From Mobula hypostoma (Eukaryota), in contig NC_086097.1 in assembly GCF_963921235.1 (NCBI RefSeq), positions 147,314,001 to 147,378,000 on the forward strand: a stretch of DNA of 64,000 nt, given 5' to 3'. Position numbers and translations under genes: made by a program. This document shows positions 1 through 64,000 of the stretch, piece by piece. A model generated the notes under the pieces. The model had not been told where the DNA came from, made no database searches, and saw only the letters and a list, made by a program, of their open reading frames with translations. Positions within the stretch are counted from its first letter, which is position 1. Every line of letters begins with the position of its first letter.

Positions 1-1013
1 CAACTGCTTAATGTGGATTTTTTTAAGTTTCTGCTAATGCTGCATGGTGGGGTTTAAGTTAGAGTTTCATGGGAAGGGGACCACAGTGCCAGAACAGATA
101 GTGGAGAGGTTATGGAGAAAGATGTTGGTCAGACCTCAGACAAAGTCAGGAATCAGAAGGTTGAGCATGGTGTGACTAGTGTCCTGAGCTGTGTAAACTT
201 CAATGTAAGAAGTATCATAGGAATGACAGATGAGGCCAGGGCATGGATCAACACCTGGAATTATGCACATTGGAGCCATTAGTGAGACTTGGTTGCAGGA
301 CTGGCAGCTCAGTATTCCTGGCTTCCATTGTTTTAGATATTGCAGAGTGGAAGGGATCAAAGGAAGAGTTGTGACGTTACTCGTCAGGGAAAATGTCATG
401 ACAGTGGTCCGTAAGAACAGACTGGAGAACTCGTCGAGCGAGGTGTTATGCTGGAACAGAGAAATAAGTAAGGTATGACCACATTAATGGGGCTATATTA
501 CAGACCACCCAACAGTCCTGGGGATTTAAAGGAACAAGTTTGTAAAGAGATCATATGCTGTTGCAAGAAACATAAGGTTGTTATAGTAGGTGATTTTAAC
601 TTTCCACATATTGACTGGGATTCTCATACTGTAACAGGATGAGATGGGATAAAGTTTGTCAAATGTGTTCAGGAAAATTTCTGTTGTTGGTACGTAGAAT
701 TTACAATTAGAGAGCATGTGATACTGGATCTGCTATTAGGGAATGAGACAGGGCAGGTGACTGAAGTTTGTTTAGAGGAATACTGTGCATCTAGTGACCA
801 CAATGCCATTAGTTTCAAAGTAAACATGCAAAAAGATAGGTCTGATCTGCGGGTTGAGATTCCAAATTGGAGTAAGGCCAATTTTAATGGTATCAGAAAT
901 TACCTGGGAGGTGTGGATTGGGACGGGCTGTTTCCTGGCAAAGGAGTACTTGGAAAGTAGGATGCCTTCAAAAGTGAAATTTTGAGAGTACAAAGCATGT
1001 AATGTGCCTGCCA
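1..1013 (+). mobile_element. CR1 LINE fragment (ORF1 end plus ORF2 APE endonuclease), degraded
   Basis: Frameshifted APE motifs: FNVRSI, ISETWLQ, GDFNFPHIDW (~589-620), ILDLLLGNE...SDHNAI. Confidence 0.9.
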
Positions 1014-1500
1014 AAGGTTCAATAGTTCTATTTAATATCAGAGATTGTGTGCAAAATGCAACCTGAAATTCTTACTCTTCACAGACATCCTCAAAGAACA
1101 TCCCAAAGAATGAATGGCAGAAAAAAACATAAGAACAAAAGCCCCTGTCCCTCTTCCACACACAAGCAGCGACAAGCAACATCAAACTTCCTCCCGCCCC
1201 CCACTTATTATAGCATAAAGTATCAACATTCCCAGCACCCACCATGCCAGCAACTGCAAAGTCCCCAAAGAGAGACCATGGTCTACAGTACATCAAAAAC
1301 TAACCATTCACTCCAATATTTAGACATCCATCAGGCTCTCTCTCTCTCACACACAAACAAGTGAGAGGGAGATATCATTCCTTCCACAGCAAGCAGAGAG
1401 ACAACAAGCACTATTTTGATGCTATAGTCATTGTGAAGCATTGCTTTATATTCTGAGTTCCACAACTCGAGAATAGGCAGAAAACTCTTCCTCACCATTG
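1014..1500 (-). mobile_element. Non-autonomous retroposon 'family A', diverged 3' part
   Basis: Resembles 60507-61301 (ggttcaat..., cctgaaat, cccaaagaatgaatg, (ct)n) and the reverse complement of 50405-51120. Confidence 0.6.
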
Positions 1501-1501
1501 G

Positions 1502-1526
1502 GAGAGAGAGAGAGAGAGAAAGAGAG
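1502..1526. repeat. (GA)n microsatellite
   Basis: gagagagagagagagagaaagagag. Confidence 0.9.
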
Positions 1527-1803
1527 GTGTTCTCAATTATCTTCAGCCATACCTACTTGTTTCCTATACTCTTGGTCTCATGCCCTCTCTCAGAAACAGC
1601 CTGTCTTGTTCTCTCCTTCAACCCCACCAAGCTTCCACATTCAGCAGATTGTCCATCATGACTTCTTTAATGTTCTTATTCCAGCTTCCTCTGCTTTGTC
1701 AGATTTTCTGTAATATTTTCTCTCCTTACTGTTCAAATTGCCTGAATCCATCTTTTCCATCCATAATTGTTATCACAATAATACTGGAAAGGCCTCCAAC
1801 AGC

Positions 1804-1841
1804 CAGTCCTGACGAAGAGTCTCTGCCTGAAACGTCGTCTG
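1804..1841 (+). ncRNA. Minimal type I hammerhead ribozyme motif in a PLE terminal repeat (repeat extends to ~1903)
   Basis: CAGTC-CTGACGA(1809-1815)-stem II-GAAAC(1829-1833)-GTC-GTCTG; catalytic core intact, stems I and II partly mutated. Confidence 0.7.
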
Positions 1842-1909
1842 TACCTCTTCCTAGAGATGCTGCCTGGCCTGCTGCATTCACCAGCAACTTTGATGTGTGT
1901 TGCTTATAC

Positions 1910-2730
1910 CTCTCCCCACCCTGTTACTTGTAAAAATGCCATCCTTTTCTCTCAATTCCTCCATCCCCACCCCATCTGCTCTCGGGATGAGGCTTTGCAT
2001 TTCAGAAAGAAGGAGATGTCCTCCTTCTTCAAAGAAAGGGGCTTGCCCTCCTCAGCTGCATCTCTTCCATTTCATGCATGTCTGCCCTCACCCCATCCTC
2101 CTGGTCTCGCCCCCTGTGTATCGGTGAGACCCGACATAGATTGGGAGACTGCTTCACTGTGCACCTATGCTCTGTTCTCCAGAGAAAGTGGGATCTCCCA
2201 GTGGCCACCCATTTTAATTCCACTTCCCATTCCCATTCCAAAATGTTAATCCATGGCCTCTTCTACTGTCGCAATGAGGCTACACTCAGGTTGGAGGAGC
2301 AACACCTTACATTCCATCTGGGTAACCTCCAACCTGATGGCATGAACATCGATTTCATGAACTTCTGGTGATGGCTCCCCCTTCATCATTCGCCATCTCC
2401 TTTTCCCTCTCTCACCTTATCTCCTTGCCTGCCCATTGCCTCCCTCTCGTGCTGCTGCTCCTTTTCTTTCTTCCATGACCTTCTGTCCTCTCCTATTAGA
2501 TTCCCCCTTCTCCTGCCTTGTATCTCTCTCACCAATCAACTTCCCAGCTGTTTACTTCACACCCCACCCCCCCCTTGGTTCCACCTATCACCTTGTGTTT
2601 CTCCCTCACCTCCCCCCACCTTCTAACACTGACTTCTCATCTTTTTTTCCCAGTCCTGCTGAAGGGTCTCATCCTGAAACGCCGACTGCTGCCTGGCCTG
2701 CTGAGTTCCTCCAGCATCCTGCGTGTGTTG
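1910..2730 (+). mobile_element. Penelope-like element 3' fragment (RT C-terminus, GIY-YIG endonuclease, terminal repeat)
   Basis: KNAILFSQFL..ICSRDE..EMSSFFKERG; LCIGETRHRLGD..HFN..EEQHL..LQPDGMN; pyrimidine-rich 3' region; mutated hammerhead repeat at 2651-2730. Confidence 0.85.
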
Positions 2731-4624
2731 CACTTTGTAAAATTGGTTGGAAACTCAAGATCACTTATACTTTTCGAAGTTAAAATGAAGTACATCATCA
2801 CTTGAAAAATGATTAACATACTTATACTATACAGAAGCAAGCTATTGGCCCATCCTGTCTCCCAGCAGAGAAATGTCATCAATCCCGTTCTCCCTCACCT
2901 TATTCTCCTTCAGCACTGCAACTAATTCTCTATAACGTGCCAATCAATTTCCCCTTTCTGGTCATTTTATCATCTAACCAACAGCAGGCAATTTACAGCA
3001 GCTCTCTACTTGTTTTCTTTTATAACAGCACAGAAAATGCATTAGTAAATCCTTTTTCCATTTCTTCTCCACGATCATGTACATGCCAATTAACATTTTA
3101 ATATGCTTCCACATATAGTTCACACATCAGGACCCATTGTGCTGATGAGCAATAGGAAACCAATGGTTGGATAACTCTTTAGTGTAAAGGGATGGGGACG
3201 GGACCTTTCTCAAATGCTGGAAGTAGCCCCCAGGATTTATCCTCTCATGTCAACACTAAGTGGATTTAGGGAATCCTATTTAATACAAAAAGTAGTTGGT
3301 CATGCAGTCTTTCTCCTCTTTTTCCTTCATGTTCTCAACATTTTGAAAGTAAAAAGCCACAATCCTGCATGCTGCCCAGATGAATGACCATTTTTATGAT
3401 TGCACACTAACTTGCGAGCTATCTTTTGGGACGTGCGCAGATTGATCGAACACAAAACCACACCCCTCTCCCTCCTCTCCATCCCTTATACTGTTAGTTT
3501 CAAAGCCTCAAAGACGTGTTAAGACATTGTACTCACTCAAGACTTCTGCCACTGGCTTGCAGGAGGAAAATGAGCTGCAAAGTATTCTAAGCAAGGTTTA
3601 TTTAGGTGAGACATTCTTATCATTAAATGCCCATCTGAAATGCAATTACCCCCATTCCCCTCACCATCTCACTGGCAGTTCCACCCCCAAAAGCCACCAT
3701 CACACAAAAAGAGATTTTCATTCTATGGTGACTTTCTCATTCTCAAAATTTGCAGCTCATAAAATACCCATCTGAAGTATGGACGCTGTAGTAATGCAGA
3801 TACCCAAATCCCTTTGCTGACAACATTATACTTAGCCAATAGTGCACAATTTGGTTTAAATACACTTTATTAATATTTTTCTCAAGGATGTTAACACCCA
3901 TTCCCAGCACTAATCAAAGCTACTACTTTAGTAAGTAGTTTAGCATGAAAATTCAAATGTGCTTCCGATAAACATGACAGTCATGATAAAAACCTATTTT
4001 AGCCATAGCCAACCCATTTGTTTTGATGGCAGTAACATTTCCCTCACTGTTTCAATGAGGAGATGACTAACCTGTGAAACTTATCTCTTGGGAGACAATG
4101 CTAATAATTGGTGCACGTTAATTAAAATGGAAATTAGATTGATTTGTTTCAGAAGATAACATCAGTCCAAATCTTGCAAGTACTATTGTTAATTAACCTC
4201 GTAACTTTCCAATATTTTACAATGTAACTGACAGCAAGTTTTGGATTTCCACCCAAGCCTGAAAGTACTGAATTTGCTGTCAACTTTTAAGAATCAGTTC
4301 CAACATGAGAACAGATGCAGGGACTAAAGCCGAGAAACTGGATAAACTATTTTATTTCCAGTGCTATGCTAACAATATCAATCCTACTCAGTGTAAATTA
4401 CATTAGGCATCATTTCAGGATGAAATCATACCAATCTAAACATTGGAATGGCAACTTCCAGTCACAATCCTTGTTAATATCCTAACCTTTTCCTAGAAGT
4501 CACTGGCAACATAACTCACATTTCTCCCTGTGTTGGCATCGGTTGAAGCTCGAACTGCTATGAAGCATTTTCAGTAGAACTGGCAGTAGGTTGTGCTAAG
4601 TTCTTTGCTTTTCTCTCCACAAAA

Positions 4625-5000
4625 GTATAAGAAATGGATGCAGAATCAGACCATTCAGCCCCTCATCTCTGCTGTGCTAAACAATAACATCACAATTGAT
4701 CTTTTATTTCGATCCCACTTTGCGGCACTGGACCCATACTCCTTGATTTGTTCTTAATACATAAAATCTGTTTACCTAGGAAGCTCTTACATAGAATAGT
4801 CCCAAGATTATTAACCCTGCAGATGAGGAAATATCTTCTCACTGCAATTCTGAACGTGCCTGATTTCCAAACTGTGACACCACCCCCCCCCCACCACCAC
4901 CACCATTTCTCAATACTCCAATCAGAGCTACCATCATACCTGTATCTATTCTGTTAAACCCCATAAGGATTTAATATATTTCAATTAAACTCTCCTTACT
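4625..5000 (-). mobile_element. Old CR1 3' end
   Basis: Degenerate match to the CR1 3' ends at 20716 and 33597 (ccattcagccc, gaaat.tcttctca). Confidence 0.5.
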
Positions 5001-5039
5001 GGATCTGCTTCCCCAAACTTTTAGGGAGCTTAAGGTAAG

Positions 5040-5700
5040 GGAACCCTTAGGAACTAATGGTCAAAGATATATAATCAGATTAAGGAAATGTGTAAAAATA
5101 ATAGGATAGTTGTTATGGGGTATTTCAGCTTCATTGATATAAGCTGGTACCTTCCTAATGCAAGGGGTTTAGATGGGGCAGAATTTGTTAAGTGTATCCA
5201 GGAAGGATCCTAAAATCAATATGTGGACGTCCAACAAGAGAAGGGACTGTACTGGACCTGATGTTGGGTAATGAGCCTGACCAGGTGACGGACCTTTCAG
5301 TGGGTGAGCAGTTAGGAAACAGTGATCACAGCTCTTTAACTTTCAGAATAGCTATTGATAAGCATAGCTATGGTCCTCTGTGAAAAATTTTAAATTGGAC
5401 TACTGCAAATTACAAGGGCATTAGCCAGGAACTAAGAAGTGTTATTTGGGAAGGCCTTACTTCTGGCAAGCCCACACTGGATGTGTGGAGGGTGTTTAAA
5501 GATCAACTGCACAGAGTATAGGAATGGTATGTTCCTTTTAGAAGGAAGGACAGGGTGGAAAGATAAAAGGACCTTAGGTGTCCAGAGAGGTGATGAATTT
5601 AGTCAAGAAGGAAAAGAAAAACTGTAAAGCTTCGGAAGTGATGATCAAATGGAGCACACGAGGAGTATAAAGAAGCCAGAAAAGAACTAAAGAAGGGAAG
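5040..5700 (+). mobile_element. CR1 ORF2 APE fragment
   Basis: RPTREGTVLDLMLGNEPDQV...SDHSSL. Confidence 0.85.
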
Positions 5701-6364
5701 CATCCTGCCCAGGGAGAGCAGGATAGTAAGCCTAAAGAATAAGGTGCAAGTACTGCACCAGCACTGTACCACTGTGGGGGGAGATAGTCTGTTGGCACAG
5801 ACTATGACTAAAGGACTGGAAGATAAGGGTATGGAAATTGCTTGTTGGCTAGTAAAGATACAGCAATTAGAGGCTGTTCAACAGGCTAATTGACAACCTA
5901 ATTACCTAGAATGGCACAGGTGAACATACTTTTAAATATACCTCCTTTCAATTACTCTCATTGCAATCTTCAGCATGTAATTTCCCTCCAAGTAATGATC
6001 AACTTAATGATTTACACATTTCATGATCATCTGAAGGATTTGTTGGACTAAGCAGATATGCGTCCCTTTAAGCAGACAAAAGTTCATCGCTATAGCCAGA
6101 AGCAAGGCTGGCTTATCAAAGCCAAGTGAAATGCAGAGGGGTGAGGCCCCCTCTGCCCAGCATCTTGTTGGCAAATGCGCAACCACTGGAGAACAAAATT
6201 GAGAACCTGAGGGCAAAATTGCTGTACAGAGTGATAGGATGGTGTGTTGTGATCTATGTCTGAGCAAGACTTGGCTTTCCCTCAGCACGTCAGATACAGT
6301 GATCAGACCAGAAGGCTTCTCAGTTTACAGGATGGATTGAACTACTGATACAGAAAAGGCAAAA

Positions 6365-6482
6365 GGAGGAACTCAGCAGGCCAGGCAGCATCTATAGAAA
6401 AGAGTAAACAGTCGACGGTTCAGGCTGAGACCCTTCATCAGGTCTAGCCTGCCTGGCCTGCTGTGTTCCTCCAGCTCTTTGT
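6365..6482. mobile_element. Short fold-back PLE terminal repeat inserted in Rex1
   Basis: ggaggaactcagcaggccaggcag ... ctgcctggcctgctgtgttcctcc inverted pair; minus-strand CTGATGA..GAAC(C)GTC. Confidence 0.75.
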
Positions 6483-7242
6483 GAGGTGGAGGTGTGGGTT
6501 TTATGATAAACTCTCAGTGGTTCTCCAATGTGGCAGTTTTGTTGAACTCATGTTCTCCCGACCTTGAACACCTAATGGTCAAATGCCTTCCATTCTATTT
6601 ACCCAGGGAGTTATCCTCCACAGTCCTGTCCACGGTTTATATACCACCAACAGCCAACTATAATCAAGTGCTTGAGATACTGAATAATGCTGCCTCCAAA
6701 CAAAAAACAGTTCATCTCAACGCATTTCAGATCATAGTCTGGGACTTCAACAAGGCTTGCTTTAAGAAAACTCTAACCAATTACCAGGCAAAGGAGCCGC
6801 TATGAGATTGCTTTGAGTCGGTGGACTGGGCCATGTTCATGGACTCATCTATGGATCTGAATAAATACACCATGGTTGTCATGGACTTCATTAAAACAGT
6901 TGTAAGTAAGTGTGTCCCTGCAAAATCATTCTTCTCCACCCCTGGATGAACCATGAGATCCACAGTCTGCTGGAGGGCCAGATCAGATGCATCCAAGTCT
7001 TGAGTCCAAGAAAGTTACAAGAGGTTCAGGTGTAATCTCTAGAAAGCCAATTTGTGGGCAAAGTGGCAATTCTGGGCTAGACTTGAATCAGCAAAGGATG
7101 CTTGACAGTTGTGGCAGAGCTTGAATGTTATCACCTCTTATAAAGTTAAATCAAGTGACACTGGCGACAACAGGGCTTCACTTCCAGGTGAGCTCAACAC
7201 CTTCTATCCTTGCTTTGACCAGCAAAAAGTGGAGGATCCATG

Positions 7243-7449
7243 ACATTTTTACACAGAGAGACATGAGTGCATGGAATGGGATGCTGGCGACAGTGGTGGA
7301 GGCGGATATGATAGGGTCTTTTAAGAGACTCCTCGATAGGTACATGGAGCTCAGAAATATAGACGGCTAATTTCTAAAGTAAGTACATGTTTGGCACAGC
7401 ATTGTGGGCTGAAGGGCCTGTATTGTGCTGTAGGTTTTCTATGTTTCTG
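7243..7449 (+). mobile_element. CR1 3' end nested in Rex1
   Basis: FTQR..SAWN..., ggctgaagggcctgtattgtgctg, tttctatgtttct tail. Confidence 0.8.
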
Positions 7450-8119
7450 CAAACTCCCACAGCCTCCAATGATCCTTGACTGACTTCGGTCTCTGAGGTC
7501 AACATGCAGGCAGTCTTCAGGGGGTGAACCCACAAAAAGCATTCAGCCCAGACGGTGTATCTGGTGAAGCACCAAACACCTGTGCTGATCAATTGGCTGG
7601 AGTGTTCACTGACATCTTTAAACTCTCGCTTCAGCAGTCCGAGGTACCTACCAGTTTCAAGTAGGCTTCAATTATACTGGGTGCCTAACAAGAATATACA
7701 AACCGGCCTCAATGACTATCGTCCAGTAGCACTTACATTCACAGTGATGAAGTGCTTTGAGAGGATGGTGATGAAATATATCAACTCCTGCCTGAGAAGT
7801 GACTTGGATCTGTTCCAATTTGCCTACTGGAGCAATAGATCCACAGCAGATGCCAACTCACTGTCTCTTCAGTCAACCCTGAAACATCTAGACAGCAAAG
7901 ATGCATACGTCAGGATGCTCATTATCGACTGCACCTCAGCATTCAATACCATCATTCCCTCAAAACTAATCAATAAGCTTCAAGACTTCGGCCTCAATAC
8001 CTCCTTGTGCAATTGGATCCCTAGTTTCCTCACTTGCATTACCCAGTCAGTTCGGATTGGCAACATCTCCGCCACGTTTGCAATTTGCAAAGGGAGATGC
8101 TAAGGTCAGAGGTATCCAA

Positions 8120-8835
8120 TGAGGACTGGCTCATGAACCTCTCTAGTTTCCTCCTCCTATTATCAATAATCAGCTCCTTGCTAAGAAGTTGTGGTCATAG
8201 CACCACTCAGTCAGATTCTGAATCTCCCTCCTATATGCTGACTCATCACCACATTTGATTCAGCCTTTGACAGTGGTGTCATCAGCAACCTTGATATGGC
8301 ATTGGAGCTGTGCTTGTGGTACATTTGTGCTGATGGAGATTGTGGAGGAGATGTTGTCTAGGGTTTGCAAGTGAGGAAACTGAGGATCCAATTGCACAAG
8401 GATGTGTTGAGGCCGAGGTCTTGAACTTTATAGATGAGTTTTGAGGGGATAATGGTATTGAATGTCAATCTGTATTCAATAATGAGTATCCTGATGTATG
8501 TACCATTACTGTCCAGATGTTCCAGGGCTGAGTGTCAAGCCAGTGAAATGGCATCTGCTGTGGACCTGTTGTGCTGATAGGCAAATTGAAGCAGCTCGAA
8601 GGTGCTTCTCGAGCAGGATTTGAGGTGTTTTATCACCAGCCACTCAAAACACCTCATCACTGTGGATGTAAGTGCCACTGGACAATAGTCATTGATCCAG
8701 GTTACCACGCTCCTCATAGACACCGGTATAGTTGAAGTCTGCTTGAAGCAGGTGGGTACCTCTGACTACCAAAGTGAGAGGTTAAAGACTGCAGTGAATA
8801 GTCCAGCCAGTTGAACAGCACAGGGCTTTAGTACT
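8120..8835 (-). mobile_element. Rex1/Babar RT fragment
   Basis: NDYCPVALTSTVMRCFE..QFAYQHNRSTADAI. Confidence 0.8.
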
Positions 8836-8839
8836 TAAC

Positions 8840-9273
8840 CCTTTCCATAACTACCTTTAAACTATGGTATTATGGACAAATACCAAATTGTTTTGTCACT
8901 GACACATCCACCATCTACCCTGCTCCATTTCCTAAGATAAGGTTGAGTATTGACCTGTCACCTGTAGAACTATCTACATGTTTTTAAAAATGTTTTCTTG
9001 GAAGCACTGAACAAAATATGATCTAATTGAAGTCCCTTGAGCTAATGGGATCCCACTCAATACAGTGAAAGTTAAATTTCTCTATTCTATAACCTTATTC
9101 CTCTGGCACCTTTATGCAGTTTGGTAACATACTGTATCTGTTCTTCTAATTTCCACTGAATATAGGAAGGTCAACAGCATTATTTCAGAAAAAGTGACCA
9201 CCATCTCTTATTCCTAAATTTTATTCATATATTTTCCAGGGCATCATATTTAAGTACTGCTGCGATGTTCTTC
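8840..9273 (-). mobile_element. Old CR1 APE fragment interrupted by a younger CR1
   Basis: Degenerate APE region (aaagttaaatttctctatt); appears to resume at ~12377. Confidence 0.5.
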
Positions 9274-9279
9274 CTAATT

Positions 9280-12200
9280 GGAGGCTCAATCAGCGGCAGG
9301 AGCGAGCACTTTAATGAGGTTACTCACAGTTCGGTGAAGCTTGTATAAAAGGAGGCAGAGGATGGGTTGGTTGGTGCACAAGTAGAGAAAGCTTATAGGG
9401 AGTTTGTGAGGAAGGATAGGCAAATGATAGAGTGAAGGTACACTCAGCCAGATGGTTTGAGATATGTCTATTTTAATGCAAAATGTATCATAAACAAGGC
9501 GTTTGCACTTAGAGCATGGATCAATATGTGCAACTATGACATTGTGGTCATTACAGAGACTTGGATGTCTCAGGGGCAGAAATGGCTGCTGAGTGTGCTG
9601 GGCTTTAGATGTTTCGAAAAGGACAGGGAGGGAGGCAAAAGAGGTGAGGGTGTATGACATTGCTAATCAGGGATAGTATCATGACTGTAGAAAAGGACGA
9701 AGTCATGGAGGGATTGTCTACTGAGTCATTGTGGATGGAAGACATAAACAGGAAGGGGGCGATAACTCTACTGGGTGTTTTTTATAGAACAGAGACGTCC
9801 AAGAGCAGGTAGGGAGGCAGATTCTGCAACGATGCAATAATAATAGGGTTGTTGTGATGGGTGATCTTAGCTTTCCTAATACTGACTGGCATCTCCATAG
9901 AACAAGGGGTTTAGATGGGGTGGAGTTTGTTCAGTGTGTTCAGGGAGGTTTCCTGATGCAATATAAGCCAACTAGAGGAGAGGCTGTACTTGATCTGGTA
10001 TTGGGGAATGAACCTGATCAGGTGTCAGAGCACTCGGTGGGAGAGCATTTTGGAGATAGTGATCACAACTCTCTCTCCTTTACCATAGTGCTGGAGAGGG
10101 ATAGGAGCAGACAATTTGGGAAAACATTTAATTGGGGTAAAGGGAAATATGATGCTATTAGACAGTACCTTGGGACCATAAATTTGGAGCAGATCTCCTC
10201 AGGGAAATGCACAGCAGGAATGTGTCAAATGTTCAGGGAACATTTGCATGGCGTTCTGCATAGGTATGTTCCAATGAGGCAAGGAGAGGATGGTAGGATA
10301 AAAGAACCATGGTATACAAAGGATGTAGAAAATTCAGTTAAGAAGAAAAGGTTCCAAAAGGTTCAAGAAACTAGGTACCATTAGAGCTCTAGAAAATTAC
10401 AAGGGTGCCACGAAGGAGCTTAAGACTGAAATTAGGAGAGCTAGAAGGGGCATGAGAAGGCCTTGGCGAGCAGGATTAAGAAAACCCCCAAGGCATTCGA
10501 CAAGTACATGAAGAGCAAGAGGAGAAGACATGAGAGAGTAGGACCAATAAAGTGTGTGTGGAACCAGAGGGGATAGCAGAGGTACTTAATGAATACTTTG
10601 CCATGTGAAAATAGGACCAAGCAGGAGCGATAGTGGAAACACGTGCATGCAGTCAGAGGAGGTAGCAGAGGAACCTAATGAATACTTTGTTTCAGTATTC
10701 ACCAGGGGAAAGGACCTTGGCAATTGTGGGGATAACTTACACTGGACTGAAATGCGTGAGCATACAGGCTTTAAGAAAGAGGATGTGCTGGAGCTTTTGA
10801 AAGGTATAAAGTTAGATAAGTTACCTGGACCAGATGAGATATACTCCAGGCTACTGTGGGAAGCAAGGGAAGAGATTGCTGAACCTCTGGTGATGATCTT
10901 TGCATCATCAATATGAACAGGAGAAGTACCAGGTGATTGGAAGTTTGCAAATGTTGTTCCTTTTTGGAGAAAGGGAATAGAAATAATTCAGGAAATTATA
11001 GACTAGTGGGTCTTACTTAAGTAGTAGGAAAGTTGTTGGAGAAGATCTTGACAGGTAGGTTTTATTAGCATTTGGAGAGACATAATCTGATCAGGAATAG
11101 TCAGTATTGGTTTGTCAAGGGCAAGTCATGCCTTACGAGCTGATTGAACTCTTTGAGGATGTAACAAAACAGATTGATAAAGGTAGAGCAATGGATGTAG
11201 TGTATATGGATTTCAGTAAGGCATTTGATAAGGTTCCCCATGCAAGGCACATTCAGAAAGTAAGGAAGCATGGGATCCAATGAGACCTTGTTTTATGGAT
11301 CCAGAATAAGCTTGCCCACAGAAGGTAAAGAGTGGTTGTAGATGGTTCATATTCAGCATGGAGGATGGCGACCAGTGATGTTCAGCAGGGATCTGTTCTG
11401 GGAGCCTTCCTCTTTGTAATTTTTATAAATGACCCCGGTGGGGAAGTAGAAGGGTGGGCTAGTAAGTTTGTTGATGACACAAAAGTTGAGGGTGTTGTGG
11501 ATAGTCTGGAGGGTTGTCAGAAGTTATAATATAAAGAACTGGGCTGAGAAGTAGCAGATGGAGTTTAACCCAGATAAATGTGAAGTGGTTTATTTCAGTA
11601 GGTCAAACTTGAACACAAAATATAATATTAATGGTAGACTCTCGGCAGTGTGGAGGATCAGCAAGATCTTAGGGTCTGTGTCCATAGAACACTCAAAGGT
11701 GCTGTGCAAGTTGACATGGTGTTAAGAAGGCATATGGTGTGATAACCTTCATCAACTGTGAGATCGAGTTCAAGAACCATGAGATAATGTTAATGCTATG
11801 TAAGACCTTACTTAGACCCCACTTGGAGTACTGTGTTCAGTTTTGGTCATATCACTACAGGAGGGATGTGCATACTAAAGAGAGAGTGCAGAGGAGATTT
11901 ACAGGGATGTTGCCTGGATTGGAGAATGTGCCTTATGAGAATAGGTTGAATGAATTTGGCCTTTTCTCCTTGAAGTGACAGAGGATGAGAGTTGACCTGA
12001 CAGAGGTGTAGAAGATGACAACAGGCATTGATTGTGTGGATAGCCAGAAGCTTTTTCCTACGGCTGAAATGGCTGAAACGAGGGGGCAGAGTTTTACGGT
12101 GCTTGGAAGTCGATACAAGAGGGATGTCAGAGGTAAGTTTTTCACGTAGTGAGTGGTGGGTGCATGGAATTCACTGCCGGTGACGGTGGTGGAAGCGGAT

Positions 12201-12370
12201 ACAATAGGTTCTTTTAAGAGACTCTTAGGTACATGGAGCTTAGAAAAACAGAGGGCGATGTGGTAGAAAAATTCTAGGCAGTTTCCAGAGTAGGTTACGT
12301 AGTGGGCAAAACATTGAGGGTCGAAGGAACTGTAATATGTTGCAGGTTTCTTTGTTCTATGTTCTATGTT
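9280..12370 (+). mobile_element. CR1 LINE, near-complete ORF2 pseudogene (APE plus RT) with 3' tail
   Basis: YFNAKCI, ITETW, SDHNSL, YMDFSKAFDKVPH, QGSVLG, KFVDDTK, RPHLEYCVQFWS; (gttctat)n tail; putative TSD ctaatt 9274-9279/12371-12376. Confidence 0.92.
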
Positions 12371-12826
12371 CTAATTAGTATTGCTATCGCAACTCTCATT
12401 TTAACATCCATTGTAATTCCAACAAAAAGTAAAGAGAAATATAATATACCATGACAGTTCTATCGAAGTTACAAGAAATATTTGAAGGTGGCAGAGCAGA
12501 ATAGAAGCCTGCACATACAATTACAATGTTTTAAAGGCATTTGAACAGTTTCTTGGTTCAGAAAGGAATAAAAAATACAGGCCTGATGCAGGCAAATGGG
12601 ATCGGCATATACAAGCATCATGGTTGACATGGCAGAGTTGAGACAAAGGGCCCATTTCTCTGCTATACAGTTCTATGACTTCGTACTCTTAACCTATGAG
12701 AAGGTGGAAAATTGTTATTAAAATAAGCAGGTGGAAACCTAAGCTCTATAAAAAAAAGACATAGAGGATGAACACAAGGAGGCTATAAATTTCAGCCACT
12801 ATAATTGAGGAAAGATATGTAGGTCT

Positions 12827-13145
12827 TGTGACGAGAGCCCTTGACAACAATGATTTGGACCCAAATTCTGGAGTATCCGAGGTTAGGATCAAGACACGGA
12901 ACAAAATTGGATTGAGAACTGAGCACAAAAAAAAGCACTTGCCAGTATCTCTAGTTGTATTTATAATTGAGCACAAACCTCAGTTCAGATGCTCCTTAAA
13001 TACTCAATTCTTGGCACCCAAAATATTATTACCGATTAGCAGGACAGTCCTGAATCTTTAAAGGGGTCGCACCAGCTATCCATTGTCCAGAGAGTTAGAG
13101 TGTCTAAACCCCGGAAGCCGGCACAGTTGGGTGTGTGTCATAACA
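12827..13145 (-). repeat. 3' LTR
   Basis: tgtgacgagag...tcataaca next to the PPT; homologous to 16446-16984. Confidence 0.85.
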
Positions 13146-16100
13146 GGACTCCTCCCCTCTAGCCGACTCCTGATGGTCCTAACTGCTAGAGAGTCAATGA
13201 TGGTCGTCAGGGATGAGAGACAGATCCAAGATTGCTCCTACAGGAACCTAGTGCCGTTCCTCAGGTCCGAATCCTTCCTAGTCCACAAGGTATCGCCAAA
13301 TACCCTGAACAGCTTGTGAATCCAAAATTCTTCTCACAGTGAAGACCTGTTCCCATCGGCAAAACCTGGGTGGTGGCGGGACTGATGGCAATAAGGCTGA
13401 AGGGCTGGTATTCACAGGCTTTAATTTGGAAATGTGGAAAGTGGGATTGATTTTGAGGGTCTTGGGGTGTTGCAAGGTGAGGACATCAGATTTACTTTCC
13501 TGAGAACCTTGAAGGGCCCAATGAACTTGGGCACCAATTTCCTAGCAAGAGCTGTTGCCCAGGCTACAAATCTGGTTCCTGTCTTCTCTTATGGTTTAAC
13601 CTTTATTTCAGCCCTCCGAATAGAAGCTAACAAAATCTCCCTTGCCCTAGTCATTAATGTTTGCAGTGTTAAATGAGATCATCAGCTGCAGAAAGCCCTA
13701 CCTCAGACACCTGCTCAGGAAAGAGTGGCGAAGAATACCCAGATTGGTATTCCAAAGAGAACATCCTGTGCACCAAATGCCATAAAGTGTTGTGGGTGAT
13801 CTTTGCCCACATCTAATGGTTGCACCACTCATTCCATCTTTCAGAGGCCAGACATCTTAAGGTTCATTCCAAATCTTGGTTCACCCGCTCCACCTGGCTA
13901 TTGGACTGTGGGTGAAACCTAGAGGAAAGACTCAGTGTGGTCCTGGTCAGTTTACAGAATGCCCTCCAGAAATGTGACGCAAATTGTGGACTTTAATCTG
14001 GTACAAATGTTCATCAGAAAACTGTGTATCCTGAAGACCTGGTGCAGGACAATTTCAGCCATCTCCACTACAGATGGTAGTCTGTCCAAGGTGATCAACT
14101 TGCAGGCCTTCAAAAAGTGATCCACAATTACCATTACCATTGGAAGGAGAAAGACCTGTGACAAAGTCCACGGAGATGTGCACCCGTGGTCTGCCTGGAA
14201 GAAGAAGTGGTTGAGGTTGTGTTGCGAGGCTCTTGTTCCGGGTGCACACCTTACAAGCCTGCACAGGACTCCCTCACCATTCCTACTTCTCTTAATGAAC
14301 TCGAGTGTCCTGTCAATCCCTGGGTGAGCGGTCATTCTCGATGCATGACCCCATTGAAGAACCAGAGACCGGATGGAACTTGGAATGAATAGCTGACCCA
14401 AAGGGCTGTTCTGGCGAAAATCCCTCAGTGTCTGGGTCTTGCGAATAAGCATGTTGACTCCCCAGTAAATTGGTGCTTATCACTTTGGCTTGTGGCAAAA
14501 TGATGGTAGACTGCTCCTCTCATTTGTGTTTATCAAACTGACGGGGCAGGTATCTGGCTTCTTGTGCTTTGATCCCGGTCAATAGGTCAGGATGAAATTA
14601 AAATGGTTAAAGAAAATAGACCACCTGGCCTGTCTGGAATTCAGTCTCTTGGCCTCCTGAATATCAGCCAGTTTCCTGTGGTCTATCCAAATGATAAAAG
14701 AGTTCTTGGCCCTCTCAAGCCAAAGGTGCCACTCCACCAGAGCCAACTTTAACCACGAGCAGCTCTCTATTTGCAATGTCGTAGTTCACTTCTGCCAGGG
14801 ATAGCCACCTGGAAAAGAATGCACACAGGTGCAGCTTATTGTCCGAAGGTATCTGTTGAGACAACACTGCACCCATTCTGACATCTGAGGCATGAACCTC
14901 CACGGCAAAGGGAAGATCTGGGTTAGGTGCAACCAAAATGGGAGCTATCATGAACCCTGCTGTTTGAGCTCTGCAAAAGCAGCCTCCACTTTGGTAGTCC
15001 AAACAAAAGTACCTGTGGATCTCTTGGTTAGTGCTGTCAGTGGAGCAGTCACTGAGTTGAAGTTTCTGAAGAACTTTTGGTAAAAGTTAGCAGATCCCAG
15101 GAATCATTGGACTTGTTTCACACTGGATGATTGTGGCCAATCTCCAGCTGTGTGTCTTACTAAGATCCATCTTAAGATTGTCATTAGAGATGATGAAACC
15201 CAAAAATGGAATGGTGTTTATGTGAAATTCAGACTTCTCCACCTTGACGTAAGGTCCATGATCAAGAAGCCTCTTCAGGATATCTCTCACATGAGTGATT
15301 TTCTCCTCCATGGACTTCGAGAAAATTAGGATGTCATCCAAGTAGTTGAAGGCATACTTTTGGGGAGCATCCCAGAGCACATTGTTTATAAAAGCCTAGA
15401 AAAATGCTAGCGCATTCACAAGGCCTAAGGAAATGACCAGGTACTCATAGTGCCTTGCCGATATGTTGAATGCCATGTACCACTCGTCACCCTCCTTTAT
15501 GCCAGCCAGATTGTATGCACTCTGCAAGTCTAGCTTCAAAAATATTCTTGCCCCTTGGGGAATCTCGGAGACAGTGTTCATGAGTGGAAGAGGGTAGTGA
15601 TTCTTGACCATTATGCGATTTTGTCCTTTGTAATCAATGCATGGCCATAGGCTCACATCCTTTTTCTGTACAAAGAAGAAGCCAGCACCAGCTGGAGAGG
15701 TAGAGGGTTAAATGAATCCCAAAGGAGTGAAGTTCCATAACACTTGTCTCCGGGCCTGAGTGCACGTATAATCATCCCTGCTGAGGACAGGTATCAGGCA
15801 GAAGATCAATAGCACAGTCATAGGATCAGTTCAGTGGAAGAGTTAAGGCCTTTCCCTTGTTGAAGACCTCTTCCAAATCCTTGTACATGGAATGGATTTC
15901 TACTGGCTTGGGTTCTGCAATTACCCTCAAATCTTCCTCTGAGAATGACTCCTGAGGCTCCTTAGGTAACGGGGGTGATCCGGCAGATCCCAGTGTCTAT
16001 CCATCAGTTCACAAGAGTCTTCAGTGAAAACAGAAGCCAAATCACAGTCCAAATCCTTGTCCTCAGACATCAGCAGCAAGGTTCAACAAATAGTCATTGT

Positions 16101-16445
16101 GCTCCTTGGACTAAGCTCCAAGGGTCTCCGTTTTGGAGCCTTTCCCTTAGACAGGACCTGGCAAATGGATCCTGTTGGCTTAGCTGCTAGAGTTCCAGAC
16201 TGCATGGGCACCTCCTTGGCTTGCTCCTGAACTAGAGATCTAGTTCCAGCTAGACAGGGTCAGGGCTCACACGGACCTAATGGCTGGTGCCAGCTTGTCT
16301 GGGTTTCCTAAAGGCTCCAGGTTACCTCAAACAGAAGGCTGCCCCCTCATCAGCCACTGGTCTCGGCTATGTCTGGACATCTTCTCACTGTGACTGGTCA
16401 CAGCAGACGAAATACTCCACTGGGTCCATGCTGGCTCAGATGTAC

Positions 16446-16984
16446 TGTGATGAGAGTCCTCGATGAGGAATGTTTGGACTCAAATGCTGGAGTATCCGAG
16501 GCTAGGATCGAGAACTGAGAACAAAACAAAATGCAAGATGATATGCAACACACATCAAAGTTTCTGGTGAACGCAGCAGGCCGGGCAGCATCTCTAGGAA
16601 GAGGTACAGTCGACATTTCAGGCCGAGACCGTTCATCAGGGTCTGATGAAGGGTCGCGACCCGAAATGTTGACTGTACCTCTTCCTAGAGTTGCTGCCTG
16701 ACCTGCTGCATTCACCAGCAACTTTGATGTGTGTTGCTTGAATTTCCAGCATCTGCAGAATTCCTCGTGTTTGCGCAAGATGATATCCCTGGTTGGGCTT
16801 ATGATTGAGCACAGTTACTTCATTCAGGTGCTCTTTAAATACTCAGTTCTTGGCACTCAAAACATGATTGCCAATTCGTGGAATGGTCCTGAATCTTTAA
16901 AGGGACCGTGCAAGTTAGCCATATTCTGGGGAGTTAAAATGTCCAAAGCTCAGAAGCTGACACATTTGGGTGCATGTTGTAACA
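16446..16984 (-). repeat. 5' LTR (contains a PLE insertion)
   Basis: tgtgatgagag...ttgtaaca; followed on the minus strand by ATGGACCCA (MDP gag-type start). Confidence 0.85.
16545..16774. mobile_element. Fold-back PLE terminal-repeat insertion with two hammerhead cores
   Basis: 95-bp inverted arms 16545-16639/16643-16737 plus tail; 12-bp TSD gcaagatgatat 16533-16544/16775-16786. Confidence 0.88.
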
Positions 16985-17828
16985 GGTCCTGAAGAGAGTT
17001 AAGAAACAATTTTGCACAATGGCTCTAGAAATGATCAATTATATGGATTTAAAAAAGCTACTCTCCTTAAGGCAGAAAAGGTTGTGAGGTATTTTAACAA
17101 AAGTGTTCAGTGTTAGTAAAAGTTTTCTAACTTCTACAGTTAGTAGAAATGTCACTTTGTCTTGACATTTGGGCTTGAGACAAAAGTAATTGAAGAGAAC
17201 TTGCTGGTACTGATGGAAGCATAGAAAACCAAAGGACATAGTTATAGAATTATTGGCCAAAGAACTTGGGGTGAAATGTGAAAATAACATTTTCAGTCAG
17301 TGTGTAGCCACTGTCTGAAACACTGATGAATCCTAGTTCAGCTATAAAGAGAATCTGTGGGGTGGCTATTTCTTATAGGATCACAGAGCAAAAATTAAGG
17401 ATTTGGACAGACTAGATTGTTCTTGCACAAAATCATCATGGGCTTATTATTTGCTCTTTGTATTGCAAAGATAGGGCACTAGCCAGAAAAGCATTAGAAT
17501 TGTTGGGAATTGCAGATGAAGCAGATCTTACTACTTTTACCAGCATTCTCATCCTTTCTTAGACATCACTTTCAGCAAATTGTGTAAATCTCTTGACAGT
17601 TAAAGAGTGAGGAATTAATTAGCATGCAGCATATTTGGAAATTGACTCACTAGTTGAAACTACTTTGTGACTCCAAGGTAAACAGATACAATTGAGTGAG
17701 CTCTCTTATCGATACTGGGTTCTTTTTGGCTTTCTTGTGCATGCTTCCATATTAGCCGAAATTCTTTGGCTCCATACTGTCTGGTTTCCACCAGTCTATG
17801 GTCTGAATTGTGCTGAAGACTAGCCAGT

Positions 17829-18442
17829 CTACTTGGTCTCGTTTTAAAATTCAACCCTTTTGGATAAATCTAAGAGTCTTATTGGAACAAATTACTGGAA
17901 CTCAACTTCCACATAACCCTGTATTATTTCTATTAGGTGATATTGAAGGGATAAAGCCGAAACTTAAATTGAATAAATATCAGAAAGAATTTATAAAAAT
18001 TGCATTGGCAGTAGCTAAGAAGACTATAGCAGTTACTTGGAAATCTGATTCGTATTTAAGTATGGATCGTTGGAATAATGAAATGGCTAGTTCTATTCCA
18101 CTCAAAAAAATTACTTATAATTTAAGAGATAAATATGTAACATTTTTGAATATTTGGCGCCCTTATTTACAAAAGATAGGATGGCATATTTAAGTGCTCC
18201 AATAAAGATCTTGGTCCCTTGGGGAAAGTAACAAATAATTATACCAAATTTATTTTGAATCCCATGGAGCATGTGGAAATCTTCCAATACCCAGGCGGCT
18301 CTTCTTTTTTTTTCTCTCTTCTTTCTTTTTAGGTAGGACTATATATGGGGGTGGGGGGGAGGGTTAAGGGGAGGGGGGAGGGTAGATTTTATCTTTTCAT
18401 GTATTCTTTTTGAAAGCTCAATAAAAATTATATTATAAAAAA
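17829..18442 (+). mobile_element. 5'-truncated L1/Tx1-clade LINE
   Basis: ORF2 C-terminus (FW..., AKKTIAVTWKS, F.NIWRPYL); G-rich 3' UTR; AATAAA 18420; A tail; 13-bp TSD aagactagccagt 17816-17828/18443-18455. Confidence 0.92.
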
Positions 18443-19420
18443 AAGACTAGCCAGTGATTCCATAGATAAAAGCCTGTGAGCTGCCAGGTATGAGGTAGCC
18501 TGTTCTTGACTTCTCCATTTTTGTGCTCTACATATAAGTTAGGAACTGGCCGGAGTTCAGATGCACACACATCTGAACCTTTCTACCCCCCTGGGAGGCT
18601 CACTGTTGAATCTAGGCTATTCTGTAATTTTGTAAGGGGCACGTTTATTACATATCTGGCCCCACAACATAATAAGAGATATAATAATGCATCTAGTGTC
18701 AAGTGACTGGGAGTTATAAACTTCATCCAGAAATAAATATATGCATATCTGAACATAATTTTTCTCTAATTCTCAGTATAATTGCTTTCAAAGTAATTGT
18801 CAGTTTCATTTATTATGGAAGAATCTGGCACATTGTCGAGAAAGAATAATTCAATGAGTAGAACCACATTATGTTAGATAGCAGTTTGAGTAAGATTGAT
18901 AAATGGAAGAGCTTGAATCAACACACAAAACACTACAGGAACTCAACAAAACAGTAGCATCAATAGAGGGAAATGGGACATTTTGGACTGATGCCCTTCA
19001 CCTGGACTGGTCCAGTCTCTTGTGTCCCCTGAGCTTGGATCAAATATGGGTTTCTATACTAATATATTTTGTTTTGAAGAAGTGAGAAGGAAATGAGAAG
19101 CATTAAACTTAAGTGTTATGGTGTAGGGGAACTAATTAGGCATCACTTCAAGGAAGAAGCAAAGAATTTTAGCCCATTGGGGTGTAGGCTGGAGGGGTAG
19201 AGAGATTGAAAATTTATGGTGTAAAATTGACCGAGGTTAGAAAAGAAAGGATAGGCAGAAGTATAATGAAGATGGGAATAAATACATTCTATGGGACAAG
19301 AACAGATTGAAACAGTGGGTCTACTGGTAGTTCTGCTTGAGAATACAGTATCAGGGAAAAGTGAAAGTGGGCTCCAGGTGAAGTTCTCCAAATGTCCTAT
19401 CCAAAGTCTATTCTTTAAAC

Positions 19421-20629
19421 CAGGGGTCCCCAACCTTTATCGCACTGCAGACCGGTATCATATTGACAATATTCTTGCGGACCGGCCGACCGGGGGTGGT
19501 GGGGGTAGGGTTGCCAACAGACGAGAGTAGCAGTCAGATACGCTGGGGTTACCCCGAGAAAGACTACAATGACCAGGAAGCCTTGCGCGGGCACCAGCGC
19601 GCATGTGTAACTTGCGCATGCGTGTACGTTTTTTTCTACAAATCGTTTTTGGCGATTCTGTTCGGGGGGGGGTGTTAATCAAGACCGGAATATAGGTGAT
19701 AATTAGCTAATACACTCAATTTCGTTTCTAAAAGGGTTTATCTAACAAATTTAATATTAAACACACAGCGCATATTTTCCTCGCATGAATATAGTGATAA
19801 GTCAATTATCAGGGGAGGACGGGAGCTTGAAGTAAGTGTTGAACGAACTTCCAGTAGAAGTGGTAGAGGCAGGTTCAATATTATCATTTAAAAAAAAAAT
19901 TGGTTAGGTATATGGACAGGAAAGGTATGGAGGGTTATGGGTTGAGTGCAGGTCGGTCGGACTAGGTGAGAGTAGCGTTCGGCACGGACTAGAAGGGCCG
20001 AGATCGCCTGTTTCTGTGCTGTAATGGTTATATGGTTATATAAGTAAGTCAATAGTATCATAACATTTTAAGTAACGTTTGGATATTAAACACGCAGCAC
20101 ATATTTTCCCCGTATGAACATATAAAATCATTGTAACACACCAATATTGCTGAATCAGTGGGAGCCCTGGGCTTGTTTCCCTACAACAAGACGGTCCTAT
20201 CGAGGGGTGATGGGAGACAGCAATACTCGAAGGGGGTTCCTTATGTCCAGTCTATTCCGCAATTTAGTTTTCGTTGCATTCATTGCAGAGATATGTTGGA
20301 AATGGAAGCAACATTTTCAGTGCTTTTGTAGCTCTCTCAGGATTTTTAGCCTTGACTTTGATCCAGAATGCCGCTGGAGATGTTATGTCAAACATACTTT
20401 TCAGCCTGCCGTCATTTGCAAGCTCAAGGAGTTACTCTCCTTCCCGCGCTGAAAAGCATGAAGAGTGTGTAATGACCTCGCGTGTATAATGGCTCAACAG
20501 TGGCCGTGACAGGGAATGAGGAAAGGTGCAGCTGACTCCTATCGCCAAATCATATCTTTTCCTCGCAGCCCGGTAGCGCATGCCTTGCGGCCCGGTACTG
20601 GTCCGTGGCCCGGTGGTTGGGGACCGCTG
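19421..20629 (-). mobile_element. Non-autonomous hAT-Charlie (Charlie3/MER1-like) DNA transposon
   Basis: TIRs CAGGGGTCCCCAACC / GGTTGGGGACCGCTG; perfect 8-bp TSD ctttaaac 19413-19420/20630-20637; transposase C-terminus 20155-20433 (LLELANDG..FWIKVK..LLPFPT..KTKLRNRLD..KQAQGSH*). Confidence 0.93.
19827..20045 (+). mobile_element. CR1 3' end inside the hAT element
   Basis: gaacttccagtagaagtggtagaggcagg ... gaagggccga..gcctgtttctgtgctg, (tatggtta)n tail. Confidence 0.85.
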
Positions 20630-21364
20630 CTTTAAACAAGATTGATAAATGCTATCACTATGGAGGTGTGCTTTTACTGATAAGTCATCAATTAAAAACA
20701 TTAACTCAGTTCAGACTATAAGACATAAGAGCAGAATTAAGCCATTCGGCTGATTGAGTCTTCTCCAACATTCCATCATGGCTGATTAATTAGACCCCTC
20801 AACCCCATTCTCCTCCCTTTGCCTCATAACCTTTGATGCCTTGACCAATCAAAAACCCATCAATCTTCGTTTTAAATCTACCCAATGACTTGGCCTCCAC
20901 AGCTGCCTGTGGCAGTGAATTCCACAGATTCACCACCCTCTCACTAAAGAAATTCAGGCTCTTCTCTGTTCTAAATGAATGTCCCTCAATTCTGAGGCCT
21001 TGCCCTCTGGTCCTTGACTGTCCCACTATATGAAATATCCTCTCCATATCTACTCATTCTAGGCCTTTCAATATCCAATAGGTTTTAGTAAGATCCTCCC
21101 GCATTCTTCTAAGCGCCACTGTTTCCAGGCCCAAAGCCATTAAATGCTCTTCATGCATTAACCCTTTCATTCCTGGACTCATTCTCGTGAACCTCCTCTG
21201 GACCCTCTCCAAAGCCAGCACATCTTTTCTTAGATAAACGGCTCACAATTCTCCAATGCTGCCTGACCAGTGCCTTACAAAGCCTCAGTATTACATCCTG
21301 CCTCTTGAAAAGGATCCTAGTAATACATTTGCTTCCCTTACCACTGACTCAACGTGCAAGCTAA

Positions 21365-24119
21365 TGTAGCAAGCTGTAAGGTTTCGCTGCTAATGTAATG
21401 ACCTCTCTGTAATATTTCACTACTAAGGCTAATGGAGTGGCTTCTCTGTAATGTTCTACTGCTGAGGTAATGATTTCTCTGTCGCAGCAATGTTTGGGTT
21501 ATTACTAGAGATAGCGGGGTATGTTAGCCAATGAGCAAGATGTTTTTCTGTCTTGTGTCTCTGGGAGCCTCAGGGAGAAATGAAGAGAGAAGAGGCGAAT
21601 GGAGAGAGTTGGTAGACCGCCGGACGGAGTGGACTTGGAGCAAGGATCTGAAGGGCAGCGATCATCAGAGGAGGTTGATGGTGGACAAACAGCCTTATCA
21701 GTGAGCTCCAATGTTTGTGCATTAGACTGTTTCATGAGAATGAGCCCTGTTTTTTGTTTCTTTACTAACCATATGGTCAAATTAAGAATTATAAAACTCA
21801 GTCGTTTAATCGTATATTGTGTACTGTTTGTTATTTCGTGGTACTGATTTGTAACAGGGGACACATCGCACAGCATCCACCCAAACGAGATTTCTTAAGT
21901 TTGGACGGACCGGGGGCTACCATCCCCTATATTAAGCTGCGAGCTGAATTGAGAGTTACAATTGTGGGGGCTCATCCGGGATTGATTCCATTGGATGCTG
22001 TGTGATTACCCTGAGTATTGAACCAGTGGGGTAGATATTTGTACTCTGGATGAATTGTTAATTTGCCTGTTAAGTACTGTTAAAGTTGCGATTGTGGAAG
22101 GATGTTTGATAAAATGATGGGCGGAGCTCTCGTTTTAATGCAGGCCAGTGCTGACGTAGCGTTAGCTGGGGGCAGAGATTTCAAATACAGGGTTCTATTG
22201 TTTCTGAGGAGAGAGGAAAAGGAGGGACAGGAGCGAGCGGTGGATTAACTGGGGGTTTCTGATGACACAATTCCCCAAGTTTACTGTAAGCTGACTGCTC
22301 TGAAGACAAATCAGCTGCCGGAATTGAGTTCTGGGGAAGTGGCAGCTGCTCAGTGAGATGATATAGGCATTGGTACCATTTGGGCAGCGGTCGAAAAGGG
22401 TGACATGGCTCAGGTGAAGAAGACAAAACATGCATTGGTGTCTGCATTACTGCAAGAATGGCCTTGGTTGGAGTTGAAGAACCAGATCTTATACCGGGTC
22501 ACGTCATCCCCGAACCGACCTCAGCGTTGCCAGCTGGTTCTGCCTGAGAAGTATTGGAGGATTGCATTGAAGTCACTTCATGATGATTCTGGATGTTTGG
22601 GAAAAGTCCTATGGATTGCTCAGAGACTGGTTTTACTGACCCCGGATGAAATCGGAGGTCAAAGAATACTGCAAGTCATGCATTCAATGTATAAGGCGGA
22701 AGACAGTGCCTACGCGGGCAGCTCCCTTGTCCCACTTGCAGAGTGTGGGGCCTCTGGACCTAATGTGTATGGATTTCCTGTCAATAGAACCCAATGCCAG
22801 CAACACGGCAAATGTCTTAGTCGTTAACGACCACTGCACCAGATATGCTCAGGCTTCTCTTACCAAGGACCAGAGGGCGTCTATGGTGGCAAAAGTGTTA
22901 TGGGAGAAGTATTTAATTTATTATGGCCTTCTCAGGTGGATACATAGTGATCAGGGATGGAATTTTGAGAGCAGACTCATCCATGAATTACTGGGCATGC
23001 TTGGAGTTGAGAAGTCGAGGACCACGCCCTATCACCCGCAGGGCGATCCCCAGCCAGAGAGGTTTAGTCGGACCTTGCTAGACATGCTCGGGACCCTGGA
23101 GATTAGCAAGAAGAGGAAGAGACTCCCGGCCCTTCTCACACTGAGTCAGGTGAAGTGAGGGGGTGGTTGCTATATGTGGGCAGCCTGGTTTGCAGCAGGA
23201 CTCTGCAGGGGAGGAAGCGGGGCTTGGCCACGGGACAGAGGAGTCCAAGTTGTAGGTAGGCACAAGTGACAGGTCGGGGGAGGGCACACCTGGTAGACCA
23301 GAAGTATCCCCAGTAGTGTCTGAACCTGAAGAGTTAGGTGAGGGGGTATGGAGGTCTCAGAGAATTAGAAGACCACCGGATAGGCTGGCCTATGTAGCAG
23401 CAGGAGAGCAGACTGTTTTAGGGAGCTGTGTCGCTGCCTTGTGTACCTGGATTGGACTTCATGTTTTGCAGGAAGGGTTGTCGAATTATCTCAATGTCAT
23501 GAGGACATGACTAAATTTGGTGGGGGGAGAGTGTAACGCGCTGTAAGGTTTCACTGCTAATGTAATGGTTTCTCTGTAATGTTCCACTGCTAAGGTAATG
23601 GTTTCTCTGTAGCAGCAATGTTTAGATTATGACTAGAGATAATGGGACACGTTAGCCAATGAGCAGGATGTTGTTCTGTCTTGTGTGTCTGCAAGCCGTA
23701 AATTTGCAGTCTTTTGCCAGGGAGAGATGAGGAGAGAAGATGTGAATGGAGAGAGTTGTTAGACCGCCGGACGGAGTGGACTTGGAGCAAGGATCTGAAG
23801 GTCAGTGACGATCAGAGGAGGTCGATGGTGGACAAACGGCCTTATCAGTGAGCTCCAACGTTTGCACATTAGGCTGTTTCATGAGAATGGGCCCTTTTCT
23901 TTCTTTTTGTTTCTTTACTAACCCTAACCATATAGTCAAATCAAGAATTATAAAGCTCAAACGTTTAATCACATATTGTGTACTGTTTCTTATTTCGTGG
24001 TACTGATTTGTAACTGGGGACACATCACGCAGCATCCACCCAAATGAGATTTCTAAAGCTTGGCCAGGCCAGGGACTATCATCTCCTATATTAAAGCATT
24101 AGCCAAACCGAGAGTTACC
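21365..24119 (+). mobile_element. Internally deleted Gypsy LTR retrotransposon (integrase only)
   Basis: LTRs 21365-21960 and 23532-24119; 4-bp TSD ctaa; PBS; PPT 23518-23531; integrase CKSC, MDF, HSDQG, TTPYHPQG..ERF, RSQRIRRPPDRL. Confidence 0.93.
21965..21982 (+). promoter_or_regulatory. Primer-binding site complementary to tRNA-Pro
   Basis: TGGGGGCTCATCCGGGAT versus the canonical TGGGGGCTCGTCCGGGAT (one CpG-type change). Confidence 0.85.
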
Positions 24120-24924
24120 CTAATTTTTAGAGAATCCTGCATGAGGATTTCCCTTTGCAACTCTAATTTCTGAATTTGCTCCCTGTTTGAAAAACAGAAT
24201 ATGCCTTTATTTTTTCTTCCAAAGTCCATGACCATACACTTCCCTACATTATATTCTATCTGCCACTTATTTGCCTATTCTCCCAATCCACCCAAGTCTT
24301 TGTACAACCTGCCCTTCCATCTCAAACCAAATCTTCAATTCATCCAAAGACCTGGACACAAGCCATCAATCACCATTCAAATCATTGACATACAACATGA
24401 ACAGAAACAGACCCAACACTGACCTCTGAGGAACACCACTAATCATCGGCAGCCAATCGGAAAAAGGCTCCCTTTATTCCTACCTATTGACTCCTGGCAG
24501 TCAGCTAATCTTCTATCCATACTAGTATCTTTCCCATAATACCATGGGCCCTTATCTTGTTCAGCTGCCTCATGTGCAACACCTCGTCGAAGGCTTCTGA
24601 AAATCCAAGTAAATAACTTCCACTGACTGTCCTTTGTCTATCCTGCCTATTACTTCATCAAAAAATTCCAAAGATTTGTCAGGCAAGATTTTCACTTAAG
24701 GAAGCCACACTGCTTTTGTTTCCACAGTTCCTGTTACTACAGATGTTGCTTCACCTGCTTGTGTATTTTCAGCAGTTTCCATTTTTACTTTAGATTTCCA
24801 GCACACATGTCCATGTCACTAATTTTGTTCTGTTTCTCATAATATTTATGAAATATCATTTGTAAATAAAACATTTTGAGAGATGCAGAGGATTTGAGCA
24901 GTGTAATATAAATGATTTTCTTTT

Positions 24925-25197
24925 GGCCACCTTTCACTTTTTCATTTATGAAAGTCTTACCTGCACTTGAATTTCCAAAATGCAACATCTCACCTTTATC
25001 TGAATTAAACTCTATTTGCCTTCCTCAGCTGATTAAGATCCTCCTGAAATGTTGATAACCTTCTTCACTATCCACTATGCCATCGGTTTTAGAGTTATCT
25101 GCAGACTGACTAAACATGTCCTGTGCATTCTTATCTAAATAATTGATGTAGATGACAAATAGTGGGCCCAACTGAATCCCCTGAGGCTCACTACTAG
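24925..25197 (-). mobile_element. Old CR1 RT fragment
   Basis: PQGIQLGPLFVIYINYLD...SADNSK. Confidence 0.7.
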
Positions 25198-26130
25198 AGT
25201 TCAAAAAGTTCGAAGTAAGTTTCTTATCAAAGTACATATAAGGTAAGTAAAGGCATCCGTTAGTCTTGCGAGACAATGGAGAGACAATGGATCTGCGCCT
25301 GGAAAGTGTTCACTCTCCAGGGTGCAGGCCTGGGCAAGGTTGTATGGAAGACCAGCAGTTGCCCATGCTGCAAGTCTCCCCTCTCCATGACACCAATGTT
25401 GTTCAAGGGAAGGGCATTAGGACCCATACAGCGTGGCACTAGTGTCATCACAGAGCACTGTGTGATTAAGTGCCTTGCTCAAGGACACAACACGTTGCCT
25501 CGGCTGGGGCTCGAACTCACAACCTTCAGGTCGCTAGTCCCATGCCTTAACCACTTGGTCACATGCCCACACCAAAGTACATATATGTTTCCATATATTA
25601 CCCTGAGATTCATTTTACTTGCAAATGTTCACAATAGAACAAATAAGTACAACAGAATCAAAGAAAAACTACACACAAACGACTGACAAACATCTAATGT
25701 GAAAAAGAAAAGAAAATTTTTAAATATAAAAATAAATAATAAATAAATAAAAAGATAAACAGATAAATAATTAGTACTGAGAACGAGCTGTAGTGTACTT
25801 GAAACTGAGTCCAAACATTGTGGAATCAGTTCAGTGCTGGGGTAAGTAAAGTTATCCACACTAGTTCAGGAGGTTAATGGTTGAAGGGTAATAAATGTTC
25901 CTGAACCTGGTTGTGTGGGACCTATGATTCCTGTTCTTCTTTCCAATGGCAGCAGTAAGAAGAGAGCATGGCCTGGTTGGAGGGGGTTTTTGATGATGGA
26001 TGCTGCTGTCTTGTGACAGTGTTCCTTGTAGATGTGCTCAGTGGGTGGGTGGTAGGGAGACTTCCCTGCGATGGACAGTGCACTATTTCTCTTCTTAACC
26101 ACTGTATTAACTTGTGCAGCAACTTTGTGA
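25198..26130 (-). mobile_element. Rex1-type LINE 3' end
   Basis: KTAASIIKNPLQPGHALFLLLP; ttgaac-type tail; hosts a SINE. Confidence 0.75.
25241..25572 (-). mobile_element. tRNA-derived SINE with a CORE-like domain
   Basis: A box TGACCAAGTGG (25551-25561), B box GAGTTCGAGCC (25508-25518), tgtgtccttgagcaaggcacttaa; 13-bp TSD caaagtacatata 25228-25240/25573-25585. Confidence 0.88.
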
Positions 26131-27630
26131 TATGGACATGGACCACAAGATCCCTCTAACCCTCCATACTATGAGAAATCTTGTCATTAATCCTGTGTTT
26201 TGCATTCAGTTTTGATCTTCCAAAGCATATCGCTTCACACATGATCTCCCATGCACAAAGCCATGCTGACATAATTAAACGCTGTCCTTCCAGATATGCA
26301 TATACCTTATCCTTCAGATTCCTCTTCCAAAACTTACCTACCACTGATTTTAGATTTACTGGTCTACATGTCCCAGGTTTTTCATTGCTGCCCTTCTTAA
26401 ATAAAGGCAAGATGTTGGCTACCTTCCATCCAGCAGCATCTCACCTGTGGTTAACGATGGTGCAAATATCAAGGCTAGGCTTCTGCAATTTTTTCTCTGG
26501 CTTCCCACTGTGTTCTTGGATACACATGGTCACGCCCTGGAGATTTATCTAATTTAATAGCTTTAAGACATCCAGCACCTTCTCCACTGTAATATGGATG
26601 TGGTGTATCTCCACATCCCCACAAGACTTCCACATTTACTTTTTTGAGTTCTGAAGTCTTCATGTTTATCTCTGAGATAAAAACAGAGGAGACATGTTCA
26701 CTGAGGATGTTGCCCATCTCCTGCGACTCAACACAAAAATGTCCACTTTGGTCTTAGGAGTGCGCTATTCCCTCTAGTTATTATTTTCCCTTATTATACT
26801 TATAAAATAACTTCGGACTTTCCTGAATCATCTCTGTCAAAGATATATTATACCTTGTTTTTGCTCTCCTGATGTCATTCTTGTGCACACTCCTGCATAC
26901 CCTATCTCAATTCAGGCATTTGCTTGACCCCAGCTCTCCATACCTGACCCATGTCACCTCTTTCCTGGCCAGAACCTCAGAATACAGTACCTTGTCATCC
27001 AGGGTACCCTACTCCGACCGACCTTGTACTTCATTCTAACGGGAACATGCAGTCCTTGAGTTCTCACTACCTTACCTTTAAAATTCTCCCACTTGTCTGT
27101 GGTCCCTTTACCTGCAAACAACCTACTCCAATCATAGCTCCTGTCACATACTGTCAAAATTTCTCTTGCCCCAATTATGAACATGAATCTAATGGAGCAT
27201 TTCCATGCCTTTCCATAAGGTTTAAAACTAACAGAACTATGTTCACTGGTCCCAAATTATGCCCCACCATCACTTGCCCATACTACCCCAAGAGTACGTC
27301 AGGATTGCTTTGCACTGTCCCAAACAGAGCGCTCTATATATTACCCAAGGAAACATTCCCGAACCCACTTAACAAATTCCACCCTATCTAAGCTTGGGGT
27401 CCGAAATAGCAGACTCATTTTATGTTAGGAAATTTAAAATCCCCTATGGCAGGTGTATTGTTTTTTAATTCTCCACAAGATCCTACATACTTGTTCTTTT
27501 AATTCTCTTTGAATTTTTGGGGACCCATAGGACAATTTCAACCACATGATCACTCCTTATTATTTCCCAGTCCCATGATAAAGCCTCACTGGATGATCCT
27601 TCAATTTCATCTCTGACTACTGCTGTGACT
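26130..27630 (-). mobile_element. CR1 ORF2 fragment
   Basis: PLFKKG..PGTCRPVNL, DKSPGRDHVYPR. Confidence 0.85.
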
Positions 27631-28804
27631 CAATAAGCCATCAATTACTCAATACGTATATTTATGCCTCAGATAGAACTATGAAATTTCTATGTCTGAA
27701 CAGCAAATATCAAAACCAACAATTTTTGAGCTGTATGGTTTGAGGACCCGGCATATAAGAAAGTAACATTAACATTATGGGCCAGATTACATTTTAACAG
27801 TTAATTTATGTGCAGTCAATCTCCCATAAATCAATGGGCATAAACATCACTCTGTTACTATGTTCCACCCTTGTTTATAAGTTGATGCCAATTTTAAAAT
27901 TCTTCCTCCCTACAGTTCCTTTCCTTCCGATTTGAATTATTACCTGTATTAGGGTCACTAATTCTATGGAAGAAATAAGTATGGTAGTTGTGTTTTAATT
28001 AGCCATAGTGTAATCATTTAAATTATTGATTGTGATTTTAAAGTGCTTTTTATTGTTTTTGTAATAATTATGTAATAATCAGAGACATTTGAAAGCACTT
28101 CCAAGCCCTTTGAGACTGCACACTGTCAATAATTTTAGGATTAGGGTTGGAGATATCTCACAAAGTGCAGCAAACAACAAGCAGTGCTTTAGCCTCAGAC
28201 ACTGCATATTCTTTTTCAAAACATAATCCAAAATTCTGCCAATTCATGGACAAGCCGTGCCTTAACTCTACTTATTTGTTTTAGTGAATATTCCTTCATA
28301 TTATTCTCTGTCTAAAGTTCCAATTGTCTAAGCACATGTTTAACTCTTGATAATCTGAGTTAGAACCACTTCCTGATTTTGAATCTGAATGACCTGGCTC
28401 TACTTCGGTGCCGTTGTCCTGGACTCACTGACAGATGAAGACATTGCAGCATCACTATCTATTTAATAATTCAGATCAAAGAATGTAGCCCATATTCACA
28501 ATTAATCATTCAAAACATGAAACCATTCATCCTTTGGAAACTGATATTTACCACATATAACTTGCCAAGAAATTCCAAAAACTTCCAAGAAATTTGCTCC
28601 TTCCTCATCTCTCCCATTATGTAAGACCTGATACTGTAAAACATCAGTAGTTTGGCACTCATTGAAATTTGAAGACACACCAGCATATGTTCCAGACTGT
28701 TCAATATTACTCCAATTAATATACCAAATTACTTTTAATTTACTTTTATTTTTGATGGTACATAGCCAATGGAAATGGTGGGTTTAAAGAGAATATGGAA
28801 GTTG

Positions 28805-28992
28805 TGTTTCTCTCTCCCCTTCCCCCAAATTTAAATCTACTCCTCAACTGTTTTCTGAGTCTTGCTGAAGTGACTCAGCCCAAAATATGAACTGTACTTT
28901 TTTCCATAGATGCTGCCTGGCCTCCTGAGTTCCTCCAGCATTTTTTGTGTGTGGCTTGGATTTCCTGCGTCTGCAGATTTTCTCTTGTTTGT
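28805..28992 (+). mobile_element. Degenerate PLE terminal repeat
   Basis: atagatgctgcctggcctcctgagttcctccagca...ctgcagatttt; hammerhead core decayed. Confidence 0.7.
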
Positions 28993-29071
28993 AATTGGAT
29001 CACCGCACACTGCAAAGACTCTTCCTGGGATGCCTGCCCTGAAGAAGTTTAAATCTTCTCTTCAACAGGAG

Positions 29072-29600
29072 TTCAGAATCAGAATTAGGTTTATTATCAC
29101 TGGCATGTGACATGAAATTTGTTAACTTAGCAGCAACAGTTCAATGTAATACATCATCTAGCAGAGAGAGAGAAAAAATAATAATTAAACAAGTAAATCA
29201 ATTATGTATATTAAATAGATTATTTAAAAATGTGCAAAAACAGAAACACAGTATATTAAGAAAATGAGGTAGTATCCAAAGCTTCAATGTCCATTTAGGA
29301 ATTGGATGGCAGAGGGGAAGAGGCTGTTCCTGAATTTCTGAGTGTGTGCCTTCAGGCTCCTGTATCTCCTACCTGATGGTAACAGTGAAAAAAGGGTGCT
29401 GGAGGTCCTTAATAATGGACGCTGCCTTTCTGACACACCGCTCCCTAAACATGTCCTGGGTACTTTGTATGCTAGTGCCCAAGATGGAGCTGACTAGATT
29501 CTGCAGCTCCTTTTGGTTCTGTGCAGTAGCCGCTCCATACCAGACGGTGATGCGGCCTGTCAGAATGCTCTCCACAGTACAGCTATAGAGGTTTATGAGT
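29072..29600 (-). mobile_element. Rex1-type LINE 3' end
   Basis: ESILTGRITVWYG..RKAASIIKD; tcagaa tail. Confidence 0.8.
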
Positions 29601-29619
29601 GTTTTTGAGTTCAGTGAAG

Positions 29620-29940
29620 CCCTCGCTCACTGCTCCCCTTCTGTGATCTCTGTTGCTTTCTGACTCTTCCACCACATTCTTATCCAGACCTGCTACTACA
29701 CCCATGTATCCTTCCTGGGAATGTGCCTTCACTGCCAGCTTGTACCACATGACTTCCAGATTCTTTATCAAGCTCCCCCTCTCTGGTTTCACCTACCACC
29801 TTGTGTTTCTCTCTCCCCTCCCCCACCTTTTAAATCTACTCCAGTCCTGCCAAAGGGTCTTGGTCCAAAACGTCGACTGTACTTTTTTCTATAGATGTTG
29901 CCTGACCTGCTCACTTTCTCCAGCATTTGTGTGTGTTGTA
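29620..29940 (+). mobile_element. PLE 3' region with decayed hammerhead repeat
   Basis: Similar to 2430-2730; cagtcCTGCCAA..AAAACGTCgactg. Confidence 0.7.
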
Positions 29941-31056
29941 TGGAAATCAAGGGATTGCTGAATTTAAAGGGAGTGGGGGAAATAGAGTTATGATGACTTT
30001 GGAAATCCCAGTTGATTATCAGATTAATAGAATGTTACAGTGTCACAATCCTGTTACCATTTGAATACAATTCCTTGATAGATCTTCACATTCAACTCTT
30101 GGTTACCTTGATGACAACCTTCACTGTGGTCTCAGTTGATCCCAGTTGATGCATCTTGATTTTTCAACATTAAAAATAACCTTTCTGCAATAATTTGCTC
30201 CTTCAAATGTGCAGCAATTCAATGAATTTTGACAGAATAAATATGGCAATTGAAAATGATCATGAAAACACCACAGAAATAAAATGCAAAACAGAACCGT
30301 TTCAGCTGACAGCTCATACCAAAGCACAACTTGATTAATTGAACTGTTTTCCAAATCTGAACTTCCCGTGGCATTTATTGCACACAGGTTCTGTTCTTCA
30401 ATCTATTGGTAGACATAATGGGTGTTTATGCTTTCTAAATTTCAAACAATGGCTTACTTTAAAAATAAACTTCTGTGTGGTGAATGGTTGGTGTCAGTTG
30501 ATCTCAGGAAGCTTTGCAACAACATTTTAACTTGGGATCATTGCAATGAATGAAATTTATTTCGGTCAGTACAAACATAACATTCATTCATTCATTCATT
30601 CGAATCATTGGAAGAAGCTAGTCTTAAAAATTTAATTGAATGATTGCTGGTTTCTGATAGAAAGACAACATTAGGAGTTAGAGGAATTGTTTAGTGTTTT
30701 GTTTTTTATTGTGCTTCCAAGGTGGGGAAAATGTCAGTGATTGTTACTTAAGTCTTCCAACTTGAGAATGCCACTCCTCTGGCACCGATTTTCAGCACCA
30801 GGAGGGCAGCCAACTGTCCCTGTTATATTTACAACCTATATGACTGTGACTGGGCTAGTTTGTGGTCTGGGTTATGCTTCAGGTCTGTATCTACAGAAAA
30901 TTAATTGAAGTTGCCAAAACTCATTTCAGATGGGATTCATACGTCCACAGAGACATTCAGTTTATAAACCTGCTTGGGATTCAAAGCATTCAGTGTTGAG
31001 TGTGTGGAAATTTAACTAATTGATTTGATCTAGACTGCACTTACTCAACCAATCTT

Positions 31057-31904
31057 CTTTTTATATTTTTTTTGCTCAGCATAACAAAACTTTCTATTTC
31101 CAAGTACATTTCTTCCCCTCACATATATCAGCTATCAGAACACTTCCATCAAAGTATAGACATCACCACCACATCCTATACAAAAGCCCTTATTAGTATA
31201 GCAGACAGGTTTACATCTACATACTGTAGAAAAGGTTGAAATATTTTATGAAAACTATTTGTTTTTGAGTGTACCATACATTTTAAAAAGTCCAAAGGAA
31301 TGTATTCCATGATTAATTTACGCCAACCAGAAAGTCCAGGGGCCTTATCGGATATCCAACAAAGTAAAATGTTCTTCCTCGCACAAAAAGTTAGGATGTT
31401 AAAAAGTGTTTTCTGATGTGCATTAATAATACAACTGCTGGGTGGGCCTAAGAGAAAAAACACTGAGTCCAGTTCAAGCTCCATCTTCAGAATCTTTTCT
31501 ACTTTACCCAAAATATCACTCCACTATGCCTGAAGTTTGGGACAAGTCCAAAAACAATGGGTGAGAGTTCCAATATTTCCTTTACATTTAGAACACATTG
31601 GAGAAACCCCCGTCTTAAATTTCGAGAGACGATCTGGAGTCAGATGGGCTCTATGCAGAATTTTGAGTTGCAATGCTTTAGTTCTATTACAAACTGAAAT
31701 TTTCTTTGCATTATCACAGATGTCTTCCCATGTTTCAGCTGTAATTTCTACTCCCAGCTCTCTCTCCCAGACCCTTCTCAACTGCTCAGCCTCTCCACAA
31801 GAACATTCCCTCAGGATGCTGTAAAAAGTACTAATGGAGACTTCACCCTTAGAACAAAACACCCTCTTTTCTGTGTCAGAGCTATAGAAATCAGTTAGCA
31901 ATGA
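31057..31904 (-). mobile_element. 5'-truncated L1/Tx1-clade LINE
   Basis: QLKILHRAH..CSKC..LTHCFWTC zinc-binding motif; TSD tta(c/t)tcaaccaatctt 31041-31056/31905-31920. Confidence 0.9.
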
Positions 31905-32245
31905 TTATTCAACCAATCTTAACCTTGCTTTCAAAAAAATTGCAAAAGCAGTAATAACCTTTCATAAGTTTTAGTGAAAAGTAATTAACAAACAATAACT
32001 CACCTTGCTGCTTCATAGCTGTTGTATGATCTGAGTTTTTCCAGTATTTTTGTGATAACAATTATGGATGGAAAAGATAGATTCAGGCAAGTAGAACAGA
32101 AAAGGGAGAAAATATTACAAAAAATCTGATAAAGCGGAGAAAGCTGGTATAAGAACATGAAAGAAGTCATGATGGACAATCTGCTGAATGTGGAAGCTTG
32201 GTGGGATTAAAGGAGAGAACAAGGCAGGCTGTTTCTGAGAGAGGC

Positions 32246-32249
<4 letters not shown>

Positions 32250-32279
<30 letters not shown>

Positions 32280-32320
32280 ACTCTATCTCTTTATCTATCT
32301 ATCTCTCTGTATACCTCTCT
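32250..32320. repeat. (CT)n/(TCTA)n microsatellite
   Basis: Direct reading of the sequence. Confidence 0.85.
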
Positions 32321-33454
32321 TTGACAAGGTCCCGCATGGGAAGTTAGTTAGGAAAATTCAGTCGCTAGGTATACATGGAGAGGTGGTAAATTTGATTAGA
32401 CATTGGCTCAATGGAAGAAGCCAAAGAGTGGTAGTAGAGAATTGCTTCTCCGAGTGGAGGCCTGTGACTAGTGGTGTGCCACAGGGATCAGTGCTGGGTC
32501 CATTGTTATTTGTCATCTATATCAATGATCTGGATGATAATGTGGTAAATTGGATCAGCAAGTTTGCTGATGATACAAAGATTGGAGGTGTAGTAGACAG
32601 TGAGGAAGATTTTCAGAGCCTGCAGAGGGACTTGGACCAGCTGGAAAAATGGGCTGAAAAATGGCAGATGGAGTTTAATACTGACAAGTGTGAGGTATTG
32701 CACGTTGGAAGGATAAACCAATGTAGAACATACAGGGTTAATGGTAAGGCACTGAGGAGTGCAGTGGAACAGAAGGATCTGGGAATACAGATACAAAATT
32801 CCCTAAAAGTGGCGTCACAGGTAGATAGGGTCGTAAAGAGAGCTTTTGGTGCATTGGCCTTTATTAATCAAAGTATTGAGTATAAGTGCTGGAATGTTAT
32901 GATGAGGTTGTATGAAGCATTGGTGAGGCCGAATCTGGAGTATTGTATTCAGTTTTGGTCACCAAATTATAGGAAGGATATAAATAAGGTTGAAAGAGTG
33001 CAGAGAAGGTTTACAAGGATGTCAGAGAAAGGTTGAATAGGTTGGGACTTTATTCCCTGGAGCATAGAAGAATGAGGGGAGATTTGATAGAGGTATATAA
33101 AATTATGATGGGTATAGATAGAGTGAATGCAAGCAGGTTTTTTCCACTGAGGCAAGGGGAGAAAAAAACCAGGGGACATGGGTTAAGGGTGAGGGGGGAA
33201 AAATTTAAAGGGAACATTAGTTGGGGCTTCTTCACACAGAGAGTGGTGGGAGTATGGAATGAGCTGCCAGTCGAGGTGGTAAATGCGGGTTCTTCTTTAA
33301 CATTTAAGAATAAATTGGACAGATACATGGATGGGAGGTGTATGGAGGGACATGGTCCGTGTGCAGGTCAGTGGGACTAGGCAGAAAATGGTTCAGCACA
33401 GCCAGGAAGGGCTAAAAGGCCTGTTTCTGTGCTGTAGTTTCTATGGTTTCTATG
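32321..33454 (+). mobile_element. Relatively young CR1, 5'-truncated
   Basis: Open 217-aa RT stretch (SGVPQGSVLGP, FADDTK); one small deletion/frameshift near 33023; tttctatg tail. Confidence 0.95.
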
Positions 33455-33596
33455 CATATATGTTTTGCAAGTGTGTGCCTTAGTGTAACAGATGCAGGCA
33501 TCATAAGTGGCAGATTGCGGCCTACATAAACTGCAGTTTTAAGTGTGTGATGTTTAACTTCCATAAATTATTAATGTTTGGTGTAGTGTGGGAATT

Positions 33597-35612
33597 AGAC
33601 CATAGACCATAAGGTATAGGAGCAGAATTAGGCCATTTTGCCTGCCATTTCATCATGGCTGATCGATTTTTCCTTTCAGCCCCAATCTCCTGCCTTCTCC
33701 CTGAATCCATCCATGCCCTGACCAATCAAAATCTATCAAGCTCGGTCTTAAATATGCATAAGGACTTGGCCTCCATAGCTGCCTGTGGTGAAGAATTCCA
33801 CAGATTCACCACCCTCCGGCTAAAGAAATTCCTGCTCATCTCCATTCTAAACGGCCATTGCAGTATTCTGAGGCTGTGTCCTCTGGTCATAGACTCTCCC
33901 ACCATAGGAAACATCCCTCTCCACATCCACTCTATCAAGGCCTTTCACCATTTGATAGGTTTCAATTAGGTCACCCCTCATTCTTTTGTATTCATTGAAT
34001 ACAGGCCCAGAGCCATCAAATGCTCTTCATATGACGAGCCATTCAATCTTGGAATCATTCTTGTGAACCTCTTTTGAACCCTCTCCCGTTTCAGCACATC
34101 CTTTCTATAATAAGGGCGCCAAAACTGCTCACAATACTCGAAGTGATGCTTAACCAATGCTTTATACAGTTTCAACTTTACATCCTTGCTTTTATATTCT
34201 AGTCCTCTTGAAATTAATGTTAACATTGCATTTGCCTTCCTCACTACAGATTCAAAGTATCCTTCAGGGAATCCTGCACAAGGACTCCGCAGTACTTTTG
34301 TGCCTCAGTTTTTTGTATTTTCTCTCCTTTTATAAAATAGTCAACACTTTCATTTCTTCCACCGAAGTGCACAACCATACACTTCCCGACACTGTATCCC
34401 ATCTGCCATTTCATAGCCTATTCCCCTAACCTTCCTAAGTTTTTTTAAGTCTTTCTACTTCTTCAAATCTATTTGACCCTCCACCTATCTTAATATCTTC
34501 CGAAAACTTTGCAGCAAAGTCATCAATTCCATCATCCAAATCATTGACATATAATACCAAAAAAATCAATCCCAACACACCCCTGTGGAACACCATTACT
34601 CACTGGCATCCAGCCAGAAAAGGTTCCCTTTAATCACACTCTTTGCCTCCTGCCAATCAGCCATTGCTTTATCCATGCTAAAATATTTCCTGTAATACCT
34701 TGGCTCATAGCTTGTTAAACAGCCTCATGTGTGGTACCTCATCAAAGGCCTTCTGAAAATCCAGTTCTCCTTTGTCTATCCTGCTTGTTATTTCTTCAAA
34801 GAATTCCAACAGATATTCCCTTAAGGAAACCATGCTGACTATGGCCAATTTTATCATGTGCCTCCAAGTACCCTGAGACCACATCCTTCATAATCAACTA
34901 CAACATCTTCCCACCCACTGAGGTCAGACTAACTGGCCAGTAATTTCCTTTCTTCTGCCTCTCTCCCTTCATAAAGAATGAAGTGACATTTGCAATTTTT
35001 CAGTCTTCCGGAACTATTCCAGTATCCAGTGATTCTTGAAAGATCATTTCTAATGCTTCCACAATCTCTTCAGCCACCTCTTTCAGAACCCCACCTAGTC
35101 CAGGTGACTTACCTACCTTAAAACTTTTCAGCTTCCTAAGAACTTTCTCTTTCATAATTGTAACTTTACACACTTCATGACCCCTGACATCATACTGCTC
35201 GAATCTTCCACAGTGTAGACAGATGCAAAATATTTATTCAGTTTATGTGCTGTTTCCTTGTCTCCCATTACTACCTTTCCAGCGTTACTTTCCAGAGGGT
35301 TGATATCCACTCTCGCCTCTCTTTGACACTTAATGTATCTGGAGAAACATTTGGTGTCCTCTTTAGTAATACTGGCTGGCTTACTTTCGTACTCCATCCT
35401 TACCTCCTTAATATCTCTTTTAGTTGCCTTCTGGTGGCTTTTAAAAGCTTCCCAGTTCTCTAACTTCCCACTAACTTTTGCACCATTATATGCCCTCTCT
35501 TTGGCCTTTGCGTTGGCTTTTCTTGTTAACCATGGTTGTCTTCATTTGCCTTTAAAATACTTCTTCTTCTTTGTAATGAATATATCCTGTGCCTTCCAAA
35601 TTGCTTCTAGAA
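33597..35612 (-). mobile_element. CR1 ORF2 3' half, degraded
   Basis: FEYCEQFW, RNFFSRRVVNLWNS, LNKYFASV; catagac tail. Confidence 0.9.
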
Positions 35613-35614
35613 AT

Positions 35615-35860
35615 GAATTAACACTTCTCAGGCTTCCAACCGGGTCCATGTTTCAATTATAACCGACGTTTTGATGACAAATTCCACCATGTTCAACAGG
35701 AATGATGCCTGTGCATTTCTAGTCCAGTGACATTTATACCCCCGCAGTCCATCCCTCCTGATAGGTTAGACGTCATCCAATCAGGTTTCCACTCTCCCAC
35801 CTTATTTACAATTGAATTCCAATTCTTAATTAGAGTGAGACCTTTGTCTATGTTAAATTC
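35615..35860 (-). mobile_element. Probable second PLE-family terminal repeat
   Basis: Minus strand cCTGTTGA-acatgg..gtcatc-AAAACGTC (35661-35700), a decayed hammerhead pattern. Confidence 0.45.
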
Positions 35861-35899
35861 ATAGGTTCATGGGCCAGTGAGATAGCCCAGATGAAGGGT

Positions 35900-37130
35900 A
35901 GGAGAAGTTGTAAAGTGGCTCTAGCAAATGTAGTTGTCGTGACATCATAGAGAACTTGCTTTGTGTGCCAGCAACCATGTCATGTAGCAAAGATCTGTGG
36001 GAATAGACCTGGAGAGTAAAGGAGTTGATTTGTTACAGCTGTGACCCCTCAGGCCATGGTTGGAGACAGTGTTCTGAAAAACGAGGGAAGGGTAAAAATC
36101 ACTCACCAAAGCAGGCAGAATCCACAGCTGCACCCTCTCTTTCTAATTTGGCTGCTGACCAGATTATTGAGCTGGTGAGGTCAGACAAATGGCTGACAGT
36201 AGCCCCTGTTGCCAGTAGTATTTGTCCACGGATGTACACAAGAGGTTTATCGGGGCCAGCAATGCACAATGTTGGTGGATATGGGATCTTCAGTATTGAT
36301 AACTGATCTACCCTTGCCCACAACCGGAGAGAGACAACTTACATTACTAGTGCAGGATGTAAAACAAGGAGGGCGGAGAGAAATTGGTCCCAGGCACTTG
36401 AGATTGAGGGAGTGCAGCTTCCTGTAGGTTTTTGGGTTTACCCAAACAATGAAGGTACTATCCTGGGCATAGACACACTGAGTAAGGCAGGTGCTACCAC
36501 CGACTCAGGAAAAGGAGAAATAACATGGACAAGACAGGGACAATGAACATATGTGATCCGCAAAGCAGCTAACATGGCCCACAGAGAGACAGCAGCCCCG
36601 AGCAGGGAGGAGAAACAGGGTGATGTGTGGGAATCATATCTGGGGGTCCCAAGGGGAGGGGCCAAGCACAGTCAGGAGCTGTTAGAAGTAGTGTAGCTGA
36701 CTGAGGTGATCACAGTAAAGACTCACCAGAAAGGGGGTAGTAAAGAGCAGAAAGGAAAAGAGTGGGCAGGCATCAGGTCAAAGAGGACAGAGGAAAAACA
36801 AGAAGCAAGCAAAACTACAAGTGAACAGAAAGAAAGTACAACTGCCGGTTTAGTAAGATTACATGGCAATGTGAAGGACCGAGAAAAACAATAGCAGCAC
36901 ATTGCTGATCAGAGGGAGCCGGAGGGAAGGGAGATAGTCCTCCCACACCCAGGTGACCAAGTCATGGTGAGGGTGCTGCCTGAAAGGGCACTTCCAGATG
37001 GATCGTACCACAGATGGTACTCTTAACAAATGATACTTGTCCCTGTGTGCAGATTCGTTGAGGCAGCCAGTGGAAACTCTGGACTCAGGTTAAACCGTAT
37101 GACTTACCTTCTTGTTGCTGTTACAGACAG
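35900..37130 (+). mobile_element. ERV-like/LTR-element relic: gag with two CCHC knuckles, aspartic protease, integrase C-terminus
   Basis: CFVCQQPCHVAKIC (35957-35998), CYSCDPSGHGWRQC (36031-36072), MLVDMGSS, ILGIDTL, PHPGDQVMVR..RW. Confidence 0.75.
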
Positions 37131-38804
37131 AGCAGGAGATCACGTATAGCCAGGTGGAACAGAGAATTGTTCCTGTTCTTTCAAATAGCAGAAGACCTTC
37201 CTCCCCAGGTGGCCTTAAAAGCATGCAGCCCACACATGCTTGGGCCAGCGTCTAGTCCATGAGCATTGCTGATCCTTTTGATTGATTTTCTTTTAAGGAC
37301 CATGTGTACCGGTGTGAGGTCCATTACCTATGCAGCTCCTTTTGTACATTGCAGGGTAGTGCAGGTCTTTGTGTGAGTCACTGCTTTGGCCTTTTATTTA
37401 ACTCATTTTGCTTAACTTGAACTTGTGATTTTTGTGTAGCTAGTCTTAAATCTCCATGTGAACCTGTGGCACTGATGTGCTTTACTATACTGGTGTAGTA
37501 ATTTTACCTAACACACTTTATTGCATGGATGCATTTTATTTCACCGTGAAGGATAGTCGAGACTTTACCCTTTTATGAGTAATAAGCTAAAGATAGTACT
37601 ATTGCACTTTATTTGATCTGATGGTAACTCAGAAGCTGTATTTTGTTTTGAAATCGGACTTCCTCTCTATGTACAATGTTCTTAACGAAACTGGTTTGTT
37701 AATAAAATTAGTTATAACTTCAAACAACATTGCCAGACTGCCTGCCTTACAGAAGTGTACCCAGTAACCGTGTAATTACGGAGAACCAAAGGGATGAACA
37801 GCAGCCGGTTGCGTCACATCTGACCACAGTTGATGGAAGCAGACCCACAGTAAACGTGGAGCAAGAGGACATCAAGAGAGCACGACAGAAACCTGTGAAT
37901 AGCATACTGAAGTGTAATGGTAATGGTACTTTGTAATGAAGGTTGGTTGCTGAAGGTAGATGATTAGTTGTATAGCATGGAATAGAAACAATATTGGGGA
38001 AGATAGATGGGAAGGGATCTGAGCTACTGTAGAGACGCCAGGTTCACAACTTTGATGGCATGACAGACTGAGAAAGAGAAGAAATTGCACATTGCATCTG
38101 AAAGCAGTCACCCTAGCCTCAATGGGGAGTGAATTCAAAAGGGCTGGGCCCTTTCAACAGTTGGGCAGCAATCGACTGGACAGTCGAGAAGGGGGTGCCA
38201 CCAGGGAGAGGTCCTTGCAGTCATTCAGATAGAAACCACCAGAACCCCTCCTGTGCATTGGTGAGAGGGCCTGTGAGCCTGATAATTTACCCTGATGGTG
38301 ACCTTGGAAAGAGAGTAACCTCTGGTAGCCACTGCAAAGTTTTAACTAACAGAAAAGGAAGGGGTGAAGATAATGAATATGATCAAAACTGCATTCGGTC
38401 AGCAGGGAAATAGACAGCAGGCATATGAATGACAAAGCTGCATTTTTAAAGACTGTTGTTCAAATTTCTGGAACAATCTCCGTGCTTAGTGCCTTTTTGG
38501 TAGCAGTTAGGGATGATAGGGTAGATGTAGATGCACACCTGAAAACTGTCAAGACCAATCTAAAAATTGGTGAAATTGATTTTAAATTATGTACAAATGA
38601 CTGGTTCTTGTTTTAAGAGATTCTTGTTAATCTTCAGCAATGCGTTATTTTGAATTGACCTCCATTGCCTGACATCCGATATTCAGATTTGAGTTAGGAC
38701 AACATTAAAACTCAGAACAACAAAAAAGTCAGCCTCTCATGCTACAGCTCATAACAACCGAAAGTCTAATGTAATAAATGGCAAAATGTGAATTGATAAA
38801 TAGA

Positions 38805-40116
38805 TAACTTGGTTTATTACTGTCACATGTACCGAGGTACAGTGAACTGGGCGCCACAGTAACATGGTAGTTACTGTGCCGTTATTACATCTAAGGCATT
38901 CCAAAGTTCGGAGTTCAATTCCAGTGCTGTTCTGTCAGGAGTGTCTGCATATCCTCCCCCGTGGAATGTGTGGGTTTTCCCAGGGTACTCCAGTTTCCTC
39001 CCACATAACAAAGATTTACTGGATAGGTTAGTTAGTCATTGTAGATTAGGTTAGGTCAGGTTTAATTGGGGTTATGGGGATGCTGGGGCAGCATGGCTTG
39101 AAGGGCTGAAGGGCCTACTCCTCACTGTATAGCTAAATAAAATAAATTTTCGAAAAACTTATCTTGCAGATTGTTTATATGGATCAGTTTGTTACAACAT
39201 TGCATTAAGGTGATACAAGGGAAATAATAGAGTGCAGAATAAAGTGTAACAGTGAAGATAAGAAATTAGGTGAAAGATCACAATGAGAATGATTGTTAGA
39301 TTAAGAATCCGTCGATAATTTTATAACAGCAGGATAGAAACTGTCCTTGGGCATCTTGGTAAGTGTTTTTAGGCTTTTTGAATCTTTTGACCAATGGGAG
39401 AGGGAGAAAAGGGAATATCTGAGGTGGGTAGAGTCTTTGATTATGGTGACTGCTTTACCACAGCAGCACGAAGAGTAGACAGAGCCTATGGAGGTGTGGA
39501 TAGTTCCCATGCTGAGTGGAGCTGTTTACACAACTCTGTGCAGTTTCTTCTATGGACAGTGCATTTGCCATACAAGTCACAATACATTCAGAAAGGATGC
39601 TTTAATGGTGCATTGATAAAAATTAGTGAGAGTCAAAGGACTCGTGTCAAAATCTCTATAGGCTCCTGAGGAAGTAGAGGCACGTTTAAACTTCCTTGGG
39701 AGTGATGCCTATGTGGTTGGACAATGACATGCTATTCATGAAGTTCTCAAACCTCTCAATCTCAGCACCATTGATGGAAACAGGGGCATGTGCTCCACCC
39801 CTTTCCTGAAGTCAACAACCAGCTATTTTGTGTTGTTGACCTTGAAGGAAAGGAGGTTGTTATTACTCATGTCACTAGGTTGTCTCCTTTCTGTACTCTA
39901 ACTCTGCTGCAAACCTGTGGGTACAGTTAGAGCAGAACCTGACCAGGTGGTAGACAAGGGGACTGAGGACACAGCGTTGTGTGGCAGTGGTGTTGAGAAT
40001 AACTGTGATGGAGGTGTTGCTGCCGAACCTTACTAATTGCAGTCTGTTGGTCAGAAAGTCAAGAATGTATTTACAAAAGGAGGTGTTGAGCCCCAGGCCT
40101 GGGAGTTTGGTAATAG
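38805..40116 (-). mobile_element. Rex1-type LINE fragments
   Basis: LGLNTSFCKYILDFLTNRLQLVR; GKAVTIIKD; tttatt.tcacatgtaccgaggtacagtgaa 3' end. Confidence 0.75.
38849..39147 (+). mobile_element. V-SINE (HE1-like) with a CR1-type 3' tail
   Basis: tRNA-like head with gagttcaattcc B box; V-domain gtgggtttt..gggtactccagtttcctcccaca; gaagggcct tail; aaataaaataaa. Confidence 0.75.
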
Positions 40117-40500
40117 TCATAGATTCATAAAGAAGTACAGTGCAGAGACAGGTCCTTCAGCCCAGGTAGTCACATCGGCCTGCACCCGGGCCATAGTCCT
40201 TCATACCTCTACCATCCATGTACCTATCCAAACCTCGCTTACATGTTCAAATTGAGCTTGCATGCACCACTTGTGCTAGCATCTCGTTCCAACTCTCACG
40301 ACCTGAATGAAAAAGTTTCCCCTCATGTTCCCCTTAAACCTTTTACTTTTCTCCCTTTACCCATGACCTCTGGTTGTAGTCCCACCCAATCTCAGCGGAA
40401 AAAGCTTGTTTACATTTAGCTTACCTACCCACTCATAACTCTGTATGACTCTATCAAATCTCCTCTCAATCTTCTACGTTTTAAGGAATAAAGTCCTAAC
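40117..40500 (-). mobile_element. CR1 3' end
   Basis: acaggtccttcagccc; aaaaagtttcccctcatgttccccttaaac. Confidence 0.8.
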
Positions 40501-41849
40501 CTGTGCAGGATCTAAGAACACAGCCAAGGACAAATGCTTTACATGCGTTCACTCTCAGGAAGAATAATTTTACTGTGGGTTCAGGTACATTGAAAGCTTT
40601 CAGGATGGGTGGCGACATTACAATCCCCTTCAGTTCAAAACGTGCCTGGAATGTATTAAGCTGATCTGGAAGAGGTGTGTTGCTGTTGATGATGCTGCTC
40701 TACTTTGTTTTGTAGCCAAATGTAGCATGTAAGCCCTGCCACAAATGGCAGCTGGGCGGAGACTCAAGTTTAGACTGGCATTGTCCATTGGCATCCCTGA
40801 TATATCTGTGGGGGTCAAATCTCAATTTCTTGTAAAGGTCAATGTCATCTGATATGAACATTGCAGTTCTAGACTTCATTAGGCAGTGGATCTCCTGGTT
40901 TATCTATGGTTTCCAGATTGGGGACACCCAGATTGCCCTTTTTGGTGCACAGTCCTCAACACCGTTACTAATAAAATCCATGACAGAGGTGGCATACTCA
41001 CCCAGACCAGAAGCTGAGTCTTGGAACATTTAAGTTTAATCGGTGTGCTGTCAATTTTGCCTCCTACGACCCAACCAAGAACAAAGAAAGCTTTAAGTTG
41101 GAACAGCTGCTCGAACTCTTGTCATCCTTTCTGCTGTAAATTTAAAACAATGCTGGTGAGCTGAGAGCTCGCCAACACTTACAGATGGGCTGATGGAAAC
41201 AGAACACTGGCATCTGAAAAGAAAAACAACCCAGAAATAATTGTTAGGATATTTCCCTCTGGTGAAAAACAGCCCCTTTTTTAAAAAAACATGGTATGGA
41301 AACAAAATTACGCGGTTATGTATGGAGCCCAAGTTGCCCTCAGCTCTTTCGTTCTTCCCTGCTTGTGCCTCTTGCTTCTGCAGGCATCTCACACATTTCA
41401 TACATATTTTTCTTTCCTTCTTAACCTGGGGACATATCACCAACTCCCTTTCTTTCATCTATTTTTTTTCAACAAGAATTTCCTTAGATTTGCTCTCACC
41501 CTGCTGTTGAAAGCTTCCTAGAATTGCACTGGAAACATCACTTCATTTAGTCATACCAGTCTAAATTGATATTTCAATGGAATCAGACAAATAGCTCCTT
41601 TGTCTGAGATAGCCGCCCTGAAATACAATCACGTCGCTGATTTTTGGTTTTCTATCCATGACTGAGACTATTTTTCTTCCCCAATTAAAATGCGGATGGA
41701 ACCTTAACCTCAGGTAGCCCCCTGAGCCCTGTTTACAACCAAAATATGTAGCAAAGGATCCAAATCTGAAATAACTGTTTGCACCCTGCTGTTGCACCAG
41801 TCTAGCACACTTACTTGGAAGTACTTGAATTTCTAGGCAAGCGTTTTTC

Positions 41850-42737
41850 AAGTGAAAGATTCGCTGGCTGAGTGGCACCATAACAACAACCTCTTACTCA
41901 ATGTCAGCAAGACCAGGGAGCTGATTATTAACTTCAGGAGGAGAAAACCAGAGGTCCATAAGCCAGTCCTCATCAGGACAGGGTCAGCAAAGTTGAATTC
42001 CTCATTGTTATTATTTTGGAGGACATGTCCTGGGCTAGCATGTAGCTTATTTACGAAGAAAGCACAGCAGTGCCTCTACTTCCTTAAGAGTTTGTGGAGG
42101 TTCTATATAAAACTTATAAAAAAACTTCTATAGCTGTGTATCGGAAAGCACATTGACTGATTGTATCACAGCCTGGTATGGAAACACCAATGCCCTTGAA
42201 CAGAAAATCCTACAACATGTACTGGATATGGCTCAGTCTATCATGGCTAAAGCCCTTTCCACCATTCAGGTCATCTACATGAAATGCTGTTGCAGGAAAG
42301 CAGCATCCATCAATCTGGAGCCCCACCACGCTCTTTTGGCACTGCTTCCATCAGGAAGAAGGTACAGGAACCTCAGGACTCGCGCCACCAGGCTCCGGAA
42401 CAGTTGCTACCCCTCAACCAACAATTCTTGAACCAAAGAGGATAGCTTCACTCAACTTCACTTGCCCAATCACTGAAATGTTCCCAAATGGACTCACTTT
42501 CAAGGACTTTTCATCTCATATTCTCGATATTCATGATTTATTTATTTATTTATTATTATTCTTTTAGTATTTGCACAGTTTGTTGTCTTTTGCACACTGA
42601 CTGAACACCTATTGATTCTGTTATGGTTATTATTCTATAGATTTATTGAGTTTGCCCACAAGAAAATGAATCTCAGGGTTGCATATGATAACATGTATTT
42701 ACTTTGATAACAAACTTACTTTGAACTTTGAACTTTA
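41850..42737 (+). mobile_element. Rex1/Babar 3' portion
   Basis: NNLLLNVSKTRELII, CITAWYGN, LPSGRRYR; (ttgaact)n tail. Confidence 0.85.
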
Positions 42738-42830
42738 AACCGAGGCCCCTTCATCCTTCTCAGCAGTTCTAAAACTATCTGAAGAACAGATTATCCAGAA
42801 CAAATTATCCAGTCATATAGCTCCTTGGTT
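42735..42830 (+). mobile_element. DeuSINE (SacSINE1-like) relic
   Basis: ttaaaccgaggcccc..ttctcag Deu-domain-like motif. Confidence 0.4.
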
Positions 42831-43676
42831 GATGATGAAATAGGGACATAAATTGATCCATTTCTCCTATTTTAATGTGGTAGTTATACATCTTCATTCC
42901 TTTACTAACTGGGTCATTTTATTAGTCAAACAAAAGTTGAGTGAAAAATCTTGGCACAAACACAACCAGTAATTTAAAGCTGGATGGAAACAATTCTTCA
43001 TTCTTCATTTTGACGGAATGCAATCTGACATTAATTAATGTTGAAGCAGTGTTCTGGGTATGATTAGAAGTCACAAAATGACATCTTTTGTGAATAATAA
43101 TTAAATCTTGGGTACAAGTTAGAAATGTTAACAGTTCACATTAGTTATCTTGTATTTCAGTGCTGCTGAGCCATAATAAGATTATTGATCTACAATGTGA
43201 AGTGCTTGCCCAGGTTTGACTTAGATTACGGTCTGAATTCTGTTGATTTCTACATGAGTGGAGAAGCTTTCCTTGTGCTACTTCTTCGAGAAAGGAAGCT
43301 GCTTTGCCGTTGAAAACCTTTTTCAAGCAAAATAAACCAGTGATGCTTCTGCCTGCAGCTTTCTCATTTGAAAGAATGCCAGTATCAGGTGCTTTCAGTT
43401 GCTAAGCTTTGTCAAATCAATGCCACCTTTGCTAAACCTGCGTCCAAGTTACATTTTTGTGGGTACACAGCTTCTAAGATCCTATAGCCTTACGGCCTCT
43501 GTTGTTCTGTGAGCTGTGGCAGGCCAATAGGCCAAGTGGAGGAAAGTAAGACCACAGCCAAGGACTGCCTTGGCGGCTGACAGTTAGTACCAAAGGTTTG
43601 CACCATGGTTTCCAAGTATGTGATGATCAGAACTTCAAAAAAGTAAATAACTAGAAATATATTAAACTGAGAAAAA

Positions 43677-44501
43677 CAGTGGAATCCAGTTCATTGCGCT
43701 ATCTGCTACTCGGGGCAACTGTTTACTTGAGACAGTTCTTAAAGAACAAACATTAATTGAGGAGAATAGCCGGGTTTTCTTCATTTATTTGGGACAATAT
43801 GCCACTTAATTGGGACAGGAGATTGTTGCTGAACAGTATCTAACTAGTGTCAAACGTGTGCACTTGGTGTGGCTGTTAGATACTACACTGTGCTTAGAAC
43901 AAACAGTTTTCTCGCTTGTTTTTCAGTTTTTAAATAGTGTCAGTTGAGTGTGTTTGTGTTCAGAAAGCAGTGATTAGTGTCATTGATAGTTGGTGAAAAA
44001 TGAGCAGTAAGACAATTCAGACCTGTTTTGCTCACTGCAGTTTCAAGCATGAAGGTTCAGAGATGCCAGGAAATGCCAGAAGTGAAGATGAAACAATTTC
44101 ACTACTTCAACAAGTTAGGGCCTACGAAAAATTTGAAAAGATATTAACAATCATCTTGAACGTTACAATGAAAATGAAGATTTGAAGGAAGCAACTGTCG
44201 AAACCATTGTATGAAGGTAGTCCATTATCTGCAGTAGGTGGCTGCACTGTCTATTCATTTACAGTCAGTCAAGAGATCACTGCAGCACATTGATAAGGAA
44301 CTACAAACAGTCTTAAAGTACGGTAGTGTTCCAATTTGTTCTGTATTTCATTAAATACATAATTTAAATACAGTTAAATAGTAGTTTGTCTTTTTTTATA
44401 CTTTTAACTATTTCCATGGAAACATTGGTAAATTGGGACAGCTGCTGAATTGAGTCAAAATACATTGGTCCTGATACGTCCCAATCGACTGGAATCCACT
44501 C
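43677..44501 (+). mobile_element. Tigger/pogo-like non-autonomous DNA transposon
   Basis: Imperfect TIRs cagtggaatccagtt / gactggaatccactc+TA; repeated aattgggaca; transposase remnant SW*KMSSKTIQTCFAHCSF. Confidence 0.7.
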
Positions 44502-44619
44502 TATTGTAAAAAAAAAATGTCATTTGTTGAAAGATTCCATTTTTACTAATTGACAGAGAGTAGAACTATATAATAAAATTAAGAAGGCATCATTTTAGGG
44601 ATATTTATGGATATTGCTC

Positions 44620-45450
44620 AAAAAACCAACATTTATTTACATTCCTAATTAGCCTTGAAGGTCATAGGAAGCTACCCTCTTGGAATGGTACTGTTTTTCT
44701 CTTGAAGATACTTCCACCGTGTCTTGTGTAGGAATTTTTAAGATTTATACCAAGAAACAAAAAGAAAGTGTTATATTTCTAACTCATAATAGTGTGTGAC
44801 TTGAAGGAGTGCCTACAGCATTCCCTTATCTGCTGCCTTTGTTCTTCACAGGTGGTACAAGTCGTAGGGATAGAAGGCACTGTTGGGGTATGTATTTTGG
44901 AGACTGTATATACTGTGCATGGTGGTGGATGTGCTGCCAATTAAATCAGTTGCTTTGTCTTGGATGATGTTGAGGTTGTTGAGAGTTGTTATTTCTACAC
45001 TCACCCCAGCAAGTGGACTGCATTCAGTCATTCAGTCTGGTTTCTGATATGTGGCTCATAGGTGAAGGTTAGATTGGTGGGTGAAATCATTGAGTCACTT
45101 GCTACAAGGTACCCAGCCTGTGACCTGTACTTACAGTCACACAATATATCTGGTTGGTCCAACTGAGTTTCTAGTCCATGGACACTTCCAGGATAATGAA
45201 AGTGAGGTAATTCAGCAGTGGTAATAACATAGAACGTCTTGCAGACTCTCTTGCTGGAGATGTTCATTGCCTGACACTATAGTTGCATGAATGTCATCTT
45301 GGTCTTCCAGCATGCATGTGTGGGCCACTACAATCTGCTCAAGGGCTGTGAGTGAACCTGAATGCTGTGCAATCGTTAGCAAACATTCCCACCCTGAACT
45401 CGTTATGAAAAAAAGTCATTAATGAAGCAGCTGAAAATGGCTGGGCCATA
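44620..45450 (-). mobile_element. Ancient LINE RT fragment (CR1/L2-like)
   Basis: LNIIQDKATDLIG-like remnant; heavily decayed. Confidence 0.45.
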
Positions 45451-45920
45451 TTCACCTACGTAAGCTTGCCTTTTAAATGAAGATTGGTCACTTCATTCAA
45501 CCGAGTAAGGTCCAGATGAATATATCAGCAATGGTATGTAGAAAACAGGGAAAGATGGATCTCAGCATTGTATACTGCATCCATACATTAATAATAAATG
45601 TACTCTGAAATTTTGAAACTTTTGCTCAAAGGGCTAGATAGCCTATCCCAGATCATTTTTTAAAAGTTTTAGCATTGCAAGAGAATGGTACTTCAACTGA
45701 ATTTCCCACCATCTCTGCAGATAAAGGATATGGCTCTCAGAGGAAATTTTTTCTTGTCCTGTAACAGAGAAGCCCGTCTTCCCCACACCTAACCCCGCCC
45801 CCAAAACTTCCAATTCATCAAGTCATCCACTCAAAGCAATCCCCACATTTCTTTCTTGTTTTTATCAATGAGCAACAAGTGAAAATACTGCACTCGTCGT
45901 GACTGCTAATTGGATTGTCG

Positions 45921-46340
45921 TACTTACTACCCATTACACCACTGGTGTTTAGCGCAGGAATTAAGGTCCATCTCTGGCAGTACTCAGTGCTTCCTTCATC
46001 ATGTTAGTAGCTACCTCTGGGGTTTCACTACGCCAGTCATGAAAGTCCTGGGTGGAGACTCAGGAACACCATCACATTCAAATGTAGAAGGATTCTTCAT
46101 TGCTGTTTCCGTAACAGTTTATATTGCCAGTCAGGGTTGTTAGCTCTGATCTGACCCCCCTGCACCTGGAGGATTTGTGGACCACTCTTAGTCTGGCCTC
46201 TACTCTTTGACCTGTTTGGCATGGATGACCCTACCAGGAACCAAAGCATAAAGCCCTGACCCCAGCCAGCACAGCTCTCTTGGTCATTGAGACAGGCAAA
46301 CCTCCAAAACCAACAACAAAACTGTGGTCCCCTTGGAGGT
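45921..46340 (-). mobile_element. Short non-autonomous RTE-like retroposon
   Basis: RTE-type 5' UTR motifs (gagtggtccac..cctccaggt..gctaacaaccc) joined to a short 3' end with an agtaagta tail. Confidence 0.5.
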
Positions 46341-47009
46341 AATAGGATTGTGTCAGCTGTTATAGTCCGAGAGACACCTCTGCCAGAATCATTACAGTGA
46401 AAGGGCAATAATGGCATTACAAATCTCCAGTAACTACCAAGTGGACCCTCTGTGTAGTAAATAGAGTTCTTGCACTTTCAAATTGTATCAGTCCATACTT
46501 GGGACACTGAACTCAACACCAGATGACAAGTCACTAAAAAAGCTTTTTACTTGCTTTCATTTATCCCACTAGGGGCATCACACCTCTGCTGATAGTTATT
46601 ATATTTAGAAAGATTCAGAAATATCAATCAAATGAATGTATCACATTAATGATTCAGAGTACAAAATCTGCTTTTGCTTTGCAAGTAACATGTAGGTGGG
46701 CTTTTCAGAGATGAGCTAACAGGAAATATGGAAGTTCATTTTGAATAAGTAAATAAAATGGTCTGCAATTCTTGGCAAAAGCAGTGGCAGCCTGCTTCTC
46801 AGAGAACTCCATCTCCACAAGAAAGAGGCAAAACTGCAGGATCCCATAACCTACATATGGGTGCCCAGGGAGATAGTACTATTCCATAATATAAAACTAT
46901 TTTATACTGTAAATTCATTAAGTCTTGATCCAATCTGATGTAGTGTGCCATGATATCTTTCATTAAAATTTGGAGAAATACAGTATCTTGCTCCGGAGGT
47001 AAAAGATAT

Positions 47010-47200
47010 ATTTATAAAGAATCTTCACTATCCCTTTTAGATGATCCCAAAATACTTTAAAACCAATGAAATCTTTTAAGTCAGTTACAATTGCATGTAA
47101 AGTAGCAATCAGTTTGCAGATAATAAACTACAAAAAACCACGGTGAAAATGATCAGAATCAGTTTTTGAGATCTTCAAAATCATGCCAATTATGCCAAAC
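47010..47200 (-). mobile_element. DeuSINE (SacSINE1-like) 3' relic
   Basis: tcccaaaatacttta.aaccaatgaa...aatgatcagaatc pattern. Confidence 0.45.
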
Positions 47201-47235
47201 TTGGCTGAATGGTTAACTCCTGCTTACAAAAAGTT

Positions 47236-49590
47236 ATAGAGTGAACAGCATCGAAATAGGCCTTCAGCCCAACTCATCCATGCTGATCATGGTGGCCACC
47301 AATGCCCATGTTTGGCCTATATAGCTCTAAACTCCTCTTATTGATATACTTGCCCAAATGTCTTTTAAATGTTGTTATTGCACATGCCTGAACAACCTCC
47401 TCTGGCAGCTCTGTCCATATACAGCTCACTATAATACCTCCACAATCTCTTCATCCACCTTCTTTAAAATCCTGTGGTGTATTCCATCTGGTCCAGGTGA
47501 TTTATCTACCTTCAGACCTTTCCATTTCCCAACAACCCTCTCCTTTATAATGCACATACTTCTGCCCCCTGACTCTCTTGAACTTCTGGCATACTGCTAG
47601 TGTCATCCACTGTGCAGACTGATGCAAAATACTTATTCAGTTTGTCCACGACTATTGCAGCATTGCCCTTTTGACATCTTGCTATCTTGATTGGCTTGGT
47701 AAGCAGGATAAGAGTTGGCAAACAGTGTTCAATTTGGGTGTACAAAGTGTTGCATTTTGGGAAGTCTCAGCAGAGTAGGACTTGTACAGTGAGCATTCAG
47801 TACTTGGAGGTGCTATGGAGCAGAGTAACCTTGGAATACAAGTACATAGTTCACTGAAAGCAGCACTACAGTTTAAGAAGGTGTTTAGCAAGCTGGTTTC
47901 ATCACTCAGTGAGTACAGGAGGTGGAATGTTATGTACTGTGTTTAGTTTTGGTTACCCTGGTATAGGAAAGGCAACATTAAACTTTCAAGGGTGCAGAGG
48001 AAATGCTGAAAGAACTCAAAGAATTAAGATATGGGAAGAGTTTGCGCAGGCTAGGACTTTATTCCTTGGAACATAGGAGACTGAGGAGTGACCCTATGGA
48101 GGTGTATAAAATCATGAGGAGTTGAGATACCGTGAACACATCCAGCCTATTTCCCAAGGAAAGGGAGGCCATAGGTTTAAGATAAAAGGTGAAAGACTTA
48201 AATTGGACCCAAAGGACAAGGAGCCACACATGCGGCTGCTTAACAAATTAAGAGCCCATGGTATTGCAGGAAAGATACTAGCATGGATAGAGCATTGCTG
48301 ATTGGCAGGTGGAAAAGAATGGGAACAAAGTCTTTTCTGGTTGGCTGCAGGTGACTAGCAGTGTTCCACAAGAGCCTATGCTGGGACTGCTCCTTTTTGT
48401 GCTATATCTCAGTGATTTGGATGGCAGAATTGAAGGCTTTGTGGTTAAGTTTGTGGACAATACAAAGACAGTTGGAGGAGTAGGTAGTTTTGAGGAAGTA
48501 GAGAGGCTACAGAAGGGCTGAGACAGAATAGGAGAATCGGCAAAGATGTGGCAAACGGATGACAGTGTCAGGAAGTATATGGTCATGCACTTCGGTAGAA
48601 GAAATAAAAGTGAAAACTATTTTCTAAATGGAAAGAAAATCCAAAAATCTAAGGTGCAAAGTGACCTGAGAGTCCTTGTGCATAAGTCCTTGTGATAAAC
48701 ACAAGTTACCCTAAAGGCTAACTTGTATGTTCGGTTGTTGGAGCAAAAATAAAATGTGATGTTACCATTCATTTCTTGAGGACTAGAATATAAAAGCAAG
48801 GATGTAATGTTGCTGCTTTATAGAATGTTGGTTAGGCCTCACCTGGAGTATTGTGAACAGTTTTGAGTCCCTTAACTGAGAAAGCATGTGCTAAATTGGA
48901 GAGGGTTCAAAGGAAGTTCACAGAAATTATTCCAGAATTGAACGGCTTGTCATATGAGGAGTGTTTGATGGCTCAGAGTGTGTATTCATTGGAATTCAGA
49001 AGAATGAGGGGTAACCTCATTGAATTCTATTGAATGTTTAAAGACATCAATAGAGTGGATGTGGAGAGGACATTTTATACAGTGGTAGAGTCCAAGACCA
49101 GAGGACACAGACTCAGAATAGAGATATATTTCATCTCCTTTTAGAATGGAGATGAGGAGTTTCTTTCGCCAGAGAGCAGTGAGTCTGTTGAATTCGGTGT
49201 CTCAGGTAGCTGTGGAGGGCAAGTCATTGAGTTTAAATCAGAGATTGGATTTAAGTCAGAGGCTGATAGATTCTTGATTAATCAGGACATGAAGGGATAG
49301 AGGGGGAAGGCAGGAGACTGGGGGTGAGAGGGAAAATCAATCAGCCATGATGAGATGGCAGAGTAGACTCAATCGGCCAAACGGCCTAATTCTGCTTAAG
49401 ACCTCTGGAATTTTTGATAACCTTTTTCACAGTCTATGATATCACTAATTAGTGTCATCTGCAAATTAACTAAATATGCCTTATTTATTCACATCCAAAT
49501 CATTTATATAAAGAAGAAACAACAAAGGTCCCCGCACCGACCCCTGTGGCTCACCACTAATCACAGATCCCCAGTATAAGAAACAATTTT
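47236..49590. mobile_element. Cluster of about five CR1 fragments in both orientations
   Basis: Minus 47236-47650; plus 47670-48215 and 48218-49395 (SSVPQEPMLG, KFVDNTK, 3' UTR); minus 49400-49590. Confidence 0.8.
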
Positions 49591-50404
49591 CATGTTCTTT
49601 TGCTCACCCAATTTCTGATACATAACGAGTGAGTGAAGAATATGAGACACAATGATTTCTTCATCCCAAATCAACACATCAGTTTTTGGCAAAAGCTCTT
49701 TTCAATGATTGATAAGATTTCATTTTCCTCTCCCTAAACTCAAACTCTAGTATCAATTTTTTACAAATTTGGTCTCCGGGTGTGGACAAGTTGACAAACA
49801 CAAGTTTATAACAGTTGCAAGGAACCCTGAGGAGTATAAGGCATGCTTTCATTTGAAACATTGCACCTGCTTTAATAATTCTCATAAAAGGTTTTTCAGA
49901 ATTTTGATTCATTGTAGAAAAGCAATCAAATTTAATTTTCTCCTTATACAAGTGATTCCAGACAATAAAATATAATACACTGAACCTTGAGGGTATTTGA
50001 TAAACTGCAAAATTAAGCTTTCTTATATGGGGAGCATTTGGTCAGAAGTTGTGAACCTATGTCACATTCAGCACCATCCCTCAATTCTTTAAACCCCAGC
50101 CATAATAACAAGAGAAGTAATGCCTATACTTGTATTAAAACAAGCAGCAAATGGTTCTTTACAACCCAACAGCAGTGGTATGGTTTTGCACCACCTTGAT
50201 ACCAGCTAGGCAGTTGTGAGAACATATGTTGGATAATACATTTTGAAATCCTTGCAGACCTGGTGTACATATCAGTATTTGGAGAGTAAGCAGTTACATT
50301 GACAATACTATTTAGAAAGAATGTTACTTTTCCATTGTGTTTTTAAATTATTATTATTAATATTCAACAAGTTTTCAATAGGTGATCTGGGTGGAGTCTA
50401 GGAG

Positions 50405-51120
50405 GGATAATGGCGCCTAACGGCCACTCCTTTGCTTGCATCTTTGAAAACAGCTCTATTTCCACCTTTAATAACTTTATTTTTTCCTTTCAGGGTTCTC
50501 TTGAAGACCCTGATCTGGAGTTACACACAGGTTTTGGTTCTTTGTGGGAATGGGACCTGTTCTCGAGGTTCCATGACTGGCCGCTATTAGACATGATTTG
50601 GCCTGAGAATCTCGATGTGTTTAGAAGCCTAAGATCTTGGGGCTCTGGGCAATCTTGGGGATCTTGGGCGATCTTCATACGCAGAGCTCGAAAAAAGTGA
50701 CATAACGGACTTTTAAGATTGTAAACCAGCAGGTTGTTGTTATGTCTCCCGCTCACTGTGAAAATGGGGTCACCTCCCTCTCCCTTGCCAGGGAGAGAGA
50801 GAACCTGTGGGTTATCAAATTTCGGATGAAATGCGAGGCCTTTGGGGTAACTTTGGTGTGTGTCTTTGCTATTGCTTAGCACACGCTTAGGCTCGGTTAT
50901 GGTAACGATGTGTGTTTATTTTTGCTGGTGGGGGAGGGGGATTGTTGCTTGCTGCCGCTTACGCACAGGAGGGGAGAGCTGGGGGGCACTTTGGGGTTCT
51001 CACATTTAACTGTCGCTCATTCTTTGGGGCACTTCTCTGTTTTCGTGAATGTTTTGTGAAGATAAAGCATTTCAGAATGTATATTGTATACATTTCTCTG
51101 AGATTAAACGACCTTTGAAT
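50405..51120 (+). mobile_element. Non-autonomous retroposon 'family A', near full length
   Basis: 5' atggcgcctaacggccactcctttgcttgcatc; 3' attaaa..tttgaa; homologous to the reverse complement of 60507-61301. Confidence 0.7.
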
Positions 51121-51154
51121 ATCTCTGCTGCAGTGGCTAATACATATAACTATT

Positions 51155-51766
51155 ATAGGTGAGACATTGGTCAGACCACACTTGGAGTATTGTGAACAGT
51201 TTTGGGCCCACTAAGAAAAAACAGCACATTTTATCTTAGTTAAGGTGCCCAAACCTGTTCATAATACTCCTACCATTGTGCTGCCATTGGAGACAGTCCA
51301 GAGGAGGTTCATGAGAATGATCCTTGGAATGAAAGAGTTAATGTATGAAGAGTATTTGATGGCTCTCGTACTCACTGGAGTTTAGACGAGTGAGGGGGAC
51401 TCTCAGTAAAACATTATCAAAATTGGAAGATCTAGATAAAGTTGAAGTGGAGAGGATGTTACCTATAGTGGGGGAGGCTAGGACCAGAGGACACAGCCTC
51501 AGAATACAAGAACATACCTTTAGAACAGAGATGGGGAGGAATTTCTTTAGCCAGAGGGCAGTAAAGCTGTGGAGGACTGAAGTTATTGAGTATATTTAAA
51601 CCAGAGGCTGATAGGTTCTTGATCAGTAAGGGCATGAAAGGTTTTGGGGAGAAGGCAGGCGAATGGTATTGAGAGCGATTAAAAATCAACCATGATGGAA
51701 TGGCAAAGCAGTCTTGATGGACCAAATGGCCTAATTCTGCTCCATTGTTTTATAGTTTTATGGTCT
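51155..51766 (+). mobile_element. CR1 3' portion with a small internal inversion
   Basis: RPHLEYCEQFW, RTRGHSLRI, CR1 3' UTR; inverted duplicate at 51222-51270. Confidence 0.85.
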
Positions 51767-52879
51767 GAACTCCACTTTATATACTGGTATGATGCACAGT
51801 ACAATTAATGTTGAACATTTACAAAATAAGTTTTTAAAAATTAAACAAACTGAATTCAGAAGACAAGGCAATGACCTGATGTACATTAGCCCATGACCCT
51901 AGTGTTACTCAGTCCAGCATACTGCAGGCATCTTTCAGTAATTCAATTACTTCAAGGAAATTCTGAGATTGTTACAATCTCAATAGTGCCCAAGGAGTTA
52001 AGTGAGGTTGGGAAGATGAATGTGACCTTGCAGCAAAGATTGTAGTGAAGGTTTTAATAAAGGAAATCTTTCCATTTTGTGCAGCATTAACTAATAGAAG
52101 AGATGAGTAGAGATGCCAAGAAATTGGATTATATCTGAAATGTGGTTAGCTAATATATGACTATATTTAGTGAAGTGCCCAGTTGGATCTCTGGCAGTAA
52201 AAAGTTCAACATTGGTCAAAATACATTTTGAAATAGCTGTACACAGAGGAACAATAGGTAAAATGGAAACTGTATGAATTGCAATGGAACCAAACTAATT
52301 TTGTAGGTTGGAATTGTTTTATTATTATCACATGTACCAAGGAACAGTGAAAAGCTTGTTTTGCATACTGCTCATATAGATCAATTCATTGCACAGTGCA
52401 TTGAGGTAGAGCAAAGTAAAACAATAGCAATGCAGATTAAGGTATTACAGCTACAGAGAATGGGTAGCATAGGTAAACAAAAAGGTGTAAGCTCATAATG
52501 AGGTAGGTTATGAGGTCAAAAATAAAACTAGGAAACATAGATTTAGGATAAGGGGCAAGAGATCTGTAGTGTCATAGGTGGGGTGCACTGTACACTTTTC
52601 ACCCAGAGAATGATGAGGGACAGGAATGCATTGCCTAAGGGAATGATGGAAGCAGAGTCAATGACAGTATTTAAGTATCTACACAAGCACTTGAATCACC
52701 TCGTCATAGAAGGTTGTAGGTTGTGTGTTGGAAGATGAAATCAATATGAATGGGTCCTCACTGGTTTTGCCAATATACTGGGAAGAATTATCCATTTCCA
52801 TCCTTTATGACTTGTTACCATCTCCTGAAACTTTGCTATAAAGCACACAGAACCAAGTAAACCAGCAATGGCGCAGTAT

Positions 52880-54480
52880 CTATGGCAAGCCACATAATAC
52901 CAATAGGTTGACCTGGTCCAACCACTTCGGTGCTCCAGCCAAGAAAGCACATCAGCTCCTCTACTTCCTCAGGATACTAAGGAAATTCAGCATGTCCCTG
53001 TTAACCCTCACCAGTTTTTATTGATGCACCATAGAAAGCATTCTATCCAGATGTATCACAGTTTGCCATGACAACTTCTCTGCATGTGATTGCAAGAAAC
53101 TACAGAGAGTTATGGAAATCATAAAACCATAAGACATAGGAGCAGGATTAGACCAATTGGCCCATTGAGTCTGCTCCGCCATTCCATCATAACTGATTTA
53201 TTATCGCTCTCAATCCCATTCTCTTGCTTTCTACCCATAAGCTTTGGTGCCTTACTAATCAGGAACCTATCAACCTCCACATTAAACATACCCACTGATT
53301 TGGCTCCATGGTTCCACAGATTATCCACCCTCTGGCTAAAGAAATTCCTCCTCATCTCTGTTCTAAAGGGATGGCCTTGTATTCTAAAGCTGTGCCCTCT
53401 GGTCCTAGACTCCCACTATAGCAAACATGCTCTCCATGTCCACTCTATCTAGGCCTTTCAACATTAAATAGGTTTCAATTAGATCTTCCCTCATTCTTTT
53501 AAGCTCCAGTGAGCACAGGCCCAGAGCCATCAAACACTCCTTATACATGAACCCTTTAATTTCCAGGATCATCCTTGTGAACCTCCTCTGGATCTTTTCC
53601 AATGCTAACACATCTTTTTTTTAGATAAGGGGCCTAAATCTACTTAAGACACCAAGTGCTGCCTGACCAATGCCTTACAAAGTTTCAACATTACATCCTT
53701 TTTTTTAATATTCCAGTCCTCGCGAAATGAATGCTTACATTTCATTTGCCTTCCTTACCACTGACTCAGCCTGCAAGTTAATCTTTAGGTAATCCTGCAT
53801 GAGGGCTCACAAGTCCACTTGCACCTCTGATTTCTGAATGGGGGCTTCCTTTACAAAATAGACTATGCCTTTATTACTTCTACCGAAGTGCATGACCATA
53901 TAATTCCTTCCACTGTATTCCATCTGCCATTCTTCTAAACTTTCTAGGTCCTTCTGCCCACTCCCTACTTCCTCAACACTATCTGCCCCTCCACATTTCT
54001 TTGTATGATCTGCAAACTTGGCCACATTTGGACACAGCTCATCACATCATGGAAACCAGCCTCCCCTCTATGGACTCTGTCTATACTTCTCACTGCCTCA
54101 GTAAAGCAGACAGCACGGTCAAAGGTTCCAACAACCCAGATATTCTCTCTTTACCATGGGGCAGAAGATGCAAGAGCCTGAACGCATGTTCCACCAGGAT
54201 CGAATATAATTTCTATTCCACTATTTTACAACTTTTGAATTGTTCCTTGCTATGATAAGATGGACTCTTGACCTCATAATCTCATACCTTGTTGTGGTCC
54301 TTGTACCTTATTCTCTGTCTATACTGCACCTTCTCTGTAACTGTGGCATTATATTCTACATTCTCTTAATAATTTCCCCTTTGAACAACTTTGATGTACC
54401 TATATTTTGTAATTATCTCTATGGATGGCATGCAAAACAAAGTTTTATCACTGTATCTCTGTACACATGACTTTCATAAG
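52880..54480 (+). mobile_element. Rex1 3' portion, split by a CR1
   Basis: gagagttatgga ... tggacacagctc junction; LPWGRRCKSL. Confidence 0.75.
53117..54028 (-). mobile_element. CR1 3' portion nested in Rex1
   Basis: KFADHTK, IQRRFTRMI, RRNFFSQRV; 4-bp repeat tgga at both junctions. Confidence 0.88.
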
Positions 54481-55097
54481 CACATTACTTTGGCTGCCTA
54501 GGAGGAGAAAGAAGCTGCAAAAGAGGGAGTCAGCTCCCAAATCATTCATAGGATACGCAAGTCCTCATCAGAAGATCCATGTCAGGATGTAGTCAAAGTG
54601 CCAGGAGACCCATGAGGTAACCCAATAGGCTCACCGTAAAATCTTTTCAGAAGGTGACTGCGATACTTTTCCCCCTGGAGTCAGAATCACCATACAAAGA
54701 AAGGAAGAGATGTTATTGTCAAAGGAGGCGTTTCACCTTGATCAGCACACAAGTGTTCACATCTGAAGAGTGAATATCCTCAGAAAATACTTCTCATTGA
54801 GACGAGTTCTAGAAGTGCATTGCAACTCAAATGCAGTCATGTTGTAATAAGCTAACAAAGTAAATGCAATGAAGAATTCATACTGTACCCGCATGTGTTA
54901 TATTTAGTGCAGGTGGACCTGCACAGCAGGACATAAAGAGGATTTTGTTCTGGATTTCTCTGCTGGACTGTTTTGCCACGTTGGAGTTAAGGATCATAGC
55001 ATACAGATGGTCACAATGTTTATACTGTGCTAATTTATTTCACAGGCTTCTTTTGAATTCCTTTCTCTGTATTCGCTGCAGAGTGTAAGTCATCCTC

Positions 55098-55860
55098 ATC
55101 AGAATCAGAATCAGATTCAGAAACAGAATCGAGTGTATAATCATTGACAAATGTCATGAAATGTGTTGCTTTGCAGCAGAAACTTAATACAATATATTAA
55201 ATTAACTATGTTTCAATGAGAAATATATTAAAATAAATATATAGTGCAAAAAGAGAGCAAAATAATGATGTAGTGCTCGTGGACCATTTAGAAATCTGGG
55301 GCAATAGACAATAGGTGCAGGAGTAGGCCATTTGGCCCTTCGAGCCAACACCGCCATTCACTGTAATCATGGCTGATCATCCACAATCAGTACCCCATTC
55401 CTGCCTTCTCCCCATATCCCTTGACTCCACTATCTTTAAGAGCGCTATCTAACTCTTTCTTGAAAGCATCCAGAGAATTGGCCTCCACTGCCTTCTGAGG
55501 CAGAGCATTCTACAGATCCACAACTCTCTGGTGAAAAAGTTTTTCCTCAACTCCGTTCTAAATGGCCTATCCCTTATTCTTAAACTGTGGCCTCTGGCAG
55601 AGGGGAAGGAGCTGTTCCTAAAATGTTGACCGCATGTTTTCAGGCTGCTGTACCTCCTCCCTGATGCTGACAATTAGAAGAGGGTATGACTTAGGTGGTG
55701 GGGGAATTGAATGATGGATGCTGCCTTTTTGAGGCATTGCATTTTGAAAATATCCACAATGCTGGTGAGGCCAGTGCCCATGATGGAATGGCTGAGTTTA
55801 CAACCCTCTGCACCTTTTTCTGATACTGTGCTTTGGCACCTCCATACCAGACAGTGAGAT
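55098..55860 (-). mobile_element. Rex1-type 3' end containing a CR1 3' end (~55302-55597)
   Basis: (tcagaa)n tail; LTVWYGG; nested RGHSLRIRDRPFRTELRKNFFT. Confidence 0.75.
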
Positions 55861-56199
55861 GGAACTCAAGCATTTCAAACTCCATTCACGACATTCTTGG
55901 AGTTGGCAGCCATGTTTTAGAAAGCCCCTGTATCCCATGTAGACAATGCTTGCCTCCTCTGTGCAGCTGAAATATGGATACAAGTTAAAGCTTTAACTTG
56001 GATGTCACTGCCTTCTTCTTACTCTGTGGCTTTGCTTCAGCCTCTAAACCTCAGTTCCCAGCCTCCTTGCTGGTCTTCCTCTTCTGCTGCACATGGTATC
56101 GGATTGTGCAGCAAACCATAATGAAGTTTCCTCATCTGATGCAGACAATGACATGAGGCCTCCAGCAAACCAATAGTACTTCTCTTTATTATTGTTCTG

Positions 56200-56545
56200 G
56201 CTTTTGCATAATTCTTGTAGCAACTGGTATGGAACAACAGGGTGGATCTTGTACTTAGCAGCAGGCTGAGGGCCAGTTTCTATCCCACTGTTATCAAACT
56301 CTTGAACAGACCTCTTGTACAATTAGATGGTCTCTAGGCCTCACAATCAATGTCGTCATGATCTTACACTTCATCGTTTACCTGTTCTGCAGTCACTGCA
56401 ATCTTTTGGTAGCTTTTACACTTTATTCTGAACTATTATTGTTTTAACCTTACCTAGCTCAATGCTTTGATCTGTATAAACAGAATGCAAGGTAAGTTTT
56501 TCACTGTATCTTGTTACATGTGACAGTATTACACCAATTCCTATA
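56200..56545 (+). mobile_element. Rex1-type 3' UTR
   Basis: Similar to 54200-54480 (ttttcactgtatct.g.tacatgtgaca). Confidence 0.55.
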
Positions 56546-57094
56546 CCAAATACATGATAATGAACTCACTGTTTTGCTCCCCGTCACTACCTTCCCTCGG
56601 TAAATACTGGATTTTGAACTTATAATAAAATATATAATTTTAAATATTTACACACAATATGTCTGGCCATCTTGCAAGCAATTTTTGTTCACACAATGGT
56701 CTACATGTAAGTTGCAACAAACAGACATGAGGTGACATTTTCTTGTGTGGACTGAGTCATAAATTACCTTGTCTTATGTCTTAATTAGGCAATGAAACGC
56801 CAATCTGATGCTGCAGCATAATTCTACAAATCAAGCTACTCATTGTGGTGATCGGCGTATCTCCTTAGGGATTAAAGTACCACGAAAACCAACACAGATG
56901 GCCCACAGCAAGTCCACTAACTCTGGTGCCATAATTCCCTGAAGGAAATTATTCTTGTCTGCTTAATTCTAAGTAATGTGTTGGTGAATTTTCAAAGTGC
57001 AGTTTAATTAAAATTAAGATAGATAATCTGACAGGACCAATTTGAACCACAGCCAAATAAACGGGAACTGTTATATTAAATTGAATTCTACTGT

Positions 57095-57240
57095 CAGCTG
57101 TGGCTCAGGCAGCAGTATTCCCATCTCTGAATAATTCCAGGTTTACATCTCCCTCCAAAGACATACGTAAGTTAGGCTGACATTACAGAGATTCTTGAGA
57201 TGGTACGGCAATGACAGAGGTGATATCTTTGGATGGCAGC
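57095..57240 (+). mobile_element. DeuSINE (SacSINE1-like) 5' relic
   Basis: gctgtggctcag..tctctga..taggctgaca..gaggtg..tctttggatg. Confidence 0.45.
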
Positions 57241-57444
57241 CCCACCGGTACTGCCCATGGACCTCTAACAGCATGTATTCAACAACATTTTTTTAATATA
57301 AAAAAATTAAAGAATGAGGTCATATTCATTGCAACAACAATCAACAAATAAATGTAAAAACAGTGAAAATAAAGTAATAAAGATATTAACCATTTATTTT
57401 CACTTATCATTTAGGTGAACGGCAACTGAAGTTAATTCAAGCCA

Positions 57445-57722
57445 GCAGCACACATCAAAGTTGCTGATGAACGCAGCAGGCCAGGCAGCATCGCTAGGAA
57501 GAGGTACAGTCGACATTTCAGGCCGAGACCCTTCGTCAGGACTAACTGAAGGAAGAGTTAGAAATCTCTTACTAAATCTTCCTTCAGTTAGTCCTGACAA
57601 AGGGTCTCGGCCTGAAACGTCGACTGTACCTCTTCCTAGAGATGCTGCCTGGCCTGCTGCGTTCACCAGCAACTTTGGTGTGTGTTGCTTGAATTTCCAG
57701 CACCTGCAGAATTCCTGTTGTT
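57445..57722. mobile_element. Fold-back PLE terminal-repeat insertion with two hammerhead motifs
   Basis: 117-bp inverted arms 57445-57561/57572-57688 (7 mismatches by eye), ~34-bp tail; TSD ttaattcaagcca(g) 57432-57444/57723-57735. Confidence 0.9.
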
Positions 57723-57998
57723 TTAATTCAAGCCAGATTGAGAGGGTAACCAGCCCCTCGGCTCATTGTGATTAGGAGCAGCCCCTGTGGTTGAGAAGGT
57801 GAGTTTGCATGTGGATTGTGTTCTGCAGGTGTGAATATCCAGAATCAGAACAACACTGACTAAAAAAAATTATTGTCATCCAGCCATTGATATGTTTTCT
57901 TTCCTGCCTACACAAGCTGCTTCACACATTAAGTGTTTCCAGTACTTTCTATTCCAGATTTCTAGGCCTTGTACAGAGTAACCAGTTAATATACAGTC

Positions 57999-58063
57999 AA
58001 CACACACAAAATGCTGGAGGAACTCAGCAGGCCAGGCAGCATCTATGGAAATGAGTACAGTCA
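57999..58063 (-). mobile_element. PLE terminal repeat fragment
   Basis: aacacacacaaaatgctggaggaactcagcaggccaggcagcatctatgg. Confidence 0.75.
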
Positions 58064-58812
58064 GCCGAGGTTGCAAGCAGATCAAAAAAATGGGAAAAAA
58101 AGATTAGCAATGCATTATGCATTCAGTTTTCAGGGTTGAAGAGTTCCAGACAGTGCAATGTTGTCAACCCTTTTAGCAATAAAAGCTGAAGAAAAATACA
58201 GTGGAACTGGAACATGGACCCATTAGTGAGTACTAAAGGTCACCAACATTCAGCTCCGGGGTAGACTTTTGGCAAGAACAAAATTTAGATTATGTTCTTC
58301 AACAACCAAACTAGCCACTCTTTCCAATATTGTTAAAATAAGAGGCAACTGATAATGCTGGAGCAACATTACTAAGATAATATTGTAAAATACAATAGAG
58401 CAATGAGGAAGAATCGGGTAAGTCAAGTAAAAGGGAAAAGGGAGTTGAGAATTGAGTGGCTGGAGGGAGGAAGGGCAGGAAATGCAAACAGAGAAGAAAA
58501 AGAAAGCAACAAGTTCACGTGGGGTACAACTTGAAGATGATTAAAAGCAAAAAAGCAGGAGGAAATACGAGAATAATTGTAATGGAAAAGGGACAGATGA
58601 AAGTGAGTAAAGGGAAGCAAAGACAGTGAAAAGGAAGCAAGACTTTGACAGACAGAAAGTCTGTCAATGACAGAGGTATGGGGATTTTGTGGCCTTTATT
58701 GTTTTATGAGGATTGAATTCATGAAGTCTTTACAGTATAACTAAAGATAAACAAACATGAAATTCATTCATTTACAAGAGAAAACAAGGAACAGGCAACA
58801 ATGAAATAGGGT

Positions 58813-58868
58813 AACACACACAAAATACTGGAGGAACTCAGCAGGCCAGGCAGCATCTATGGAAAAAA
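58813..58868 (-). mobile_element. PLE terminal repeat fragment
   Basis: Near-identical to 57999-58050. Confidence 0.75.
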
Positions 58869-60059
58869 GATGAGATGGGGTTATGCTCTCAGTTATTCAA
58901 TGGAGGGAAAGGAAATAAAAGCAAAAGCTAGGTTAGGTGGCATCTTTGGAGAGAGAAACATTTCAGTGAATAATTCAGGTTGATGACCCCTGATCAAGGA
59001 TGAGATAATGATCATGATGGAGACTACCATTTGTAAAGGAAGAGAGAACAGGGGAAAGAGGAAATGTCAGACAACGAGTATGGAAGAAAAGGGAAGAATG
59101 ACAGTGGTAGTAAAAAGATCATCAATCTTATTAAAGTTTTTCAACTGCACAGATCCTGTCTGATCTGTTGATTATCTCTAGCATTCTGATCTCATTTCAG
59201 GTTTCCAACACTTAGTTTTTTTTGACAACCAATATTTCGGTTATGTTGGGTGTCAAATTTAGCACTAAAAGTACAGAACAGGATATTTCCCACATAGTGA
59301 CAAACCTCAAAGCAATAGCATTGGTTGGCCAACACCTTGAGTGCTGTGATTATTTCTCATTCCACACCTTAACAATGGTATGACCGATCAAGAGGTGTGA
59401 ATAGGTACATCAGGGTGATAGCTGGAAAGCAAATCCCTTTTGCAAACAGAAATGAAGCCAGGCCAATTGTTTAACTGAAACGAAGGCTGATAGATTTTTG
59501 AAATGTTGCAGATATGCTAGAAATACTTCAGAGATCAGGCAGCCATGAAGAAAAGTGTCTAATTGTTGGCACTGGCATCAGGGACTGGCAAAAGTTAAGA
59601 GTTATAAAAATGAAGTTTATTTTGGATTATAAATACATTTTTGCGTGACCTGAGGCTGACGATCAGAGCATGTCTGACGGAGTGACCACATGATTTTGTT
59701 TTCCAAAGATTTTAAAGGTGTATGCACATATTTGAAGCCATAGCCTAATGAATGAGAAAAGTCTCCAGCAATTCATCAACCTACCATTGTTTCAGTGTTC
59801 TGAGTTAATCTGGTCATGGCTTCTGAGAGGTGTTCTATGAAAGTTTAAAGGAAGTTTAAAGAGCCAAAATGTAAATGACTGGCTTTTGGAACTTGGGTAC
59901 AAACCAGTATTTTTCATACTTTCTTATGAGAAATAAATTAAGATCATGCTTACTCAGAGAAAACCCAATAATGACCTTCAACCACTTATTTCCTTGTAAT
60001 TTATTCTTTTCCCCATACCCATTAATATTGTCTCTGATTCTCATACCAGCCAGCTACAC

Positions 60060-60260
60060 TCAAGGTTTTTAACAGTAGCCTATTAATCTACCAAACAATA
60101 CATCTTTTGAATGTGAGAGTAAACTATAACAGCCTTGGCAAATCCTTACAGTCACTGGGAGAATGCACAAGCTTCACACAGACAATACCAGGAGGTTAGG
60201 ATGAAACATGAATGGGAAGATCTGTGAAGCAACTTCTGGACTTGCAAAGTCATTGTGCCA
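60060..60260 (-). mobile_element. Degenerate V-SINE
   Basis: cagtcactgggagaatgcacaagcttcacacagaca..aggatgaaac. Confidence 0.55.
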
Positions 60261-60506
60261 TCCAGTAGGACAAAACTAAGAGAACATCATCCCAAAACCT
60301 GATACTGGATAAATCTTGAATAACTTATTTTATTCTTGAATGATTAAAATATTTCATTGATTTTAAATATAAAGTGAATTATCCAATAATTCAAATAAGA
60401 GTAGAAAGTATATAGTGTACATGAAAGGGACCAATCTTTTATGAAATAAATTATTTTTCCTCAAGGTCAAGATCGACACATTTATGAAATTTCTCCTGGA
60501 TCACTT

Positions 60507-61301
60507 AATAGGTTCAATGGGTATACTTAATGTCAGAGAAAATTATACAATATACACCTCCTGAAATACTTTTTCTTTGCAAATATCCACAAAAATAGAG
60601 GAGTGCCCCAAAGAATGAATGACAGTTAAATATTAGAACCCCAAAGCCCCCCCAGTTCCCCCTTCCCATGCACAAACTAACCCCCACCCCACCAGCAAAA
60701 GAGCATCTGTGCCTTCCACTGAGTACTCAAGCATGCAGAAAAGTATCAATAAAGACAGACTTCTAATACCCCAAAGACTACTTGTTCACCCTGAAATTCA
60801 ACATACCACAGGCTCTCTCTCTCTCTCTCTCTCTAATAAGGGAACAAGAGGTGGCTCGGTTTCACAGTGAGAGGGCAGACATAAACATTGCTGATTTATG
60901 GTGTTAAAAGCTTGTTGCATCGCTTTTTCTGAGCTCTGTGCCCAGAGAGCTCAAGTCTCTGGACATACGGCCAGCAGATAGCCCACTGCTCCCGGTGTTC
61001 CGTGTTCTCCCACGACGCCTCAGTCAGGGGCACCGGCCTTGAATCGGCTCATCTCCAGAGCCTCAAAAATCCAGCACCCTGAAGGTGCGCTAGTCTTCCA
61101 GGCCGCATCCTTGGGATATCAAAACGAGGCCGGTCATGAGGCCCTGACAGCAGGTCCCATTTTTGCAAAGAACCAAATTCAGAGTGTAATTTCAGGTCAG
61201 GGATTTCAAAAGAACCTTGAAAAAGGAAAAAAAAAATCAAAGACAAAAATAGAGCTGTTTCTGAAGATGCAAACAAAGGAGTGGCCATTTTGCATCATCA
61301 T
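60507..61301 (-). mobile_element. Non-autonomous retroposon 'family A', near full length
   Basis: Reverse complement reads ...atggccactcctttgtttgcatcttcagaaacagctctattt, matching 50410 onward. Confidence 0.7.
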
Positions 61302-61331
61302 GTATTTGCTCTGCCCTTTGTCCTCATTTTT

Positions 61332-62625
61332 CTTTCTTTTCAAATCTTTTTATTATTATTATTCAAAATTAACATGAGTACATCGAAGTAAGTGACACTT
61401 ACAATGTCTCAAGAAAAAAAATTATTTTAAGGATTGAAAAATTTTTGGTGATAATAAAATAACCCTACAAAGCAAGAAAAAGCGGGGGAAAAAACCCATT
61501 AGGTGTTCAACCCTGGAGCCATGCGTCATACAAAAAGCTTCTAAAGATAAATATCAAACCGCCAGCAAGAAAAATAAAGTACCAAAAATTTACAATTAGA
61601 TCATGGAGGAAATCTATCAATTAACTCAAATGATAATAACGAGCAAATGAACCCCATATTTTCTCAAAATCAAATATAGGTTCAAAGGTTCGACTTCTAA
61701 TTTTCTCCAAACTAAGACATAGCATCACTTGAGAGAACCATTGTGACAAAGTGGGAGCTGATGTATCCTTCCACTTCAACAAAATGGCCCTCTTAGCCAT
61801 CAATGTAACAAATGCAATAACATGTTGGTTAGACACAGAGACACCATGGATATTTTGAGGAATTATTCCAAAAAGCACAGTTAACTTGTTAGGTTGTAAA
61901 TTAATTTTAAGTGCTCTAGAAATTGTCAAAAAAACTGACTTCCAGAACTGTTCTAGTATAGAACAAGACCAAAACATGTGTGTCAGTGTAGCTGTCTCAG
62001 TTTTACATCTATCACAATAACTATCAACAATAGGAAATATTTTAGACAGTCTCTCCTTCATCAAATGATAACAGTGTACAATTTTAAATTGAGTCAGTAA
62101 ATGACTAGCACAGATCAAAGAACCGTTAACCAGCTTCAGAATCCACGTCCAATCCTCCGTCATGAAAGTCAAATTGAGTTCCTTTTCCCAATCTTGTTTA
62201 ATCTTAAATAAAAGACGCTTATTCCATTGTAATAATAAATTATAAATTCTTCCAATGGAACCCTTCATTGAAGGGTTCATACTCATAATAGTATCTAACA
62301 GGTCAGCATCCAATATGTAAGGAAAATTACTTAAATATTTTTGTAAAAGTTGCTAATTTAAACCTATACCCTGTGATTAAGCAAATTTGGCTCCAGTTCT
62401 GCAAATTTTTTTAATCTTAAAAAATTAAAACTTTATAGTTTAATTTATCGAAATTACTTTTTTAAGACTTCTTTGAGTGATCCAATTTTTTTACTTTGGA
62501 AAAATAAAGGTATTAATTCATTTTTGGATTTATTTAAAGAAGATAGATTGTTGTCTTTTCAACAACTAGTTGATAAATATTCTCTTTCATACTTACAAAT
62601 TTTACAATACCTTCAAGTTTGACAT
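61332..62625 (-). mobile_element. L1/Tx1-clade LINE with a 5' inversion
   Basis: 230-aa ORF2 C-terminus on minus (CDRC..LTHMFWSC); upstream ORF2 segment on plus at 62349-62625; 16-bp TSD ctttgtcctcattttt 61316-61331/62626-62641. Confidence 0.92.
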
Positions 62626-62861
62626 CTTTGTCCTCATTTTTTAATTTAACTACAATTTAATGAATATACTTTGACTACATTCTGAACTTCTATTATTCAC
62701 TTTCATGCCTAAAACAAATCTTTACTGAAAGATTAAGTCCATTTATGCCTATGTTTTCTTAGTTTTGAACATTATGGGGGCATCACACCTGGCCTTTTGT
62801 TAAATTGGGATTAAGTGTATTTGCAATTTCCCCTGCAACACTATTGATTTTCCAATGACAC

Positions 62862-64000
62862 TGTTGCAAGGACGTGGCTGAGGACAAACCCGAGTGCAGG
62901 ACTCAGGCACAGAGACAGGGTCGTGAGGCACTAGCACAGTTGCGAATGTGGAACAGGTATCCAGGAGAGTCTTTACATGGAGACAAGGTTTACACAGATT
63001 ATCCAGGAAATGGTCCAGAGCTTAGAATTGACAGTCCTAAGGAATCAGGAAACAAGGTTACACACACTACAAACATTTGTAGAATAGACCAGCAAACTGG
63101 CAGCCCATTGCTGTGACTCCAGAGCTCTTATCCTGCATTCACTAATGGGAAGGAGGTGTGTTGTAATTAATGGAACTAGGAACAATTGGAAATCAGATGA
63201 GGGAATTAAGGCCCAATCAAGCAGATGATAGCAAGATGGGAGATTGCCAGACAGGACCATGAAAGTACTCCCCACCCCAAATGAGAGCCTCCAGGCCAAT
63301 CTCCAGGCTTCTCCGGATGGTCCCGATGTATGAGGGAGGGGTCCAGATGAAGGGGCGGGGAACCCAGGAATGCTCCTCTGGGCCGTACCCTTCCCAGTCG
63401 ACCAGGTATTGGAGACCCCTGCCCTGACGGTGCACATCCAGTAGCCTCTGGACGGTGTATGCCGGATGGTTGTTGATGATTCGGGTGGGTGGAGGGGTTT
63501 CGGTCGAAGGGCACAAGGGACTGACGGAAACTGGTTTTAATTGGGAAACATGAAACGTAGGATGGATGTGCATAGACTTCGGTAGCTTAAGTCGAACTGC
63601 TGTGGGGTTGATGATACTTTCGACTTCGAAAGGGCCCAGGAAGCGAGGGGCGAGTTTCTTAGGCTCATTTTTGAGAGAAATGTCTCTGGATGAGAGCCAC
63701 ACCTTCTGACCAGGTCGATACTCAGGCGCTGGAGTCAGATGCCAATCGGCAATCCTCTAGTTGCGATCGGCCGATTGGAGCAGGGCCGTGCTTGTGTCCT
63801 CCCAAACCTTGCAGCACCGATCAATATGGGCCTGAACAGACTGCACCACAGTCTCCTCTTCTTGAATGGGAAACAGCAGGGGTTGGTAACCAAAGGAGCA
63901 TTCAAAAGGCGATCTTCTGGTGGCAGTACTAACCAGAGAGTTGTGGGCCTACTCTACCCACGCAAGCTGGTCACTCCAGGTAGATGGGTTGTTGGTTGTT
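62862..64000 (-). mobile_element. Gypsy chromovirus 3' end (integrase GPY/F, chromodomain, PPT, 3' LTR); continues beyond the window
   Basis: [51 protein letters not shown] 63265-63278; LTR ~62862-63264. Confidence 0.92.

Follow-up and report, generated by a model that had tools for sequence, protein, structure and literature searches.

Minimal hammerhead motifs in terminal-repeat fragments of a ray Penelope-like element, including a lineage with an A6C core

The hammerhead-like motifs scattered through the 64-kb window (the whole stretch of Mobula hypostoma DNA that was analysed) very probably belong to 3′-end pseudo-LTR (pLTR) fragments of a high-copy ray Penelope-like element (PLE), whose source copies would carry a hammerhead that cuts as a dimer and whose reverse transcription template would be mostly uncut. 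By its sequence, the 38-base motif belongs to the minimal type I hammerheads (min-HHRs) that were described in PLE pLTRs in 2014. Thirteen pLTR arms from nine insertions, representing at least three subfamilies, were found in the window. A preliminary description of this DNA had listed eight copies, and all eight were found where it placed them, with 2-7 mismatches each to its consensus; two decayed arms (the core-bearing 28857-28894, + strand, and the older 18902-19011, - strand) and three stubs with their starts at or 3′ of the predicted cut (6449-6483, + strand; 57998-58062 and 58813-58869, - strand) were additional. The features are:

1804-1841, 2651-2688, 16638-16675, 29842-29879 and 57589-57626, + strand: 38-nt motif registers
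6409-6446, 16607-16644 and 57507-57544, - strand: 38-nt motif registers
1804-1905, + strand: pLTR arm of subfamily A, beginning at the 5′ strand of helix I, with no tail; core letters intact, helices I and II broken in motif 1804-1841
1906-2371, + strand: 5′-truncated PLE ORF remnant, RT thumb region and then GIY-YIG, frameshifted
2372-2735, + strand: 3′ UTR plus subfamily B 3′ pLTR of the 1.9-2.7-kb relic; motif 2651-2688 carries A6C and changes at 11.4 and 16.1, a 20-nt deletion directly after it
6365-6483, - strand: short inverted insertion, arm 6365-6446 (-) head-to-head with stub 6449-6483 (+); A15.1C in the motif, third spacer type in the arm
16533-16786, both orientations: complete insertion with inverted arms, flanked by a 12-bp target duplication (16533-16544, 16775-16786)
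18902-19011, - strand: old pLTR arm, heavily decayed (nhmmer E 2e-6)
28802-28997, + strand: subfamily B 5′ pLTR belonging to a second PLE relic; its motif, 28857-28894, is decayed and carries A6C
28910-29770, + strand: 5′ part of a PLE ORF, open from 28910 to 29076
29775-29945, + strand: end of the 3′ UTR, followed by the 3′ pLTR, of the second relic; A6C, G8A and G12A in motif 29842-29879
57432-57736, both orientations: complete insertion with inverted arms, flanked by a 14-bp target duplication (57432-57445, 57723-57736)
57507-57544, - strand: sole motif passing the strict min-HHR descriptor, cut predicted between 57512 and 57511; U15.2 in place of C, G-U at 10.1-11.1
57589-57626, + strand: motif with G8A, numbering reference
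57998-58062, - strand: pLTR stub whose match starts exactly at the predicted cut
58813-58869, - strand: pLTR stub starting 3′ of the motif

The arms scored 75-155 bits with a profile that was made from the same arms and is thus partly circular; the reversed window gave a single match (E 0.34) with this profile, and E-values of arm-versus-arm BLAST went down to 1e-40. Numbering follows motif 57589-57626 (C3 at 57594, the extra A at 57601, G10.1 at 57602, 11.1 at 57613, G12 at 57614 and C17 at 57621). The CUGANGA box, with a single extra base between it and 10.1, was present in the majority of the nine motifs, with the box intact in 5/9, and the core changes were A6C in three motifs and G8A in two, one motif having both. 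Helix II has 4 bp and is opened by G10.1 (86% of cells paired), and the 5-bp helix I closes the motif, as in type I hammerheads (80% of cells paired; the two arms that break at C3 have lost it). The GAAA, the loopless palindromic 15.2-16.2 and the NUH cut site were all present, and in four sequencing runs the variants at ≥4% in this region were CpG-type only. This position-by-position match to the published min-HHR consensus bears out the earlier assignment to a type I minimal hammerhead in a PLE terminal repeat, and the expectation that the palindromic helix III would need a dimer agrees, by analogy, with the published class. The extra A after A9, which had been likened to a viroid hammerhead, is indeed there, but we rejected the idea that it is unusual, since a base between 9 and 10.1 belongs to the published min-HHR consensus, as does the loopless palindromic helix III (consensus in PMC4209133).

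With an E-value limit of 10, the Rfam covariance models found no hammerhead in the window or in 57490-57560, as would be expected for motifs that have no helix III. The strict min-HHR descriptor matched one site in the window and none in 60 Markov shuffles. The 13 weak Rfam matches in the window include no hammerhead, and those to microRNA precursors were dismissed as inverted arms. No two-sided change was found in the 10 pairs of the nine closely related, decayed motifs, whose structure score was no higher than that of column shuffles, and the pair-keeping changes among the contig variants were all one-sided. Single motifs had unremarkable fold z-scores (-0.3 to -0.9) and are predicted to fold as a rod in which G5-A6-Y7-G8 pair with 15.2-17; by nearest-neighbour energies, which leave out tertiary contacts, two rods (-21.6 to -29.0 kcal/mol) are more stable than the active dimer (-14.7 to -19.9 kcal/mol). 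On read-through, motif 57507-57544 is predicted to be buried in a hairpin of -232 kcal/mol.

The carrier is a PLE with a C-terminal GIY-YIG, and its relic at 1906-2371 is 81% identical to Mobula protein P0001 (tblastn, 84 aa, E 6e-39). The preliminary description had placed an RT/GIY-YIG ORF before the 2651 copy; the thumb and the GIY-YIG are there, but the frame is broken, about 128 codons of linker are deleted near 2114, and there is no RT core. By themselves the ORF fragments of the window match no Pfam family; the full-length relatives carry RVT_1 and GIY-YIG. In the second relic the ORF starts at an ATG (28910) that lies 20 nt 3′ of the predicted cut, is split by an unrelated repeat of ~540 bp (29077-29614, 8-bp duplication at 29069 and 29607) and resumes until ~29770, the remainder being deleted. 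It resembles the N-termini of full-length relatives (P0007, E 2e-7; P0047, E 1e-7; 1.3-kb subject). The 3′ pLTR of this relic is a direct repeat of 28802-28960 (73%), and the motif sits in both pLTRs of this 28.8-29.9-kb relic and in the 3′ pLTR of the 1.9-2.7-kb one. The idea that the A and B pLTRs share a conserved protein frame was rejected, because the A frame stops 16 codons after the ATG. A CX2-5CxxC linker precedes the nuclease in P0001, P0002 and P0004, and in 61 of the 89 proteins compared; judged by this linker of its closest proteins, the carrier would be of Neptune/Nematis type, the linker being common to both clades and the hits including no named PLE reference.

The signature of PLE insertions, i.e., an inverted 5′-truncated arm, a 30-40-bp tail at one end and a variable target duplication (PMC8557442), is present at 16.6 kb and 57.5 kb. 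At 16.6 kb, the tailless arm 16545-16640 (-) is joined to arm 16643-16774 (+), which has a tail of ~35 nt; C3/helix I is the break point of both arms, which lack the 5′ strand of helix I because the inversion junction falls there. At 57.5 kb, the arms are ~57446-57561 (-), tailless, and ~57562-57722 (+), with a tail. Matches as long as these target duplications occurred in 9/20000 (12 nt) and 0/20000 (14 nt) flank pairs; the candidate duplications of the six other insertions, of 7-10 nt with one mismatch or none, were not accepted. Fold-back priming at helix I was discarded as the cause of the inversion, the partner breaks lying at 57640-57686 and not at 57627. Ten of the 13 arms run through the predicted cut, so the RNA from which they were copied had either not been cut at this site or had been religated. 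The 5′ ends of the arms spread from -60 to +23 around the cut, two arms extend into ORF sequence, and four begin within 6 nt at helix I/C3. The start of stub 57998-58062 is ambiguous by ~7 nt, the same letters standing at its other end as a possible target duplication.

Contigs of four public runs (13328, 24604, 5141 and 5535 contigs) were matched to a 175-nt stretch. Their loose ends cluster behind 57687-57689 (runs X1 and X5) and behind 57723 (X20, X1 and X5), ~35 nt apart. In the variant table, which does not extend to the CUGANGA box, the only non-CpG variants at ≥4% in 57610-57626 were 11.1 C/U and 11.4 G/A, both of which keep the pair, and the 14 nt that follow 57626 have eight variable sites. 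The block 57641-57659, outside the ribozyme, is equally invariant, and therefore the conservation is not motif-specific. The C at 11.1 accounted for 74, 55, 14 and 26% of the depth in the four runs and G12>A for only 8, 10, 1 and 2%, so that C/U at 11.1 is mostly a subfamily trait rather than CpG decay. The earlier claim that the changes are often CpG-type holds for 9 of the 21 private changes of the eight listed copies, a tally that omits positions 7 and 11.1, the shared A6C, the first base shared by the 57.5-kb pair and the truncated helix I strands, but not for the U at 11.1 or for A6C, which is shared. Scanning metagenomes with a downstream anchor gave 32 loci, none reaching >28 nt into the repeat (chance matches), and a motif scan of genome and viral contigs gave one chance bacterial match and no viral one.

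We propose that every pLTR of the source elements would contain a minimal type I hammerhead, ~280 nt 3′ of the GIY-YIG stop and 20 nt 5′ of the ATG that opens into the ORF. In a transcript with two pLTRs, two motifs may pair via the palindromic helix III and exchange their helix I strands, giving a double hammerhead. This would cut after C17, slowly and probably only with the help of the element protein, because the lone motif folds into the rod that sequesters its core. The RNA that is reverse transcribed would be mostly uncut at the hammerhead site, and the scattered copies would be inert by-products. The 2014 survey reports weak cleavage in vitro and low dimer activity for PLE min-HHRs (PMC4209133), and for the one PLE assayed in vitro cleavage depended on the element protein, while insertion did not require cleavage (PMC11167929). 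In view of this result, of the ten arms that cross the cut and of the two-sided covariation looked for and not found, the inference in the preliminary description that the RNA processes element transcripts is a tentative one. The copies of the window are decaying leftovers, some with a probably inherited change in the catalytic core.

A6C was found in three arms from two insertions and in 0/6 other motifs, and in run X1 there are 20 contigs whose ends lie in the same C6 core; the change common to the three arms was probably inherited. A profile search with translated pLTRs found four proteins, three of them in the family and all A6-type, and a word search with the B-type frame found no protein; both are uninformative on C6. 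Since A6C strongly reduces Mg2+ cleavage in two canonical hammerheads (PMC7151607), the lineage suggests that the element spreads without an efficient ribozyme. We tentatively consider, as a reading with clearly less than an even chance, that a subfamily with the A6C core was amplified beside A6 ones and that short insertions break preferentially in the 5′ half of the ribozyme and not at the cut. If true, the 5′ ends of cDNAs would be set not by the cut but by the fold, or by a splice acceptor or start site that overlaps helix I. The preferred breaks would lie between helix I and A9, 20-33 nt 5′ of the scissile bond. In other hammerheads, a C6 core is nearly dead in Mg2+ and active in Mn2+.

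The same A6C observations, including the C6 contigs and the loss of Mg2+ cleavage, would also fit a motif that is vestigial or non-catalytic in this lineage, its letters being kept because the pLTR uses them in another way (to bind protein, or as a promoter, a splice acceptor or the start of the ORF), as would the ten arms that cross the cut, the core mutants of the anole element, with which insertion in vitro was unaffected (PMC11167929), and a pyrimidine tract plus YAG 5′ of helix I, with another 5′ of the ATG. We regard this as unlikely, however, given that subfamilies A and C retain the full core, that the subfamily changes of helix II preserve pairing, and that the class is conserved across metazoan PLEs and cuts weakly in vitro (motifs surveyed in PMC4209133). 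Most arms are just 60-200 bp, and the four that begin at helix I/C3, together with the origin of animal retrozymes from pLTRs (preprint 10.64898/2026.07.22.740005), might point to a non-autonomous family of its own, either SINE-like or a retrozyme, with its start at or close to the ribozyme and with mobilisation in trans. This is improbable, because self-alignment of the window revealed no tandem units, the 5′ ends are scattered and in two cases run into the ORF, and inverted arms with a tail and a target duplication are ordinary truncated PLE insertions. A chance likeness of the repeat to a hammerhead, with which the Rfam result and the z-scores would agree, is hardly credible: the core, both helices, the extra base, the palindrome, the U-rich 5′ flank and the pLTR position fit the published class, the shuffles gave no descriptor match, and the PLE context effectively refutes it. 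The A6C lineage is the single lead, the rest being ordinary in kind. With regard to what PLE hammerheads do, a very high-copy vertebrate family with subfamilies differing at A6/C6 and 11.1 C/U and many datable short insertions is good material for asking whether source elements are under selection for cleavage and whether cleavage shapes insertion ends.

Among known systems, the metazoan PLE min-HHRs (Cervera & De la Pena 2014, PMC4209133) share CUGANGA with the extra base, G10.1, the short helix II, GAAA, the loopless palindromic 15.2-16.2, a short helix I, the U-rich 5′ flank and mostly solo dispersed copies with occasional opposite-strand pairs. The nearest motif listed there is that of Acropora digitifera Neptune, with a 4-bp helix II, and G-U at 10.1-11.1 also occurs in its cichlid, Xenopus 1 and Latimeria 1 motifs. 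Cartilaginous fish are not among the hosts in its 56 aligned motifs and the Table S1 rows compared, and the variants compared from it include U3-A8 but not an A6C lineage. Neptune/Nematis PLEs (Craig et al. 2021, PMC8557442) share RT, CX2-5CxxC linker and GIY-YIG with the closest proteins, as well as the inverted truncated arm and the tail, whereas the linker of the window relic is deleted. Non-LTR retrozymes (preprint 10.64898/2026.07.22.740005), reported from one chondrichthyan genome, also have a pLTR-derived type I hammerhead, but are defined by tandem units, of which the ray window has none. The natural C6 hammerhead of phage Bcep176 (PMC7151607) shares the A6C core change, although it is a full single phage hammerhead and the ray motif is of dimer type in an amplified retroelement. 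Finally, Poseidon of Anolis carolinensis (PAc; Frangieh et al. 2024, PMC11167929) likewise carries its hammerhead where the pLTR meets the ORF, and has a pair of 3′ ends separated by 30-40 nt (the tail) and genomic copies from uncut RNA. It belongs to another clade, with no Cys linker, and its activity was measured, whereas the ray motif is known from sequence; furthermore, the ATG lies 5′ of the cut in PAc and 20 nt 3′ of it in ray subfamily B.

All eight hammerhead copies of the preliminary description were found in the window, and self-alignment and a profile search brought the count to 13 arms, i.e., pseudo-LTR (pLTR) copies of a Penelope-like element (PLE), in 9 insertions. New among these are one decayed arm (28857), one old arm (18902-19011) and three stubs that lack the core. 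The observation is confirmed and the identity of the motif, a minimal type I hammerhead (min-HHR), is correct; its self-cleaving function is putative. The strict min-HHR descriptor (helix I of at least 3 bp, CUGANGA, an optional extra base, helix II of at least 4 bp, GAAA-NN-UH) matched one site in the window (57544, minus strand) versus none in 60 first-order shuffles, and an Rfam search of the window gave no match to any hammerhead family. A very weak profile match at 58931-59011, minus strand (E 0.28), was left out of the arm count, although it may stem from a pLTR arm of even greater age. The arms, sorted by their 3′ flank, and the other repeats are as follows.

Subfamily A arms: 1804 +, 16640 -, 16643 +, 57544 -, 57589 +
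Subfamily B arms: 2651 +, 28857 +, 29842 +, and two stubs
Arm with a third spacer type: 6446 -
LTR-retrotransposon fragments (RNase H and integrase zinc finger, integrase core, SH3 and chromodomain): 13952-15086 -, 22357-23158 +, 63217-63756 -
LINE fragments (RT, AP endonuclease, zf-RVT): 7528-8840, 9788-10384, 31524-31904, 32281-33380, 61621-62352
Repeat family of ~1 kb, five or more copies, 67-77% identity, without a long ORF: 20713-21365, 24121-24675, 33597-34814, 48224-49396, 51277-51766, 53120-54026

The LINE pieces 7563-8038 and 8366-8840 are inverted copies (79%). The integrase fragment lies between direct repeats at 21407-21935 and 23541-24094 (82%), which probably represent its LTRs and sit, together with it, inside one copy of the ~1-kb repeat.

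One motif had been said to follow a PLE RT/GIY-YIG ORF. This holds for the nuclease, since motif 2651 lies ~280 nt downstream of a GIY-YIG remnant (1.9-2.7-kb relic), but only the thumb region is left of the RT, and ~128 codons between the two are lost. Over 84 aa the GIY-YIG remnant shares 81% identity with a protein of Mobula hypostoma, the remaining named matches being from Hypanus sabinus (4 matches, 106 candidates), so that a ray is the probable host. When the Mobula protein was used as query, 85 of 3112 candidates were longer proteins, with RT in most and GIY-YIG domains in many, and a CX2-5CxxC motif precedes the YIG motif in 61 of the 89 proteins compared; PMC8557442 gives this motif before the nuclease as a mark of Neptune and Nematis elements. 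A second PLE relic (28802-29945), overlooked previously, has two direct-repeat pLTRs with a motif in each. Its ATG lies 20 nt downstream of the predicted cut, in a frame that stays open until it meets an unrelated repeat, inserted with an 8-bp duplication, and the sequence 3′ of this repeat matches the N-termini of full-length relatives and is followed by a large deletion. A subfamily A arm that lacks the tail (1804-1906) is joined directly to the truncated ORF of a subfamily B relic, and a LINE-like piece (1584-1790, 92% to 32038-32244) adjoins this fusion, around which no target duplication was found.

The 16.6-kb and 57.5-kb pairs are each one insertion of two head-to-head arms, with target duplications of 12 and 14 bp, respectively (9 of 20000 random flank pairs share a 12-nt word, and 0 of 20000 a 14-nt one), and with a tail of ~35 nt on just one arm. 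Inverted arm, tail and duplication match the PLE pattern described in PMC8557442, i.e., an inverted truncated copy, a 30-40-bp tail and a variable duplication; work on an anole element explained the tail by RT starting at two sites (PMC11167929). Contigs from 4 of 24 runs, which are coded and two of which are only guessed to be RNA, were aligned to 57571-57745, giving 13328, 24604, 5141 and 5535 records that, as contigs, carry no strand or end information. Among the rows listed (24 of 667), loose contig ends lead into unrelated sequence at two places, behind 57687-57689 and 57723. Runs X1 and X5 each hold a single contig that jumps back from 57695 to 57622, the exact base after the predicted cut, with unread letters in between; this join was absent from runs X19 and X20.

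Variants were tabulated from the contigs over 57607-57694, so that the CUGANGA box is not in range. As would be expected if the copies decay neutrally once inserted, CpG sites in the core (2-13%) have decayed to a similar degree as those in loop II (2-14%) and those downstream (5-18%). U11.1 is inherited and not a product of CpG decay, because C at 11.1 (74, 55, 14 and 26% of depth in the four runs, shares possibly biased by the U of the reference) exceeds G12>A (8, 10, 1 and 2%). All non-CpG variants of at least 4% in 57610-57626 preserve a pair, and the next 14 nt hold 8 variable sites; sequence outside the ribozyme is conserved as well, since 57641-57659 likewise has zero variable sites. 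Among the nine window motifs, no two-sided (compensatory) change was found and the structure score was not above column shuffles. A6C is common to 2651, 28857 and 29842 and absent in the other six, and this core is probably inherited. A C6 core of this kind also terminates the loose letters of 20 contigs of run X1 (agreement 0.45), and all three translated pLTRs recovered among proteins have A6. Hammerheads with A6C are already known from nature; their cleavage is poor in Mg2+ and good in Mn2+ (PMC7151607).

Four arms, from three insertions, begin 28-33 nt upstream of the cut (P ~0.004 if the 6-nt bin is taken as fixed, ~0.1 when corrected for 25 bins). All 9 opposite-strand contig joints listed have one break at 57590-57602, but the corresponding 2e-6 under uniformity is inflated, because 57590 is where other subfamilies begin to be homologous, and because alignments are clipped at 57600 by the reference's own changes at 57597-57599. 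We regard this clustering as a lead, not a result; together with the A6C core, it is what deserves genome-wide counting.

The spacer 57627-57644 and its equivalents differ among subfamilies and are always pyrimidine-rich, with AG directly 5′ of ATG; the spacer end resembles a splice acceptor, and helix I itself overlaps with another pyrimidine tract and its YAG. An intron of the Penelope element of D. virilis ends at helix I (PMC4209133). The subfamily A pLTR (57584-57690) forms an internal translated segment in two host-like protein models (P0090, residues 173-208; P0091, residues 149-182), beginning just past a pyrimidine tract and CAG upstream of helix I, either by repeat exonisation or as a gene-prediction artefact.

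The anatomy, the PLE link and the decay of the copies are directly established. As judged from the class, two pLTR motifs of one tandem transcript would form a double hammerhead, cutting after C17. The computed fold of a lone motif is a rod with G5-G8 paired to 15.2-17, and by nearest-neighbour energy, which ignores tertiary energy, the active dimer is less stable than a pair of rods. Such a preference would be compatible with cleavage that is weak or assisted by protein, which is what measurements on the anole element showed (PMC11167929). The cut site is crossed by 10 of the 13 arms, whose template was therefore uncut or religated there, and one stub begins at it, with ~7 nt of ambiguity. 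The window copies should all be inactive, because the best one is buried in a hairpin (computed at -232 kcal/mol if read through) and both direct pairs, 1804/2651 and 28857/29842, are broken.

No description of a hammerhead PLE in cartilaginous fish was found in the literature searched, whose reach excluded most subscription papers and repeat databases. A 2026 preprint (10.64898/2026.07.22.740005) mentions hammerhead-bearing retrozymes in one chondrichthyan genome, and its supplements may include the ray family.

The canonical hammerhead with an extra base cited for comparison is presumably that of CChMVd, with which the extra A after A9 had been compared. PMC4209133 gives the base between 9 and 10.1, like the palindromic 15.2-16.2, as a general min-HHR trait. 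There, Cervera and De la Pena define min-HHRs by the same plan as the ray motif, with no cutting by monomers and weak cutting by dimers, as a review restates (PMC6765202), and with PLE copies mostly solo although opposite-strand pairs occur. The motif is of a kind already described, and that of Acropora Neptune has an identical core, a 4-bp helix II and a 4-nt loop (PMC4209133).
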